Shown piece after piece: positions 1 to 64,000 of a DNA stretch of 64,000 nt. Source of the DNA: an uncultured Treponema sp. (GTDB taxonomy: Bacteria; Spirochaetota; Spirochaetia; Treponematales; Treponemataceae); contig CALDWC010000014.1 of the NCBI GenBank assembly GCA_937923945.1, positions 435 through 64,434 of the forward strand, given 5' to 3'. The notes beneath the pieces are model-generated. The model was not told the origin of the DNA. It saw only the letters and a program-made list of their open reading frames with translations, and ran no database searches. Positions within the stretch are counted from its first letter, which is position 1, and every line of letters begins with the position of its first letter. Position numbers and translations under genes: made by a program.

Positions 1-2463
1 GTAAAAAAGCGCGGTTCCATAAATACAAAAATCCGTATTTTAATTTTTACGCTGATGGTGATTTTATATTTTAGCATTATGGCTGCAATGACGCGGGTGA
101 TTAAACGAGTTGCAGCCGAAGAGGAAAAGTCAACCGTCGCAGAAATCGCCCGTTCCAAATCGGCTAATATCGGTGAATGGCTGGCCGGTACAAACAACAT
201 GCTCAAAGCGTATGCCGAAACGGATGAGCTTAAAAGCGATAACTGGGAAATTATTCAGCCTCTTTTAATTCAAGCCTATAAAAGAATTAACGATAGCCGC
301 TATTTATTTTTAGCGTATGTCAGACCGAGCGGTGAAGGATGGACGAGCCGCGGCGCTTGGTTGGATGCGCGTCCGCTTCCTTATTTTAAACCGATTATTG
401 AGAGAAATGAAGCGTTTTATATTACAAATCCCTTTGTCGGAGCGACCACCAATGCGGCACTCATTATTATCGGGCATGCGGTTGTTGACCCGAACGGAAA
501 AAATCAGGGCATTATGATCGCAGGTGTAGAGGGAAAATCCATTTCGAGCATTGCCGAAAATATCAGTATTAACGGCGAAGGTTACGGTGTTATTGTTGAC
601 AATCAGGGCGTTTTTGTTGCCTATCCCGATGTTGAAAAAGTGATGCATCTCAACATAAAAGATTTGGATAATCAAGGTTATCAGGGTATGTCCGTTATCG
701 GAGATGAAATGATTACCGGCGTAGAAAATATGCGTGAGTTCACGGAAAACGGCAAAAAATTTTTTATGTGTTATGCGCCGATTCCGAACAGTCCTAACTG
801 GTCTTTGGGAATTATATTGCCGGCAAGCTATTTCAATCGTATGACGACCAATATTTTTAAAGCAATTTTGCCGGTCGCCGTGGTTATTTTTATCGCGGCG
901 ATTATTATCACTTTGCGAATGACTTCTTCCATTTCCCGTCCGTTGAAAAAAACCGCAGCCGCTCTCAAAAATATTGCAAGCGGAAGCGGCGACCTCACCG
1001 TCCGGTTACCGGTTGTCGGAAACGACGAAATTACCGATTTGGCTCAATATTTTAATGAAACCATTACCAAAATAAAAACGACGATGCGCTCAATAGAAGC
1101 AAATACAAACACGATGCAGCGAATCGGTTCGAGACTTTCTGAAAATGTGATGTCGGCAGCCGGAGCGATTAACCAAATAGATGCAAACATAGACGGAGTG
1201 ACTCAGCAAACTCTCAGTCAAAGTGCAAGCGTTACGGAAACGGCAAGTACTATGGAAGAAATTATCCGTACGATTGAACAGCTGGACAAAAGTATTGAAA
1301 ATCAAGCCGAGAGCGTAAAGCAATCCGGTGCCGCTATTGAAAAAATGGTAGAAAACGTAAACAGCGTTACGGAAGCTTTAAATAAAACGGATACCGTTAT
1401 TAAAACGCTTGCGGATGCAACCGAAATCGGAAAGCGAACCATCGATGATTCAAACGCAATTACCCGTCAGATTTCAGAAGAATCGGGCGGACTTATGGAA
1501 GCAAGCAGCGTTATTCAATCCATAGCGAGCCAAACGAATTTACTTGCGATGAACGCGGCAATTGAGGCGGCGCATGCAGGTGAGGCGGGAAAAGGCTTTG
1601 CGGTGGTTGCCGATGAAATCAGAAAACTTGCCGAAGAAAGCAGTTCGCAGGGTAAAACGATTACGAGTACGCTGAAACAGCTCACGGAAAAAATTAAAGC
1701 CTTGACTGAAGGGAGCGCTGTCGTTGCGGAAAAATTTAACAATATTTTTGATTTAACGGGGCAGGCTAATCAGTTGAGTGCGGAACTCACCGCTGCCATG
1801 GCGGAACAAAGTAAGGGCAGTGTCGATGTCTATCAGGCAATTAACAACATCAGCGCCATTACCGAACAGGTGAAAAACGGATCGCAGGAAATGCTCCATG
1901 GCGGACGCAGTGTTCAACAGGAAATGCAAATGCTGGATCAATTAACGGCGCAGCTCAAAGATAATATGAACGAAATAAGCAACGGCGTCAATGAAATCAG
2001 TACAGCCGCCCGCGAAATCACGGAAATTGCACATTGCAACAATGTCAGCATTACCAATGTCGTCGATGAAGTAAAACGCTTTAAGATTTCAGACGGTCAA
2101 ACCGATCTCATACGTTTTGATGCGGCGGCGCTTATTGGAAAGCATACTGAACGGAACAAAGCGCTTATCTCAATCATTCAAAATCGCAAAGATATCGGGG
2201 CGTTTGCTTCGGATAATAACGATGAAGTCGGCAACTGGTTACGGGGTAATGCAAAAAAGCAGTATGCGCATCTCGCATCATACGAAAAATGCGTCGACTT
2301 GCATGCGGCATTCCGGCAAGCGCTTTTCGCGGTGGCACAAAAAATCAGCGAACGTAAATACGATGAAGCTTTAGCGATGGTTCAACCGGGCGGCGAATAC
2401 AGCAAAGCTTCCGGCAGTTTAGAAGTTGCTCTGATGGTATTGTACGACGAAACGATGATCTGA
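1..2463 (+). CDS. Methyl-accepting chemotaxis protein, 5'-partial. The frame stays open back to nt 1 and the N-terminal TM helix [21 protein letters not shown] begins upstream of the annotated ATG at 55
   Basis: HAMP-like segment followed by the MA signalling core [34 protein letters not shown]. The periplasmic sensor region precedes a second TM ([17 protein letters not shown]). There is no in-frame stop between nt 1 and 55. Confidence 0.85.
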
Positions 2464-2557
2464 GCCGAAGAAAAACAATTGCACTTTTCCGAATAAAAAA
2501 TCAACGTACGGTAAGTGCCTTGCTTTTTCTCGAAATGGAGTTTGCAAGGAGGATAAT

Positions 2558-2629
2558 ATGCAAAAAAATAACGAATCGATTTCAGTAAAAAAGTGCAACC
2601 TTTTATGCCTGAGCGCTGCTCTACTATAG
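2558..2629 (+). CDS. Candidate 23-aa small ORF MQKNNESISVKKCNLLCLSAALL
   Basis: Strong SD AAGGAGG at 2546-2552, 5 nt before the ATG. Lies in the 527-bp mcp–AAA intergenic region. Too short for homology inference. Confidence 0.2.
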   Translation: MQKNNESISVKKCNLLCLSAALL

Positions 2630-2720
2630 CATGATGTCATTTATTTTTCTATTCTTTAGTTAATAACATTTGCTCTTTTTGTGTCTTTGCCGGCGGTTGC
2701 AAAATGAAATCGTATCTGCT

Positions 2721-2767
2721 AAGGAAACGCTGATTAAAGGCTTGACGCCGTTTAACAGCGTTTCCTT
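2721..2767 (+). repeat. Module A repeat, copy 1. A perfect 12-bp-stem hairpin AAGGAAACGCTG[ATTAAAGGCTTGACGCCGTTTAA]CAGCGTTTCCTT
   Basis: Exact inverted repeat read directly. The same 34-nt core recurs at 44378, 48304 and, reverse-complemented, at 56957. Confidence 0.8.
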
Positions 2768-2990
2768 TGGCAAAAATTATACCGGCAAAAAACTATAGTA
2801 TAAAAATTTTTATTTAAAAAACGTAACTATTTATGTCTGAACGGTGTTCCGATTAGATATGATGGTAATTATTTTTCTGTTCGCTCATCAATAAAAGTAT
2901 ATGGTTTTGTTTGTTTCGTAGTCGGCGGGTTCTCGCTTGAACGCGTTTCCCGTTTTGCAAAATAAATTCTCTATTTTTTAAGGAGTTGCT

Positions 2991-5312
2991 ATGTCAAGAC
3001 GCCGTCAGCGTTTTGCTTTTAATCACCGTAATACTGTCGGAGCAGAATTTTCCGAATTGCCGCTTTCCGAATGTTATATAACCGCGTATTACTTTTACAA
3101 ATTTTTGGCTCTGAGTTATGATGTTGATTTGGAAGATTGTTTTAACTTTTTTATGAAGTTGGCAAAACGCCTCAAGAAAACCGAAGCGATTTACGCATTT
3201 GCCGAAAAAGCGGTTGACGAATACGTAGAAAAAGGCTTGCTCACGGTTGCTGCTGAAGAACATACAACAGCGCTGCATCAGGTGCGGATGAATGAAAAAA
3301 TGCGGCAGCAAAAATGGGCGCGCTCTTTTGCGGAAGATATAAGTTTACTGAGGGATTTTTCAAACCGGAATATTACCAAAGAAAATATAAACATTATCCG
3401 TTGTATTTCGCTTGAGGATGAAAAGTTTTTCGCACGTCTCGTCTATAATTTTTTGCTGTTAAATAATCCGACGGAGAATTTGAACACATCACAGCCGTTG
3501 GACGAATCGATATATAATGCGATTGATGATCTTTCCGATATGCAGTTTTTATATGACGAGGTTGCACTTTCCGATTTGGAATTACGCTTTTTACAAATGC
3601 AATTCCGCATTGGATCAAACTATGAATTGAGTCATTTGGTGGATACATCGGATATACGGCTCAAGTTTTACTACGAAGAAGTGTTGGAGGTTTCGGGAAA
3701 AAAACTGGATCAAATTTTACGTTCCGACGGTAAACTCAGGCGCTACGGTTTTGTGGATTCTGACGGTATAATTGATACTGATATTGCTGAATGTATAAAA
3801 CATCGTGATTTGGAATTATTTTTTTCCGATTTATTAAAAAAAGCGGATGTCAGTGATAGTTACGCTGCGGAGTCTTTTAACGTTCCGGAAAAATCAACCA
3901 CAATCATTAAGCAGCTGCTCAAAGGCAAAAACCCCGTTTCGATTTTATTGTACGGAAAACCGGGGAGCGGTAAAACCCAATATGCGAAAATGATTGCAAA
4001 GGAAACAAACTTGCAAGCATTCATTTTCAAAAATGAAGCCGAATTACAGGATTCATTTGAAGAAAATATTATTGGGAAATTGAATTGCTTACTTTCGCTG
4101 AATCGTGAAAATTCGCTTTTAATAATAGACGAAGCGGACACGTTGCTCAAAACAAAAGATATGTTCACTTTTTTCGGTACGGTGCCGAGCAGACTCAAAG
4201 CGAGCATGAACAAAATGCTCGAAGAAAGCAAAAATAAAATTATTTGGATTGTAAATTCAACCGCGCAAATGGATACGTCAACGCGCCGCCGGTTTAATTT
4301 TTCTTTGAAGTTTGAAGCGATGACAACCGAGCAGCTTCGAAAAATTGCGGCTTCAAAAATTTCAGAGGTCAATATAACGGATACGATAAAAAATCAAATT
4401 TTGGATTTGTTTGAAAAGTACGATGTAACCGGCGCTTCTATCGACAATGTGGTAACGGTACTCAAAAACTTTGAAGGTATGAATGATGAAACGCTCGTTG
4501 ATTTTGCCCAAACCGTACTGAAAGAAAATTCGCTCCTCATTGCGGGAAAAACAAAAATGCGGCAAACCGTCAAAGCGAGTTATGATGTGGCTGTTTTGAA
4601 TACGTCCGTAGCGCCCGATACGGTCGTGGAGATGATTCAAAATGCGAAGCGGTTCAGCGAAAAACATAAGGGGAGTGAAAACGGAATCAGGCTGCTCTTT
4701 TACGGATTGAGCGGCACCGGCAAAACGGAATTTGTGAGATATATCGCTATGCAGACCGGTAAAAAAATTCTTTTGAAGCGGGCGAGCGATATTCTTTCGC
4801 CGTATGTCGGCGTTGCGGAACAAAATATTGCCGCGGCTTTTGAGGAAGCCGACCGGAAAGATATGATTCTCCTTTTAGATGAAGCCGATTCTTTTTTTCA
4901 GGATAGAAGCACGGCAAAGAACAGTTGGGAAGTAACGCAGGTGAATGAACTTTTAACGCAAATGGAAGAGTTTTCCGGTATTTTTATTTGTACGACAAAT
5001 TTAAAAAAGATTATGGATTCTGCGATGAACCGGCGTTTTCATGTTTTGGTTGAATTTAAGCCGCTTGAGGAAGACGGTATTCAAATGTTGCTTACAAAAT
5101 ATTTTAAGGATTGGCATTTTACAAAAACGCAGGTCAAAGAACTCGCGCGATTTGAAACGGTAACGCCGGGCGATTTCGGCACTTTGGCAAGTCGGATTCG
5201 GTTTACCGACAGCGAAAAAATCGATGCGGCGTATATTTTGCATGAGCTTAAAAAAATTCAACACGATAAGAAAAACGGCGGTGATGAAAGCACCGCGAAG
5301 ATCGGTTTTTAA
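2991..5312 (+). CDS. Tandem AAA+ ATPase (773 aa): two classic-clade AAA modules with an unrecognised ~300-aa N-terminal domain
   Basis: Module 1: Walker A LLYGKPGSGKT, Walker B LLIIDEAD, sensor-1/SRH IWIVNSTAQ...TRRRF. Module 2: Walker A FYGLSGTGKT, Walker B LLLDEADSF, sensor ICTTN...MNRRFH. SD AAGGAG lies 5 nt upstream of the ATG. Confidence 0.75.
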   Translation: MSRRRQRFAFNHRNTVGAEFSELPLSECYITAYYFYKFLALSYDVDLEDCFNFFMKLAKRLKKTEAIYAFAEKAVDEYVEKGLLTVAAEEHTTALHQVRMNEKMRQQKWARSFAEDISLLRDFSNRNITKENINIIRCISLEDEKFFARLVYNFLLLNNPTENLNTSQPLDESIYNAIDDLSDMQFLYDEVALSDLELRFLQMQFRIGSNYELSHLVDTSDIRLKFYYEEVLEVSGKKLDQILRSDGKLRRYGFVDSDGIIDTDIAECIKHRDLELFFSDLLKKADVSDSYAAESFNVPEKSTTIIKQLLKGKNPVSILLYGKPGSGKTQYAKMIAKETNLQAFIFKNEAELQDSFEENIIGKLNCLLSLNRENSLLIIDEADTLLKTKDMFTFFGTVPSRLKASMNKMLEESKNKIIWIVNSTAQMDTSTRRRFNFSLKFEAMTTEQLRKIAASKISEVNITDTIKNQILDLFEKYDVTGASIDNVVTVLKNFEGMNDETLVDFAQTVLKENSLLIAGKTKMRQTVKASYDVAVLNTSVAPDTVVEMIQNAKRFSEKHKGSENGIRLLFYGLSGTGKTEFVRYIAMQTGKKILLKRASDILSPYVGVAEQNIAAAFEEADRKDMILLLDEADSFFQDRSTAKNSWEVTQVNELLTQMEEFSGIFICTTNLKKIMDSAMNRRFHVLVEFKPLEEDGIQMLLTKYFKDWHFTKTQVKELARFETVTPGDFGTLASRIRFTDSEKIDAAYILHELKKIQHDKKNGGDESTAKIGF

Positions 5313-5346
5313 ATAAACGGTATGTCGTTGGATAAAAACGATATAG

Positions 5347-5374
5347 TTGACTTTTTTTTGTTTTTGAGTACAAT
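5347..5374 (+). promoter_or_regulatory. Sigma70-like promoter TTGACT-16nt-TACAAT directly abutting the rpoZ ATG (possible leaderless transcript)
   Basis: -35 at 5347-5352 and -10 at 5369-5374. The ATG at 5381 is only 6 nt downstream of the -10. Confidence 0.35.
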
Positions 5375-5380
5375 GGCGGT

Positions 5381-5581
5381 ATGATTTTTCCACTGCAAAA
5401 CTTAATTGAATATGAAGATAATATTTACGAAATTACCTGTGCGGCGACCAGACGGGCGGAACAGCTTGCATCACTACAGGCTTCCGATGAAATTGATGTC
5501 AAGGTAAACGTGGTATCCGAAGCGGCAAAAGAGATTTTTACCCACGAAGTCGAATACCAAATCGCTCAGGATTCGATGTAA
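5381..5581 (+). CDS. rpoZ: DNA-directed RNA polymerase subunit omega
   Basis: 66 aa. NLIEYEDNIYEITCAATRRAEQL matches the RpoZ core (N-R-[FY]-x-L-V-x-x-A-A-x-R-A-R-Q-L pattern). Confidence 0.7.
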   Translation: MIFPLQNLIEYEDNIYEITCAATRRAEQLASLQASDEIDVKVNVVSEAAKEIFTHEVEYQIAQDSM

Positions 5582-5582
5582 C

Positions 5583-6560
5583 TTGTCTAAAACCGACGAG
5601 CCGATTCCCGCAATTGTTATTTTTGGTGCAACCGCTTGCGGTAAAACCGATTTTGCGGTTTCAGTTTTCGGACGCAACTCGGCAAGCGGTTTGGCGGGAA
5701 CCTGTGAAATCATCAATGCCGATTCCGTGCAAGTGTACCGCGAGTCGCTCATTGCCTCCGCCCGTCCGACGGCGGAAGAACGGCAGGAAGTTCCGCACCA
5801 TTTAGTTGGTATCCGCGAAGGCTCGCAGGAATTTTCTGTGAGCGATTTTGTCCGCGAAGCGGATGCGGCATGTGAAAATATTTTTGAACGCGGGCGTGTT
5901 CCTGTTTTGCTCGGCGGTTCCGCATTTTTTCTTAAAAATTTTTTACTGAGTTTACCGGCAACGCCGCCGGCAGATGAAGCGGTGCGGAAGCGCCTGCAAG
6001 CTGAATTGCAGCAATTCGGCGAAACCGCATTGTTTGAGCAGTTACAGAAGTGCGATCCGGTCAGTGCGTCACGGATACAAATACGCGACCACTACCGCGT
6101 TTTACGCGCTTTGGAAGTGTATGAAACGGCAAAGAAACCGCTGAGCAGTTTCGAACTTTCAACCGAGCTGCGCAGCCGGTACCGCTTTTTGATTTTAACG
6201 CTCACCCGCTCGCGTGAAACGCTCTATCGCCGTATTGAACGGCGGGTTGATAAAATGTTTGCCGGCGGCTTGTGCGAGGAGTTTGAAACGCTGTACCGGA
6301 AAGGCTACACAGCGGAAAGTCCCATTATGAAAGCAATCGGATACCGCGAGTTTTTTACGGTGAACGAAAAAGCGCCGTTGAGTGCCGACCCCGAAGTCGT
6401 GAAAGCGTTGATAAAACGTAACACGCGGCGGTATGCAAAACGCCAAGAAACTTTTTTTAAGAAAATTCCTCAAAACCGCGTCGTTGATTTAGAAAATAAA
6501 AGTGAAGTTACTGCGGCGATTCTCAAACTTGAAACTTTCGTTGAACATTCGTTTTGTTGA
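5583..6560 (+). CDS. miaA: tRNA dimethylallyltransferase (TTG start, 2 nt after the rpoZ stop)
   Basis: N-terminal P-loop IVIFGATACGKTDFA, conserved INADSVQVYR and VPHHL motifs, about 325 aa. Confidence 0.85.
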   Translation: MSKTDEPIPAIVIFGATACGKTDFAVSVFGRNSASGLAGTCEIINADSVQVYRESLIASARPTAEERQEVPHHLVGIREGSQEFSVSDFVREADAACENIFERGRVPVLLGGSAFFLKNFLLSLPATPPADEAVRKRLQAELQQFGETALFEQLQKCDPVSASRIQIRDHYRVLRALEVYETAKKPLSSFELSTELRSRYRFLILTLTRSRETLYRRIERRVDKMFAGGLCEEFETLYRKGYTAESPIMKAIGYREFFTVNEKAPLSADPEVVKALIKRNTRRYAKRQETFFKKIPQNRVVDLENKSEVTAAILKLETFVEHSFC

Positions 6561-6573
6561 ATAACCCCATTAT

Positions 6574-8571
6574 TTATGAAATATTTTTACTCGCCTGTAA
6601 AATTTCATCGGCAACCGATTCACTTACGCTGAGCGCTGCGGCAATTTCCGGCACGCTCGCATGCGAAAGACTTTCAAGCGAGCCGAATCGGTTAAGCAAC
6701 CGTTTTGCGCGTACTTCTCCGACGTGCGGTAATTGATTAAACGGCAAAGTCAGTTCGGCTTTTTCGCGTAAGCGCTTATTCCGTGTGTTCGCAAAGCGGT
6801 GCGCTTCATCGCGTACCCGTTGGAGAACCCGAAGTGCGGGACTTTTCCGCGGCAAGCGCAGCGGAGTTGCCGTATGCGGAAAAAATATTTCTTCGTTTTT
6901 TTCCGCCAAGCCGATAACCGGAATTTCCAATTTTAACGCCGACAAAATGGCATGAGCGGAATTAACCTGACCGATTCCGCCGTCAATGAGAATCAAATCG
7001 GGAAGTTCGGCGTGTTCATTGAGTAACCGCGTGTAGCGGCGGGCAACGGCTTCTTTCATCGACGCGTAATCGTTGTTGATGCCGTCCGTTGTTTTTAACC
7101 GAAAGAGTCGGTAATTTTTTTTGTCGGGGTTGCCGTCTTTAAATGAAATTAAACTTGCTACGGTAAATTTTCCTTCCAAGTGTGCGATGTCGAACCCCTC
7201 AATCCGTATCGGTAAAGCGGGCAAATTCAAAACTTTTTTCAATTCTTCCAAGCCCGCCCAATCACCGTATTCACGCAAGCGCCGTACTACATCTTCGTGG
7301 GCGTTAAAATACGCCATGCTGAGAGCTGCTCTATGACGGCGAAAATCTTTAAGCGGCATTTCGAAGCGGTCGGCAAGTTGCGCATCATCGCTTGAAACGG
7401 CAACCGTTTTTTGCAGCTCCTGCGAAAAATACTGCTTGGTTTGTTCCGCGGCAAAAGAGGCGCCGTCCGCTTCCGGTTCACGGTAATGGTGCTTTAACAA
7501 AATCGGCAGCTGCACGAGACGTACGGTACCCGAAAGTTTTTGTTCAAACCATTCGTTGAGAATAGCAAACCCTTCATCAGCGTTCGGGCTGTTCGTAGCG
7601 TTTTGCTGCGTCGCTGTACTGTTGTGTGCAGTCGCAATAAAAATAGTCCGCGGAAGTTCTTTTTTATCTTGATAATACATAGGCAAAAATTCCTGCACAA
7701 CTTCGCTGTCATCTTTCAACGATTGTGTCCGGTATATATCGCGCGCAACCAATTTTCCGTTCCGCATTTTTAACACGGCAAAGGTGATCATCGCCCCTTC
7801 GCACGCCCAAGCAACATAGTCCCGCGAATGTTCGTCGAGATCTTCAACTACATTTTGATTGTGCAGCGCTAAAATCGATTGAATGCCGTCACGCAACCGT
7901 TTCGCTTTTTCAAAGTCCAACGCCTGAGCCGCTTTCTGCATTTCTTTTTGTAACGCATCAATACTGTCCGCATTGGTGAGTAAATTTTTTATTTCATCGA
8001 TTGCTTGTGCGTATTCGGCTTCGGAAACTTTTCCGCAACAAGGTGCGGTGCAGCGTCCGATGTGATAATATAAGCAAGGGTATTTTCGTTTTCGCAAAAC
8101 TTTGCATTGCCGCACTGTGTAATTTTGTTTTACCAGTTGTAAAAAACTTTCAACGGCATAGACATTGGGAAACGGTCCGAAATAAAAGGAGCCGTCATTT
8201 TTTAAAGTGCGCGTTTTAAAAATAGCGGGGAATTTTTCATTGGTGATTTTTATCACCGGATATGTTTTCCCGTCTTTTAAACAAATGTTGTATTTCGGTT
8301 TATGTTTTTTGATGAGCGTGTTTTCCAAAAGGAGTGCTTCGTATTCTGTTTTCGTTTCAATGTACTCCAATTCACAAGCACGTGAAACCAAAATACGCGT
8401 TTTTACATCTTTGTTTTTTGCAAAGTATGAGAGTAGACGATTTTTAAGCGACTTTGCTTTGCCAACATAAATAATCGTTCCGTGTTCATCTTTCCAAAAA
8501 TAAACACCGCTTTGCATCGGGGCTTTTAATGCAACTTCGTGTAAATGCTCGCGTACATTCATTGGAAGCAT
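6574..8571 (-). CDS. uvrC: Excinuclease ABC subunit C
   Basis: GIY-YIG N-terminus (GVYFWKDEHGTIIYVGKAKSLKNRLLSYF), UvrC central domain, C-terminal HhH (LPHVGEVRAKRLLNRFGSLESL). Confidence 0.9.
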   Translation of the reverse strand: MLPMNVREHLHEVALKAPMQSGVYFWKDEHGTIIYVGKAKSLKNRLLSYFAKNKDVKTRILVSRACELEYIETKTEYEALLLENTLIKKHKPKYNICLKDGKTYPVIKITNEKFPAIFKTRTLKNDGSFYFGPFPNVYAVESFLQLVKQNYTVRQCKVLRKRKYPCLYYHIGRCTAPCCGKVSEAEYAQAIDEIKNLLTNADSIDALQKEMQKAAQALDFEKAKRLRDGIQSILALHNQNVVEDLDEHSRDYVAWACEGAMITFAVLKMRNGKLVARDIYRTQSLKDDSEVVQEFLPMYYQDKKELPRTIFIATAHNSTATQQNATNSPNADEGFAILNEWFEQKLSGTVRLVQLPILLKHHYREPEADGASFAAEQTKQYFSQELQKTVAVSSDDAQLADRFEMPLKDFRRHRAALSMAYFNAHEDVVRRLREYGDWAGLEELKKVLNLPALPIRIEGFDIAHLEGKFTVASLISFKDGNPDKKNYRLFRLKTTDGINNDYASMKEAVARRYTRLLNEHAELPDLILIDGGIGQVNSAHAILSALKLEIPVIGLAEKNEEIFFPHTATPLRLPRKSPALRVLQRVRDEAHRFANTRNKRLREKAELTLPFNQLPHVGEVRAKRLLNRFGSLESLSHASVPEIAAALSVSESVADEILQASKNIS

Positions 8572-8681
8572 TATACTTATTTTTCAACGGCAAGACAAGT
8601 CTGCGGTGATTAAACTGACGTTTTGCTCTTTGTATAAAAACGAAAAAAATGTATAATGAAACAAATACGATCAGGAGTGAA

Positions 8682-9401
8682 ATGGTATCTATTGCAATTG
8701 TTGAAGATGATGCCGTTCAGGCAAAGTGCATCGAAAAATATATTAATAGTTGGGCCTGTGAAAAGTTTGCAGAAGTACGGGTGTGCATTTTTACTTCCGC
8801 CGAAAACTTTTTGTTTGAGTTTGAAGATAATAAAGATTTGAATATTATTCTTTTAGATGTGATGATGCACGGCATGAATGGAATTGAACTTGCAAAAAAA
8901 GTGCGGAAGCTGGATCGCGGACAGTCGATTATTTTTATTACCGGAGCTGCCGAATATATTGCGGAAGGTTATGAAGTTGAAGCGATTAATTATCTTATTA
9001 AACCGGTGAAAAAAGAAAAATTGTTTTCCTGTTTAACCAAAGCCTTGGAAAAACAAAATGAACACCCCCCTTTTATTATTATCTCTTCGAATTATGAAAA
9101 GGTAAAAATATTTTGTGATGAAATTATATTTGTCGAATCGATTGCGCATAACCTAAACATAAAAACAAAAAATAAAGCATACATCACGCGAATGCTTTTA
9201 TCCGATATTGAAAAAATGCTCGGTACAACATACTTTGTAAAAACGCACCGCGCATTTATCGTCAATATTTCATTGATACGACAAATTCAAAAAGAATTTC
9301 TTTTTATGGAAGACGGTTCAAAAATTACGATTAGTCGCCGCGAATATAAAAACGTGAATGAGCGGTTTATCAACTATCATATAATAAAGGAACAAGAATG
9401 A
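8682..9401 (+). CDS. LytTR-family response regulator (CheY receiver plus LytTR DNA-binding domain). Start moved to ATG 8682 because the 8649 ATG lies inside the -10 box
   Basis: Receiver IAIVEDD...ILLDVMMHGMNGIELAKK...LIKP. LytTR domain IFCDEIIFVESIAHNLNIKT...FVKTHRAFIVNISLI. SD CAGGAGTG upstream. Putative promoter TTGTAT-16-TATAAT at 8620-8657. Confidence 0.8.
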   Translation: MVSIAIVEDDAVQAKCIEKYINSWACEKFAEVRVCIFTSAENFLFEFEDNKDLNIILLDVMMHGMNGIELAKKVRKLDRGQSIIFITGAAEYIAEGYEVEAINYLIKPVKKEKLFSCLTKALEKQNEHPPFIIISSNYEKVKIFCDEIIFVESIAHNLNIKTKNKAYITRMLLSDIEKMLGTTYFVKTHRAFIVNISLIRQIQKEFLFMEDGSKITISRREYKNVNERFINYHIIKEQE

Positions 9402-10135
9402 TTTGGGCATTAGCTGCGTTTATAGTTGTCGCTCTTCTCATGGGCGAATATTTTTTGGTAAAACGGTTGACCGCACAAAAGTTTGACAACTTTCAAAACA
9501 GCTTAATGCACACATACTACGAAGACGTTGACGGCATTTATAAAAAAATGCGCGGTTGGAAACACGATTTTCATAATCATCTGCAAGTCATGAACGCATA
9601 CCTTGAACTTCAAAACTATGATGAGCTGAATGCCTATTTGGACACGCTCTGCGATGATATGGTAAAAGTCGATACGGTGATTAAAACCGGAAATATGATG
9701 GGAGATGCAATTTTAAATACAAAAGCGGCGCTTGCGGCGGAACGAAATATTGCGTTGAACATAAAAGCCGCCGTTCCTAAAAATATACCGATTTCCGATT
9801 TGGAGCTTTGCGTAATTATCGGAAATCTTTTTGATAATGCGATCGAAGGCTGTCTCACGCTTGAAGATGTTTCGCAGCGTTTTATCAGAGTGTATATTTG
9901 GAATTGGAATGAAAACTTCTACATTTCGTTTACCAATTCCTGCGCCGGAAAACGGAACATGCACGGCGGAAAATTCTTTACGACAAAAAAGGGAAAAAAT
10001 CACGGTTTCGGATTAAGCCGGATTGACGAAATCGCAAAAAAATACGGCGCATATCGAAACCGCCAAAGCGAAGAAGGCGTGTTTGTCTGCGAGCTGATGT
10101 TCCCGCTAAGCGACCACGCCTTTGAATCAAAATAA
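9398..10135 (+). CDS. HPK10-type (AgrC/ComD-like) GHKL sensor histidine kinase with a single TM (245 aa)
   Basis: H-box WKHDFHNHLQ, N-box GNLFDNAIEG, G-box KNHGFGLSRIDEI. One N-terminal TM helix. ATGA overlap with the upstream regulator. Confidence 0.75.
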   Translation: MIWALAAFIVVALLMGEYFLVKRLTAQKFDNFQNSLMHTYYEDVDGIYKKMRGWKHDFHNHLQVMNAYLELQNYDELNAYLDTLCDDMVKVDTVIKTGNMMGDAILNTKAALAAERNIALNIKAAVPKNIPISDLELCVIIGNLFDNAIEGCLTLEDVSQRFIRVYIWNWNENFYISFTNSCAGKRNMHGGKFFTTKKGKNHGFGLSRIDEIAKKYGAYRNRQSEEGVFVCELMFPLSDHAFESK

Positions 10136-10171
10136 GAGTTGCTATCATTTATATCGGTTCGGTTTGCGCGT

Positions 10172-10209
10172 GCGGTATTCATAAAATTTGATCTTCGTAT
10201 GAATACCGC
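10172..10209. terminator. 12-bp-stem hairpin GCGGTATTCATA-14nt-TATGAATACCGC between the convergent kinase and purL genes
   Basis: Perfect inverted repeat. No clear U-run on either strand, so a terminator function is uncertain. Confidence 0.3.
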
Positions 10210-10236
10210 TTGTACTGCCGCATCGTGCGCAACCCG

Positions 10237-13128
10237 CTAAAATCGAGCCGTTGTATAGGCTTTGCGTATTTCCGCAAAAGGAACGGAAACCGTACCGCTT
10301 TTGGCGTTAACCGTAAGGGCAAGGTTTTCACTCACCGAGCCGATTTTAACGAGCGGTGTTCCGGCAAAGATTTGTTGTAAAGCCGCTTCGTCGGCAGGGG
10401 ATGCTTCAATGATAAAGCAGCCGCACGTTTCTCCGAATAACGCTCGAAGCTCATCGGAATCGACCGCGTGCAAAAGCGTTGCCGTTTCTACGGTTGCCCC
10501 GCGTTTACCGCCGATGCACATTTCCGCAAGGGCAACTAAAAGCCCCCCGTCAGAAATATCGTGGCAGCTTTTGATTAAACCGCGTCCGATAGCTGCGTGG
10601 AGCTTTTGGTAGGTGCCGGCGTTTTTTTCGGACATGCGGGTAAACCGCACAACCGCGTTTTTCGGCACGCCGAATTTTTCCGCAAACACGGAAGCTCCGA
10701 ACTGAAAATCGCTTTCACCAAGCAAGTACAAATTGTTTCCCGCTTTTTTTAAATCGGCACCCGGCACGTACGCAATATTCGGCACAATCCCCATCGCTGA
10801 AATTAAAAGAGATGCAGGAATTGCAACACGCGTTCCGTCCGCCGTTAAATATTCATTATTAAAGGAATCTTTTCCCGAAATAAACGGTGTTTTAAAAAGT
10901 TTTGCCGTATCGTAACAAGCCCGCGCGGACTCAATTAAATCCCACATAACTTCGCTGCGTTTCGGATCTCCCATACAGTAGTTATCCAAAATTCCGATTC
11001 GATCGGGATCGGCACCGACCGCAACCGCGCTGCGTACCGCTTCATCGATAGTCGCCTGTGTCATTTGATACGTCCCGAATTCACTTGCGCGAAAATGCAG
11101 CGCATTGGAAAGCGCGACCGCAACGTTGCCTTCAACTTCGCGGGGCTGCACGACCGCCGCGTCGGCAGGTCCTTCAAAGGTTATGCCGTCATAGGGACGC
11201 AGCAAAGTTCCGCCTTGCACTTCATGGTCGTAAAGCCGTACGACCCGCTCACGCGAAGAAATTGCAAGGTCGGAAAGTAAAGCGGTTAACGCGGTATCGA
11301 TTTTTATGTCACCGCATGTGGGGTAGGATTTTTTCATCGTATACGGTTTTGCCGTTAACTGTTTTTGAGGCGGACCTGAATGTAAAAACGAACAATCCAA
11401 ATTGATAACGGTTTTTCCGTTGCGGCGAACTTTTAATATCGCATCTCCGGTGAATGTTCCCAAATCAAAATATTCAACTTCGCAAAAATTGCATAATGTT
11501 ATAAATTCGGGAATATGCTTTTCGGGAACGGCGAGTACCATACGCTCCTGCGATTCCGAAACCCAAATTTCCCAAGCGGTTAAGCCTTCGTATTTGACGG
11601 GAACATCGGTTAAATCAACGTCGCAGCCGAGTTTTGAAGACATTTCACCGACTGCCGATGAAAAACCGCCCGCGCCGCAGTCCGTGATTGCCGAATACAG
11701 TCCGCGTTTGCTGACCAGTTCCAGTAATTCGCACACTTTTTTTTGGACAATTGGATCGCCCGTTTGGACGGCAGAACCTGCAACCGTTCCCGTGCTGGCG
11801 TTGACAATCATTGAGGAAAAAGTAGCACCGCGAATTGCATCGCGTCCGGTCGGCGCTCCGACCGTAAAGATATGATCGCCGACCTGCGGTGTCGTTGTAT
11901 GAACGCCCTTCGGCGCAATACCGGCGCAGCCGCAATATACGAGCGGGTTCGTTGTATAGCCTTCCGCAAAATGCACGCCGCCGTTTACCGTTGGGATTCC
12001 CATCTTGTTGCCGTAATCGCTGACGCCGTTTACCACGCCCGCAATAATTTCGTTCGGATGCATACTTCCGGCGGGGACTTTGTCGTACGGCAATTCGGGA
12101 TTGCCAAAACACAGCACATCGGTTACGGCGAAAGGACGAGCTGAAACGCCCATGACATCGCGGATAACGCCGCCGACACCGGTGTTCGCCCCGCCGAACG
12201 GTTCAATCGCCGACGGGTGATTGTGCGTTTCCACTTTGAATGAAACATCGAATGAATCATTGAGGGTAACAATTCCCGCATTATCGACAAATGCCGACAC
12301 CACCCAATCCGTATTAATTTCATCGGTTGCTTTCTTTATATATGTTTTTAAAACATTGCTCACTTCAAGATTCGGATAATTCTTTTTGACGGTTTCATCG
12401 GTGCTGTCAATTTTGATACACGCTTTAAACGTTTTATGCACGCAATGTTCACTCCATGTTTGCGCGATAGTTTCAAACTCCGCATCGGTGCACGTGCGTT
12501 TTTCGCGTTGGTAGTAATCGCGGATTTTTTGCATTTCCCGCAAATCCAGCGCGGCGCTTTTTTCGTTCGAAAATGCGATGAGTTCTTCGTCGCTCATATT
12601 TGCAATATCAAATTCTTCCACAACGGCGCCGAGGGCTTTTTGTTCGGCGGTTTGACACGACACAAATTGCGGCACCGCATCATCGAACGCATAATATTGT
12701 ATAACATCATTGCATAAAAATTTTGCGAGTTGCTCTTTTTGTGCTTCGTCGGATACGCCTGAAATATAATAGCCGGTGCCGCTCGTAATTTCCTTGACGT
12801 TGCGGAACCCCATTTCGGTAATTCCCCGCATGGCTTCTCGCGACTGCGTGTCGGTTACGCCCGGTTTTAACATCACTTCCAGCGTAACCGCACCGGATGA
12901 TTGCACGATTTTTGTTTCGCCTTTTCGTGCACAGGTTTCCACAATTTTATCGCAAAACAAAAAGTTTTTTAAAGCCGCTTCTTCTTCCGATGAAAGAGAC
13001 CCCAATAAACAATAAATTTCATATTTTTCAACGTCATTGATATATGTAAAACCGGCACGATGGAGTTGCGCCTTCAATCCTTCGTGGGAACGCAGTTTGT
13101 TTTTTACCGTAAATTTATAATAATCCAT
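10237..13128 (-). CDS. purL: Phosphoribosylformylglycinamidine synthase, PurS-PurL fusion form. Start proposed at ATG 13128; the annotated ORF's first codon at 13143 is TTG
   Basis: The N-terminal ~80 aa are PurS-like, followed by the PurL FGAM synthetase domains (HNHPSAIEPFGGANTGVGG, GMSARPFAVTD). About 960 aa, too short to include a PurQ domain. Confidence 0.85.
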   Translation of the reverse strand: MDYYKFTVKNKLRSHEGLKAQLHRAGFTYINDVEKYEIYCLLGSLSSEEEAALKNFLFCDKIVETCARKGETKIVQSSGAVTLEVMLKPGVTDTQSREAMRGITEMGFRNVKEITSGTGYYISGVSDEAQKEQLAKFLCNDVIQYYAFDDAVPQFVSCQTAEQKALGAVVEEFDIANMSDEELIAFSNEKSAALDLREMQKIRDYYQREKRTCTDAEFETIAQTWSEHCVHKTFKACIKIDSTDETVKKNYPNLEVSNVLKTYIKKATDEINTDWVVSAFVDNAGIVTLNDSFDVSFKVETHNHPSAIEPFGGANTGVGGVIRDVMGVSARPFAVTDVLCFGNPELPYDKVPAGSMHPNEIIAGVVNGVSDYGNKMGIPTVNGGVHFAEGYTTNPLVYCGCAGIAPKGVHTTTPQVGDHIFTVGAPTGRDAIRGATFSSMIVNASTGTVAGSAVQTGDPIVQKKVCELLELVSKRGLYSAITDCGAGGFSSAVGEMSSKLGCDVDLTDVPVKYEGLTAWEIWVSESQERMVLAVPEKHIPEFITLCNFCEVEYFDLGTFTGDAILKVRRNGKTVINLDCSFLHSGPPQKQLTAKPYTMKKSYPTCGDIKIDTALTALLSDLAISSRERVVRLYDHEVQGGTLLRPYDGITFEGPADAAVVQPREVEGNVAVALSNALHFRASEFGTYQMTQATIDEAVRSAVAVGADPDRIGILDNYCMGDPKRSEVMWDLIESARACYDTAKLFKTPFISGKDSFNNEYLTADGTRVAIPASLLISAMGIVPNIAYVPGADLKKAGNNLYLLGESDFQFGASVFAEKFGVPKNAVVRFTRMSEKNAGTYQKLHAAIGRGLIKSCHDISDGGLLVALAEMCIGGKRGATVETATLLHAVDSDELRALFGETCGCFIIEASPADEAALQQIFAGTPLVKIGSVSENLALTVNAKSGTVSVPFAEIRKAYTTARF

Positions 13129-13215
13129 AAAGTTAAACCTCAATTCTTGAACGTGATACGGTATTGTACCCTAATTTCGGTTTGCGGTCAAGTGGGCGCA
13201 AGAGAACGGCTATTT

Positions 13216-13932
13216 TTAGCCGGCGGTTTTTTCGATTCTCCGAATCACTTTTAATACGGAAACAAAACAACCACCGCAATAAACGATACCGTACAGATAA
13301 ATGATATACGGTAAAAATTCGAAAAGATACCCGAGAAGGTAGAGTACGGGCATCCAGCCGGTGATTCCGATTTCTTCGCTCAAACGTTTTGATTTTCCTG
13401 CAGCCGTTTTCATATCGACTTGAGCGGCGTTTCTATATGCCTGCATAATAATGCGCATCAGCAAATTTGCCGACGATGATAGGACTGCAACATACAACGG
13501 GGTGAGATACAACGGCGCTGGAAAAAGTTGCGAAGAATTTCCCATACTGAACAGTATTGCCGTGTAAGCACAGTACCCGCCGATTGCATCAACGCAGCTG
13601 CCGAAATGTGCATTGCTGCGCTGTTCGTTTTTGTTTTTCAGCGTTCGTGCCATATTTCCGTCTGCACAATCGAGAACGGCAAAAACAAAAAAGCAGCATA
13701 TTCCGCATATTTGTACGGCAGTCGCGGAGAAAAAGCTACATATAAAACCGGCGATGCAAAAGATGATACTGAGATACGTTACCGCATTGGCGGACAAGTG
13801 CATATTGAGTGCGAGCCACGCTAACGGAAAAGATGCCGGACGATATATAAGCCGCGTAAGCATTCCGTCCGCTTTTCTTTTTTCTTTCGGATACGATGCG
13901 AGTACTTCGCCGAATGTGTAGTTTTGTTTCAT
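13216..13932 (-). CDS. CDP-alcohol phosphatidyltransferase family membrane protein
   Basis: Motif DCADGNMAR-x9-FGSCVDAIGG matches D-x2-DG-x2-AR...G-x3-D. Multiple TM helices. Confidence 0.7.
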   Translation of the reverse strand: MKQNYTFGEVLASYPKEKRKADGMLTRLIYRPASFPLAWLALNMHLSANAVTYLSIIFCIAGFICSFFSATAVQICGICCFFVFAVLDCADGNMARTLKNKNEQRSNAHFGSCVDAIGGYCAYTAILFSMGNSSQLFPAPLYLTPLYVAVLSSSANLLMRIIMQAYRNAAQVDMKTAAGKSKRLSEEIGITGWMPVLYLLGYLFEFLPYIIYLYGIVYCGGCFVSVLKVIRRIEKTAG

Positions 13933-13944
13933 AGTAGAGGCTCC

Positions 13945-15084
13945 TTATTTTTTTGTGTATTGTTCATACGTTCGAAGATAAAAATTTTCAAGTTGTTTTG
14001 TTACCGTTTTTATATCAAACTTTGTACTGTTTTTCGGAAGCGGCCGATGCGGAGATTTTGGAAGTTCTGTATTTGTCTTATTCATGATCGCCGAAATCCA
14101 CTGCGCTTTATCATGTAGCGGTAAAGCCGTGCAGGTATCGGAAATGATTGCTTCCCGACTGATTGTGTCGGAAATCAAACAGGGCAATCCCGACACTTGC
14201 GCTTCTATCAGGGAAATTCCCAAACCTTCATACAGCGAGGGAAAAATAAAAACATCCATTGCGCAAAGGTAGTCATACACATTGCCGACGCTTCCGGTAA
14301 TCATAATGCGGTCGCGGATATGCAATTGCTCCGCATACTCAATGAGCTCATTTTTTAAAGGACCGTCACCGACCAACAATAATTTTACGTTATGATTTTG
14401 CGCATACACGCCGCTGAACACATCGAATAAAAACCGATGATTTTTTACCGGTCGAAAGCCGCCCGAATGTCCGATAACAAACGTATGCTCATCGATGCCC
14501 AGCTCCGTGCGGATTTTTTGTCGCGTCGATTCCGAAAACGAAAATGCATCAACCGCAATACCGTTCGGAATAATCGTAACGTCACCGTTATCATAATATG
14601 ATTGTCCGAATTGCCAGATTGCCGCTTCCTTTGAACAAGCAAAGCGATGGGTTACATATTTATTGATATTTTTTTTTGCATAAAGTTTTACTATTTTTTT
14701 CAAACCGGTGTTGAGAATCATATTATTGTGACTATGCGCAATTCGAACGGGGATCGCCGAAGCGGCAGCATATTTGAGCGTAAAAGCACTGAGTAAATTT
14801 AAATGCGAATGAATGATGGGATATCCGTGATGCTGCGCAAAAAATTTTTTTATGTCGCTTCCGTATTGTAAAAAATAAGATGCAGATAATTTGTTGAGTT
14901 TAAATATTTTTCCGCCCAGTTCATAAATTTCTTCGTCAAATGCCCCTTCTTCCGTTGTGTGATCCAAAAAGTCAAATTGTATTTTTGTTCTGTCAATCGT
15001 GCGGTAAATATTCATCAGTAAATTTTCGATTCCGCCTCGATCCATTTTTGAAACGGCGTGAAGTATTCGTATCGGTTCTGCCAT
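13945..15084 (-). CDS. Glycosyltransferase family 1/4 (GT-B)
   Basis: C-terminal EGLGISLIEAQVSGLPCLISDT signature of GT4 enzymes. About 380 aa. Confidence 0.75.
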   Translation of the reverse strand: MAEPIRILHAVSKMDRGGIENLLMNIYRTIDRTKIQFDFLDHTTEEGAFDEEIYELGGKIFKLNKLSASYFLQYGSDIKKFFAQHHGYPIIHSHLNLLSAFTLKYAAASAIPVRIAHSHNNMILNTGLKKIVKLYAKKNINKYVTHRFACSKEAAIWQFGQSYYDNGDVTIIPNGIAVDAFSFSESTRQKIRTELGIDEHTFVIGHSGGFRPVKNHRFLFDVFSGVYAQNHNVKLLLVGDGPLKNELIEYAEQLHIRDRIMITGSVGNVYDYLCAMDVFIFPSLYEGLGISLIEAQVSGLPCLISDTISREAIISDTCTALPLHDKAQWISAIMNKTNTELPKSPHRPLPKNSTKFDIKTVTKQLENFYLRTYEQYTKK

Positions 15085-15220
15085 AAATTATTAAAATCGC
15101 TCCGGCTTGCATTCTAGCGTATTTGATACATTTTGTAAAGGTAAAACGAATGACTTGGTTTGCGATCAAGCTCTTATTTTTTTTTCAATTTTGTAGTAAT
15201 ATAACCGACAGGATTTTTCA

Positions 15221-17209
15221 ATGAATGAATTCGGCTTTTTACGGTTTGTCTCGGCATCCGTTTCTTTATCGCTTTTAGATTGTTCAACGAATGTTGAAAA
15301 AATAAAACCCCTTGCACGGGCAGCGGATACACAAAATGCCGCGTTGCTTTTAACGCAGGAACTTTCCCTTACGGGGGCGACCTGCGGCGATATGTTTTTT
15401 TCATCGGCGCTTTTAGAAAATGCCCGTGCGGCTCTCCTGCTGCTTGCGGATGCGTCGAAAAATTTTTCCGTTTTGCTTTCTGTCGGCTGTCCGCTCACCG
15501 TTGACGGAACGCTTTACAGTACGCAGGTTTTAATTTCCGGCGGAAAAATTTTGGCGGTTGTTCCTTTAAATTCGGAGCTTCCCCAATTCCGCCCATACGT
15601 CGGAAACGAGAAAAATCTGCAATTTCTTTTTGGCGTTGATTACGAAATACGCTTCGGAAATTTTCCTTTTTACTGCACGGTAAAAAACGGCTCCGTATTG
15701 CAGCGGTTTTCATTCCGTTTTGTAAGTACCCGCGAACTCCGTACCGGCGTGCGCCGTGAAGTAACCGATGTGTTGCTCTTACCGGCTGCACTCCCGAATT
15801 TTGCGGGGCAATCACTTCAGGAAGCGGTACAAAGTTTTTCCCGCATGCAAAATTCGATTGTGCTTTTTGCAAATGCAGGAAGCGGGGAGTCAAGTGGCGA
15901 GCATATTTTTTTAGGCGACTGCGGTATCTTTGAAAACGGGCAAGCACTTGCATTTGAAAATATATTTTCCGCTTCGCAAAAAACATCCGATGATAGCGCG
16001 GAAAATCGGATCGTTGATTTTACCTGCTCGCCGTTTGCGGTTTCGGACGCCGATGTGCAGCTCATACAAAACAGAGCGCGCTATGAAAAAAAACGCGTGC
16101 CTCCATATTTTCCGATTGTGCAAACGCAAACTGCGGAAGCGTCATTTCCGATTTGCATAACCGTAAAGCAAACGAATGATGCGTTGCAGTATGCGGTAAA
16201 ACAAAATCCGTACCTTCCCGCAGTTACAAATACAGCCGACGAAGAAAATTTTTTTATTGCAGTTTTGGATTATACGGCAGCGGCACTCGCGCGAAGGTTA
16301 TCCGCCGTCGGCACGGATAAAACGGTACTGGGAATTTCAGGCGGCATTGACTCAACGTTTGCGCTTTTGGTTTGCACGCGGACGATGCAGCTTTTGAGAA
16401 AACCGAACGAAAATGTGTACGCAATTACGATGCCGTGTTTCGGCACTACCGGTCGTACAAAAACAAACGCAATAACGCTCGCGAAAAATCTTGGATGTCG
16501 CTACGAAATTATCGATATCTCCAAAACGGTGAAAAGCCATTTCAAAGATATTTCGCACGATTATACTATGCAGGATACAACCTTTGAAAATGCACAAGCC
16601 CGCGAGCGCACGCAAGTTTTGATGGACAAAGCAAACCGCTGCGGCGGCATTGTTGTGTCGGCAAGTGACCTTTCGGAAATTGCACTCGGTTGGTCAACTT
16701 TTGCAGGCGATCATATTTCGATGTACAATGTCGCAGCAAGTGTACCGAAAACGGTTTTGCGTGCTGCGCTTAAAATTTTTGCAAACAATGCCTCTCTTTT
16801 CAAAAGCGGCAATGCAAAGATTTTTTCTAAAACGATTATCGATATTTTGCAAACACCGGTGAGTCCGGAACTGTTACCGGCAAATTCCGATAATGTAATT
16901 TCACAAAAAACCGAAACGATTCTCGGAGACTACGCTTTGCATGATTTTTTTATTTTTTATTTTGTACGAAATCATTTTACCAAAGAAAAAATTGTTTTTT
17001 TAGCGGAACATGCGTTTGCCGGTGTGTATTCCCGTCTGTATATTGAAAAGACCGCTGAAACATTCTTTAAACGATTTTTTACTAATCAGTTTAAACGGTC
17101 GTGTTCACCGGAAGGAGTTGCCGTTTTGCCGGTGAGTTTGTCGCCGCGCGGAGAATGGACAATGCCTTCCGATGTGGATTCCGCATTTTTAAAAAACTTT
17201 TTTCAGTAA
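15221..17209 (+). CDS. nadE: Glutamine-dependent NAD+ synthetase (CN-hydrolase domain plus NAD synthase domain)
   Basis: PP-loop GISGGIDST in the C-terminal half. About 660 aa, consistent with a fused N-terminal glutaminase domain. Confidence 0.85.
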   Translation: MNEFGFLRFVSASVSLSLLDCSTNVEKIKPLARAADTQNAALLLTQELSLTGATCGDMFFSSALLENARAALLLLADASKNFSVLLSVGCPLTVDGTLYSTQVLISGGKILAVVPLNSELPQFRPYVGNEKNLQFLFGVDYEIRFGNFPFYCTVKNGSVLQRFSFRFVSTRELRTGVRREVTDVLLLPAALPNFAGQSLQEAVQSFSRMQNSIVLFANAGSGESSGEHIFLGDCGIFENGQALAFENIFSASQKTSDDSAENRIVDFTCSPFAVSDADVQLIQNRARYEKKRVPPYFPIVQTQTAEASFPICITVKQTNDALQYAVKQNPYLPAVTNTADEENFFIAVLDYTAAALARRLSAVGTDKTVLGISGGIDSTFALLVCTRTMQLLRKPNENVYAITMPCFGTTGRTKTNAITLAKNLGCRYEIIDISKTVKSHFKDISHDYTMQDTTFENAQARERTQVLMDKANRCGGIVVSASDLSEIALGWSTFAGDHISMYNVAASVPKTVLRAALKIFANNASLFKSGNAKIFSKTIIDILQTPVSPELLPANSDNVISQKTETILGDYALHDFFIFYFVRNHFTKEKIVFLAEHAFAGVYSRLYIEKTAETFFKRFFTNQFKRSCSPEGVAVLPVSLSPRGEWTMPSDVDSAFLKNFFQ

Positions 17210-17229
17210 CGAGTACGGAACGGGCACTT

Positions 17230-18594
17230 ATGAATCTTGGAATCGGTTTTGAACAAAAACAAACACAAACATTATCGCAAGCGCTTTTACAATCGATAAA
17301 TACGTTGGCATTGCCGACAACTGAATTGCGTGAAACGATTTTACGGGAACTCGATTCGAATCCTACGCTTGAAGTCGCCGAAGACCGCAGCGAAGAAAAA
17401 ATGCACCGAAGGCAAAATAAAAAAAATTATGAAACCATAAAGCACAAAAATCAAAACGCTGCGGACGCGCATCAAAGTTTTTTGGAAAGCATTCCCGATA
17501 GCGGTGAAAGTTTACAAACGCATTTGTTAAAACAGTTCCGTTTACTTCCGCTCGCAAAAAATGAAAGTGCATTCGGCGAACTGCTCATTCAAAATCTTGA
17601 CGCATCCGGTTTTATGATTGTAAAACTCGATGAGCTTTTGCCGCTCTTTAATCAAAATCGGGAAGACACGATCAGTAGAGAAACTGCAAAAAAAATATGT
17701 GCCAATATTCAGCGGCTGGAACCCGTCGGCTGCTGCACGGATAACGAGCTTGATTCACTTGCTTGTCAAGCGGAAGTTTTATTTTCGGAAAAAATTACAG
17801 ACGACAAAATTTATTTTTATGTGATTGATATTTTACAAAATCATCAAGCGCTTTTTAAAGTCGGAAATAAAACAAATTTTTTTACCGAATTAAAAAAAGT
17901 TGGCGGTGATTATGCTTCTCTCACGTTTAATGATTCAAAAAAAATTTTAGAATGTATTGCAACGCTCGATTTACATCCCGGTAAAAAGTTTTCAAGTAGC
18001 CAAACGGCTTTTGCCGTTCCTGAAATTTTTATTATTAAAACGGAGGACGGTTTTAAAGCGGAACTCAATGATGTGGAAATTCCTGTGTTGCAGGTGTCGA
18101 GTATATTTCGGGAAAAAAACAACGGGGTAAAACAAAACGAACAGTTGAAAGATGCCCTGCAAAAAGCGAATCAGTTTATTGAAAGTTTAAATTACCGGCG
18201 TGAAACAATGTTGAAAGTTGCCGCCGTTCTTTTACTCACCCAAAAAAAATTCTTTGAAAAAGGAACGGCGTATTTGGAGCCGTTGACGCAAACGGATGTT
18301 GCCAATGAATTGAATGTCAGTCCGTCAACGATTTCGCGGACGGTGAACGGAAAATATTTACAGTGCGATTGGGGCGTTTTTGAATTGGCGTTTTTTTTCA
18401 GTTCGGAAGTTTCAACTTTTGGAAAAGCGGAAACTAATCAAGTTAGCAAAAATGCCGTAAAAGCGATTATACAAAACTTACTTGAAACCGATCCGAAGCT
18501 GACCGATGCGGCAATCACGGAAAAATTGCATGCGGAAGGAATCCGGTTATCCCGCCGTACAGTGAATAAATACCGCAACGAATTAAAGCGGTAA
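17230..18594 (+). CDS. rpoN: RNA polymerase sigma-54 factor. Start moved to the internal ATG at 17230 (MNLGIGFEQKQTQTLSQ...)
   Basis: Gln/Leu-rich N-terminus, HTH and C-terminal RpoN box (SRRTVNKYRNELK). The annotated upstream extension lacks similarity. Confidence 0.85.
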   Translation: MNLGIGFEQKQTQTLSQALLQSINTLALPTTELRETILRELDSNPTLEVAEDRSEEKMHRRQNKKNYETIKHKNQNAADAHQSFLESIPDSGESLQTHLLKQFRLLPLAKNESAFGELLIQNLDASGFMIVKLDELLPLFNQNREDTISRETAKKICANIQRLEPVGCCTDNELDSLACQAEVLFSEKITDDKIYFYVIDILQNHQALFKVGNKTNFFTELKKVGGDYASLTFNDSKKILECIATLDLHPGKKFSSSQTAFAVPEIFIIKTEDGFKAELNDVEIPVLQVSSIFREKNNGVKQNEQLKDALQKANQFIESLNYRRETMLKVAAVLLLTQKKFFEKGTAYLEPLTQTDVANELNVSPSTISRTVNGKYLQCDWGVFELAFFFSSEVSTFGKAETNQVSKNAVKAIIQNLLETDPKLTDAAITEKLHAEGIRLSRRTVNKYRNELKR

Positions 18595-18641
18595 ATCGGA
18601 ATATTAGTGGCTCCTTGAATGTTTTTCAGTTTTGACCGATA

Positions 18642-18824
18642 ATGATAAAAATGACTATAAAAATAACGGATGCACGTGAAAAACTAAATGCAAAATTGAT
18701 TTCGAGTCAGATTGATTCGGCGTTTGGTGAACAGCGTTTACAAATGTTCACGATTGCCAATACGGAAAACAATAAACGTATTACCGAGCTGGATGATGAA
18801 ATTAAAAAGTTTAAAATTTTTTAA
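18642..18824 (+). CDS. Hypothetical 60-aa ORF between rpoN and the lpt genes
   Basis: ORF only, with no convincing SD. Weak N-terminal resemblance to HPF (M-I-x-I-T) but far too short. Confidence 0.15.
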   Translation: MIKMTIKITDAREKLNAKLISSQIDSAFGEQRLQMFTIANTENNKRITELDDEIKKFKIF

Positions 18825-18842
18825 TAGAGGATATTTACTTCA

Positions 18843-19439
18843 ATGAGTATTGTACTTTGTATCGCTGCCGTTTTATTTTTCAGTTGTTCATTTTCAGCGC
18901 AAAATGATTTTTCAGCCGACACACCGAAAATTGTTTTTGAGAACGCGCATATTGAACGGTATGAAAATGCAAAAGAAAAATTCTTGGTAACGGCGCAGCG
19001 TTTGGAAAGTTATCCGAGTAAAGAAATCTTTGCCGGTGAGAACGTATACATTGTACAGTTCAATGACAACAAGGAAGCGGAACTTAAAGCGAGTGCCGGT
19101 ACGGCGCTTTTATTGCAAAAGCAAAAACAGTACTTTTTGGGCGGCAATGTTTTTGTGCAAACAAAAAAAGAAAAACTTACGATTGCAGCTGCGAATCTTT
19201 TTTTTGACGAAAATGAAAATATGTTGTACGGTGTCGAAGGTGAAACGGTACGCGTTCAATCGGATGACAATACGGTAATTACCGGTACGAATTTTTCAGC
19301 GAATACGCTTTCGCAAAAGTTTCAACTTGCGCAGGCGGTGAACGGTAGCTCTGAATTAAAAAATGAAGAGAAAGATGAATCTGAAGGATCGGATGAAATG
19401 CCAAACAAAAATGAACAATCTGTTCCCGGCGGTGAATAA
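18843..19439 (+). CDS. LptC-like / OstA-like periplasmic lipoprotein
   Basis: Lipoprotein-type signal (LFFSCSF). Sits immediately upstream of lptA-lptB. Acidic C-terminal tail. Fold assignment rests on context. Confidence 0.4.
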   Translation: MSIVLCIAAVLFFSCSFSAQNDFSADTPKIVFENAHIERYENAKEKFLVTAQRLESYPSKEIFAGENVYIVQFNDNKEAELKASAGTALLLQKQKQYFLGGNVFVQTKKEKLTIAAANLFFDENENMLYGVEGETVRVQSDDNTVITGTNFSANTLSQKFQLAQAVNGSSELKNEEKDESEGSDEMPNKNEQSVPGGE

Positions 19440-19441
19440 AC

Positions 19442-20086
19442 ATGAATGCAAAAAAACTTTTATTGGGAATTTCTTTTTACTTATTGCTACCGTTTGTCTT
19501 TGCGGATACGATAAAATTTTCAAGCGATCGTATGTCCGGTTCATCAAATTCGGATAATACAACGACGGAGCTTTTAGGCAATGCCACGGTAACTACCGAA
19601 GATATAAAAATTGAAAGCGATTCCATTAAACTTTTTGGAAAAAATTTTACCAATATAACGGCAAGCGGAACCGTAAAAGGTGAAAGCATTAAAAACAAAT
19701 TTACGTTTTCCGCTGATGTACTCAAATATAATCGCGAAAAAAAAATCTCTGAATTTTCCGGTAATGTACAATTTATCGATAAAGCGAATGATACGATTAT
19801 TACTTGCGGGTATGCGCTGTACAACGAAAAAACCGAAACAATGATTATTAAGTTTGACGTTTCGATTGAACGAAAAGACACAAAATGCAAATCAATATTT
19901 GCACTCTATAATCGAAAAAACGAAATTGTTAACTTACTCGGAAAACCGCACGTTACGAACAAGGATGATACTTTTTTTGCAGATCGTATTACGATTAACT
20001 TGAAAACCGACAAAATAGATTTACAGGGAACGGTAAAAGGTAACCTTGTTGAAAAGGATGAAAAAGTTGAAAAGGATAAAAAATGA
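19442..20086 (+). CDS. lptA: LPS transport periplasmic protein LptA (OstA N-terminal domain family)
   Basis: Signal peptide. Repeated beta-jellyroll-like segments. Stop overlaps the lptB start. Confidence 0.55.
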
Positions 20087-20934
20087 TTGAATATGACACA
20101 AACGATAAACGGCTTTTACTGTCGGCTCCCGATACGGAAGTTCTTTTTCTGCCTGCACCTGATACAAAAGTTTTTGTTGAAGAAGCGTTGAAAACAAATG
20201 ATCGACCGGTTTCAGTACTTTCTATCAGGGGATTAAATAAGCAGTTCGGTAAAAAGAAAGTTGTGATTGATGTTACATTCAATATGCGGCAGGGCGAAGT
20301 TGTCGGCTTGTTGGGACCGAACGGAGCCGGCAAGACAACGACGTTTTATATGATTGTCGGCTTTTATCGTCCGAACTCCGGTGATGTATTTTTGGATAGT
20401 CAAAAAATTACCGCGTTGGAAATGTACCGGCGGGCACAGCTCGGGATTTCGTATTTACCGCAGGAAGCGTCCGTTTTTCGAAAGCTCACGGTGGAGCAGA
20501 ATATTTATGCGATTTTGGAAACCCGCGCTGATCTTACTAAGACACAACGGAAAGAAATGCTGGAAAAATTATTAGTGGAGTTCGGTATTACGGGAAAGCG
20601 AAAACAGTTGGCTTATAGTTTATCGGGCGGAGAACGCCGCCGCACGGAAATTGCTCGCGCCCTCGCGATTGAGCCGAAGTTTTTATTGTTGGATGAACCC
20701 TTTGCGGGGATTGACCCGATTGCGATTCACGATATTAAAAAAATTATTTCACATTTGTCACAGCAGGGAATCGGTGTTTTAATCACCGACCACAATGTAC
20801 GCGATACGTTGGAAATTACCGATAGGGCGTATATCATCAATGCGGGGCAAGTGGTGGAAAGCGGCGACCGCGAAAAGATTCTGAACTCTGAGATTGCCCG
20901 TAAAATTTATCTCGGCGAAAGTTTTAAAATGTAA
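20083..20934 (+). CDS. lptB: LPS export ABC transporter ATP-binding protein LptB. The annotated N-terminal ~45 aa are probably not translated; an alternative TTG lies near 20185
   Basis: Walker [14 protein letters not shown], signature LSGGERRR, Walker [13 protein letters not shown]-loop ITDHN. Confidence 0.85.
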
Positions 20935-21014
20935 TGTACGCTGTTCGCTTTGTTATATTTTTTACGTTGCCGCTCTTGCAATTTTTACTGCTTTGATTAT
21001 AATTTCATCGTACT

Positions 21015-22247
21015 ATGAAAGTTTGGTTTAAATATTTAATCGGCATTATTCTTGGCATTGTGTTTACGATCGTCGCCGGAAACTCGAATACGGTTTTTGT
21101 GCAAGTGATTACGTTTTTATCCGATTGGGCTTTGCAAATCGGTCGATATGCGGCATATCCCATTTTGTTTTTTGGGTTTGCACTTGGCGTGTATAATCTA
21201 GCGGAAAGCAAAAAACTGATTCGGCTCTTGCTGTTTTGTTTTGTGTTTTCCGTTGCAGCGGCAATTCTTTTTTCCGCTACCGGTATTGTTTCATTTTTTA
21301 TTGCAAATCCGTCTCGCATTCCTATTTCGGTTGAAAACGCCGTGACGCTTCCGGAATTTCGTCTGACCAACTATTTGTCTGCGATTTTTCCGTCAAGTGC
21401 GTTTCAGTCTTTTACGGAAACGGTGTTTATGCTTCCGATTTGCGCCTTTGCATTTTTTGCCGGTATCGGCGCCGCGTCAATCGACAAGCAATTTTCAAAA
21501 CATACGTTGACGGTGTTTGATTCATTTGCACGCGTCGCGTATAGCGTTGTTGTTTTGTTTGTGGACTTTTATGCAATTTTAATGATCGCAATCACCGCGT
21601 CATGGACATTGCAATTTTCGGCTATGGTGCAGACGGGATTTTTCACCGATATGATTATCTTGTTGACGATTGATTTACTCGTTCTATTTTTCGGTATTTT
21701 TCCGTTGATTATCAAGCTCAGCTGTAAAGAAGTGAATCCCTATAAAGTTTTGTTTGCAGCGTTGGCAACATTTATGGTTGCATTTTTTTCCGGCGATGCA
21801 AACACCGCCTTCGTTACAAATCTGCGACACTGTCACGAAAGTTTGGGAATACGCCGTCGCGTTTCAAACGTTGCAACGCCGTTGTTGACGATTTTTGCAC
21901 GACCGGGAAGTGCAATGGTTTTAAGCGTCAGTTTTTTAATTATCTTTAAATCCTACTCAAGCAACAGCATGGGAATGCAGTCGCTTTTGTGGCTGCTGCT
22001 TTTATCGGTTGCATTTTCGCTTTTTTTGGGACAGTTTTCAAAGGGCGGCACGTATATTGCACTTGCGAGTATTTGTCTTTTTTTTGGAAGCGTGTATGAA
22101 CAGGGATATCTCATTTTAAAGTCGTCAGTGTTTTTTCTCGGTTCGATTGCAACCGCAATTGATGCGTTCACCGCAATGGTTGGTTCATATATTTTTGCGT
22201 ATCATGAAGATTTGATGCTGGAAAAAGATATGCGCTTTTTCATTTAA
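21015..22247 (+). CDS. Dicarboxylate/amino acid:cation symporter (DAACS/GltP)-like membrane transporter, divergent
   Basis: About 10 hydrophobic segments. The region GDANTAFVTNLRHCHESLGIRRRVSNVATPLLTIFARPGSAM parallels the GltPh HP2/TM7-8 region. Putative promoter TTGCAA-16-TATAAT upstream. Confidence 0.4.
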   Translation: MKVWFKYLIGIILGIVFTIVAGNSNTVFVQVITFLSDWALQIGRYAAYPILFFGFALGVYNLAESKKLIRLLLFCFVFSVAAAILFSATGIVSFFIANPSRIPISVENAVTLPEFRLTNYLSAIFPSSAFQSFTETVFMLPICAFAFFAGIGAASIDKQFSKHTLTVFDSFARVAYSVVVLFVDFYAILMIAITASWTLQFSAMVQTGFFTDMIILLTIDLLVLFFGIFPLIIKLSCKEVNPYKVLFAALATFMVAFFSGDANTAFVTNLRHCHESLGIRRRVSNVATPLLTIFARPGSAMVLSVSFLIIFKSYSSNSMGMQSLLWLLLLSVAFSLFLGQFSKGGTYIALASICLFFGSVYEQGYLILKSSVFFLGSIATAIDAFTAMVGSYIFAYHEDLMLEKDMRFFI

Positions 22248-23571
22248 GTTCGTAAATGCGAATTCTCGCATCTAAAAAATCGGAAAAGGCAAACGTTTTT
22301 CCGTCCGGTGAAAATGCCAAGCCGGTCGGTTGGTTACCGCCTTCGATGATATCGCATGTTTTAAAATTTTGTGTATCGATGATGTACACTTGTCCCATGC
22401 GGTACCCTGCGTACAAATAGCCTTTATCGGGATTGTTCGGTCCGCGGCACGATACGATGAGGTACCGCTTGTCGGAACTTAATACGATGGTGTTCGGGTT
22501 ATCATACACCGGAATTGTTGCAACAAGCGAATCATCAACGAGCGAAAACACTTCAATAATTTTTTTGCTCATATCCGACACGTATAGTAAATTACGCTTG
22601 TCGTCTTTTACGCAGTGCCGCTTCGCTCCGCGGACGCCCAGTGATTTTTTTACCGCAACGTCTTCAAGCGAAAATTTTAACACGTGTCCGGTCGAAGCGC
22701 CGCTTGCATCTTCGAACTCGGCAAAGTACAGTGTAGTGCCGTCAGCGGAAACTTCAATCCCACGCGGAACACGGGAAAGCGGAATTACTTTTTTTTCGCG
22801 GTAAGTATCCGGATCAATTACGCTGATATTTTTTGAAAGCCAATTTGAAAGATATACGTCATTCGTAACCGGATTATACGCGAGCACTTTGCTCCAGCTG
22901 CCCGAACTTTGAATCGTGGTGATATACGAAAAATCCTGTGCGGAAAAAACATGAACGCACGCGGTGGTCATTTGGCTGACCCAGATTTCTTCTTTGTGTT
23001 TGAGATAGAGTGATTCAACAAAGCCGCGCTGCTTTGCATATTTTTCAGGCGGGCGAATTAAGCGTGTCGTTCCGTTTTTGATATCCATCACTTGAAAGCC
23101 TTCATCGTCCAAAAGCGGAATGATGAGTGTGTCTTCGTTAATAAACGAAAGGCTTTTTGGTTTTGAAGCGCAATCAAATGCATTGACAAAACAGCAGCGC
23201 GAATTTATTTTATCAAGTGCAATAAAAATCGTGTATGGCTTGGTGCGGTGTTTCCGCTGCAATGAAAAAGATCTCGGTGAAATGCAAAACTCATAATCGT
23301 AGAGAAAAAACTCTTTTTGTAAAAAAAATATTTTCGGTTGATAACCCGTTTTTTCAATGCGAAGTTCCCGTGCATCGCGGTGAATATTTGCTTCGAACAT
23401 ACCGAGCGTTTTATCCTGCAAAATTTTTTTATACTTCACTTCCGTTCCATCAATAAAAAATTGTACCCCGTCGCAGGGTTGAACGAAAATATGTACCGTA
23501 CGATTTTCGTTATCACAAAAGCCGTACCGCGTTACAAGCAGTAAAACAACAAAGAAAATTTTATTTTTCAT
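22240..23571 (-). CDS. Secreted YVTN/beta-propeller repeat protein
   Basis: N-terminal signal MKNKIFFVVLLLVTRYGFC. Repeated ~40-aa units with the SxDGxxLY / SPDGKTFAFSD pattern. Confidence 0.5.
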   Translation of the reverse strand: MKNKIFFVVLLLVTRYGFCDNENRTVHIFVQPCDGVQFFIDGTEVKYKKILQDKTLGMFEANIHRDARELRIEKTGYQPKIFFLQKEFFLYDYEFCISPRSFSLQRKHRTKPYTIFIALDKINSRCCFVNAFDCASKPKSLSFINEDTLIIPLLDDEGFQVMDIKNGTTRLIRPPEKYAKQRGFVESLYLKHKEEIWVSQMTTACVHVFSAQDFSYITTIQSSGSWSKVLAYNPVTNDVYLSNWLSKNISVIDPDTYREKKVIPLSRVPRGIEVSADGTTLYFAEFEDASGASTGHVLKFSLEDVAVKKSLGVRGAKRHCVKDDKRNLLYVSDMSKKIIEVFSLVDDSLVATIPVYDNPNTIVLSSDKRYLIVSCRGPNNPDKGYLYAGYRMGQVYIIDTQNFKTCDIIEGGNQPTGLAFSPDGKTFAFSDFLDARIRIYELK

Positions 23572-23580
23572 AGCTCGGTT

Positions 23581-24951
23581 TTAAATGTTAATATGAACCC
23601 ATTTGCCCTGCTTGTATCGCACACTCATAAAGAGAAGACGCGATGCTTGATCGGATAAAACGCCGCACCAAATCCCGATGAGACCGAGTTGAAAATATCC
23701 GGTCAGTAAAAACGTAACGGCTGTCCGGATAATCATAACGCTGATGATTGAAACAAAGAGCGTATATTTTACATCGCCTGCGGCACGCAAACAACCGCCG
23801 AAAATAATTTGTGAAATTTGTGCCAGCACGATAACCATAATGAAACGGGAAATCATGGTGCCGTTTTTGATAATCTCGGGATTTTGTGAATGGAGACGAA
23901 AAATCCATTCTCCGGCGAAAAACAAAAAAATCGTCAGCCCAATGGAAATGATAAATCCTATTCGTTGACAAATTGAACCGAGATGTTTTGCCCGTTCTTT
24001 ATCACCGGCACCCAGTGCTTGTCCCGTTAATGCAACGGCGGCAACCTGCATACCGTCTGCAAACGCAAAACCCAAGCTCAAAATATTCATACCGATTTGA
24101 TGTGCCGCAAACAGAACCGTTCCCAAGCGGGCTGCCATAAACGCCGTTGCAACAAACCCGACCCGCATTGCAAGATTTTCCAGTATAATGCTGACAGCGA
24201 GATTGAATATGCTTTTGACGGTTTTCCAACTTGCATGAATTTTATTTTTAACAATAAAAGGCAGGTGTACAAAACTGATTTTTCTAAATAACGAAAGCAG
24301 ACTCATCACAAAAGCCGCCGCTGTACCGAGTACCGTTGCAAGTGCAGCTCCCGCAATCTCCAGACGCGGAAAGCCGAATTTACCGGTAATCAAAAGATAG
24401 TTACCGCAAATGTTTACCAGCGTCGAAATCAGATTAGTGGTAAACGCAATTTTGGTATTTCCGCTTCCGCGCTGTGCCGCATTGATAATAATTGAAACAA
24501 CATTAAAAAACATGCCACCCATAATGATGCGAAAGTACAGCGTGCTTGCATCGTGAGTATCCGCGTTGCTTCCCGCAACATGCAAAATAGGTTCAGCACA
24601 AAACACGGCGACTAAACTTAACACGACACAAAAAACAAGTGAAACAGCAAGTGCCGTTACCAGCGTTTCATTTGCGGAAATTCGGTCGTTCTGACCTTTG
24701 CGTCGTGCAACGAGAGCCGAAACTGCAACCGCGATTCCGAAATAAACCGTCATGAAAAAAAACTTCGGTTGATTCGTCAAGCCGATTGCGGCAACCGCAT
24801 ATTCGCCCAGTTCCGAAACCATAATCGTATCAATGATTCCGGCGAGTGCTATAAATAAACTTTCTAAAACGGCTGGAAGTGCAACTTTTATCGCTTCCTG
24901 CCATGTTCCTTTCAACTTATCCACATTAAATCCGATTTTATAAGTATACAA
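23581..24951 (-). CDS. MATE-family multidrug efflux transporter. The first codon is TTG, so the exact start is uncertain
   Basis: 12 TM helices. MATE-type N-terminal segment ALPAVLESLFIALAGIIDTIMVS. About 456 aa. Confidence 0.75.
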   Translation of the reverse strand: MYTYKIGFNVDKLKGTWQEAIKVALPAVLESLFIALAGIIDTIMVSELGEYAVAAIGLTNQPKFFFMTVYFGIAVAVSALVARRKGQNDRISANETLVTALAVSLVFCVVLSLVAVFCAEPILHVAGSNADTHDASTLYFRIIMGGMFFNVVSIIINAAQRGSGNTKIAFTTNLISTLVNICGNYLLITGKFGFPRLEIAGAALATVLGTAAAFVMSLLSLFRKISFVHLPFIVKNKIHASWKTVKSIFNLAVSIILENLAMRVGFVATAFMAARLGTVLFAAHQIGMNILSLGFAFADGMQVAAVALTGQALGAGDKERAKHLGSICQRIGFIISIGLTIFLFFAGEWIFRLHSQNPEIIKNGTMISRFIMVIVLAQISQIIFGGCLRAAGDVKYTLFVSIISVMIIRTAVTFLLTGYFQLGLIGIWCGVLSDQASRLLFMSVRYKQGKWVHINI

Positions 24952-25077
24952 CTTTGGAAAGTTTTACGCAAGCGAGATTTATTTTTATTTTTTTTTGCTG
25001 CATTAACGATTTTAAAATTGAATTGATTACTCGTGAGATATATCATCGCGGCAATTCTTGTGATTAATCGTGTCCTC

Positions 25078-25106
25078 TTGACTAATACTGCATCACAAAA
25101 TATAAT
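25078..25106 (+). promoter_or_regulatory. Consensus sigma70 promoter TTGACT-17nt-TATAAT upstream of flhA
   Basis: -35 at 25078-25083, -10 at 25101-25106, ATG at 25144. Confidence 0.45.
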
Positions 25107-25143
25107 AAAATTGTAAGAACTACGGAAATGGGATTGAAAAACT

Positions 25144-27279
25144 ATGGCGGATGATAAGAATTTTTTCGGTTTTAAAAACGATGCAAAGAAGGCGCGAGAT
25201 GCTTTTTTTGCAAAAAATAATTTTTTTACGCAAATAGCAGTGGCAATCGGTGTTATTACGATTGTCTTTATGCTGGTGCTGCCGATGCCGACTTTTTTGT
25301 TGGATTTTTTTATGGCGCTCAATTTTATTATCAGTGTCATTATTTTGCTCATCGTGCTATTTACCGAACATCCGACAAAATTTTCGGTGTTTCCGTCTCT
25401 CTTGTTGGTGATGACGATTTTCGGATTGACGATCAACGTAACTTCGACCCGTCTTATTTTGACGCAAGGGGCGAAGTTCAACGGCGCGATGATTAAAGCA
25501 TTCAGCTCGTTTGTGGTCGGTTCTTCGGGAACGGAGGGCTTGGTTACCGGCTTTGTTGTTTTTATTATCATTATTGCGGTGCAGGTGTTTGTTATCACGA
25601 AAGGTGCAACCCGAATTGCGGAAGTGCAAGCCCGTTTCAGCTTGGATTTTATTTCCGTCAAGCAAATGTCGATTGAAAACGAGTACAACTCGGGCGCAAT
25701 TTCGTTTGAAGAAGCGCAAGAAAAAAAGCAGCAAGTGCAAAAAGATGCGGACTTTTACGGCGCGATGGACGGTGCCAGTAAATTTGTTTCCGGTAACGTC
25801 AAGGTCAGTATTTTTATCACGATTGTGAATATCCTCGGCGGACTTTTAATCGGTGTGCTGATCCGCCATGAAGATTTTGCTTCCGCTATCGGTACGTATA
25901 CGCGGTTTACCATCGGCGACGGGCTTTTGTCGCAGCTTCCTTCACTTTTGATTTCCGTCGCTTCCGGTTTAATCGTAACGCGTTCGGCGGGAGCCGGTTC
26001 ATTCGGTGATGACATTTCCGATCAGTTTTCCAAAGAAGCGTCGGTGTATTTTATTGCGGCGGCTGTTCTAGCGATTATGGCGTTGCTGCCGGGTTTCCCG
26101 ACTATCATCCTCTTGCTCCTTGCGTTTTTAACCGGCTTTGTCGGTTGGCAGCTGCGGAAAAGCAATGCGGCGAAAGCGGCAAAGCAGGCTGCAGGTGCGC
26201 AAACCGCCGGTAAAGACGGTAACCTTGAAACGAAAGGACAGAGTGCTTCCGATGTCAGCCCGATTGTTCCGCTTGATCCGCTTTCGCTTGAATTAGGGTA
26301 CGGTTTGATTCCACTTGTTGACAAAGAAAAAGGCGCCGAACTTTTGGAACGAATTACGCGTATTCGGCGGACTTCAGCGTTGGAGCTTGGCTTGGTTGCA
26401 CCGCGGATTCGTATTATTGACAATATGCGTATTCAACCGGATGAGTACTGTTTTAAAATCCGCGGCGTGGAAGTTGCCCGCGGTCGCATCCGCATGGATT
26501 CCTATCTTGCGATTAACTCGGGCGATGTAACCGAAGAAATTCCGGGTGAGCGGACTTTGGAACCGGCATTCGGGTTACCGGCGATTTGGATTTCCGAAAA
26601 CAGTCGCGAGCGGGCTGAAATGCTCGGATACACGGTCGTTGATCCGCCTTCGATTATTGCGACGCACTTAACGGAAATTATTAAGCGAAATGCCGCAAAT
26701 ATCTTAGACCGCCAGATGGTGCAGGGTATTATCGATGCATTGCGAAAAGATTCGCCTGCCGTGGTTGACGATGTTTTAAAAGTTGCTAGCTTGGGCGAAA
26801 TTCAAAAGATATTACAGCAGCTTTTAAGCGAACAGGTTTCCATACGGAATACCGTGACGATTTTTGAAACAATTGCGGATTACCGACCGGTGACTTCCGA
26901 TATTGTCGCTTTAACCGAACGGGTTCGGCAAGCGCTCGGCAGGCAGATTTGCCTCCAATACGCGGACGAGCATAAAACGATTCACGCGCTGGTGTTAAGT
27001 CCCGAACTGACTGAAAAACTGATTTCATCTCGTGTTGACACGATTAACGGGCCGATGGTCGGCTGGGATACCGCTACACAGCATGCCTGGATTAAATCGC
27101 TGACGGATAGCTTTATCGCGGTACAAAAAGGCGGTTACATTCCGATTATTTTAACAACGGAAGAAACCCGCATTTTAGTAAAACGCTCCACGGAACGTGA
27201 GTTCCCGAACCTCGTGGTTTTGGCGGCGAGTGAAATTTCCAATGATGTCAGCGTTGAAGCTCTGGGCGAAGTAAAATAA
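25144..27279 (+). CDS. flhA: Flagellar biosynthesis protein FlhA (FHIPEP family)
   Basis: Collinear with E. coli FlhA across the N-terminal TM region (ITKGATRIAEVQARFSLD, DFYGAMDGASKFVSGN) and the large cytoplasmic domain. 711 aa. Confidence 0.9.
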   Translation: MADDKNFFGFKNDAKKARDAFFAKNNFFTQIAVAIGVITIVFMLVLPMPTFLLDFFMALNFIISVIILLIVLFTEHPTKFSVFPSLLLVMTIFGLTINVTSTRLILTQGAKFNGAMIKAFSSFVVGSSGTEGLVTGFVVFIIIIAVQVFVITKGATRIAEVQARFSLDFISVKQMSIENEYNSGAISFEEAQEKKQQVQKDADFYGAMDGASKFVSGNVKVSIFITIVNILGGLLIGVLIRHEDFASAIGTYTRFTIGDGLLSQLPSLLISVASGLIVTRSAGAGSFGDDISDQFSKEASVYFIAAAVLAIMALLPGFPTIILLLLAFLTGFVGWQLRKSNAAKAAKQAAGAQTAGKDGNLETKGQSASDVSPIVPLDPLSLELGYGLIPLVDKEKGAELLERITRIRRTSALELGLVAPRIRIIDNMRIQPDEYCFKIRGVEVARGRIRMDSYLAINSGDVTEEIPGERTLEPAFGLPAIWISENSRERAEMLGYTVVDPPSIIATHLTEIIKRNAANILDRQMVQGIIDALRKDSPAVVDDVLKVASLGEIQKILQQLLSEQVSIRNTVTIFETIADYRPVTSDIVALTERVRQALGRQICLQYADEHKTIHALVLSPELTEKLISSRVDTINGPMVGWDTATQHAWIKSLTDSFIAVQKGGYIPIILTTEETRILVKRSTEREFPNLVVLAASEISNDVSVEALGEVK

Positions 27280-27693
27280 TAAGCTTCGCTACTGTGACGC
27301 GAAAAGAGGATCGTCAAAACGACGCAAAAAAGTATCGTTTTTTTTGAAAAAGACTTGACATTTTTTTAATAATCTGATAGTATTGCCAAAATAAAGGGCA
27401 AATGCCCGGTGTCTTATGAAGTTCTGTGTAATCGTAAAGCAGTTGCAGGTTACACTGCAAAAATGGACTTCTTTAAGGATGCCAAACCAGTCATCGAAAC
27501 TGATAATTTGATGGTGATTAGGTGGATCCGAAACTACTCGAAACCCTATGAGTAGTTATTGTTCGTATTCTCTTTAGTTACCTTTCTTTTGGTTTCATGG
27601 CTATTTTGTGTTTCTCTCGTATCACTCGGGAGATAACTTTTAAATAAACCGATATTTTAATAAAATTAAGAATTTGTTTTATTGAAATCGGGT

Positions 27694-27737
27694 TTTGTTG
27701 TTAAAATATCGAATAGATACCGTGATTTAACAACAAA
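27694..27737 (+). promoter_or_regulatory. Perfect 12-bp inverted repeat TTTGTTGTTAAA-20nt-TTTAACAACAAA in the tuf leader
   Basis: Read directly. Lies 63 nt upstream of the tuf ATG inside a 520-bp intergenic region. Function unknown. Confidence 0.3.
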
Positions 27738-27799
27738 AGCACGTTGTGCTTCAGTTTCGTCATTTGGCGAAAAATGCCTAATCTATCAGGAGGATTTAA

Positions 27800-28987
27800 A
27801 TGGCAAAGGAAAAATTCAACAGAACGAAAGTTCACATGAATGTCGGCACCATCGGGCACGTTGACCATGGTAAAACCACACTTTCTGCGGCAATTACGCA
27901 ATATTGTGCAAAGAAATACAATGATAAAGCACTAAAATATGACGAAATTGACGTAGCTCCGGAAGAAAAAGCGCGCGGTATTACGATTAATACACGACAC
28001 TTGGAGTATCAGTCCGATAAAAGACACTATGCGCACATTGACTGCCCGGGACACGCAGACTATGTTAAAAACATGATCACCGGTGCGGCTCAGATGGATG
28101 GTGCAATTTTGGTCGTTTCGGCGCCGGACGGTGTTATGCCGCAAACCAAAGAACACTTGCTCTTGGCTCGCCAGGTTGGTGTTCCTTCCATTATTGTGTT
28201 CTTAAACAAAGTTGACCTTGTTGATGATGCGGAACTTTTGGAATTGGTTGAAGAAGAAGTTCGCGATGCTTTGGAAAGCTACGGCTTCCCGCGTGATACT
28301 CCGATTATCAAAGGCTCCGCTTTTAAAGCGTTGCAGGACGGCGCGAGCCCTGAGGATACCGCTTGTATCGAAGAATTGCTCCAGACTATGGACTCGTATT
28401 TCAAGGATCCGGTTCGTGATGATGCAAAACCGTTCTTGCTTCCGATTGAAGATATCTTTACGATTTCGGGACGCGGTACCGTTGTTACCGGGCGTATTGA
28501 GACTGGTGTTGTCAACATGAACGAGGAAGTTGAAATTGTCGGTATTAAACCGACTAAAAAAACCGTTATTACCGGTATTGAAATGTTCAACAAACTTCTT
28601 GATCAGGGTGTTGCAGGCGACAACGTCGGATTGCTGCTTCGCGGCGTTGATAAGAAAGAAGTTGAGCGCGGACAGGTTTTGGCAAAGCCGGGTACTATTC
28701 ATCCGCACACCAAGTTCGAAGCGCAGATTTACGTTCTTACTGCTGATGAAGGCGGTCGTCACAGCATATTCCGAACCGGTTACAGCCCGCAGTTCTACTT
28801 CCGCACAACCGATATTACTGGAAAAGTTTTCTTGCCGGAAGGTACGGAAATGGTAAAACCGGGTGACAACACCGCGATTATCGGTGAACTTATTCACCCG
28901 ATTGCTTTGAACCAAGGCTTGAAATTAGCTATTCGTGAGGGCGGACGCACCATCGCGAGTGGTCAGGTGACGAAAATTATCGAATAA
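27800..28987 (+). CDS. tuf: Elongation factor Tu
   Basis: [22 protein letters not shown]-motifs. 395 aa. Confidence 0.97.
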
Positions 28988-28997
28988 GGATAAACGG

Positions 28998-29024
28998 CGG
29001 CAGGGCGATACCTTGCCGCTTTTG
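28998..29024 (+). terminator. Hairpin CGGCAGGG-cgata-CCTTGCCG followed by CTTTTGG between tuf and rpsJ (possible attenuator)
   Basis: 8-bp stem with one G:U pair, then a short U-run. Confidence 0.35.
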
Positions 29025-29032
29025 GAGAAATT

Positions 29033-29341
29033 ATGGCAGAAAATAAAATTCGCGTAAAGCTTCGTGGATTTGATGTAAAGTTAGTTGATCAAAGTGCTCA
29101 GTCAATAGTTCAGGCAGTTCAAAAAGCCGGTGCAAAGGTGTGCGGTCCGATTCCGCTTCCGACGCGAACGAACAAGTTTACCGTGCTTCGTTCACCGTTT
29201 GTAAATAAGAAGTCGCGGGAACAATTTGAAATGCGGACACATAAACGATTGATTGATATTTTGGAACCGTCCGGCGATGTAATGAATGCCTTAATGGCAT
29301 TGGAGCTTTCAGCCGGCGTTGATGTTGAAATAAAACAATAA
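29033..29341 (+). CDS. rpsJ: 30S ribosomal protein S10
   Basis: [21 protein letters not shown]...[25 protein letters not shown]. Confidence 0.95.
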
Positions 29342-29387
29342 TTAAGTGCGGTAGACGGCTCTGAAAAGAGTGCGTACCGAGGAGTAA

Positions 29388-30017
29388 ATGATGATTGGTC
29401 TTATTGGTAGAAAAGTTGGAATGACGCAAGTTTTTGATGAAGCGGGACGTTTAACTCCCGTTACGGTTATCGAAGTGCCGTCGAATGTCGTTCTTCAAAC
29501 TAAGACAAAAGAAAAGTTCGGATATTCGGCTGTTCTTTTGGGGACAGGTGAAAAAAAAGCGCATTTGGTAACAAAACCTGAAGCGGGTTTATATGTTGAA
29601 GGTTTAAAACCGGTGCAGCACAAGCGTGAATTCCGTAATTTTAGTAAAGAAGTTTCCGTCGGTGATAAAATTGGCGTTGAGCTTTTGGACAATGAACGGT
29701 ACATCGATGTAACGGCAATGTCGAAAGGAAAAGGTTTTCAGGGTGTTATGAAGCGCCACGGCTTTGCAGGCGGTCCTGCCGCGCACGGTTCAAAGTTTCA
29801 CCGTGTTGCAGCTTCAACCGGTCAGTGTACCAGCCCGGGGCGTTCTTTTAAAAATTCGAAAATGCCCGGTAGAATGGGTTTTGAACGGGTGACTGTTCAA
29901 AATTTGAAAATTGTAAAAGTTGACAAAGAACTCGGTGTTGTGATGGTCTCGGGAGCGGTTCCCGGCAAAAAAAACGCCACTGTGTATATAAAGTCAGCCG
30001 TTAAGAAGTTACGATAG
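29388..30017 (+). CDS. rplC: 50S ribosomal protein L3
   Basis: [16 protein letters not shown]-terminus. Position in the S10 operon. Confidence 0.95.
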
Positions 30018-30027
30018 GAGAACAATA

Positions 30028-30672
30028 GTGATGCAAACAAAACTCTATTCAGTAGACGGCAAAGAAACCGGTACCGTTGAGCTTGATGATGCTGTATTCG
30101 GCTTACCGGTGAACGATGATGTGATTTATTATGCAGTAACGAACGAATTGGCAAACCGCCGAGTCGGAACGGCTTGTACAAAAGGTCGCAGCGAAGTTCA
30201 CGGTTCAAATGCAAAACCGTACAAGCAAAAGGGAACCGGTCGCGCAAGACGCGGTGATAAAAAATCTCCGATTACGGTAGGCGGCGGTACGATGTTTGGT
30301 CCGAAGCCGCGGGATTTCAGCTATGCAATGCCAAAAAAAGCAAAGCGACTCGCAATGAAATCTCTTTTGAGTAAAAAAGTGGCTGAAGATCGGCTATTTG
30401 TTTTGTCGGATTTTACATCGGACGGCAAAACAAAAAATTTGGCTCAGATTGTAAATAATTTTGCGAAAGATGAACGGGCGGTGCTTATCATTCATAATGA
30501 TGATCAAATGATCAAGCGAGCTGCTCGCAATATCCCTAATCTTTCATTGTTGAATTATGATCGCTTGGAAGCTCATACGCTTTTTTATGGTCGCAAGGTT
30601 TTAGTGTTAGAATCTGCTACAAAAAAGCTATCGGAGTTTTATGGTCCTTGTACAGAAGGGAGAACAAAATAA
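30028..30672 (+). CDS. rplD: 50S ribosomal protein L4
   Basis: Operon position. KGTGRARRGDKKSPITVGGGTMFGPKPRD motif. Confidence 0.93.
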   Translation: MMQTKLYSVDGKETGTVELDDAVFGLPVNDDVIYYAVTNELANRRVGTACTKGRSEVHGSNAKPYKQKGTGRARRGDKKSPITVGGGTMFGPKPRDFSYAMPKKAKRLAMKSLLSKKVAEDRLFVLSDFTSDGKTKNLAQIVNNFAKDERAVLIIHNDDQMIKRAARNIPNLSLLNYDRLEAHTLFYGRKVLVLESATKKLSEFYGPCTEGRTK

Positions 30673-30957
30673 ATGGAATATACGGATGTAATTATCGCAC
30701 CGCTGGTAACTGAAAAAGGTACGTATCTTCGTGAAGAGGGGAAATATATCTTTAAAGTTAATCCGATGGCTACGAAAATTCAGATTAAAGAGGCTGTTCG
30801 ACGTCTTTTTAATGTGAAAGTGCTGGATTGTACGGTGATGAATGTAAACGGTAAACCCAAACGTCTTCGATACAAGGCGGGTTCGACCCCTTCGTGGAAG
30901 AAAGCTATCGTAAAAGTAGCGCCGGGTGAAACGATTAAGATTTTTGAGGGCGTTTAA
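30673..30957 (+). CDS. rplW: 50S ribosomal protein L23
   Basis: 94 aa. Operon position. L23-like sequence. Confidence 0.92.
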
Positions 30958-30995
30958 GTAGTTGTTGCTTAGACGGATGTAGAGAGGAAGAGAAC

Positions 30996-31820
30996 ATGGC
31001 TCTAAAAGAATATAAACCGACGACCAGTAGCTTGCGCGGGCGGATTGATGTTCTGAAAACGGAAGTTACGCACAACAAGCCGGAAAAAGCGTTGACAAGC
31101 GGCAAAAAGTCTAACGCGGGTCGTGATACGTTCGGAAGAATCAGCGTACGCGGTCAAGGCGGCGGGCATAAGCGAAAGTATCGAAAAATTGACTTTAAAA
31201 GAAATAAGCATGGAATTCCGGGAACAGTTCATACGATTGAGTATGATCCGAACCGAAGTGCGAATATCGCATTGATTTTTTATGCTGACGGTGAAAAACG
31301 TTATATTTTAGCTCCGAAGGGCTTACGAGTTGGACAAAATATTATGAGCGGCGAAAATGCCAGCTTGGATGTTGCAAACTCGTTACCGCTTGAAGCAATT
31401 CCTGTTGGCTTTACTGTGCATAACATTGAATTGCAGTTGGGGCGCGGCGGACAAATGGCACGTTCTGCCGGAACGAAGGCTTTGATTGCGGCAAAAGAAG
31501 GCGAATACGTGACGTTAAAACTGCCTTCCGGTGAAGCTCGAATGGTGCATAAAAAGTGTTATGCAACAATCGGTGAAGTCGGTAATGACGACCACATGAA
31601 TGAATCGCTCGGAAAAGCGGGACGTTCACGCTGGCGCGGTAACCGCCCGAAAGTTCGCGGTATGGCAATGAACCCGGTTGATCACCCGCTCGGCGGTGGT
31701 GAAGGTGTCGGTAAGGGGCGAAACCCGGTAACTCCGTGGGGACAGCCTTGTAAGGGATATAAAACAAGGAAGAAGAGAAATCCTTCCAGCAGTTTTATTG
31801 TTTCACGCAGAAAGAAATAG
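30996..31820 (+). CDS. rplB: 50S ribosomal protein L2
   Basis: [23 protein letters not shown] motifs. Confidence 0.96.
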
Positions 31821-31832
31821 GTGGAGGATTAC

Positions 31833-32114
31833 GTGTCAAGATCAGTAAAAAAAGGACCTTTTATTGAAAAGTCCTTGTATAAAAAAGTAACGGCTATGAA
31901 TAAGTCGGGCAAAAAAACAATGATTAAAACCTATTCTCGCTGTTCGACGATCATTCCTGAGATGGTTGGAACCACAATTTCCGTCCACAATGGCAAATCG
32001 TGGATTCCGGTTTATATAACCGAGAACTTAGTAGGACATAAATTGGGTGAATTTGCACCGACACGAGTTTTTAAGGGACATGCGAAATCGGACGCGAAGG
32101 TTGCAAAAAGGTAG
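31833..32114 (+). CDS. rpsS: 30S ribosomal protein S19. GTG start at 31833 preferred over the GTG at 31821
   Basis: [14 protein letters not shown]...[19 protein letters not shown] lies 4 nt upstream of 31833. Confidence 0.93.
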
Positions 32115-32121
32115 ATGAATT

Positions 32122-32475
32122 ATGGCAGGAAAAGATTATAGAAGTACAAGCAAGTTTTTGATTGCCTCACCGACCAAAGTCAGACCGGTTGCAAAAACGG
32201 TAAAATCAAAACCGTATACCGAGGCGATGGCAATTTTAGAAAATATGCCGAACAAAGGCGCTCGTATTATTTCGCAAACCATGAAGTCAGCGGTTTCAAA
32301 CGCGCTTCATGAAGACAAAAACTTGGATGAAGATATGATGTTTGTAAAAGATGTCATGATTGACGAGGGACCGCGGCTTCGCCGTATTTGGTGTCGCGGA
32401 AAAGGGCGTGCAGATATTTTGTTAAAACGCATGTGCCATGTTACCGTTGTCTTGAACAAAAAGGATGGTGAATAA
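32122..32475 (+). CDS. rplV: 50S ribosomal protein L22
   Basis: 117 aa. Operon position. L22-like. Confidence 0.92.
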
Positions 32476-33188
32476 TGGGTCAGAAAGTAAACCCGATCGG
32501 TTTGCGATTGGGAATTAACAAAACGTGGTCTTCGCATTGGTATGCCGACCCGAAACGATATCCCGAGTTGTTGCATGAGGATTTACGGATTAAAAAACTT
32601 ATTCGAACTATGCCGGAAGCAAAAAATGCTGAAATCGCTGATATCGAAATTATGCGTCATCCGCAACGGGTAACGGTTATCGTTCACACTGCTCGTCCCG
32701 GTGTTATTATCGGTGCAAAGGGTGCGAATATTGAAAAAATCAGTGCAGAGTTGCAAAAAAAATTTGTTAAGAAGATTCAAATCAAGGTGAAGGAAGTGAA
32801 ACGACCGGAGCTGAATGCGAATCTTGTAGCTCAGAGTGTTGCACGTCAGTTGGAAGGACGCGCTGCTTTCAGACGTGTTTTGAAGCAGGCAATTCACAAC
32901 ACCATGCGGTCGGGCGGAGAAGGAATTAAAATTCGTCTTTCCGGTCGATTGGGCGGTGCGGATATGTCTCGAACCGAGGAAATGAAGGAAGGTCGAACGC
33001 CGCTTCACACTCTTCGTGCCGACATTGATTATGGTTTTGATGAAGCCGACACAACATACGGTAAAATAGGCGTTAAGGTTTGGTTGTATACCGGTCTTAA
33101 ATTCACCAATGAAACTCGAGAGGATGCAGGACAGCTTTTGAAAAAACAAAAGCAACCTCGCGCTCCGCGTCCTGAACAAAGTAAATAG
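32475..33188 (+). CDS. rpsC: 30S ribosomal protein S3
   Basis: [25 protein letters not shown]-terminus, KH domain. Confidence 0.96.
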
Positions 33189-33197
33189 GAGAAGATT

Positions 33198-33617
33198 ATG
33201 GCTTTAAGTCCTAAAAGAGTAAAATATCGAAAGGTTCAACGCGGACGTATAAAAGGCGAAGCTACTCGCTGTAACTCTATTGATTTCGGTGAGTATGCGC
33301 TGGTGTCGCTTGAACCGTTTTGGCTCACAAACAGGCAAATTGAAGCGGCTCGTGTTGCAATTAACCGTCGAATTAAACGCGGTGGAAAGGTTTGGATTCG
33401 AGTTTTCCCGGATAAACCCTATACAAAAAAACCGGCTGAAACGCGAATGGGTAAGGGAAAGGGCGCTCCTGAGTACTGGGTTGCCGTAGTGAAACCGGGT
33501 ACTGTTTTGTTCGAACTTGGCGGTGTCGAACGTGATATTGCTGCAGACGCGATGAAGTTGGCTGGAAGCAAATTGCCGTTTAAGACGCGGTTTGCTGAGC
33601 AAGTTCGCAAAGAATAG
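33198..33617 (+). CDS. rplP: 50S ribosomal protein L16
   Basis: [24 protein letters not shown]. Confidence 0.96.
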
Positions 33618-33625
33618 AGGTTAGC

Positions 33626-33835
33626 ATGGCAAAAAAAATAAAACTACATGAAATGTCGATGGAAGAGTTGACGGCAAAGCGAGCTGAAATTAAAAAAGAG
33701 TATTTCGACTTGCGTTGTCAGGCTGTGGTCGGGCATGTCGAAAATCCGCTTTTGAAAAGAACGTTACGTCGACAGATTGCAGCGTTGAATACGGTGATCA
33801 GGGCGAAAGAACTCGCTTCTGAAGAAATAAAATAG
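33626..33835 (+). CDS. rpmC: 50S ribosomal protein L29
   Basis: 69 aa. Operon position. Confidence 0.9.
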
Positions 33836-33844
33836 GAGTAAACG

Positions 33845-34111
33845 ATGGTAACTGAAAAGCAAAACATCGGTAAACGTGAGTTTATCGGACTTGTCACCAG
33901 CGACAAAATGGATAAAACGATTGTCGTACAAGTGAGCACGCGAAAGTTGCATCGCTTGTATAAAAAGTATGTTACGCGCAGTAAAAAATATCATGCTCAT
34001 GATGAAAAGAATGAAGCACATATCGGTGATACGGTTCGCATTTGTGAAAGTCGTCCTTTAAGCAAAACAAAGGCGTGGAAGCTGGTTGAAGTTGTTGAGC
34101 GAGCAAAATAG
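33845..34111 (+). CDS. rpsQ: 30S ribosomal protein S17
   Basis: 88 aa. [14 protein letters not shown] motif. Confidence 0.93.
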
Positions 34112-34126
34112 CACGGGAGTTTTAAG

Positions 34127-34495
34127 ATGATTCAAGTATGTTCAAGATTAAATGTTGCTGATAACTCCGGAGCGAAACAAGTTGAATGTATCAAGGTTAT
34201 TGGCGGAACAAGGCGACGATATGCGACAATCGGCGATATTATCGTTGTGGCGGTGAAAGATGTCTTGCCGACATCGACGATTAAAAAAGGTTCAATCCAG
34301 AAAGCGGTTATTGTGCGGGTTTCAAAAGAGTACCGCCGTGCCGATGGAACGTATATTCGATTTGATGATAATGCGTGTGTTTTGGTTGATGATAACAAAA
34401 ATCCGCGCGGTAAGCGTATTTTTGGACCTGTTGCTCGTGAGCTTCGCGATCATGATTTTATGAAAATTGTTTCGCTGGCTCCGGAAGTATTATAA
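34127..34495 (+). CDS. rplN: 50S ribosomal protein L14
   Basis: [18 protein letters not shown]-terminus. Confidence 0.96.
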
Positions 34496-34504
34496 GAGGG
34501 CTGT

Positions 34505-34843
34505 ATGGCAAAGAGTAATAGTGATGCAAGAGCAAAAGCGCTTAATATTAAGCGTGATGATACGGTTGAAATTATCACGGGTAAAGATAAAAAAAAGCGC
34601 GGAACGGTTATTAAAACCGTGCCGTCTCAAAATACTGTTTTAGTTCGCGGATTGAATATGGTGAGCAAAACCATGCGCCCCCGCAGTCAGCAGGAAAAAG
34701 GCGGTATCGTGCAGATTGAAGCTCCGATTGATGTTTCAAATGTTATGATTATTTGTAAAAAATGCGGAAAAACCCGCATTGGTTATGAAGTAAAAGACGG
34801 CAAACGGGTACGCGTTTGCAAAAAATGTGGAGAAGCTTTATAA
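34505..34843 (+). CDS. rplX: 50S ribosomal protein L24
   Basis: KOW motif region. Operon position. Confidence 0.92.
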
Positions 34844-35394
34844 TGAGTGATTATGTACCTCGGCTTAAGAAAGTCTATAATGAAAAAATTATGAATGAGC
34901 TTACGGAGCAATTTAAATATACATCCGTAATGCAAGTGCCAAAGCTTAAAAAAATCGTTCTTAGTATGGGAGTCGGACAGGCTTTGACAAACAGGAAACT
35001 ACTTGATGCTGCTGTGGAAGATTTGCAAACAATTTCGGGACAGTTACCGGTTAAGACCAAGGCTCGAAAAAGTATTGCAAACTTTAAGCTTCGAGAAGGT
35101 GCGGAAATCGGTGCGATGGTAACATTGCGCGGTGCGAAAATGTATGAGTTTTTAGACCGATTTATAAATGTAGCCTTGCCGCGTGTAAAGGATTTTCACG
35201 GTGTAAGTGCAAATGCTTTTGACGGACATGGAAATTATTCCGTCGGGGTAACCGAACAGATTATTTTCCCGGAAATTGACTTCGATAAGATTGAACAGGT
35301 TGCGGGACTGAATATTTGTATCGTTACCAGTGCAAATACCGACAATGAAGCAAAAGCATTGTTGGAAAAATTCGGTATGCCGTTTAGGAAATAG
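34843..35394 (+). CDS. rplE: 50S ribosomal protein L5. Start at the ATG overlapping the rplX stop (TAATG)
   Basis: [20 protein letters not shown]... L5 family sequence. The upstream part of the annotated ORF overlaps rplX. Confidence 0.94.
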
Positions 35395-35405
35395 GAGAGG
35401 TTACT

Positions 35406-35591
35406 GTGGCTAAAAAATCGAAAATTATACAGGCAAATGGAAAATTTAAGTATTCGACACAGCGATATAACCGCTGTAAAATTTGCGGACGTCCTCGCGG
35501 ATATATGCGCAAATTTCAAATGTGCCGAATTTGTTTTAGAAAATTGGCTAGCGAAGGTCAACTTCCCGGCGTAACAAAATCGAGTTGGTAG
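35406..35591 (+). CDS. rpsN: 30S ribosomal protein S14 type Z (zinc-binding, 61 aa)
   Basis: [22 protein letters not shown]. Confidence 0.95.
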
Positions 35592-35601
35592 GAGGCGAAG
35601 A

Positions 35602-36000
35602 ATGAGTGTTTCAGATCCGGTAGCAGATATGCTCACAAAAATTAGAAATGCTTCAGTTGCAGGACATGAACATGTTGATGTTTCTGCTTCGAGACTTAAG
35701 CTGGAAATTATAAAAATATTGAAAGATGAAGGCTACATTAAAGCGTTCAAAAAGGTATCCCAAGAAGGCGGTAACTCCATTCGTGTAACTTTGAAATATG
35801 ACGATAAAGAACGTTCCGTTATTCACGGAATTGAGCGGATTTCAACACCGGGACGCAGACGATATTCCGGGTACAAGGATTTACCGCGGGTTTTCAACGG
35901 TTACGGTACATTGATTGTTTCAACTTCGATGGGCGTTACAACGGGAAAGGTTGCCGACCAAAATCGTGTTGGCGGTGAACTTATTTGTAAGGTTTGGTAG
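35602..36000 (+). CDS. rpsH: 30S ribosomal protein S8
   Basis: [18 protein letters not shown]-terminus. Confidence 0.96.
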
Positions 36001-36009
36001 GAGAAAAGT

Positions 36010-36546
36010 ATGTCAAGAATTGGAAATCTTCCGGTTACAGTTCCGGCAGGTGTAAAGGTGAGCGTTGCAGGAAATGTCCTTTCGGTTGAAGGTCCGAAGG
36101 GAAAACTGCAGCAAGAGTTTTCTCCGGAAATTGACTTGAAAGTTGAAGACGGTAAACTGATTTTACACCGTAAAAACGATAAACTTCAAACGAAAGCCTA
36201 CCACGGTTTGTATCGAAGTTTGTTCAACAATATGGTTAAAGGTGTTTCTGAAGGTTTTTCGAAAACGCTCGTTATCAACGGAGTCGGTTACAAAGCTGAA
36301 GTGCAGGGACAAATTTTACTTTTGTCGCTCGGTTATTCAAACGATATTTCGGTGTATATTCCGGAAGGCTTAACGGTAACCGTTGACCAGTTAAAAGTTA
36401 AAATTTCGGGAGCGTCAAAAGAACTTGTCGGTGAGTTTGCTGCTCAAGTGCGGCGATTGCGTGGACCTGAACCGTATAAGGGAAAAGGTATTCGATATGA
36501 AGACGAAGTTATACTTCGGAAAGTCGGTAAAACCGGTGTTAAATAG
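36010..36546 (+). CDS. rplF: 50S ribosomal protein L6
   Basis: [17 protein letters not shown]. Confidence 0.96.
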
Positions 36547-36556
36547 AAGGTAAGCT

Positions 36557-36919
36557 ATGAATAAAAAACTTAATGATAAACAACGACGCCACTTAAAGCG
36601 AAAGATACACATTCGAAAGCAAATTCACGGAACGATGGAACGTCCGCGACTTTCAGTATTCAGAAGCAACAAGAACCTTTATTTGCAGGTTATCGATGAC
36701 GACAAGGCAAATACTATTCTTTCCGTATGTACCTTGGAAAAAGAATTCGAAAATGATAAGCTGAATAAAGCAACCGGCGAAAAGGTCGGCTTGGAAATGG
36801 GAAAGCGATTGAAAGATAAAAATATCTCTTCTATAGTGTTTGATAGAAATGGATATTTGTATCACGGTGTAGTAAAGGCTGTCGCCGACGGTGTGCGAAA
36901 AGCCGGAATTGAATTTTAG
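36557..36919 (+). CDS. rplR: 50S ribosomal protein L18
   Basis: 120 aa. RLSVFRSNKNLYLQVIDD. Confidence 0.94.
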   Translation: MNKKLNDKQRRHLKRKIHIRKQIHGTMERPRLSVFRSNKNLYLQVIDDDKANTILSVCTLEKEFENDKLNKATGEKVGLEMGKRLKDKNISSIVFDRNGYLYHGVVKAVADGVRKAGIEF

Positions 36920-36928
36920 GAGTAGGGC

Positions 36929-37444
36929 ATGAATCGTCAAAGAAATAATAGAGCTGAAAACTCGGGACCGGAATTGGTTGAAAAACTTATTAAGTTGAAC
37001 CGAACAGCGAAAGTTGTAAAAGGCGGGCGACGCTTTTCTTTTTCGGCTTTAACGGTTGTCGGCGACCAAAAAGGCAATGTCGGTTTCGGTTTCGGTAAAG
37101 CGAACGATGCGAGCGAAGCGATTAAAAAAAGTATTGCAAAAGCAAAAACCCAAATGGTAAAATTGCCGCTGAAAAATGGAACTTTGCCGCACGAAATTAG
37201 CGGAAAGTATAAGGGTGCAAAAGTGTTGTTGCGTCCGGCTTGCGAAGGTACCGGAATTATTGCCGGCGGTACTATCCGTGCAATTATGGAAGCAGCCGGA
37301 GCAACGGATGTTTTGTCAAAGTCTTTGGGATCAAGCACGACGGTAAACGTAGTTCGTGCAGTGTTCGGAGCAACCGAACAGCTCATGGATGGCAAAACGA
37401 TTGCGAAAAACCGCGGTAAATCACTTACCGACGTGTGGGGTTAA
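36929..37444 (+). CDS. rpsE: 30S ribosomal protein S5
   Basis: VVKGGRRFSFSALTVVGDQKGNVGFGFGKA. Confidence 0.96.
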   Translation: MNRQRNNRAENSGPELVEKLIKLNRTAKVVKGGRRFSFSALTVVGDQKGNVGFGFGKANDASEAIKKSIAKAKTQMVKLPLKNGTLPHEISGKYKGAKVLLRPACEGTGIIAGGTIRAIMEAAGATDVLSKSLGSSTTVNVVRAVFGATEQLMDGKTIAKNRGKSLTDVWG

Positions 37445-37446
37445 TT

Positions 37447-37632
37447 ATGGCAAACAAAGTAAAAATTCAATTAGTAAAAAGTCCGATTGGGCAGCGACCG
37501 GCAGTCCGTGCGACGGTTCGTTCGCTAGGGCTCGGAAAACTGAATTCAACGGTTGTTGTCAATCATAACCCGGCTATTTCCGGAATGATTGAAACGGTGA
37601 AGCATTTGGTGAGCGTAGAGGAGTTGAACTAA
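37447..37632 (+). CDS. rpmD: 50S ribosomal protein L30 (start at MANKVKIQLVKSPIG)
   Basis: Operon position. L30-like 61 aa. Confidence 0.9.
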   Translation: MANKVKIQLVKSPIGQRPAVRATVRSLGLGKLNSTVVVNHNPAISGMIETVKHLVSVEELN

Positions 37633-38087
37633 TGTCTGATTTTAATTTAATCGCACCGAAGGGTGCAAACAGAAAAAAGAAGATTGTCGGTCGCGGTAGT
37701 TCGTCAGGACGCGGTACAACTTCAGGACGCGGTACTAAGGGACAGCAAGCTCGTTCCGGCGGTAAAACGTATCCCGGATTTGAAGGCGGACAAATGCCGT
37801 TGTATCGACGGGTTGCAAAGCGCGGCTTTTCAAATTACCCGTTCAAAAAAGAACTTGCGGTGGTAAACCTTTCACAGCTTGAAGGAAAGTTTGAAGGCGG
37901 TGAGAGCGTTGATCTTGCTTCTTTAAAAAATAAAAATCTTTTGAAGAAAAATTGTGATGCGTTCAAAATTTTGGGTGACGGTGAAATTTCAAAAAGCTTG
38001 ACGGTAAATTTAAGCAAAGCTGATAAAATTTCGGCTTCGGCAAAGGAAAAAATTGAAAAAGCCGGCGGAAGCATTGTTAATTTATAA
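37632..38087 (+). CDS. rplO: 50S ribosomal protein L15
   Basis: GRGSSSGRGTTSGRGTKGQQARSG glycine/arginine-rich N-terminus. Confidence 0.95.
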   Translation: MSDFNLIAPKGANRKKKIVGRGSSSGRGTTSGRGTKGQQARSGGKTYPGFEGGQMPLYRRVAKRGFSNYPFKKELAVVNLSQLEGKFEGGESVDLASLKNKNLLKKNCDAFKILGDGEISKSLTVNLSKADKISASAKEKIEKAGGSIVNL

Positions 38088-38101
38088 ACTGGAGAGATAA
38101 G

Positions 38102-39415
38102 ATGGCTAATTCATTGGTTACCATATTCAGGATTGAAGATTTGCGTAAACGGATACTTTTTACCTTTATGGTGTTTATTGTATTCCGGTTCGGTGCACAT
38201 TTAATCATTCCTGGAATTGATCCGCAAGCGCTTTCGGCTTATTTTAAGTCGACCATGGGTAGCAACTCGTTTATCGATCAGATGGACTTTTTCGTCGGTG
38301 GAGCGTTTTCAAATTTTTCTGTGTTTATGTTAGGTGTTATGCCGTATATTTCAACGGAGATTTTGTTTCAGCTCGCGATGTTTATTTTCCCGAGCTTGAA
38401 AAAAGTTGCCGAAGAAGACGGCGGGCGCCGCAAGATCCAAGGCTGGACGCGACTTGCAACCATTGCGGTTGCATTGCTTCAGTCGACCGCGGTTATTGCA
38501 TACGTTTCGGGGATTCCCGGAGCGGTGATTATTCCGCGCGGTTGGCATATTTTTATCACGCTTTTAACGGTTACGACCGGTACGATGATAACGGTTTGGC
38601 TTGGAGAGCAAATTACCGCGCACGGAGTCGGTAACGGCATTTCTATGTTGATTTTTGCGGGTATCGTTGCCCGAATGCCGGCTGCGACATGGGAGTTAAT
38701 TAAAAAGGTGCGGGACGGTTCAGTCAACTTGGCGTTTGTTGTCTTGGCTCTTATTATGTTTATAGGAATTGTAATATTGGTTATCTATGAACAACAGGGA
38801 CAGCGAAAAATCATGGTTGACTATGCGAAGCGGGTTCGCGGGAGAAAGGTGTACGGCGGACAAAGTACGTATATTCCGTTTAAGATCAATCCGTCCGGTG
38901 TTATGCCGGTTATTTTTGCATCGTCACTTTTGATGTTCCCGGCTCAGCTTGCGAGCATGTTTGCCGGTCAAGCAAAGTGGGTGCGTTCTCTTTCGGAGTT
39001 TTTAAATCCGATGGGAATTTGGTATAATATTTTTTATGTAGTGTTTATCATTTTGTTTGCATATTTCCAAACGATGATACAGCTCAATCCGATTGAAATT
39101 GCGAAGCAGCTGCGTGAAAACGGTGGAACGATTCGCGGTATTCGGGCTGAAAAAACGGAAGAGTATTTACAAAAGGTATTAAATCGACTAATTTTTCCGG
39201 GTGCTATTTATTTAGCTATAATTGCCGTGATTCCAACAATAATTCAAAGAGCCTTTGGTTTCCCTCGAGAGATTGCTACTTTGATGGGCGGTACTTCACT
39301 GCTTATCTTGGTCGGCGTTGACCTTGAAACAATGACTCAAATTGAAGCACAGCTAAAAATGCATCATCACGAAGGATTGGTAAAAAAAGGCAGACTGCGC
39401 AGTCGTGGACTGTAG
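38102..39415 (+). CDS. secY: Preprotein translocase subunit SecY
   Basis: 10 TM helices. RILFTFMVFIVFRFGAHLIIPGID N-terminus. 437 aa. Confidence 0.96.
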   Translation: MANSLVTIFRIEDLRKRILFTFMVFIVFRFGAHLIIPGIDPQALSAYFKSTMGSNSFIDQMDFFVGGAFSNFSVFMLGVMPYISTEILFQLAMFIFPSLKKVAEEDGGRRKIQGWTRLATIAVALLQSTAVIAYVSGIPGAVIIPRGWHIFITLLTVTTGTMITVWLGEQITAHGVGNGISMLIFAGIVARMPAATWELIKKVRDGSVNLAFVVLALIMFIGIVILVIYEQQGQRKIMVDYAKRVRGRKVYGGQSTYIPFKINPSGVMPVIFASSLLMFPAQLASMFAGQAKWVRSLSEFLNPMGIWYNIFYVVFIILFAYFQTMIQLNPIEIAKQLRENGGTIRGIRAEKTEEYLQKVLNRLIFPGAIYLAIIAVIPTIIQRAFGFPREIATLMGGTSLLILVGVDLETMTQIEAQLKMHHHEGLVKKGRLRSRGL

Positions 39416-39430
39416 GTCGAGGAGTTTGAT

Positions 39431-39544
39431 ATGAAAGTGAGAACTAGTGTAAAACCTATTTGCGACAAATGCAAGGTTATTAAACGGCGAGGAATTGTGC
39501 GGATAATCTGCACAAATCCGAAGCATAAACAAAGACAAGGTTGA
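39431..39544 (+). CDS. rpmJ: 50S ribosomal protein L36 (37 aa; not in the ORF track)
   Basis: Translated by hand: [37 protein letters not shown]. Confidence 0.93.
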
Positions 39545-39555
39545 TGGAGGACTGA

Positions 39556-39921
39556 ATGGCTCGTATTGCTGGAGTTGATCTCCCGAATAAACATGTGCGT
39601 ATAGCATTGACGTATATCTTTGGTATTTCACGGTCTTCTGCTGAAAAGATTTGCGAAAAGTCGAAGATTGATCCGACGAGAAATATGAACGATTTGAGCA
39701 ACGAAGAACTTGCCGTTTTGCGCGAAATCGTTGATAAAGAGTATAAGGTGGAAGGACGTTTGCGAACGGAAGTTGCGTTAAACATCAAGCGTTTGCAGGA
39801 CATCGGGTCTTATCGCGGACAACGTCACCGAAAAGGTTTGCCGGTTCGCGGACAGCGAACGCGTACGAACGCTCGAACACGCAAAGGTAAGAAAAAGACC
39901 GTTGCCGGAAAGAAAAAGTAA
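39556..39921 (+). CDS. rpsM: 30S ribosomal protein S13
   Basis: [24 protein letters not shown]. Confidence 0.96.
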
Positions 39922-39930
39922 TCGGAGGAT

Positions 39931-40320
39931 ATGATGGCTAACGCAAAAAAACAAAAACGAAGAGAAAAGCGAACGGTTGACACCGGAAATGTTTATATTC
40001 AAGCAACTTTTAATAACACAATTGTCACCATTACCGACTTGAATGGAAATGCAATTGCGTGGGCTTCCTCAGGCGGGCTCGGGTTTGCAGGACCGAAAAA
40101 GTCAACACCTTTTGCAGCGCAAACGGTTGTGGACGCTGCAGTGCAAAAAGCTCAACCTTACGGTTTGCGTGAGGTTCATGTTTTTGTAAAAGGACCGGGT
40201 GCAGGACGTGAATCTGCGATTAGGGCACTTGGTTTACGGGGCTTAAAAGTTCGCTCCATCAGCGACGTAACCCCCATACCGCACAACGGTTGCCGCCCTA
40301 AAAAGACAAGACGAGTTTAA
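39931..40320 (+). CDS. rpsK: 30S ribosomal protein S11
   Basis: [40 protein letters not shown]. Confidence 0.96.
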
Positions 40321-40331
40321 GTGAGGCTTAG

Positions 40332-41375
40332 ATGGTTCGAAAAAATCTATTGAAAGGCTTTAAAAGACCGAAGGGCGTTGAGTTTAATCATGATGAAGCA
40401 ACGGAAAATTACGGAAAATTTTCAGCTTCGCCTTTTGAAGTCGGCTTTGGAACGACGATCGGCAACTGCCTGCGGCGGATTTTACTGTCTTCGATTCAAG
40501 GTTATGCGGTTTCGGCGGTGCGGATTACGACGTATAATGCCGACAATGTGCCGAAATTGATTTCGAGTGAGTTTGAAAATATTCCGGGTGTTGTTGAAGA
40601 TACCGTTGAGGTTTTAAATAACATCAAGCATCTAAATCTCAAGTTGCTGACTGAAGAGGATTCCGCAACATTTATGTTTGAGTTCCAAGGCAAAAAGACA
40701 ATTACCGGTAAGGACTTTGCCGTTGACGGAAATTTGGAAGTTATTAACGGTGATAAGTTCGTGATGGAATTGATGGATGATGCGCATTTTGAAATTGAAC
40801 TGCAGGTTGACTTCGGTCGCGGTTTTGTGCCTGCTGAAGTGAACGAAAAGTACATTGACATTATGGGCAGTATTCCGCTTGATGCACTGTATTCACCGGT
40901 TGAAAAGGTGAATTATCGTATTGAGCCGTGCCGTGTTGGTCAGCGAAGCGATTATGATAAGCTGATTTTGGAAATTTTCACTGACGGAACGGTGAGTGCC
41001 GAAGATGTGCTTGCCGAAGCGGCAAAAATCGCAAAAGAGCATTTTACGGTTTTCTTGAATTTTGACGAAACCGATTTTGATGTTGATGATGAAGAAGACG
41101 GCGAAGATTTTGCAATGAAAAAGCTGTTGGAAATTCCTGTGAAGGATTTGGAGCTGACCGTTCGTGCAAAAAACTGTCTGGATAACGCAGGAATTAAAAC
41201 GATTGGTGAACTCGTTCAACGAACGGAAGACGAAATCGCGAACATGCGGAATGTCGGTGCAAAGAGTTTAAACGAAATCAAAGAAAAATTGCAAGAGCGA
41301 AATTTGAGGTTGGGTATGACTGACGAAAGTCATCTGGAAGAAATTACGAAGAGGGAAGAAATAGATGAAGCATAA
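40332..41375 (+). CDS. rpoA: DNA-directed RNA polymerase subunit alpha
   Basis: NTD ([15 protein letters not shown]) and CTD ([23 protein letters not shown]). Confidence 0.96.
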
Positions 41376-41910
41376 ACAAGGCTTTAATCCGCTGTCACGA
41401 CGAAGTGCCCACCGACGAGCGCTTCATAGAAACATGGTTACATCGCTTTTCAAACATGAGCGGATTACAACAACAAAACAAAAAGCGATGGAAGTAAGGC
41501 GAACGGCTGAAAAGCTCATTACGCGTGCAAAAGTTGATTCGGTTCACAATCGTCGGGAAACCGCCAAGTGGATTGGAGATGAAGCTGTTTTGAACAAGCT
41601 TTTTACGGACATCAGCCCGCGTATGAAAGATCGGAACGGTGGATATACGCGCGTTATGAAGCTGGGTTTCCGACAAGGCGACGCTGCCGATTTGGCAATC
41701 TTGGAACTTGTTGACTATTCGTTCGAGGACAAAGAAAAGGCAAAAGAAGAAAAAATAAAGAATAGGAAATCTGCTGGCGATAAATCTAAAACCAAAGCAG
41801 CTGCAACGAAAACAACAAAAAAAGAACGCTCAAATATAAACGATAAGAACGTTTCCGAAAATACTGCCCAGAAGGGACAGAGGAGGTTCAACCGTGTCAA
41901 AGGCTCATAG
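41365..41910 (+). CDS. rplQ: 50S ribosomal protein L17, with a ~55-aa Lys-rich C-terminal extension
   Basis: [35 protein letters not shown] core. Tail [32 protein letters not shown]. Confidence 0.93.
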
Positions 41911-42094
41911 AGGAAAAGGCTTGCATGAAACTTTTAATCGAGGTCGTGGAACTTGTCCGATTTGTAAAAAAACCGGCGTAAAAGTGATCTACGAACAGGA
42001 AATCGAGGGGACTAAGCAAAATATTTGCAAAGTATGCAAAGCAACACTCGAAAACAAAAAAAAGGCAAGTGCTAAAACAGAAGCGGAAGCATAA
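41894..42094 (+). CDS. Small Cys4 zinc-ribbon protein (66 aa, GTG start) overlapping the last 17 nt of rplQ
   Basis: Perfect SD AGGAGG at 41881-41886, 7 nt before the GTG. CPIC-x20-CKVC. Confidence 0.5.
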
Positions 42095-42100
42095 ATCCGA

Positions 42101-42130
42101 AGGCGAAACTGAATAGGTTTCGCCTTTTTT
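42101..42130 (+). terminator. Rho-independent terminator GGCGAAAC-tgaatag-GTTTCGCC-TTTTTT ending the ribosomal superoperon
   Basis: Perfect 8-bp GC-rich stem plus a T6 run. Confidence 0.8.
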
Positions 42131-42232
42131 GTCTGAAAGTCAGACCCCTCAGTTGTATAAATCCTAGAACTATGAGTGTATTTTCTTGAAAACTAGTAGC
42201 GGCGTAAAATGTCAAAGTTTTAATGTGAGATA

Positions 42233-42261
42233 TTGACATTTACGAGGCTTTTCGTTATAAT
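42233..42261 (+). promoter_or_regulatory. Perfect consensus sigma70 promoter TTGACA-17nt-TATAAT
   Basis: -35 at 42233-42238, -10 at 42256-42261. Drives the small ORF at 42289. Confidence 0.6.
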
Positions 42262-42288
42262 AGTAAAGAAACTTAACAGGAGGTCGGA

Positions 42289-42456
42289 ATGGCTGTAAGT
42301 AAGAACTCGCGAACCGCGGCAGCGACACAACACTTTATCTGTCCGTGCGGTGGCGAAATTGTAACCAAGACGTTAGCGATTAACGGCAAAATCAAAAATG
42401 TTGCCGAGTGTTCAAAGTGCAAACGCGTTGAAAGACGCCCGAAAGATTTTCACTAG
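42289..42456 (+). CDS. Small zinc-ribbon protein (55 aa): MAVSKNSRTAAATQHFICPCGGEIVTKTLAINGKIKNVAECSKCKRVERRPKDFH. Not in the ORF track
   Basis: SD AGGAGG at 42278-42283 with a 5-nt spacer to the ATG. CPC-x19-CSKC. Looks paralogous to the 41894 protein. Confidence 0.5.
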   Translation: MAVSKNSRTAAATQHFICPCGGEIVTKTLAINGKIKNVAECSKCKRVERRPKDFH

Positions 42457-43000
42457 GATTTGCGACGTGACTGTGTATGGAAATGAAACGGCTCAACAGT
42501 TAAATGAAGCTGCCGGTCTTTTGACCGATGAAGGTTTTCATGATCATGCTGTTGAATGCCTCACAAAAGGGCTTTTTTTAGAGCCGGATAATGGCTATTT
42601 GTGGTTTAATCTGGCTCTTGTTTATCGGAAGCAAAATCGGAAAATCGAATCGATGTATGCTTTGAATGAAGCATTGAATTTTGTAACCGATGATCCCGAT
42701 ATTTGGGATACGATTGCCGTAGCTCTTTCCGAAATCGGCGAATTTGACGGTGCAATGTTGGCGTTTAAGCATGCGTTTGAGCATGGAAAAACATCTTCCC
42801 GTATTTGGAATAATTTCGGAACGCTTTTGTTTAATCAAAAAAACTTCTCCGAAGCACGTAATGCATTCGAAACGGCATTGGTATTGGATCAAAAAAACTA
42901 CGACGCGTTTTTGAATCTTTATGATACGTACGAAGAACTCGGTCAAAAAGATAAAGTAAAAACGTGCAATGAAATTTTAAGTAATATAGATAGTATTTAA
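42398..43000 (+). CDS. TPR-repeat protein (start uncertain; overlaps the 42289 ORF in another frame)
   Basis: Three or four TPR units (LALVYRKQNRKIESMYALNEAL, FGTLLFNQKNFSEARNAFETAL). Confidence 0.55.
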   Translation: MLPSVQSANALKDARKIFTRICDVTVYGNETAQQLNEAAGLLTDEGFHDHAVECLTKGLFLEPDNGYLWFNLALVYRKQNRKIESMYALNEALNFVTDDPDIWDTIAVALSEIGEFDGAMLAFKHAFEHGKTSSRIWNNFGTLLFNQKNFSEARNAFETALVLDQKNYDAFLNLYDTYEELGQKDKVKTCNEILSNIDSI

Positions 43001-43872
43001 TGAACATTGTATACCTGGCGGAAATAGTCGGTAAGTGCGGTATCAGGGCGGTTAAAACCCTGTTACCGAAGCTAAAAATGCAGTACCGCCCCGATTACAT
43101 TATCGCCAATGCAAATTCCGCATCGGGCGCGGGCGGTTTATCCGCACAGCATGCCGGCTATTTGCGCAAGTTAGGTATCCACTGTTTAACCCTCGGTGAT
43201 AATGCTTTTTTGAATACACAAATTTTTGGCGGTGAAAAGACATCGAATTTTTGTGTGCGTCCGGTTAATTTACCGCGAAATACCGCCGGGCTTGGCTATA
43301 AAATTTTTCATCCCGCCGTTAAAAAAGCAGAACAAGCTGATAAAACTACCGAACAAAAAACTGTTACCGGCGATTTAATCGCAGACAACGGTGAAAAAAA
43401 ACAAAAACGGTCAATCGTTCCCGTATCATTGGTGGTGATCAGCCTTTTGGGGCAGTATGGTAAACACCGGCTTGCGGCGAATAGTCCTTTTGATGCGCTT
43501 GACGATGTTGTCCGCCGCTTTGAAGCTTGTCCGGTTGTTGTGGATTATGCTTCATTTTCTACCGCCGAAAAACAGACGCTCGCGTTTTATGCGGACGGAC
43601 GCGTTTCGGCGGTTATCGGTTCCGGCATGAAAGCGGCAACTGCCGATTTTCGGGTTTCAAAAAATGGCACTGCTTTCATCACGGATGCGGGGCGGACGGG
43701 TTCGTTTTTATCAAGCGGCGGGTATGAACCGGCGTCCAAAATACGTGAATTTAAAACCGGCTTAACCGAATATTCGGCTTCGGCTTGGGAAAAGCCTCAG
43801 ATACAGGGCGTTTTTATTCAAACAGCTAAAACTGGATATACCATTCACGGTGAGCGTTTTTCAATTGAATAA
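43000..43872 (+). CDS. YmdB-like metallophosphoesterase (2',3'-cyclic-nucleotide phosphodiesterase family)
   Basis: N-terminus MNIVYLAEIVGKCGIRAVKTLLPKLKMQYRPDYIIANANSASGAGGL...LTLGDNAF is collinear with B. subtilis YmdB (IGDVVG...ING EN...GKG...MGNH). Confidence 0.6.
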   Translation: MNIVYLAEIVGKCGIRAVKTLLPKLKMQYRPDYIIANANSASGAGGLSAQHAGYLRKLGIHCLTLGDNAFLNTQIFGGEKTSNFCVRPVNLPRNTAGLGYKIFHPAVKKAEQADKTTEQKTVTGDLIADNGEKKQKRSIVPVSLVVISLLGQYGKHRLAANSPFDALDDVVRRFEACPVVVDYASFSTAEKQTLAFYADGRVSAVIGSGMKAATADFRVSKNGTAFITDAGRTGSFLSSGGYEPASKIREFKTGLTEYSASAWEKPQIQGVFIQTAKTGYTIHGERFSIE

Positions 43873-43900
43873 AGCGAATCTTTTAAAAAGGCGATAAATT

Positions 43901-44377
43901 ATGGAAAAAAAAGCGCATGTTCTCGCGGTAGTAAAAACGGAAAAAACGGGAACTCAAATTCTCAAAGTAAAACTGGACACGATTGCAACAAAAGCACAGT
44001 GTACGGTTCGCGAAGGGGAGGCATATACTTCCTGTACGGGTTGTGCCGGCTGCTCGCATGGAACGCAAACGGGGCTTTTTGCGGTAAGCGGCGACGAAGT
44101 TTTAGCTTTAAATGAAACGCCGCGTAAAGCAAAAGCGGGTGATACGCTTCTCTTATCTGTTTCGGAAGCCGTACAAAAGCGGGAACTGCTGTTTGCGGTT
44201 TTTCTTCCGCTGATCTTGGCTCTTATAGGCTTTGCCGGCGCATTCAGTATATTCAAAACGGAATTGAGCGGTATTATCGGCGTTTTTATCGGGATAATGC
44301 TCGGCGTTTTAATTTTAACCGTTGCCGGTAAACGAAGCGGAACAGCGAAATTGCCTCGTGTTGAAAAAATCCTATAG
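43901..44377 (+). CDS. RseC/MucC-family protein (SoxR-reducing system RseC-like)
   Basis: Cys-rich N-terminal domain (CTGCAGCSHG) plus two C-terminal TM helices. About 158 aa. Confidence 0.5.
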   Translation: MEKKAHVLAVVKTEKTGTQILKVKLDTIATKAQCTVREGEAYTSCTGCAGCSHGTQTGLFAVSGDEVLALNETPRKAKAGDTLLLSVSEAVQKRELLFAVFLPLILALIGFAGAFSIFKTELSGIIGVFIGIMLGVLILTVAGKRSGTAKLPRVEKIL

Positions 44378-44590
44378 GAAACGCTGATTAAAGGCTTGAC
44401 GCCGTTTACCGGTAACTTTGTGAAGCAAAGTTTTTTGCGAAGCAAAGTATCTCCGTCATTGTTTCTCAATGTTCAGTATAATAAGGTTGGCACTGAAAGG
44501 ACACCTTTTTAAAACTTTTAGTTTTTTGAACGATGACCGTAATTCTCGATTGAATTAATCAGTGCTTCCTAAAGGAAAAGCGCACTGCTA
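44376..44590 (+). repeat. Composite intergenic repeat copy (modules A-B-C) beginning at the RseC stop codon
   Basis: A: TAGGAAACGCTGATTAAAGGCTTGACGCCGTTTACC at 44376-44410. B: TTGTTTCTCAATGTTCAGTATAA at 44459-44481. C: TAATTCTCGATTGAATTAATCAGTGC at 44540-44565. An imperfect GC-rich hairpin plus T8 follows at 44607-44638. Confidence 0.8.
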
Positions 44591-44875
44591 ATTGCTGTTT
44601 TTGGGCGGGCGTATAACAATGCGCCGCCACTTTTTTTTGTACATCGTAGTTACGGCAAAAACGCCGTCTACGGGAAATTGATACATACGCACTACATCAT
44701 AATAATCGGTTACACTGTCAATGTCCTGCTTTATTTTTTGCAGCTCATTTTCGCTCACTACCGGCGATTCCCAACATGCCCGCTGAACGCGTTCAAATCC
44801 ATGTGCCGCCAACACTTCTTGCAAGTTTCGGGAACTTTCATTTCCACCCGGATCAACTACGACCGATACAAACAT
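44588..44875 (-). CDS. Cas2-like / VapD-like small protein (95 aa), solo
   Basis: MFVSVVVDPGG...SRNLQEVLAAHGFERVQRACWES...DSVTDYYDVVRMYQF parallels Cas2 (hydrophobic beta1, R-rich helix, YGxRVQxSVFEC, DSLRxYxL). Own extended -10 (TAGTATAAT) and SD AAGGAG upstream. No cas1 or CRISPR array seen. Confidence 0.4.
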   Translation of the reverse strand: MFVSVVVDPGGNESSRNLQEVLAAHGFERVQRACWESPVVSENELQKIKQDIDSVTDYYDVVRMYQFPVDGVFAVTTMYKKKWRRIVIRPPKNSN

Positions 44876-44974
44876 ATATGCTCCTTTAGATTATGGTTTA
44901 TTATACTAGAGAAGTGAAAAAATTAAAAGAGGGCGCATTAATTAATTTTTAATACAGCGAATGATTGCCGTTTT

Positions 44975-45007
44975 AAAATAAAAAACGCCGCAAAATCGCG
45001 CGGCGTT
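44975..45007 (-). terminator. Rho-independent terminator downstream of pstS (minus strand): AACGCCGC-8nt-GCGGCGTT plus a U-run
   Basis: Perfect 8-bp stem. TTTTATTTT follows on the minus strand. Confidence 0.7.
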
Positions 45008-45041
45008 TCCCTAACGGTTAAAAACTTTTTAGAAGGTGCCT

Positions 45042-45878
45042 TTATTTTTTAACCGGAACGGCACCTGCTTTGGTGATAATATTATTTACTTCCGCAGTTC
45101 CGCTCGTGATGTATTGGAAAAAAGCTCTCGTTGCTTCGGAAGGCAGTTTATCGGTGTTCATCACCAAATTGAACGGGCGCTGCAGTTTATATGAACCGTC
45201 CTGTACGGTTGCTTCCGTCGGGGCAACACCGTTAATTTTTAAGGCTTTTACTCCGGTTTGACCTTCAACGGCTGAAAGGGAAGCATAGCCGATTGCATTT
45301 GCGTTGTTTGCAACGGCAGCAATGACTGCACCGGTTGAAACAAGTTCGCTCGCTAACTTTTGTTTGCCCTTGGTGTTTGTGATGCTGTCAAACGCATCGC
45401 GGGTACCGCTTCCGGCTTCGCGACCGACGCAGGAAATTGCAAGGTCGGCACCGCCGAGTTGTTTCCAGTTGGTGATTTTTCCGATGTAAATATCGGCAAG
45501 CTGCTCCAGAGTAATGCTGTCAACGTTATTATCTTTGTGGACAACCATCGCGATTCCGTCGAGTGCCAAAACCGTCCCTTTTAATCCTTTCGCAATCTCC
45601 CCGTCTTTTAAATTGCGGGAAGCTAAACCGATGTCTGCGGTTCCTGCCGCAGCATTTTCAATGCCGGTACCGGAACCGGTCGGGTTATAAGTTACGTTTA
45701 CTCCGGGAGCTTTTTCCTTGAAGCTTTCAATCAAGCTCATAATAACTTTTTGCATCGACGTTGAACCGTCCGTTGCAACCGTTCCCGACAACTTTGCTAC
45801 GTCTTCTGCACTTCCCATGGCAAAAAGCCCCAAACACATCATCGATAAAAACAAACCTGAAATGATTTTTTTCATCAT
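45042..45878 (-). CDS. pstS: Phosphate ABC transporter substrate-binding protein PstS family, orphan. Start at the ATG at 45878; the annotated start at 45911 is TTG
   Basis: Signal peptide MMKKIISGLFLSMMCLGLFAMGS. PBP motifs TGSGTG, SRNLKDGE, GSGTRDAF. SD AAGGAG lies 4 nt upstream. No pstCAB nearby. Confidence 0.8.
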   Translation of the reverse strand: MMKKIISGLFLSMMCLGLFAMGSAEDVAKLSGTVATDGSTSMQKVIMSLIESFKEKAPGVNVTYNPTGSGTGIENAAAGTADIGLASRNLKDGEIAKGLKGTVLALDGIAMVVHKDNNVDSITLEQLADIYIGKITNWKQLGGADLAISCVGREAGSGTRDAFDSITNTKGKQKLASELVSTGAVIAAVANNANAIGYASLSAVEGQTGVKALKINGVAPTEATVQDGSYKLQRPFNLVMNTDKLPSEATRAFFQYITSGTAEVNNIITKAGAVPVKK

Positions 45879-46191
45879 AGTTCTCCTTCGGACGAATTTA
45901 CGTCCTGTCAATATGGTATTTGCCGTGTAGCGTTACTGCATCGGCTGAACACCTCATAATCTGTAACGGTTATAATAAAAAGAAAAAATGTTGTCAACGT
46001 TTTTCCGCTTATTTTACTCATAATTTACAAACATTTTACAATTAAATATGAAGTTCTCTTTCGAGTGATTATTTCAAAGAGGTTGGAGAGACTGAACTTA
46101 TTTTATGTGATAATCCAACACTAGCAAACAAAGCTAAAAAAGTATATACTATAATAAATGACTCGAAATCGTAACGTTTTTGCGATAACGA

Positions 46192-48294
46192 TTGCATACA
46201 GTGGGAAATACAATGGAAGATAAAAATGTAGAACGTATTATGGAATGGAGGAAAGCAATTTTGAAATTGCCTGACCAGAAGTTTTTTGATCTGATGACTT
46301 TTTATCTCGGTGAAATAAAAACTCCATTTAATAAACAAAATCTTATCGATGATTTAAGTGCGTTTCTTCGCAAAGAAGAAGTGCAGAAAAAAATTTTTTT
46401 ACGTATCAACAGTTCGGAGCTCTTTGTTATCGCATGTATGCTGCTTTTACCGCAAACAACATTTGAGTTTTTGCAAAAACTGTTTAAAACCGATTGTAAT
46501 CATTATCAGTTGCAAGAGCTTCTTGCTAATTTGGAAAAACGACTCATTATTTTTACCCAACAAAAAAACGGTGAAGAAGTATACACGGTGAATCCGTATT
46601 TACGCAAAAAGTTTGAACCGTTTGCTTCGCTGAAAACTTTTTTAGTTCCGGTGTGTAAAGCGGAAAAAACGTCTTCGCCGAATTTGCTGAACAGTATCAC
46701 GATTCTTTCCGCGTATTCGTTTTTTTTGCACAATCCGAATTGTGTAAAGCTCAACGGTGAGCTGCGTAAAAAGGTCTTTGAGCGGGTCGAGCATATTTTT
46801 GTTTTATACCGTGATAATTTAGTTGCATTTAATTATTTGCTGCGCGCTTTTTTGAATTTAAATTTATTTACGAATAGCGATAAAGGTTTACAGGAAAATG
46901 AAACGATGTGGGAAAAATTTTTGCATCTTTCGTTATTTGAAATTCAATGTTATATCGTGGTTGCGGCGAGCGGAAATTATACGGAAAAGTATTTAAATTT
47001 GTTTGCGAAAACCTTTGCCGATTTTTTTCTCCATTTGAATGCGGATTATGCGTATGAAATACATGACTTGGAAAAAACGTTTTTGTTGCTGCAGGAAAAT
47101 TTAAACATCGCATTTGCGGGACACGAAATCTATGCACCGGACAATAATGAGCATGAAGTGTTTTTTCAAAGCAGTGAGCTGAAAAAAACAATTGTTCAGC
47201 TTGCGCGGATGTTCGGTTTGCTCGTCGGTGATAACGAAAAAGTAACGGTAAATGCTCATTTAAATGAAGCGGATTCTACAAATACGATGTTGGTATCGCC
47301 TTCATTTGAAGTGACGATTTTTCCGTCAAACAACTTTGAAACTTTATTGCCGCTTGCAGCAGCTCTTTTACCGACTTCGGTACAAACAACGGCAGTGTTC
47401 GAGTTGAGCAGAAAAACGTGCGGGCTTTTTTTTGAACGTAAGGGCAATGACAAAACTTTGCGGGATATTTTTTTGAAAAATATTACCGGAAGTTTACCGC
47501 AGAATATTGATATTTCGTTGCAGCAATGGTACCAAAATTTTTCCGCCGTGAAATTATATTCCGGGGTGATTGCCGTTGTTACAAAAGAAAAAAGTGCTTT
47601 GTTTGAAAAAGAAATGCCGTTGTATAATCTCGTGGAGCAAAAACTTGCCGATAACGTTTTTATGCTGCGGTTGACAAATATTGATGACATAAAAGAAACG
47701 CTCGAAAGTGCGGGGCTTGAGTGTCTCGTTGAAAAAGCACAAACCGGTTTTAAGCCGGTGATGTCTCGTAATTTAAAAAGTTTTGATTGTATGGGAGCAA
47801 ACCTGCCGGTTTTAGATTTCGGTAAGTCGAGAACGCATAAAGCTCTTCTTTTGAAAAACGAAGTTCTTGATAAAAAAAAGGCTGAAATGGAATATGTTGA
47901 TAGAGAAAATAAAGAATTGCTTGCAAAAGTTGAGCATTTGAAATTAGAAAGAAGTGAAAAAGATTTTTTGAACGAACAAATCCGGCGCAATATTATTTTT
48001 GACGAAAAACAAATTACGGCAACCAATATCAAGTTTGACGCAGTGCAGGTTTCGGCTTTGGATTATTCGGCAAAAGTGCGGCTTTGCGAAAGTGCCGTGC
48101 AGCAAAGTAAAAAGCTGGAAATTACCGTTGAATCGCGCGGCTCGCATAAAACATTTTACTGCACGCCGCTTGAAGTAAAAAAATCACCGGAAAAAGATAT
48201 TCTCAGGTTGATAATGCAACATGATGAAAAAATACGATCATTGGATATTTCCAAAATTGCAAAAATCAAAATAGTAAAGGATGCTATTTTTTAA
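46192..48294 (+). CDS. Hypothetical 700-aa protein, mostly helical/Leu-Phe rich with a C-terminal coiled-coil segment. No motif recognised
   Basis: Long uninterrupted ORF, whereas the antisense ORF is low-complexity. Lies between the two A-B-C repeat copies and immediately upstream of rarA. Confidence 0.6.
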   Translation: MHTVGNTMEDKNVERIMEWRKAILKLPDQKFFDLMTFYLGEIKTPFNKQNLIDDLSAFLRKEEVQKKIFLRINSSELFVIACMLLLPQTTFEFLQKLFKTDCNHYQLQELLANLEKRLIIFTQQKNGEEVYTVNPYLRKKFEPFASLKTFLVPVCKAEKTSSPNLLNSITILSAYSFFLHNPNCVKLNGELRKKVFERVEHIFVLYRDNLVAFNYLLRAFLNLNLFTNSDKGLQENETMWEKFLHLSLFEIQCYIVVAASGNYTEKYLNLFAKTFADFFLHLNADYAYEIHDLEKTFLLLQENLNIAFAGHEIYAPDNNEHEVFFQSSELKKTIVQLARMFGLLVGDNEKVTVNAHLNEADSTNTMLVSPSFEVTIFPSNNFETLLPLAAALLPTSVQTTAVFELSRKTCGLFFERKGNDKTLRDIFLKNITGSLPQNIDISLQQWYQNFSAVKLYSGVIAVVTKEKSALFEKEMPLYNLVEQKLADNVFMLRLTNIDDIKETLESAGLECLVEKAQTGFKPVMSRNLKSFDCMGANLPVLDFGKSRTHKALLLKNEVLDKKKAEMEYVDRENKELLAKVEHLKLERSEKDFLNEQIRRNIIFDEKQITATNIKFDAVQVSALDYSAKVRLCESAVQQSKKLEITVESRGSHKTFYCTPLEVKKSPEKDILRLIMQHDEKIRSLDISKIAKIKIVKDAIF

Positions 48295-48301
48295 TGTCGG
48301 C

Positions 48302-48460
48302 ACTAGGAAACGCTGATTAAAGGCTTGACGCCGTTTAACATCGTTTCATAATTGTTTCTCAATGTTCAGTATAAGTTGCTCTGAACATTTTTGAAACAAC
48401 AGATTTTAAATGTGTGTAGTGATTAATTCTCGATTGAATTAATCACTACCTCCAATAGGA
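48302..48460 (+). repeat. Composite intergenic repeat copy (modules A-B-C) between the 700-aa gene and rarA
   Basis: A at 48304-48347, B at 48353-48375 with the hairpin AATGTTCAG-11nt-CTGAACATT plus T5, C at 48423-48445. Confidence 0.8.
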
Positions 48461-48467
48461 TACCAGC

Positions 48468-50660
48468 GTGAGTGATATATTATTTGAAACGAATAAAACA
48501 ATCAACGCGCCGCTTGCCGATCGCATGAGGCCGAAAACGCTCGACGAATATATCGGACAAGAAGCGATAATCGGAAAGGGGCGTCTTTTGCGGCGAGCGA
48601 TTAAGTCGGATAGACTTTCGTCGATTATTTTATACGGACCGCCGGGGACGGGGAAAACGACGCTTGCAAAAATTATTGCGAATCATACGAAGAGTAACTT
48701 TCAAAGTTTGAACGCCGTCCTCGCCGGTATTCAGCAAATCCGCGATGCGATCAAAACGGCTGAAGAAAATAAACGACTCTATGATCGAAAAACAATCTTG
48801 TTTGTTGACGAAGTGCATCGCTGGAATAAGTCGCAGCAGGATGCGCTGTTGCCTTGGGTAGAAAACGGTACGGTGATTTTTATCGGGGCAACGACGGAAA
48901 ATCCTTTTTTTGAAGTGAATAAAGCGCTTGTCAGTCGGAGCCGTGTTTTTAAGTTGGAGCTTTTAACCGAAGCCGATTTAATGCGGGTTGCCCAAGCGGC
49001 GCTGACAAATACGGAAAACGGGTACGGTGCATGGCAAGTAAGCTTTGAAGAAGGGGCGTTGGAGCATTTGGTGAAAACTGCGGCAGGCGATGCCCGCAGT
49101 TTATTGAATGCCTTGGAGCTTGCCGTTGAAACAACACCTGAAAATTGGCCGCTGCCTTCCGGTGAAAAAATATTTATTTCCAAAGAAGTATGCGAAGAAA
49201 GCATTCAGCAAAAGGTTGTGCTGTACGATGCGGACGGCGATTATCACTATGATGTTATCAGTGCGTTTATTAAATCAATTCGAGGAAGCGATGTTGATGC
49301 GGCGTTATACTGGCTGGCAAAAATGGTTACTGCAGGCGAGTCGCCTCATTTTATTTTCCGCCGTCTTTTAATTTCCGCCTGCGAAGATATCGGTATGGCG
49401 AATCCGCACGCCGTTTCGGTGGTTGCATCGTGTTTGCAAGCCTTCGATACGGTCGGATTGCCGGAAGGTCAGTATCACCTTGCACACGCGACTATTTACC
49501 TTGCAACGTCGCCGAAGTCAAACAGCGCACTCGGCTTTTTTGATGCGGTTGCAACGGTGCGGGCGGAAACGACCGAAGTGCCGCGCCATTTACGTGACGC
49601 TAATCGGGATAAAGCGTTAGGTGACGGTGCGGGTTATTTATATCCGCACCAGTACCGCGATCATTGGGTTGCACAACAATATTTGCCGGATAGTTTAGTC
49701 GGAAAAATTTTTTATAAACCGAGTTCCGTCGGCTACGAAAAAGAAATCGCCCGCGATGTGTTGGGAAAACGCGAAGCGCAGCTTGCCGACTTTTTGGAGC
49801 GGACGGGTGGAACGACGAATACGCCTTTTGCCAGCGGAGCCGATGCTGTGCATAAAAATGCCGAATTTTTTTTCAACAGCACGGAGTCGAACCGCAAGGA
49901 AATTTTGCAGGCGGTGAAGCAGTATATTATTCAGGAAGCGGCATTGCAAAGTTCTTCGCGGGTTTTTATTTACAAGGCTGACAATAATTTACTCCTTTGG
50001 GAAATAAACCGAATGACTTCCGATGCGATAACGTGCGGATTGTGCAAAACCGAAAAGGCAAAAACCGTACTGGAAAAATACGCGGAAAGTTTGGATGATT
50101 TTCAAAAGCCTTTTTTGCAAGTTGCAGAAAGTGCCGATTTTTCCGATTACGAATTTGATGTGGGTGTTGCGTACTTTTCGTACACGGATGAACGCGAAGT
50201 GATCGATTTTTTTGATTATGTAAAAAAGTATGGACACAGCGGATGTCGTATTATTTTTGCCGTGCAGAATTTACAAAAAGGATTGCGCTTGGCGGAAGTG
50301 TTGCCGCTCGGCAAAACACCGCTTGATACAACGCTCGCTGAAAATTTCCGCAGTGCGGAGCAGGAGTTTTTTACACAAAAATTTTCATTCGGGAAAGATG
50401 CAATTTTAAAAACAGCCGAGCGGTGCGGGTATCCGCTTCAGTGTACCGTACAGGAGATGATTGAAAAACGTGCCGTTGATGAATCCGAAATTACATTGTG
50501 GTTTTCCGATAAAAGCGAATACGGACGGGCAATGGAAGCCCGTTTTGATGAAAACGATTTTCAGCGTATACGGGACGGAATTTGTGCGGCAGTGCGTGTT
50601 CATCGGGACGTAACGTACCGAACGGAAATGCTGTTTTTTTCCGCTGTGCAGTCGTCTTAA
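48468..50660 (+). CDS. rarA: Replication-associated recombination protein A (RarA/MgsA AAA+ ATPase) with a ~290-aa C-terminal extension (GTG start)
   Basis: Walker A LYGPPGTGKTT, Walker B LFVDEVHRWNK, sensor GATTENP, RarA C-terminal helical domain (ISAFIKSIRGSDVDAALYWLAKMV). Total 730 aa versus ~440 for a typical RarA. Confidence 0.85.
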   Translation: MSDILFETNKTINAPLADRMRPKTLDEYIGQEAIIGKGRLLRRAIKSDRLSSIILYGPPGTGKTTLAKIIANHTKSNFQSLNAVLAGIQQIRDAIKTAEENKRLYDRKTILFVDEVHRWNKSQQDALLPWVENGTVIFIGATTENPFFEVNKALVSRSRVFKLELLTEADLMRVAQAALTNTENGYGAWQVSFEEGALEHLVKTAAGDARSLLNALELAVETTPENWPLPSGEKIFISKEVCEESIQQKVVLYDADGDYHYDVISAFIKSIRGSDVDAALYWLAKMVTAGESPHFIFRRLLISACEDIGMANPHAVSVVASCLQAFDTVGLPEGQYHLAHATIYLATSPKSNSALGFFDAVATVRAETTEVPRHLRDANRDKALGDGAGYLYPHQYRDHWVAQQYLPDSLVGKIFYKPSSVGYEKEIARDVLGKREAQLADFLERTGGTTNTPFASGADAVHKNAEFFFNSTESNRKEILQAVKQYIIQEAALQSSSRVFIYKADNNLLLWEINRMTSDAITCGLCKTEKAKTVLEKYAESLDDFQKPFLQVAESADFSDYEFDVGVAYFSYTDEREVIDFFDYVKKYGHSGCRIIFAVQNLQKGLRLAEVLPLGKTPLDTTLAENFRSAEQEFFTQKFSFGKDAILKTAERCGYPLQCTVQEMIEKRAVDESEITLWFSDKSEYGRAMEARFDENDFQRIRDGICAAVRVHRDVTYRTEMLFFSAVQSS

Positions 50661-50700
50661 AAAAAATTAAAAAAAACCGATATTGTGAGGAGAGGTTCCT

Positions 50701-51498
50701 ATGTCTTTGGGAAATGTATATACGTATTATGTGTCGCCGGTATTGGATATTATTTTTTTAACGGTGATTTTTTATTTGCTGTATCGCGTTTTGGCAAAAA
50801 CGCAAGCTGCCCAACTGCTGCGCGGACTTTTCGTGCTACTTTTTGTGTACGCGATTGCATTTGTGTTCCGCTTAAATACCGTATTGTGGATTTTAAATAC
50901 GGTGGCACCGAGTTTGCTGATCGGGGTTGTGATTTTGTTTCAACCGGAGCTTCGTAAAATTTTTTTGAAAATGGGACAGCGCGAATGGTTTGCTTCCGGC
51001 GGCAGTTCGCGCTTTTCGCAGATTGATGCGATTATGAATGCGGCGATGATTATGTCGGCAAAACGCCGCGGTATGCTGGTGGTGTTTGTACGGAAAAGCG
51101 ATATGTCGGAAGTGATGGCAACGGGAACTCGCGTCAATGCCGATATTTCTTCCAGCATTTTTCAAACAATTTTTGAATTTGATACGGCACTCCATGATGG
51201 TGCCGCTATCGTGCAAAACGGAAGATTGATGATGGCCGGCTGCGTGTTAAAACTTTCCGAGCAGCAGGATATTTCCAAGAGTTTTGGGACGAGGCACCGT
51301 GCCGCGTTGGGAACGGCTGAAACCAGCGATGCGGTTGTTTTGGTGGTTTCGGAAGAAAGCGGGGCGTTGAGCTTGGCGTATGACAGTAAGCTCTATTATG
51401 ATTTGGAGCCTTCGGTGATTACCGCCCGTTTGGAAGTTTTGCTCGGCGTAAAATCCGCGGTACGGGACAATGAATACAGCGAGGTTAAAAGCGAATGA
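50701..51498 (+). CDS. cdaA: Diadenylate cyclase CdaA (membrane-anchored DAC domain)
   Basis: Three N-terminal TM helices. DAC-domain motifs LHDGAAIV and GTRHRAALG. Confidence 0.85.
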   Translation: MSLGNVYTYYVSPVLDIIFLTVIFYLLYRVLAKTQAAQLLRGLFVLLFVYAIAFVFRLNTVLWILNTVAPSLLIGVVILFQPELRKIFLKMGQREWFASGGSSRFSQIDAIMNAAMIMSAKRRGMLVVFVRKSDMSEVMATGTRVNADISSSIFQTIFEFDTALHDGAAIVQNGRLMMAGCVLKLSEQQDISKSFGTRHRAALGTAETSDAVVLVVSEESGALSLAYDSKLYYDLEPSVITARLEVLLGVKSAVRDNEYSEVKSE

Positions 51499-52508
51499 GT
51501 GATTCTAAAAAAAACGCTAAAGAAGTTTTTGATTTTTTATTGCAGGATATGCCGATAAAAATTATGTGTTTGGCATTTGCCTTTATTTTGTTTTTGTTTT
51601 ATCAGCGAAGCACATTAGGGAAACGCTATTTTTCGGTGCCGCTCATCGTTGAAAATACGAGCGAGCTGGTTGCCGCTTCAAATTATCCGCATACGGTGAA
51701 AGTTACCTTGTGGGGAGATGCTTTAAATATTGCTGCGGTGAAAGAATCTGATATTGAAGTGTATCTGGATTTAAATTCTTATATGGGAGCGGGCAATTTT
51801 AAAGTGCCGGTGAAAACGCGTATTAACGGAACAGCATTGAATATTGAGCCGCTTGATATTTCGATTGAACCGAAGACGGTTGAGCTACGACTTGAAGAAA
51901 GTGCGTCAAAACGGGTGCCGGTGTATCTTGCGTTAAAAGGTTCTTCGGCACGCAGTTATGAAATTTCTCAAACGACGGTTGATCCCGCCACGGTTGAAGT
52001 GCGCGGTCCGAAATCAATAATCGAAAAAATTGAAACCGTTTCAACGGAAGCGATTTTGCTGGAAAATCGGAATAGAGGTTTTTCCGGCAGTGCAAATTTA
52101 GTTAATGCTAATCCGTTGGTAACCATCAGCGGTTCCGGAAAAGTCGATTATCGGGTGAACATTGCGGTTAAAATCATCAACAAGGATTTTAAAAATATTG
52201 CGGTTGATATTAAAAATTTAAATCCTGATTTAAAAATAATTTCTCCGCCTGCGATGGTGTTGGTAACACTTTCGGGTGCGGAAAACATTTTGGAAAATTT
52301 TACCGTACCTGCCGGTTTTATCGGTGTTGACTGTTCCGCAATCACCGAACCCGGTGATTATAATTTGAAAGTGCAATTAAATATTCCTGAAGGGCTGACG
52401 GCGAAAACAATTTTTCCCGACACCATTGCACTGCAAGTCGGCATAGCTGAAGACGATGAAAAACTTAAGGAGACGATTTTAACGAAAAACGAAACCGAGT
52501 TGGAGTAG
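51495..52508 (+). CDS. cdaR: CdaR / YbbR-like domain regulator of CdaA
   Basis: N-terminal TM plus repeated YbbR-like beta domains. Translationally coupled to cdaA. Confidence 0.6.
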   Translation: MSDSKKNAKEVFDFLLQDMPIKIMCLAFAFILFLFYQRSTLGKRYFSVPLIVENTSELVAASNYPHTVKVTLWGDALNIAAVKESDIEVYLDLNSYMGAGNFKVPVKTRINGTALNIEPLDISIEPKTVELRLEESASKRVPVYLALKGSSARSYEISQTTVDPATVEVRGPKSIIEKIETVSTEAILLENRNRGFSGSANLVNANPLVTISGSGKVDYRVNIAVKIINKDFKNIAVDIKNLNPDLKIISPPAMVLVTLSGAENILENFTVPAGFIGVDCSAITEPGDYNLKVQLNIPEGLTAKTIFPDTIALQVGIAEDDEKLKETILTKNETELE

Positions 52509-52515
52509 GAAATGT

Positions 52516-52896
52516 ATGATTCGCGGAATTGGAATTGATATTGTTCAAGTGGAGCGTTTGGAAAAATGGCTGACCCGTCCCGAGCCGGAAAAACTGATTG
52601 CCCGATTTTTTCACCGTGATGAAATAGCTGCGGCGCTTGCAAATCCAAAGACCGCAGCACTCAGTTTAGCCGCCCGCTTTGCGGCAAAAGAAGCATTCGG
52701 GAAAGCTTTGGGGAGCGGTTTGCGTGGGATTCGTCTCAAAGATATTTGCGTGAAAACCGCCTACAACGGCAAGCCTGAACTTGTTTTGTTCGATTCTGCG
52801 CTTGCCGCTTTTAAAACATCCGCTGCAAAATACGCGTTTGTGTCACTCAGTCACGAAAAAATGATGGCGGTTGCCGTGGTTGTGTTGGAATCTTAA
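52516..52896 (+). CDS. acpS: Holo-[acyl-carrier-protein] synthase
   Basis: MIRGIGIDIVQVERL N-terminus, AAKEAFGKALG motif, 126 aa. Confidence 0.85.
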   Translation: MIRGIGIDIVQVERLEKWLTRPEPEKLIARFFHRDEIAAALANPKTAALSLAARFAAKEAFGKALGSGLRGIRLKDICVKTAYNGKPELVLFDSALAAFKTSAAKYAFVSLSHEKMMAVAVVVLES

Positions 52897-52904
52897 AGAA
52901 CGCG

Positions 52905-52998
52905 GTTAAGGTGGGTACTGAAAAGTAGTCTTTTAAAAACATCAGCTTTTGAAAGATGCCCTCAATTCTCGATAATTAATCAGAGCCTCCTTAACCGA
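52905..52998 (+). repeat. Repeat module C copy (CAATTCTCGATAATTAATCAGA) enclosed by the inverted repeat CGGTTAAGG...CCTTAACCG
   Basis: Read directly. Lies between the convergent acpS and lysS. Confidence 0.6.
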
Positions 52999-53011
52999 TA
53001 TTAATCCTTTG

Positions 53012-54601
53012 TTAAATATGCAAAAGTTTTTCAAGCCGCGCCGCTCCGAGTATTTTCATAAAGTTTGCGAGACGCGGTCCTTGCTCTTTGTTAATGAGCG
53101 CTTTATAAACTGCAACAAAAAGTACTTTTGCATCGAGATTGCACGATTCGGCGATTTCATACAGCTTGTTTGAAATTGCTCGTTCATCGATTGAATCAAG
53201 TATCGGTAAAAGTTCTGCAGCGATTTTTTCAACGGCTTGCTTTTCGCTTCCCGAAAGTGAAACGCTCTGTCCTTCGGGGCGTAAACTGAATCGGAATTCT
53301 TCCGGCGCGCATTCGGTAATCCAGTTCCAGGCGCACACCGCTCTTGTTTTTAATCGCGGACGTTGAAAGTCCTTGAGATCGGAAAGCGAATCCAAGGTTG
53401 CATCAATATCGCCGCCGTTGATTTGTAATAAATTGCATAAATGACGGAACGGAATTTGGTACGGCATTGATTCTTGTGCAAACGATGCGTCTTTCGGCAT
53501 TTTTTCAACTTGCGAAAGTTCGTAAATGCGTTTTTCCTGCGCTAATATATCGGCGTTTTTGGCAGCTTGTACCCCGTACGCGATACGTTCGGTTTTGTCG
53601 TAATCTTCGTAAATTTTAATAACGTCCAAATCAAAGCTGATGGCAAACTCCGTGTTCGGGCGGGTACTTGCAAAAAGGTAGCGAACTACTTCCGGCTGAT
53701 AATACTGGAGCACATCGGACAGACTGATTACCTTGCCTTTTGATGAAGACATTTTGCCGGGAAGTCCTTTTAAGCCGATGAAATCGTAGCTGAATGAAAC
53801 CGGAGCGGGGTAGTGGTAGATTTCTTTTGCGACAACTTCCGCCGTGTCAAATGAACCGCCCTTTGAATGATGGTCTTTTCCGGCAGGTTCAAACACTACC
53901 TGTTCATACGCCCAACGCATTGGCCAGTCAACCCGCCAGCCGAGTTTTGCGATTTTCGTTGTGCGCAAATCGATGGTTTCTTCATTGCCGCATTCGCACA
54001 CATAATGGACGCCCCATTCGCCGTCAAACGATTTCAGCTCGGTGGTATCTTTTGAGCACTTTGAACAAAACACCGACACCGGCCAGTATTCGCCCTGTAT
54101 TTGATGTGCTTCATCACGGAAGCTGTTTAATATGGCTTTTATTTTGTCCCGTTCCAAAAGGGCTTTCCGCATACCTTCGGCGTATTGACCTTTTTGGTAA
54201 TTTGAAGCTTGGTACAAAAAAATCGGATTAACCCCGACTGCGGGCAGCACACTTTCTACATCAACTTCGTGGTGGCGTGCATAGCTTTCGTCGCGGTCGA
54301 ACGTATCCGGCACCGAGGTAATGGGAAAGCGCAAGTATTTTTCAAGCACTTCCGGCTTCGGCATATTGAGCGGTACTTTGCGGAACACATCGTAATCGTC
54401 CCACGAATAAATAAAACGCACCTTTTTGCCGAGATCCTGCAATGCCCGCACAACCAACTCTACCGAAATAATTTCACGGAAGTTTCCGATATGCACGGTG
54501 CCGGACGGCGTAATGCCTGACGCACAAGTGTACTCATCCAAATCGCCGCGTTCCCGTATAATTTTTTCTGCTGTAAAATCTGCCCAATGTAACTTATTCA
54601 T
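53012..54601 (-). CDS. lysS: Class I lysyl-tRNA synthetase
   Basis: HIGN motif (GTVHIGNFREI) and KMSSS motif (GKMSSSKG). About 529 aa, typical of spirochaete/archaeal LysRS-I. Confidence 0.9.
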   Translation of the reverse strand: MNKLHWADFTAEKIIRERGDLDEYTCASGITPSGTVHIGNFREIISVELVVRALQDLGKKVRFIYSWDDYDVFRKVPLNMPKPEVLEKYLRFPITSVPDTFDRDESYARHHEVDVESVLPAVGVNPIFLYQASNYQKGQYAEGMRKALLERDKIKAILNSFRDEAHQIQGEYWPVSVFCSKCSKDTTELKSFDGEWGVHYVCECGNEETIDLRTTKIAKLGWRVDWPMRWAYEQVVFEPAGKDHHSKGGSFDTAEVVAKEIYHYPAPVSFSYDFIGLKGLPGKMSSSKGKVISLSDVLQYYQPEVVRYLFASTRPNTEFAISFDLDVIKIYEDYDKTERIAYGVQAAKNADILAQEKRIYELSQVEKMPKDASFAQESMPYQIPFRHLCNLLQINGGDIDATLDSLSDLKDFQRPRLKTRAVCAWNWITECAPEEFRFSLRPEGQSVSLSGSEKQAVEKIAAELLPILDSIDERAISNKLYEIAESCNLDAKVLFVAVYKALINKEQGPRLANFMKILGAARLEKLLHI

Positions 54602-54665
54602 AATTCCTCAATAACCAAATACCGCATTTTACTTAATAAGCGGGAAAAAATCAACCCGTTGTATT

Positions 54666-55892
54666 TTATTTGCGTTTGCCTTGCGCCTCTTTTTTATTTC
54701 CCGTATTCAAAATTCCTTTACGGTACAGTTTTGCGGCAAGATAGCCGAGTAAACCGGCGCTCACTGCGAGAATTGCAAGACTGATCCATACAAGATATGA
54801 CGGTATCGTATCCTGCATAAAACGAATCGGCATTAAAATCGGTGAGAAAAAGGGAATATATGAAAAGACTTTAATAATCGGAATGTCCATATCATGAACG
54901 TTGAACACTAAAAAATATGGTACCAGTATCAAAAGAATAACCGGAAATACCGCTTGTCCCGCCTCTTCCATTTGATTGATTTTCGCTGCAAAAATGCTGA
55001 TAAAACAAAGGTACAGCAGCGTACCGAGTATAATAAACATAATAATAGAGATAAGGTTTCCCGTCCCGATAATCTGTAAAATCTGAGCGGCAATATCGGA
55101 GCTGCCTTCCAAATTTTTCAGTGAAAAGAATGCGACCAATCCTAAAAAAATACCGTCCAAGACAATAAAGGCAAGCAGTGCAAACACTTTTCCGAAAAGC
55201 AGTGTCGTTGTACTTGTACTCGTAATGAGAACTTCAACGGTTTTGGAAATTTTTTCCGTTACAATATTGTAAGAAAGGATACTGCTAAAACTAATTATAA
55301 TCATATACATAAGTACATTGAGTACTATCGAAAGCGCATACGTGAAGTTTTCGTTTTTCCCTAAAACAATCGGATAAGCCGAGATAGGTAGAGCAAAAAA
55401 ATTATCAAGAGCCGCCGTATCGGTGAGTCCCAAATCGCTCAACTGTAATTTTTGTAAAAACACTTTAAGAACTTCACTAAACCGTGTCATACTGGTATCA
55501 CGCATTTTAGCATTGTTTACGAGGTAATTGTAAGTCGTGTCGCCGGTAAAAACAAAAGCTCGTTCCACTTCTTCGTTTTTTATCTGCTCGATCAATGTCT
55601 GTAGTGTTTCAGGATCGTTTTCAACGAGTTTAACCGTGACTCCGAACTCATGTTCAACTACTTTGTCAAAACCGTTTTTTGCTAATCTTTTGGTGAGCAC
55701 CAATGCGTATACCGGTTTTTTATCCGCTGTCGCTGAATCCGCTTTACCGGATGATGAAGATCCTGACAGAATTTTTGGTAAAAAACTTAAAAACACAATA
55801 ACTGCTGCAGTAAGAATCGCCGTAATAATTAAGCCTTTGTTTTTCAAAAGCTGCATCAGTTCAAATTTAAAAACTGTGATAAATTTTTTCAT
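54666..55892 (-). CDS. ABC-2 family transporter permease with a large extracytoplasmic loop (NatB-like)
   Basis: N-terminal TM, a ~150-aa soluble loop, then 5 C-terminal TMs. SD AAGGAG upstream. Adjacent to the ATPase gene. Confidence 0.65.
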   Translation of the reverse strand: MKKFITVFKFELMQLLKNKGLIITAILTAAVIVFLSFLPKILSGSSSSGKADSATADKKPVYALVLTKRLAKNGFDKVVEHEFGVTVKLVENDPETLQTLIEQIKNEEVERAFVFTGDTTYNYLVNNAKMRDTSMTRFSEVLKVFLQKLQLSDLGLTDTAALDNFFALPISAYPIVLGKNENFTYALSIVLNVLMYMIIISFSSILSYNIVTEKISKTVEVLITSTSTTTLLFGKVFALLAFIVLDGIFLGLVAFFSLKNLEGSSDIAAQILQIIGTGNLISIIMFIILGTLLYLCFISIFAAKINQMEEAGQAVFPVILLILVPYFLVFNVHDMDIPIIKVFSYIPFFSPILMPIRFMQDTIPSYLVWISLAILAVSAGLLGYLAAKLYRKGILNTGNKKEAQGKRK

Positions 55893-55932
55893 AGTATAAA
55901 CTCCTTAAATTACGTACAAGGTCTTGGCTCTT

Positions 55933-56835
55933 TTACTCGGCTTTTGTTCCGGTATACTGCACAAAAATATCGTTGAGTGACGGTTCCACCAAATGGATGG
56001 AATCCACTTCATAGCGTGCGGTAATTTCTTTCATCGCAGTGCGGGCACTTTCGACATTGTCAAAGTGCAGTTGTATCGTATCACGTGCAATATTGTCCGA
56101 CGCGGTAAAATGTGCCGCATATTCGTTTTTGATTGTGTCGTTTTCAGTCGAAGTCACGGCAATACTGTTTCGCTCGTAGCTCCGTTTGATTTCCGCGATG
56201 TTTCCGCTCACGGCAACGGTACCCTTATTCAAAATAGCCATATCGCTGCAAAATTCTTCGACATAGTTCATTTGGTGCGATGAAAGCAACACGATTTTGT
56301 CCTTCGCAATTTCTTCCCGAACGAACATTTTCAGTACTTCCGCATTTACCGGATCAAGTCCCGAAAACGGTTCATCCAAGATAATAATTTCAGGATCGTG
56401 CACCAGTGCGATAATCATTTGTACTTTTTGCTGATTTCCTTTTGAAAGCGTGCTGACCGGTTTATCCTTATATTGTACAAGTTCCAAGCGCTCCAAATAT
56501 TCCATAATTTTATCTTTTGCCGCTTTTTTTGGCATACTTTTCAGTTCCGCAAAGTAGAGCAACTGCTCCAAAACTTTTTTCTTTTGATACAATACTTTTT
56601 CTTCGGGGATGTAGCCTATTTTATCTCGGTTATAGGTAAATGGCTTTCCGTCCAAAAGTATTTCACCGAAATTCGCCCGAAATACATCGACGATAATATG
56701 AAATGTCGTACTTTTGCCTGCACCGTTTCGTCCTAAAAATGCAAACGCTTTTCCGCTCTGTACTTTGAAAGAAACACCTTTTAATACTTCATTCGTACCG
56801 AAACTTTTATGCAAGTCTTTTATTTCCAATAGCAT
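55933..56835 (-). CDS. ABC transporter ATP-binding protein. Start at the internal ATG at 56835; the annotated start at 56874 is TTG
   Basis: Walker A GRNGAGKST, signature LSKGNQQK, Walker B IILDEPFSGLD. Confidence 0.85.
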   Translation of the reverse strand: MLLEIKDLHKSFGTNEVLKGVSFKVQSGKAFAFLGRNGAGKSTTFHIIVDVFRANFGEILLDGKPFTYNRDKIGYIPEEKVLYQKKKVLEQLLYFAELKSMPKKAAKDKIMEYLERLELVQYKDKPVSTLSKGNQQKVQMIIALVHDPEIIILDEPFSGLDPVNAEVLKMFVREEIAKDKIVLLSSHQMNYVEEFCSDMAILNKGTVAVSGNIAEIKRSYERNSIAVTSTENDTIKNEYAAHFTASDNIARDTIQLHFDNVESARTAMKEITARYEVDSIHLVEPSLNDIFVQYTGTKAE

Positions 56836-56956
56836 AGTGAAACCTCTCGGTTCCGATTTTACAAAAAGGGGCAATGAGGGTCAAGTGCGCAAAAGAAAAA
56901 CGGTTAGCTTTACTGAGCGAACTTATCAACTCAGTCAATTTTGATTTTTTGAAAAA

Positions 56957-57010
56957 CTAAAGGAAACGATGTTAAACGGCGTCAAGCCTTTAATCCGCGT
57001 TTCCTTTAGA
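56957..57010 (-). repeat. Module A repeat copy in reverse orientation (stem CTAAAGGAAACG / CGTTTCCTTTAG)
   Basis: The reverse complement reads CTAAAGGAAACGCGGATTAAAGGCTTGACGCCGTTTAACATCGTTTCCTTTAG. Lies between the divergent ABC ATPase gene and mgtE. Confidence 0.8.
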
Positions 57011-57190
57011 ATGTTTTTCCGCATTTGCCGGCACGGATGCCGACGCAGAATAATCTTCAAGTTTTATCGGAAACAAGATTTAGTGAACCGATAAAACTTG
57101 GCATATCGGAAAAATATAGACGTTTTTTCGATATGCTATTGACATTTTCTCCCGCTTTGTCTAGTATGCAATTCGTGGTAGGAGTCCGTC

Positions 57191-58534
57191 ATGCAAAATA
57201 ATGTCCAAGTTTTACAACTCATCGAAGAAAAAAAATTTGCCGAAGCGAAAGAATTATTGGTAACAATGAATGAAATAAACATTGCGACGTTACTGAGCGA
57301 TGTTAATGCGGAAGAAATGCTCGTGATGTTCCGCCTTTTGCCGAAAACGCTTGCGGCGGAAGTGTTTGCGTTTCTTTCAACCTACAGTCAAAAATTCATT
57401 GTTTCGGCGTTTTCGGATGCGGAACTTACCAGCTTGCTGAGTTCGCTGTTCGTTGACGATGTTGCCGACCTCGTTGAGGAAATGCCCGCAAATGTTGCAA
57501 GTAAAATTTTGAAAAATGCCAATGAAACGACTCGCCATATTGTTAATCAAATCTTGCAGTATCCGGAAGATTCTGCCGGCAGTCTTTTAACCACCGAGTA
57601 TATCCGTTTGCGGAAGCAGCAAACGGTCACGAGTGCACTCGAATCGATTCGATTGAAAGGAATTAAAACCGAAACGATTTACACGTGCTATGTTACCGAT
57701 GAACAGCGGTTTTTGCAGGGCATCGTTTCTCTGCGTGATTTGGTTTTGGCGGAGCCGGAGCAAACGTTGGAAAGTTTTATGACAACGGACTTTGTGTGCG
57801 TGAGTACCCATGATGATCGCGAAGTGGTTGCACAAGTTTTTAAAAAATACGGCTTTATTGCGCTTCCGGTCGTTGATACGGAAAAACGGCTCGTGGGAAT
57901 TATCACCGTTGATGATATTATCGATGTTATCGAAGCGGAAAACACTGAAGACTTTCACAAGATGGCGGGTATTCAGCCCTCCGAAGAAAGCTACTTGGAA
58001 ACCGGCGTTTTACGGCTTGCGCGGCACCGTATTTTTTGGCTCCTTCTTTTGATGATCACCGAAACATTTACGAGCGGTATCATTGAACACTTTACCGAAG
58101 TTTTACAAAAATGCGTATTGCTCACCGCGTTTATTCCTGTTTTGATGGATACGGGCGGAAATTCCGGAAGTCAAGCCTCGACACTTATTATCCGCGGTCT
58201 TGCAACCGGAGATTTGAAAACCAGTGATCTTCCGCGAATCCTATGGAAAGAATTCCGTATCGGGCTTTTTATTTCGGTGATTTTGTCGTCAATCATGTTT
58301 GCGAAAAACTTTTTTATCAGCGGGAAAGACCTATATGTTTCCTTGTCTGTTTCCTGTGCGATTCTTACAACGGTTATTCTTGCAAAACTCGTCGGGGCGA
58401 CTTTGCCGATTATCGCGCAAAAGCTAAAACTCGACCCTGCAACGATGGCTTCACCGATATTAACCACCGTAGTTGATACCGTGAGTTTGCTCGTGTATTT
58501 CAGTTTTGCAAAATTTTTTATTCCGGCGCTTTAG
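57191..58534 (+). CDS. mgtE: Magnesium transporter MgtE
   Basis: MgtE N domain, CBS pair, C-terminal TM domain with GNSGSQAS and the PAL tail. Confidence 0.88.
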   Translation: MQNNVQVLQLIEEKKFAEAKELLVTMNEINIATLLSDVNAEEMLVMFRLLPKTLAAEVFAFLSTYSQKFIVSAFSDAELTSLLSSLFVDDVADLVEEMPANVASKILKNANETTRHIVNQILQYPEDSAGSLLTTEYIRLRKQQTVTSALESIRLKGIKTETIYTCYVTDEQRFLQGIVSLRDLVLAEPEQTLESFMTTDFVCVSTHDDREVVAQVFKKYGFIALPVVDTEKRLVGIITVDDIIDVIEAENTEDFHKMAGIQPSEESYLETGVLRLARHRIFWLLLLMITETFTSGIIEHFTEVLQKCVLLTAFIPVLMDTGGNSGSQASTLIIRGLATGDLKTSDLPRILWKEFRIGLFISVILSSIMFAKNFFISGKDLYVSLSVSCAILTTVILAKLVGATLPIIAQKLKLDPATMASPILTTVVDTVSLLVYFSFAKFFIPAL

Positions 58535-58639
58535 AAAACGTTGATTAGAGTAATTCGCGCGGTGGGGAAAGAACGATTAAATTTCTCCTACTTGCAAAAA
58601 TTCGCAAAGCGCAATTATACCTAAAAATGGGAAAGGAAC

Positions 58640-58720
58640 ACCTCTTCTTTCGAGGCGGGTTTTTCCTCCGCTTAAGAAGGCACTGATTAATTTAATCGAG
58701 AATTAAAGGTGATACCGGCT
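58640..58720 (-). repeat. Repeat module C copy in reverse orientation
   Basis: The reverse complement of 58681-58706 reads TTTAATTCTCGATTAAATTAATCAGTG. Lies between the convergent mgtE and priA. Confidence 0.6.
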
Positions 58721-58819
58721 TTTCGATTGTATTCATATATTTTTATAGCTGACTATATAAAACAAGATTTATCGGAATTTGCATTTAAAAATAAAAAATC
58801 TCTTAATTTTTCGTTACGT

Positions 58820-60793
58820 TTACAACAACGCAATCGGGTCGACGTCAATTTCCATATACACGGCGTACGGCAGTTTGTACGCGGCGATTAATTTTCGCAC
58901 GGCTTTTTGGAGCGTTCCGATTCGCGTCGCTTTAAGCAAAATCTGCCGGCGATGATTTCCCGCAACCATTGACAAAGCACAATCCGCCGGTCCAAGTAAT
59001 TCCGCTTGAGCGGGCAGCGCCTCCCGCAAAAAAGCCGCCGCCTCATCGGCTGCTTTGACTGTTTGCTGCTTTTCTTTGCTGCGGAATACTATCCGCAAAA
59101 GCCGCATAAAAGGCGGATAGCCGAATTCGCGCCGTTGCGCAAGCTCAAGCTCGTAAAACGCCCGCATATTTCCCGACTTCGCAAATAAAATCGCCGGATG
59201 CGTCGGACGGAGCGTTTGAATGATTACCCGCCCGTCAGGCATAAACCGCCCCGCACGCCCCGCGACTTGTGTAATTAATGCAAAGGTTCGTTCCGCCGCT
59301 CGAAAGTCCGGCATTTGTAAGCCGGTATCGGCGAGTGCAATCCCGACTAATTTTACTTGCGGAAAGTTCAAGCCCTTCGCAACCATCTGCGTTCCCAAAA
59401 GAATATCAATTTTTCCTTCGCGGAACGCCGTGAGTGTTTCCTGCAGTGCTTTCGAAGAACCGGCACTGTCCGTATCAACACGGGCAACGGTACACTCCGG
59501 CAAATAACGCTTGATTTCCGCCTCTACGAACTCCGTCCCAACCCCCGAATAACCGGCATCAAGCGACCCGCACGCGGGACACTTTTTCGGCGGTTCCGTT
59601 TGCCATCCGCAATAATGGCATTTCATCATGCCTTCTTTTTTGTGCCACGTCATCGGAACGGAACAATTTTTACACAAAAGCTGAAATCCGCACGCATAGC
59701 ACACATAAAAATGCGTAAAGCCCCGCCGGTTTAAAAAAATAATCGATTGCTTTCCTTCCGCTTTTGCTGCTTTCATTTCTGCAATTAAGGGTTTACTCAA
59801 CGAGGAGGTTTTGCTTTGTATCGGAACAACTTCAATGGCAGGCGGACTGCCGCCTGCGAGCCGTTTCGTTAAACTCAATTTTTTTATAACACCGCTTTGC
59901 ATGGAGTGCCAGGCTTCAACCGACGGTGTGGCAGATCCCATAACAAGTGGACAACCCACAAGCGCTGAAAGCATCATCGCCGCTTGCCGCGCATGATAGC
60001 GCGGCGTTGACCCCGATTTATACGAGCCGTCGTGTTCTTCATCGATAATAATCAGCCCCAAGTTTTGCACGGGCGCGAAAATCGCACTTCGCGCGCCGAC
60101 GGCAACTTTTGCCTCGCCCGACAAACAGCGTTTCCACTGTGCAAGTTTTTTACTTGCGGTGAGTCCCGAATGCAGCACGGCAACCGAAGAGCCGAAACGG
60201 GTCGAGAGCGTTTCTACTGTTTGATGCGTCAACGCAATTTCAGGTACTAAATAAATTGCGCCCTTGCCCTGACGCTGCGCGGCTTCAATCGCCTGCACAT
60301 ACACTTCCGTTTTGCCCGAGCCGGTAATTCCTAAAAGATAAAAAAACGATTGTTTTTTTTCCGCAAGGGCGGCGGTAATTTCGTCGACGGCATATTTTTG
60401 TTCATCGGAAAGAGAAACGGTATGTGCGGAAAAGTCAACCGAGCTTAATCCGAAGCCGTCGGCTCCCGATTCACGCTTTGCAGAAGGCACCATACAGGAC
60501 AGCACTTCTCCGATTGCACATAGGTAAAAGTCGGCAATTTTTTTCGCGAGAGCAATATGAGTTTCGGTAAAAAGCGGCTCCGCATCAATAAAACGCTCAA
60601 TTGTTTTTATCGCAACATCGGCTGGAAAATCGATCGGCAAGGTTTCGGCTTCGTTGATAACAAAACCGGTCAGCTTTCTTTTTCCGAAATAGGCGGAAAC
60701 TCGCTTACCGACACCCGAAACGGAAGCGTCGCAGCTTTTATAAAAAAACGCCGAAGCAATCGGCACGTTAAAAACAACTTCTAAAAATTGCAT
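58820..60793 (-). CDS. priA: Primosomal protein N' (replication restart helicase PriA)
   Basis: Walker A GITGSGKTEVY, DEEH box LIIIDEEHDGSYK, Cys-rich zinc-binding insert (CYACGFQLLCKNC...CHYCGW...CPACGS). Confidence 0.9.
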   Translation of the reverse strand: MQFLEVVFNVPIASAFFYKSCDASVSGVGKRVSAYFGKRKLTGFVINEAETLPIDFPADVAIKTIERFIDAEPLFTETHIALAKKIADFYLCAIGEVLSCMVPSAKRESGADGFGLSSVDFSAHTVSLSDEQKYAVDEITAALAEKKQSFFYLLGITGSGKTEVYVQAIEAAQRQGKGAIYLVPEIALTHQTVETLSTRFGSSVAVLHSGLTASKKLAQWKRCLSGEAKVAVGARSAIFAPVQNLGLIIIDEEHDGSYKSGSTPRYHARQAAMMLSALVGCPLVMGSATPSVEAWHSMQSGVIKKLSLTKRLAGGSPPAIEVVPIQSKTSSLSKPLIAEMKAAKAEGKQSIIFLNRRGFTHFYVCYACGFQLLCKNCSVPMTWHKKEGMMKCHYCGWQTEPPKKCPACGSLDAGYSGVGTEFVEAEIKRYLPECTVARVDTDSAGSSKALQETLTAFREGKIDILLGTQMVAKGLNFPQVKLVGIALADTGLQMPDFRAAERTFALITQVAGRAGRFMPDGRVIIQTLRPTHPAILFAKSGNMRAFYELELAQRREFGYPPFMRLLRIVFRSKEKQQTVKAADEAAAFLREALPAQAELLGPADCALSMVAGNHRRQILLKATRIGTLQKAVRKLIAAYKLPYAVYMEIDVDPIALL

Positions 60794-62488
60794 TTAAAAA
60801 TAATTCGGGTCATCAAGGTAGGCATACAAGCCCATAAAGCCTTCAAGATATCCGGCTTTTCGGCGTTTTGCATACACTTGAATATACAAAATTTCGTCAT
60901 CTTTATTAAGATGCTCGCCTTTTAGTTCCACATAATCGTTTTCCGCAAAACCGGTTTCGTCCGCAGGACTTCCTTTAATAGTGTTGATAACGCGGTAGGA
61001 ATTGCGTGCAACTTTTTCCAGTTTCATTCCCGTTAGCGGCAGCATCACCCGTGACATCACATCCGTTTTATAGGCTTCTCTTCCGGGAAATTCGGGGCGA
61101 GCACCCAACTGCACAAACCAAGCAGTCGCGCGGTACCGTCCGTCTTTTTTTGTTAAACCTTCCACTTTGATAATCGTTTTCACCGGTATTGAAAAAATAA
61201 CATCCTGAATATCTTCGAGCGTTTTTACCGTTAGCCCGTTAATTTTTTGAATGATGTCTCCTTCGTTCAAACCCGCCGAATACGCAGGAGCGTGCGGCAA
61301 AATATAATCAACGGAAACGCCCGTTTCAACTTCCGCATGTTCCGCACTTACAATCGTGTGTCCGAAGCTGCCGAACCACCCGTGCTTTACTTCACCGCCG
61401 GCAAAGAGATCGGGTAAAATTGTTTTAACCAGCTCGATCGGAATAGCAAAGTTTAAACCTTCATTTTGTTCCAAGCCGGCAAATACAATCGCCTGCGCGT
61501 TGCCGTATTCGTCAATGAGCGGACCGCCGGAATTGCCGTGATTGATTGCCGCATCAATTTGTAAAACGTTGCCGAGTGACAAAAGTCGGCGGTTTTTTGC
61601 CGATACAATTCCCGACGTCAGCGTTTTTTCCAAGCCGGCGGGCGATCCGATTGCATAAATGCGGCTCCCGATGGTTAAATCTTCCGAAGAACCGAAATTA
61701 AAAACAACTTCCGGTGTTAATTCCGTTTTTAAAAGTGCCACATCCAAAATACTGTCCCAGCCGATAACTTTTGCCGGAATCCGTAAGGCGGAATTTTTCG
61801 GATCTTTGATATACACCCGCGAGTAGCCTTCATAGGTCGGATCGACTTCACTTTGGATGACGTGATAATTCGTTAAAAAATATCCTCGTTTGTCAATAAA
61901 AAAGCCCGACCCGATAATGCGGTCGGCAAAGGCGACTCCTTTTTGAATACTCATACCGCGATCAACCCAGACAGTAACCGTCCCTCGGATCATTTTTTCG
62001 ATAACGGCGGGCGAAGGTTTTATTTCGGAATTATCCGTTTTTACATTTCTTCGGCTTGCAACGAGTACCGCATCGCCTTTTCGTTGCCAAAGCTCCGCCT
62101 GATTTTCCCGCAGCGAAGTTTCCGTCCAGCCTTCCGGAGCTAAACCGACATTTGCGAGCGACGAAAAATACAAAAGCGCTTTATCCCAATCACCGGCTCC
62201 AACCGCTTTTGTAAAATTTTGCCTGCTTTCGGTAACCGCTTTATCGTAGAGTGCGGAAACTTCGGCGTATCCTGCTGTTTTGCTTTGCAGAACCAGTGCT
62301 TTTGACAATGCAGTAAGCGGATCTTTCGGTAAAGATTTTTCACCGAGGGATACTTCATAGAGTACCGCCGACGAACTATCGTAGTCGACCGGAGCGGTCG
62401 GCGTTTTTAAGCTGTTGCACGCACTCGCATAGAGACAAAGAATGATAATGACACCGTATTTAATCGGCTGTTTCAATGATTTGCGCAA
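60794..62488 (-). CDS. htrA: HtrA/DegP-family serine protease with PDZ domain(s), lipoprotein-type signal (TTG start)
   Basis: Catalytic GNSGGPL motif and HV/D context. Signal IIILCLYASAC. About 564 aa. Confidence 0.85.
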   Translation of the reverse strand: MRKSLKQPIKYGVIIILCLYASACNSLKTPTAPVDYDSSSAVLYEVSLGEKSLPKDPLTALSKALVLQSKTAGYAEVSALYDKAVTESRQNFTKAVGAGDWDKALLYFSSLANVGLAPEGWTETSLRENQAELWQRKGDAVLVASRRNVKTDNSEIKPSPAVIEKMIRGTVTVWVDRGMSIQKGVAFADRIIGSGFFIDKRGYFLTNYHVIQSEVDPTYEGYSRVYIKDPKNSALRIPAKVIGWDSILDVALLKTELTPEVVFNFGSSEDLTIGSRIYAIGSPAGLEKTLTSGIVSAKNRRLLSLGNVLQIDAAINHGNSGGPLIDEYGNAQAIVFAGLEQNEGLNFAIPIELVKTILPDLFAGGEVKHGWFGSFGHTIVSAEHAEVETGVSVDYILPHAPAYSAGLNEGDIIQKINGLTVKTLEDIQDVIFSIPVKTIIKVEGLTKKDGRYRATAWFVQLGARPEFPGREAYKTDVMSRVMLPLTGMKLEKVARNSYRVINTIKGSPADETGFAENDYVELKGEHLNKDDEILYIQVYAKRRKAGYLEGFMGLYAYLDDPNYF

Positions 62489-64000
62489 AAATAACTCCTC
62501 CGGATTTTACTGCAAAAATATTGTATTCATTTATGGTTACACTATATGAAACAACTTCAACGGGGCTTTGGTTAAAATATTTTGTAATTTCTTTTTCAAT
62601 TCGGGCATTCAGCTCTGCATTGTCGACGCGGGAACCGACCCAGTAAAAATTGTTTTTTGCATCGGCATACACATCTGTTTTTACGCCCAAATAGTCTATT
62701 CGTTTCGGGATACCTTTAACAAAGTCAACCTGCACGATTTCGCCGTTTATGGGGTGAATCCACTTTACCATTGACACATCGCCAATTTGTAAAAAAAGTA
62801 CTTCCCAATTTCCGTCTTCGTTTTCATCCCAAATTTTTTCAATTGTGTTTGCATCGTGTTTTTCGGAGTATTCGTAAATTTTATTTTTGTTAATATCAAC
62901 GGAAACGGTTAAAAGCTGTCCTGTTTTATCGTAGGTTTCCAGCGTTTCAAAATATCCGTCGCAATCGCGGTCAAGCTCTCGTTTTGCAATGATGCCGTTT
63001 TTATAATTTCCCGTTGCAACGACCGTTTCACCGATTAAACTTTGTGAACTGATTGCTTTGCCGTTTGAAAGCAAAATCCGTTCAATGCCGCCGTTTTCGG
63101 CAGGAATTTCAATATATGCGGCAGCACGCAGCAGCATCCGTTTATTCAGCGGGGCTTGTCCCGCATTTTCGGTTAACACATACATATTCGAATACGCCGA
63201 GGTAAGGTCAAACAAGTTCAGTTTTAAGGCTTGGAGATGCACCGGCTTAAACCGCAAATCGAGCGGACGCAAAATGTACTGTTCATTTTCAAACATCGCG
63301 CGGTTTACATTCGGGTATTCATCGTAAGTGACTACGGTATTTGTTGCGGGCATTGCAATTTCAGTCGGAATCCCGAAGTTGCAGGTGATGGTTATATCGG
63401 CAATGCCGTCTTGGTTGTTGTCAAACACGGCATAGGAAGGACGTCCGTTTTCGTAAAAAATCACCGCGTTGAGTAAACTGTCGTCGCCGTTTTCAAACAC
63501 GCAATCATTATACGAAACAATGGTGTCTGCGATTATTTTACGTATGTTTTTCCCTTTCACGAGGCGACACAATTCTTCCAAGTGTTTTGCGTAAAATCCC
63601 TTTGCCCGCGTTTTCACTTGCGTTAAAGGATTGAAAAAAATTGCAGTCATATTAAAAAATTCATCAACGGCAGTTTTTTCATCAATAATACCGAAATTGA
63701 GCGAAAGTAAAAGGGCATAGGAGCGCAAGTATAAATCTTCCGGAGTATAAGATTGTGTAAATGGGGCGTACATTTCGCGGTACACTTTTAAACGACGCAC
63801 GGTTTCCGTTCTATCCTTTTCAAAAGGTGTGAGCAGAACCAACACTTCGGGGTTTGAACTTTCCCAAACATAGGAGCGCGCAATGATTTTTTTGGCAATT
63901 GCAATATTGATTTTTGTCCGCGCCGATGAATTTTCCTGCTGCAAAAAAACTTTGGCAAACCGGAAATCAAAAGCCCATGTGTCAAGAGCTTGCAGCAGTA
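62460..64000 (-). CDS. Hypothetical protein, 5'-partial. The reading frame stays open past the window end; the annotated start at 63944 is only an in-frame TTG
   Basis: At least 513 codons, with no stop before nt 64000 on the minus strand. Its 3' end overlaps the htrA start by 29 nt. No motif recognised. Confidence 0.5.
   Translation of the reverse strand, partial: LLQALDTWAFDFRFAKVFLQQENSSARTKINIAIAKKIIARSYVWESSNPEVLVLLTPFEKDRTETVRRLKVYREMYAPFTQSYTPEDLYLRSYALLLSLNFGIIDEKTAVDEFFNMTAIFFNPLTQVKTRAKGFYAKHLEELCRLVKGKNIRKIIADTIVSYNDCVFENGDDSLLNAVIFYENGRPSYAVFDNNQDGIADITITCNFGIPTEIAMPATNTVVTYDEYPNVNRAMFENEQYILRPLDLRFKPVHLQALKLNLFDLTSAYSNMYVLTENAGQAPLNKRMLLRAAAYIEIPAENGGIERILLSNGKAISSQSLIGETVVATGNYKNGIIAKRELDRDCDGYFETLETYDKTGQLLTVSVDINKNKIYEYSEKHDANTIEKIWDENEDGNWEVLFLQIGDVSMVKWIHPINGEIVQVDFVKGIPKRIDYLGVKTDVYADAKNNFYWVGSRVDNAELNARIEKEITKYFNQSPVEVVSYSVTINEYNIFAVKSGGVIFAQIIETAD

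Follow-up and report, generated by a model that had tools for sequence, protein, structure and literature searches.

The window, by which we mean the whole analysed stretch of 64,000 nucleotides from an uncultured Treponema, carries pieces of one repeat family at six loci (Table 1), where chance would give 0. The initial annotation had described a dispersed family of modules A, B and C at these loci, and exact core matches confirm it. The A core ATTAAAGGCTTGACGCCGTTTA is exact at all four of its reported sites (2733, 44387 and 48316 on the plus strand, 56973 on the minus strand; 0 expected by chance), but the perfect 12-bp stem attributed to the module is found only at 2721–2768: the copy at 44377 lacks the A 3′ arm, and the stems at 48306 and 56962 contain mismatches. 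Module C, also reported at four sites, matches exactly at 44540 and 48424, differs by one base at 58684 on the minus strand and is degenerate near 52963, where it carries a 2-nt deletion; module B is exact at both places named for it (44458 and 48351). A sensitive search of the window with 64 foreign full-length copies returned the same six loci and no others, and additional homology was seen between 44484–44572 and 52907–52990.

The stem of the solo A palindrome at 2723 reaches 2721–2767 (−31.1 kcal/mol, z −7.4), and the other solo A palindrome, at 56962, is kept in a strain contig 96.7% identical. The 193-bp copy has the order left end and A core, GCAAAGT(4-6) insert, B left arm, D insert and C right end, with the short-repeat insert standing in place of the A 3′ arm. 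The C hairpin of the 148-bp copy contains two compensated pairs (GTAGTG / CACTAC). Units do begin at or after stop codons, as had been claimed: at 44377 on the G of a TAG, at 48306 11 nt past a TAA and at 52897 directly past a TAA. Placement in co-directional and convergent spaces was likewise correctly described, but the palindrome at 56962 lies in a divergent space, so that the family is not confined to gene 3′ ends.

Table 1. Members of the repeat family in the window, with their flanks and neighbouring genes
Feature	Position	Strand	Composition or match	Flanks	Setting
Solo A palindrome	2723–2765	+	left terminal repeat GGAAACGCTG, 23-nt core, inverted arm CAGCGTTTCC	CTAA / TTTG; target duplication absent	between MCP gene (55–2463) and AAA ATPase gene (2991–5312)
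Full-length long variant, 193 bp	44377–44569	+	nhmmer model positions 1–153, E 5e-24	TATA (44373–44376) / TAAA (44570–44573); 3 of 4 positions match	first base within stop codon of RseC-like gene (43901–44377)
Full-length A-B-C copy, 148 bp	48306–48453	+	nhmmer E 1e-38; 86% identity to family consensus	ACTA (48302–48305) / AATA (48454–48457); 3 of 4 positions match	between stop of TP_0021_N-family gene (48294) and AGGA Shine-Dalgarno and GTG start (48468) of MgsA-like gene
Internally deleted copy, 94 bp	52897–52990	+	degenerate left end AGAACGCGGTTAA fused at TTAAAGG repeat to D-C part	perfect TTAA duplication (52893–52896 / 52991–52994)	52893–52896 contains acpS stop TAA
Solo A palindrome	56962–57004	− (core on minus strand)			divergent intergenic space between ABC ATPase gene (55933–56874, −) and mgtE (57191–58534, +)
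3′-end fragment	58676–58710	−	C right arm and right terminal repeat, GAAGGCACTGATTAA on + strand	adjoins TTAA at 58672–58675	convergent space between mgtE and priA (58820–60793, −)

Architecture of the 153-bp element

When the window loci are set beside 118 more copies from a single metagenome assembly, the three modules A, B and C prove to be parts of one 153-bp element. Its consensus was derived from 21 strict copies, and a profile search (nhmmer) gave 321 matches, 67 of them full length. The ends are imperfect terminal inverted repeats (left GGAAACGCTGATTAA, right TTAATCAGTGCCTCC; 12 of 15 positions complementary): when the 3′ end is reverse-complemented to GGAGGCACTGATTAA, it agrees with GGAAACGCTGATTAA in 12 of 15 letters. 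Pairing between the ends is likewise predicted by RNAalifold. All six reading frames of the consensus are interrupted by stop codons, and the element is non-coding. A candidate mini-ORF on the minus strand of module C (GGAGG followed by CTG/GTG ATT AAT ...) was rejected because the copies differ by 2-nt indels and contain stops in every frame. At 153 bp, without a transposase or long ORF, the consensus lies within the size range of a MITE (below about 400 bp), a non-autonomous DNA transposon as defined in PMC3184786.

The consensus folds into three consecutive hairpins, A, B and C (MFE −69.8 kcal/mol). In hairpins A and C the terminal repeat is paired with an internal inverted copy of itself, a pairing kept by compensatory substitutions in the window copy at 48306 and in L099, L127 and L137; over both hairpins we count compensatory changes at 12 pairs, against 2.6 in shuffled or slid controls. 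This excess was counted against the MITE reading, since a selfish element that needs only its ends bound does not obviously need paired hairpins. Conceivably the self-complementary ends are functional. An unconventional transposase might move the element in hairpin or cruciform form while still leaving a 4-bp duplication, and the solo A and solo C palindromes would then be its footprints or minimal substrates; or the hairpins and the CCUCC terminus might have been co-opted by the host to tune downstream translation. We regard this as unlikely.

Length varies in both directions. Long variants contain an AT-rich hairpin followed by T6, and the short derivatives comprise A-C forms, solo A and solo C palindromes and an end-to-end form of 42 bp; the shorter forms, probably including solo A, arise by deletions between short internal repeats. 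The minimal, 42-bp derivative is flanked by a TAAA/TAAA duplication. None of 20 solo A palindromes has a direct duplication, which rules them out as independently transposing mini-elements; their missing duplication was also counted against the MITE reading.

Target sites, spread and mode of movement

A perfect 4-bp target-site duplication flanks 35 of 66 full-length copies, where 1000 shuffles gave a mean of 7.1 and a maximum of 15; the register is exactly 4 bp, and among the best-scoring copies a hand tally gave 21 of 24. Because 23 of the 54 copies lacking TTAA on both flanks nevertheless have identical flanks (TTAC/TTAC, ATAA/ATAA, AAAA/AAAA, TTGA/TTGA and others), the flanks are genuine direct duplications. 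The target has the consensus c-TTAA-g; of 35 copies, 22 have C at position −1 and 18 have G at position +1. At two of the three window copies with both boundaries the flanks match at only three of four positions, an observation counted against the MITE reading.

Precise empty sites were found at two window insertion points in the sister Treponema contig L189, one of them exact to the base. At the 52897 site L189 reads 'gaaaaTTAAccgtaacc' (...TTAACCG...), compared with 'gaatcTTAA[94-bp element]TTAAccgatatt' in the window. The spacer between the TP_0021_N and MgsA genes measures 37 nt in L189 and 173 nt in the window, and the 48306 site is empty in all three relatives L189, L194 and L195. The family model found no copy in the close-relative contigs L189, L190, L194 and L195 (about 59 kb), and no strain-level difference in the presence of copies was seen among contigs 96.7–99.9% identical to the window.

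The copies are confined to intergenic DNA, where they accumulate in any orientation. The placed full copies divide into 21 co-directional, 12 divergent and 7 convergent, their orientation relative to co-directional genes is 13:8, and the element's ends face gene starts and stops equally (30/28/30/25). A preference for TTAA(G) would bring copies to abut TAA stop codons and AGGA/GGAG ribosome-binding sites. The stop-codon adjacency of the window copies would be a consequence of the TTAA-like target and not of a terminator role. A sigma-70-like promoter match (10/12; TTGACG-N16-CATAAT) occurs only in the 48306 copy, where it comes from a copy-specific substitution; on reading the consensus we saw no such match and rejected a promoter role for the element. 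Effects on neighbouring genes, through read-through hairpins, CCUCC beside a Shine-Dalgarno sequence or the chance promoter at 48306, would be by-products.

Twenty-eight copies are 93.5–99.3% identical to the consensus. That so many copies lie at 93–99% identity indicates recent amplification in one Treponema population, where the family occupies at least 118 sites. All metagenome matches come from a single assembly, a restriction that was counted against the MITE reading. The six copies in the window are of greater age than those of the metagenome and have decayed further, with imperfect duplications, 86% consensus identity and solo or fragment forms. In Logan contigs of the window species, a break falls within the repeat at 44401. 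We found no sequence similarity outside this Treponema clade: an exact 21-mer of the A core has 0 matches in 185,579 species-representative genomes, so that the host species and its repeat are not represented in that set; short-word BLAST found no repeat homologues in 80 syntenic loci of relatives fetched via the MgsA-like protein, and the terminal-repeat motif GGA..C.CTGATTAA is absent from those loci (1.3 Mb); viral contigs gave 0 matches to the A or C core; and the consensus, compared in distant mode with PLSDB plasmids, gave none.

Given the terminal inverted repeats, the 4-bp duplications, more than 100 genomic copies and empty orthologous sites in sister species, we are confident that the family is a MITE. 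Its insertion duplicates 4 bp of the AT-rich, palindromic c-TTAA-g target. The enzyme responsible is presumably a DDE-type transposase, encoded elsewhere by an insertion sequence with matching ends, which would bind the terminal repeats, make 4-bp staggered cuts at the target and move the elements in trans. Members of the IS5 group duplicate 4 bp at a YTAR-like target, have GG or GA termini and encode a DDE_Tnp_1 transposase. By the ISfinder tables this group would be the best fit to a 4-bp duplication with GG termini, as a lead only; the element's GGA termini, its 4-bp duplication and its palindromic target cTTAAg are compatible with a possible IS5-group origin.

Within 840 kb of metagenome loci and the window, no terminal-repeat pair encloses a transposase-like ORF, and this failure to find an autonomous partner was counted against the MITE reading. 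Pairs 0.4–4 kb apart with matching duplications are coincidental pairs of separate MITEs, and one of the candidates for an autonomous element, L186 6596–8262, encloses an ordinary 475-aa gene. An all-against-all BLASTP of 1,199 ORFs revealed no high-identity multi-copy ORF. By Pfam, ten ORFs flanked by repeat pieces encode housekeeping enzymes; a weak match to the YhgA-like 'Transposase_31' among them is only a neighbour.

Alternative readings and comparison with known repeats

The initial annotation had offered REP- or MITE-like elements, small structured RNAs or terminators, and of these only the MITE has stood. While only six loci, five within 15 kb, were known, a local artefact might have been suspected, either an error of assembly limited to the window or flanks duplicated around a single insertion; confinement of the copies to the window was also the outcome that the initial annotation had named as refuting. 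We dismiss this reading: an independent metagenome assembly (about 4–8x coverage) contains at least 118 distinct A-core sites with unrelated flanks, a lower bound, and the window copies recur in twelve independent contigs from other samples at 96.7–100% identity. REP/BIME-type palindromes, spread by a RAYT (an IS200/IS605-like Y1 transposase) that recognises single-stranded DNA hairpins, would account for self-complementary element ends, for solo A and solo C palindromes of about 42–45 bp without target duplications and for a modular, mosaic architecture like that of BIMEs, and compensatory changes that keep pairing, with mismatches free of RNA-strand bias, fit a hairpin acting at the DNA level. 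REPs are palindromes of 20–40 bp with no target duplication, however, and the option fails on this last point: full units have terminal inverted repeats and are flanked by a 4-bp direct duplication of variable sequence, which Y1 transposition does not generate. The conserved GTAG-type 5′ tetranucleotide is also absent, and no Y1 transposase gene lies beside the copies in the 10 flanked ORFs scanned. The resemblance of solo A and solo C to REPs is only superficial, and we consider a REP origin very unlikely.

We judge it equally improbable that the repeats are small structured RNAs or cis-acting RNA elements (terminators, attenuators, mRNA stabilisers or anti-Shine-Dalgarno switches) kept for gene regulation. 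Their hairpins are very stable, with z down to −7.4, yet the truncated window copies have lost structure (z about 0), and mismatches of G.U and A.C type are equally frequent (A, 81 and 78; C, 33 and 33), without RNA-strand bias. Several copies do lie between a stop codon and the next ribosome-binding site, with CCUCC adjoining AGGA/GGAG, and a distance of 13–25 nt to a predicted start is commoner for the C end than for the A end (8 versus 3 of 30); the family as a whole, however, occupies both orientations and all three intergenic geometries, including divergent promoter regions, and sister species that share the gene order lack the element at its sites. The T6 after the AT-rich hairpin of the long variants could recall a terminator, but the canonical hairpins have no T-tract after them, a terminator scan flagged none inside the elements, and the combination of a GC-rich hairpin and T-tract oriented with the upstream gene was not found. 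In favour of an RNA, a similar 155-bp repeat of B. cereus, bcr1, is transcribed (PMC3184786). A comparison with Rfam 15, which the initial annotation had proposed, yielded no family: the whole window gave 0 matches at gathering threshold, and the elements themselves matched nothing even at E ≤ 10.

As a MITE, the family is selfish DNA of a well-known kind; it does not constitute a novel class of RNA gene or regulatory system. It accounts for six puzzling structured intergenic sequences in the window and explains fixed-point breaks in short-read contigs of this uncultured Treponema; the 153-bp consensus and profile can be used to mask more than 100 copies per genome. It represents a recently active, apparently lineage-restricted burst in a Treponema clade without a cultured representative, whose c-TTAA-g target places copies between the stop codons and ribosome-binding sites of housekeeping operons, where they are useful as strain markers and may modify operon expression.

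The element shares much with the Correia/NEMIS repeats of Neisseria (about 104–157 bp), which are also small, non-coding and multi-copy, have terminal inverted repeats and a short AT-rich target duplication, lie between genes in every orientation, form stable stem-loops and have no cognate transposase found nearby. The Correia duplication is TA, whereas that of the Treponema element is 4 bp (c-TTAA-g); furthermore, in contrast to Correia and other bacterial MITEs, its 15-nt ends match at 12 of 15 positions and each pairs internally, so that three separate hairpins form in place of a single long stem joining the ends. In the BOX elements of Streptococcus pneumoniae, boxB units are repeated in tandem and clear target duplications are not known, whereas the Treponema element varies by insertion and deletion between short repeats and has clear ones. 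The two have in common a modular A-B-C structure, variable internal modules and many mosaic or shortened forms (PMC3184786, PMC3049150). The bcr1 repeat (about 155 bp) of the B. cereus group, for which no transposase is known and which is treated as a special class of mobile repeat (PMC3184786), has 5-bp direct repeats and two stem-loops. Size, short direct-repeat flanks, a distribution not conserved between related strains and independent 'cruciform-like' stem-loops maintained via compensatory base changes (PMC3184786) are shared with our element, which differs in its 4-bp duplication and three stem-loops; the mismatch symmetry argues against RNA-level selection on it. Among Spirochaetes, a census found Leptospira, Sediminispirochaeta and Treponema to be unusually MITE-rich, with an average of about 145 per genome and about 90% intergenic (PMC11602168). 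The copy number and location of the present family agree with that census (PMC11602168), and it adds, without a new mechanism, one more well-characterised example of spirochaete MITE richness.

Structure of the 153-bp element and its derivatives

Aligning the copies, we observed that modules A, B and C, which the initial annotation had located in the window at positions that we confirm, are parts of one unit with a family consensus of 153 bp, GGAAACGCTGATTAAAGGCTTGACGCCGTTTAACAGCGTTTCCTTATTGTTTCTCAATGTTCAGTATAATAAGGTAGATTCTGAACATTTGCGAAACAATAGATTTTAAAGGTGGGCACTGATTAATTCTCGATTGAATTAATCAGTGCCTCC. The two ends of the element form an inverted repeat that is not perfect, with 12 of 15 positions matching and the terminal-repeat pattern GGA[AG][AG]C[GA]CTGATTAA. 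The consensus folds into three hairpins (MFE -69.8 kcal/mol); hairpins A and C each form between the terminal repeat and an inverted copy of it inside the element. Stop codons are present in all six reading frames. A profile search with the family model gave 321 matches, 67 of them full length. With duplicates and contig-end cases removed, 42 sites hold full copies (~153 bp) and 33 hold long or compound ones; 34 sites resemble solo A, 17 have C only, and 44 are of other forms.

In the window, the 22-nt A core occurs exactly at 2733, 44387 and 48316 on the forward strand and at 56973 on the reverse strand, with 0 occurrences expected from dinucleotide shuffles. Perfect matches to module B lie at 44458 and 48351, and perfect matches to the C core at 44540 and 48424. 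A C core with a single mismatch lies at 58684 (reverse strand), and near 52963 the C module is found in degenerate form. There is additional homology between 44484-44572 and 52907-52990, and the 56962 copy lies between divergently transcribed genes. A relaxed BLAST search using 64 foreign full-length copies as queries found these six loci again, and no others in the 64 kb. The perfect 12-bp stem attributed to module A holds for the 2721 copy only: in the 44377 copy the 3' arm is missing, and the stems of the remaining copies contain mismatches.

The odd window copies are explained by derivative types. In the long form, to which the 44377 copy belongs, a (GCAAAGT4-6)n insert replaces the 3' arm of A, or an insert of ~42 nt, D, lies in the left arm of C; besides these, there are A-C forms, a 42-bp end-to-end form, solo A copies, and copies reduced to C or to a 3' fragment. 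Solo A palindromes, none of which (0 of 20) shows a direct duplication, are probably deletion remnants. The duplication at the 42-bp derivative (see table) suggests that the terminal repeats alone may be enough for mobilisation.

Other repeats accompany the element. A second family of ~170 bp (AAAAGTTTGGTAAATTTTTAAAATTTCTCGGCAAATATTTTAAAATATTTGGTAAAT...GCTGCCACGG; 25 BLAST matches), which contains repeated TTTGGTAAAT motifs and is absent from the window, often sits directly between two MITEs, touching the C end of one and the A end of the other; it looks as though whole MITE-repeat-MITE composites recur. Two more repeats, neither of them in the window, adjoin MITE copies in the metagenome genome: one is a ~120-nt unit (AAGAGAGCTGCTGCATAGTACTTAATCG...) and the other consists of arrays of CTATACAGTGC-like motifs.

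Locations of individual features (L numbers denote retrieved contigs)
Feature	Location	Strand	Remarks
95-aa ORF	window 44588-44875	-	no Pfam match; hairpin 44604-44640 in convergent space before the ORF
Copies with compensated hairpin C pairs	window 48414-48451; L099 931-1076; L127 7633-7782; L137 5315 region		
Minimal 42-bp derivative	L140 1528-1567		contains only the left terminal repeat, joined directly to the C loop plus the right terminal repeat; perfect TAAA/TAAA duplication
~170-bp repeat	L110 10394; L139 12703; L140 8492 (-); L152 14650 (-); L160; L165; L182 4059		
~120-nt unit or CTATACAGTGC-like arrays	L094 12600-12730; L111 ~2200-2340; L117 4260-4420; L123; L149		

Target-site duplications and empty sites

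When the 4 nt before GGAAAC were compared with the 4 nt after CCTCC in 66 distinct full copies, the two were identical in 35, whereas random re-pairing (1000 trials) gave 7.1 such copies on average and never more than 15; another 15 copies match at three of the four positions. By hand tally, 21 of the 24 best-scoring copies carry a perfect duplication. In 54 copies at least one flank differs from TTAA; 23 of these nevertheless carry the same 4-mer on both sides, including TTAC, ATAA, AAAA, TTAG, TTTA, TTGA, TCAA, TATA, CTAA and GTAA, and we therefore regard the flanks as a true direct duplication and not as part of the element ends. The reconstructed target is the palindrome c-TTAA-g.

Empty sites were found in a sister species, represented by a 95-kb contig (L189) that shares with the window the gene order TP_0021_N-MgsA-CdaA-YbbR-AcpS-LysS and whose MgsA-like protein is 78% identical to that of the window. 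At the acpS/lysS junction, the sequence of the sister species is ...gaaaaTTAAccgtaacc..., and that of the window is ...gaatcTTAA[94 bp]TTAAccgatatt.... The TP_0021_N/MgsA spacer is 37 nt long in the sister species versus 173 nt in the window, with a conserved AGGA ribosome-binding site, and it is empty in two further relatives too. No family copies were found anywhere in L189 or in the contigs of those two relatives. Terminal inverted repeats, 4-bp duplications and empty sister-species sites thus support the MITE interpretation, one of those initially proposed. Recent amplification of the family is indicated by 28 copies that share 93.5-99.3% identity with the consensus; the best window copy reaches 86%.

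Searches for an autonomous element in the window and in 840 kb of metagenome loci, including Pfam searches of ten flanked ORFs, found no partner transposase. The 4-bp duplication and GG/GA termini fit the IS5 group, a resemblance that we treat as a lead only; IS701, ISH3 and IS1380 likewise give duplications of 4-5 bp. A 244-aa ORF lying between two MITE pieces on a metagenome contig (L131 6271-7002) has a weak match to Pfam Transposase_31 (YhgA/Rpn-like PD-(D/E)XK; E 7e-6) and is probably only a neighbour.

Evaluation of RNA and terminator roles

The initial annotation had also considered a family of small structured RNAs or terminators, and neither alternative is supported. Full copies occupy intergenic spaces of every geometry (21 co-directional, 12 divergent, 7 convergent) and both orientations relative to co-directional genes (13:8), and their A and C ends are turned toward gene starts and toward stops with equal frequency (30, 28, 30 and 25). 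Rfam gave no match at gathering thresholds and none at E <= 10, and a terminator scan made no call inside the elements. Hairpin pairing is high, at 94.5% of cells, and double-sided pair changes number 12, compared with 2.6 +/- 1.4 after shuffling and no more than 4 when the partners are slid. Among single-sided changes, G.U-type and A.C-type mismatches are equally frequent (81 vs 78 in A; 33 vs 33 in C); therefore the constraint is not on a one-strand RNA. If real, it would act on the DNA palindrome or arise by arm-to-arm copying. Hairpin C of several diverged copies contains two to three compensated pairs, for example GTAGTG/CACTAC for GCACTG/CAGTGC. This exceeds what independent mutation should produce; selection may act on the palindrome as DNA, or one arm may have been copied onto the other.

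A short distance downstream of the 44377 element, at window 44604-44640, there is a GC-rich hairpin, GGGCGGGCG...CGCCGCC, followed by T8, which is likely to be a genuine terminator separate from the MITE. Within the 48306 copy, at 48325-48352, we observed a sigma-70-like TTGACG-N16-CATAAT (10 of 12 positions matching) directed toward the MgsA-like gene; this sole promoter-like match in the elements results from a C-to-A substitution at the A/B junction that is specific to this copy.

Host range and relation to known elements

The window is assigned to Treponema by genes nearby that match the Pfam families TP_0214 and TP_0021_N. Its MgsA/RarA-like ATPase (48468-50660) has 730 aa, far longer than a typical MgsA (~440 aa); this long form is kept across Treponema (744-751 aa in T. 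vincentii). A set of 185,579 species-representative genomes contains no close relative of the window species and no exact match to the A core, and the best match there to the MgsA-like protein has 59% identity over its full length (72% over a partial match). Twelve independent metagenome contigs, 96.7-100% identical to the window, keep the elements. In five different sequencing runs, Logan contigs of this species (L002, L004, L005, L007, L008) break off at one and the same base, window position 44401 within the A core, as expected at a genomic repeat; this shared end is a practical signature of the repeat in k-mer assemblies.

In one scan of metagenome contigs, a 20-nt A core matched at least 99 stretches with at least 118 distinct sites, and every stretch listed belongs to assembly ERZ1673752 (~4-8x coverage). 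Two conserved proteins on its copy-bearing contigs are 84-94% identical to those of L189, which is syntenic with the window, showing that the copies originate from the same clade. No copy locus of this assembly overlaps window genes, which means either that the two organisms carry insertions at different sites or that ERZ1673752 has no assembled counterpart of the window region.

A census has already identified Treponema and other spirochaete genomes as MITE-rich (PMC11602168), and the present family has every structural property that the definition in PMC3184786 requires of a bacterial MITE. Of known systems, bcr1 of the B. cereus group is closest in size, independent stem-loops and compensatory changes, while BOX elements are alike in modularity and Correia elements in genomic behaviour. 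From these properties and resemblances, we conclude that this is a new, lineage-restricted family of MITEs, elements of a kind that is already known.
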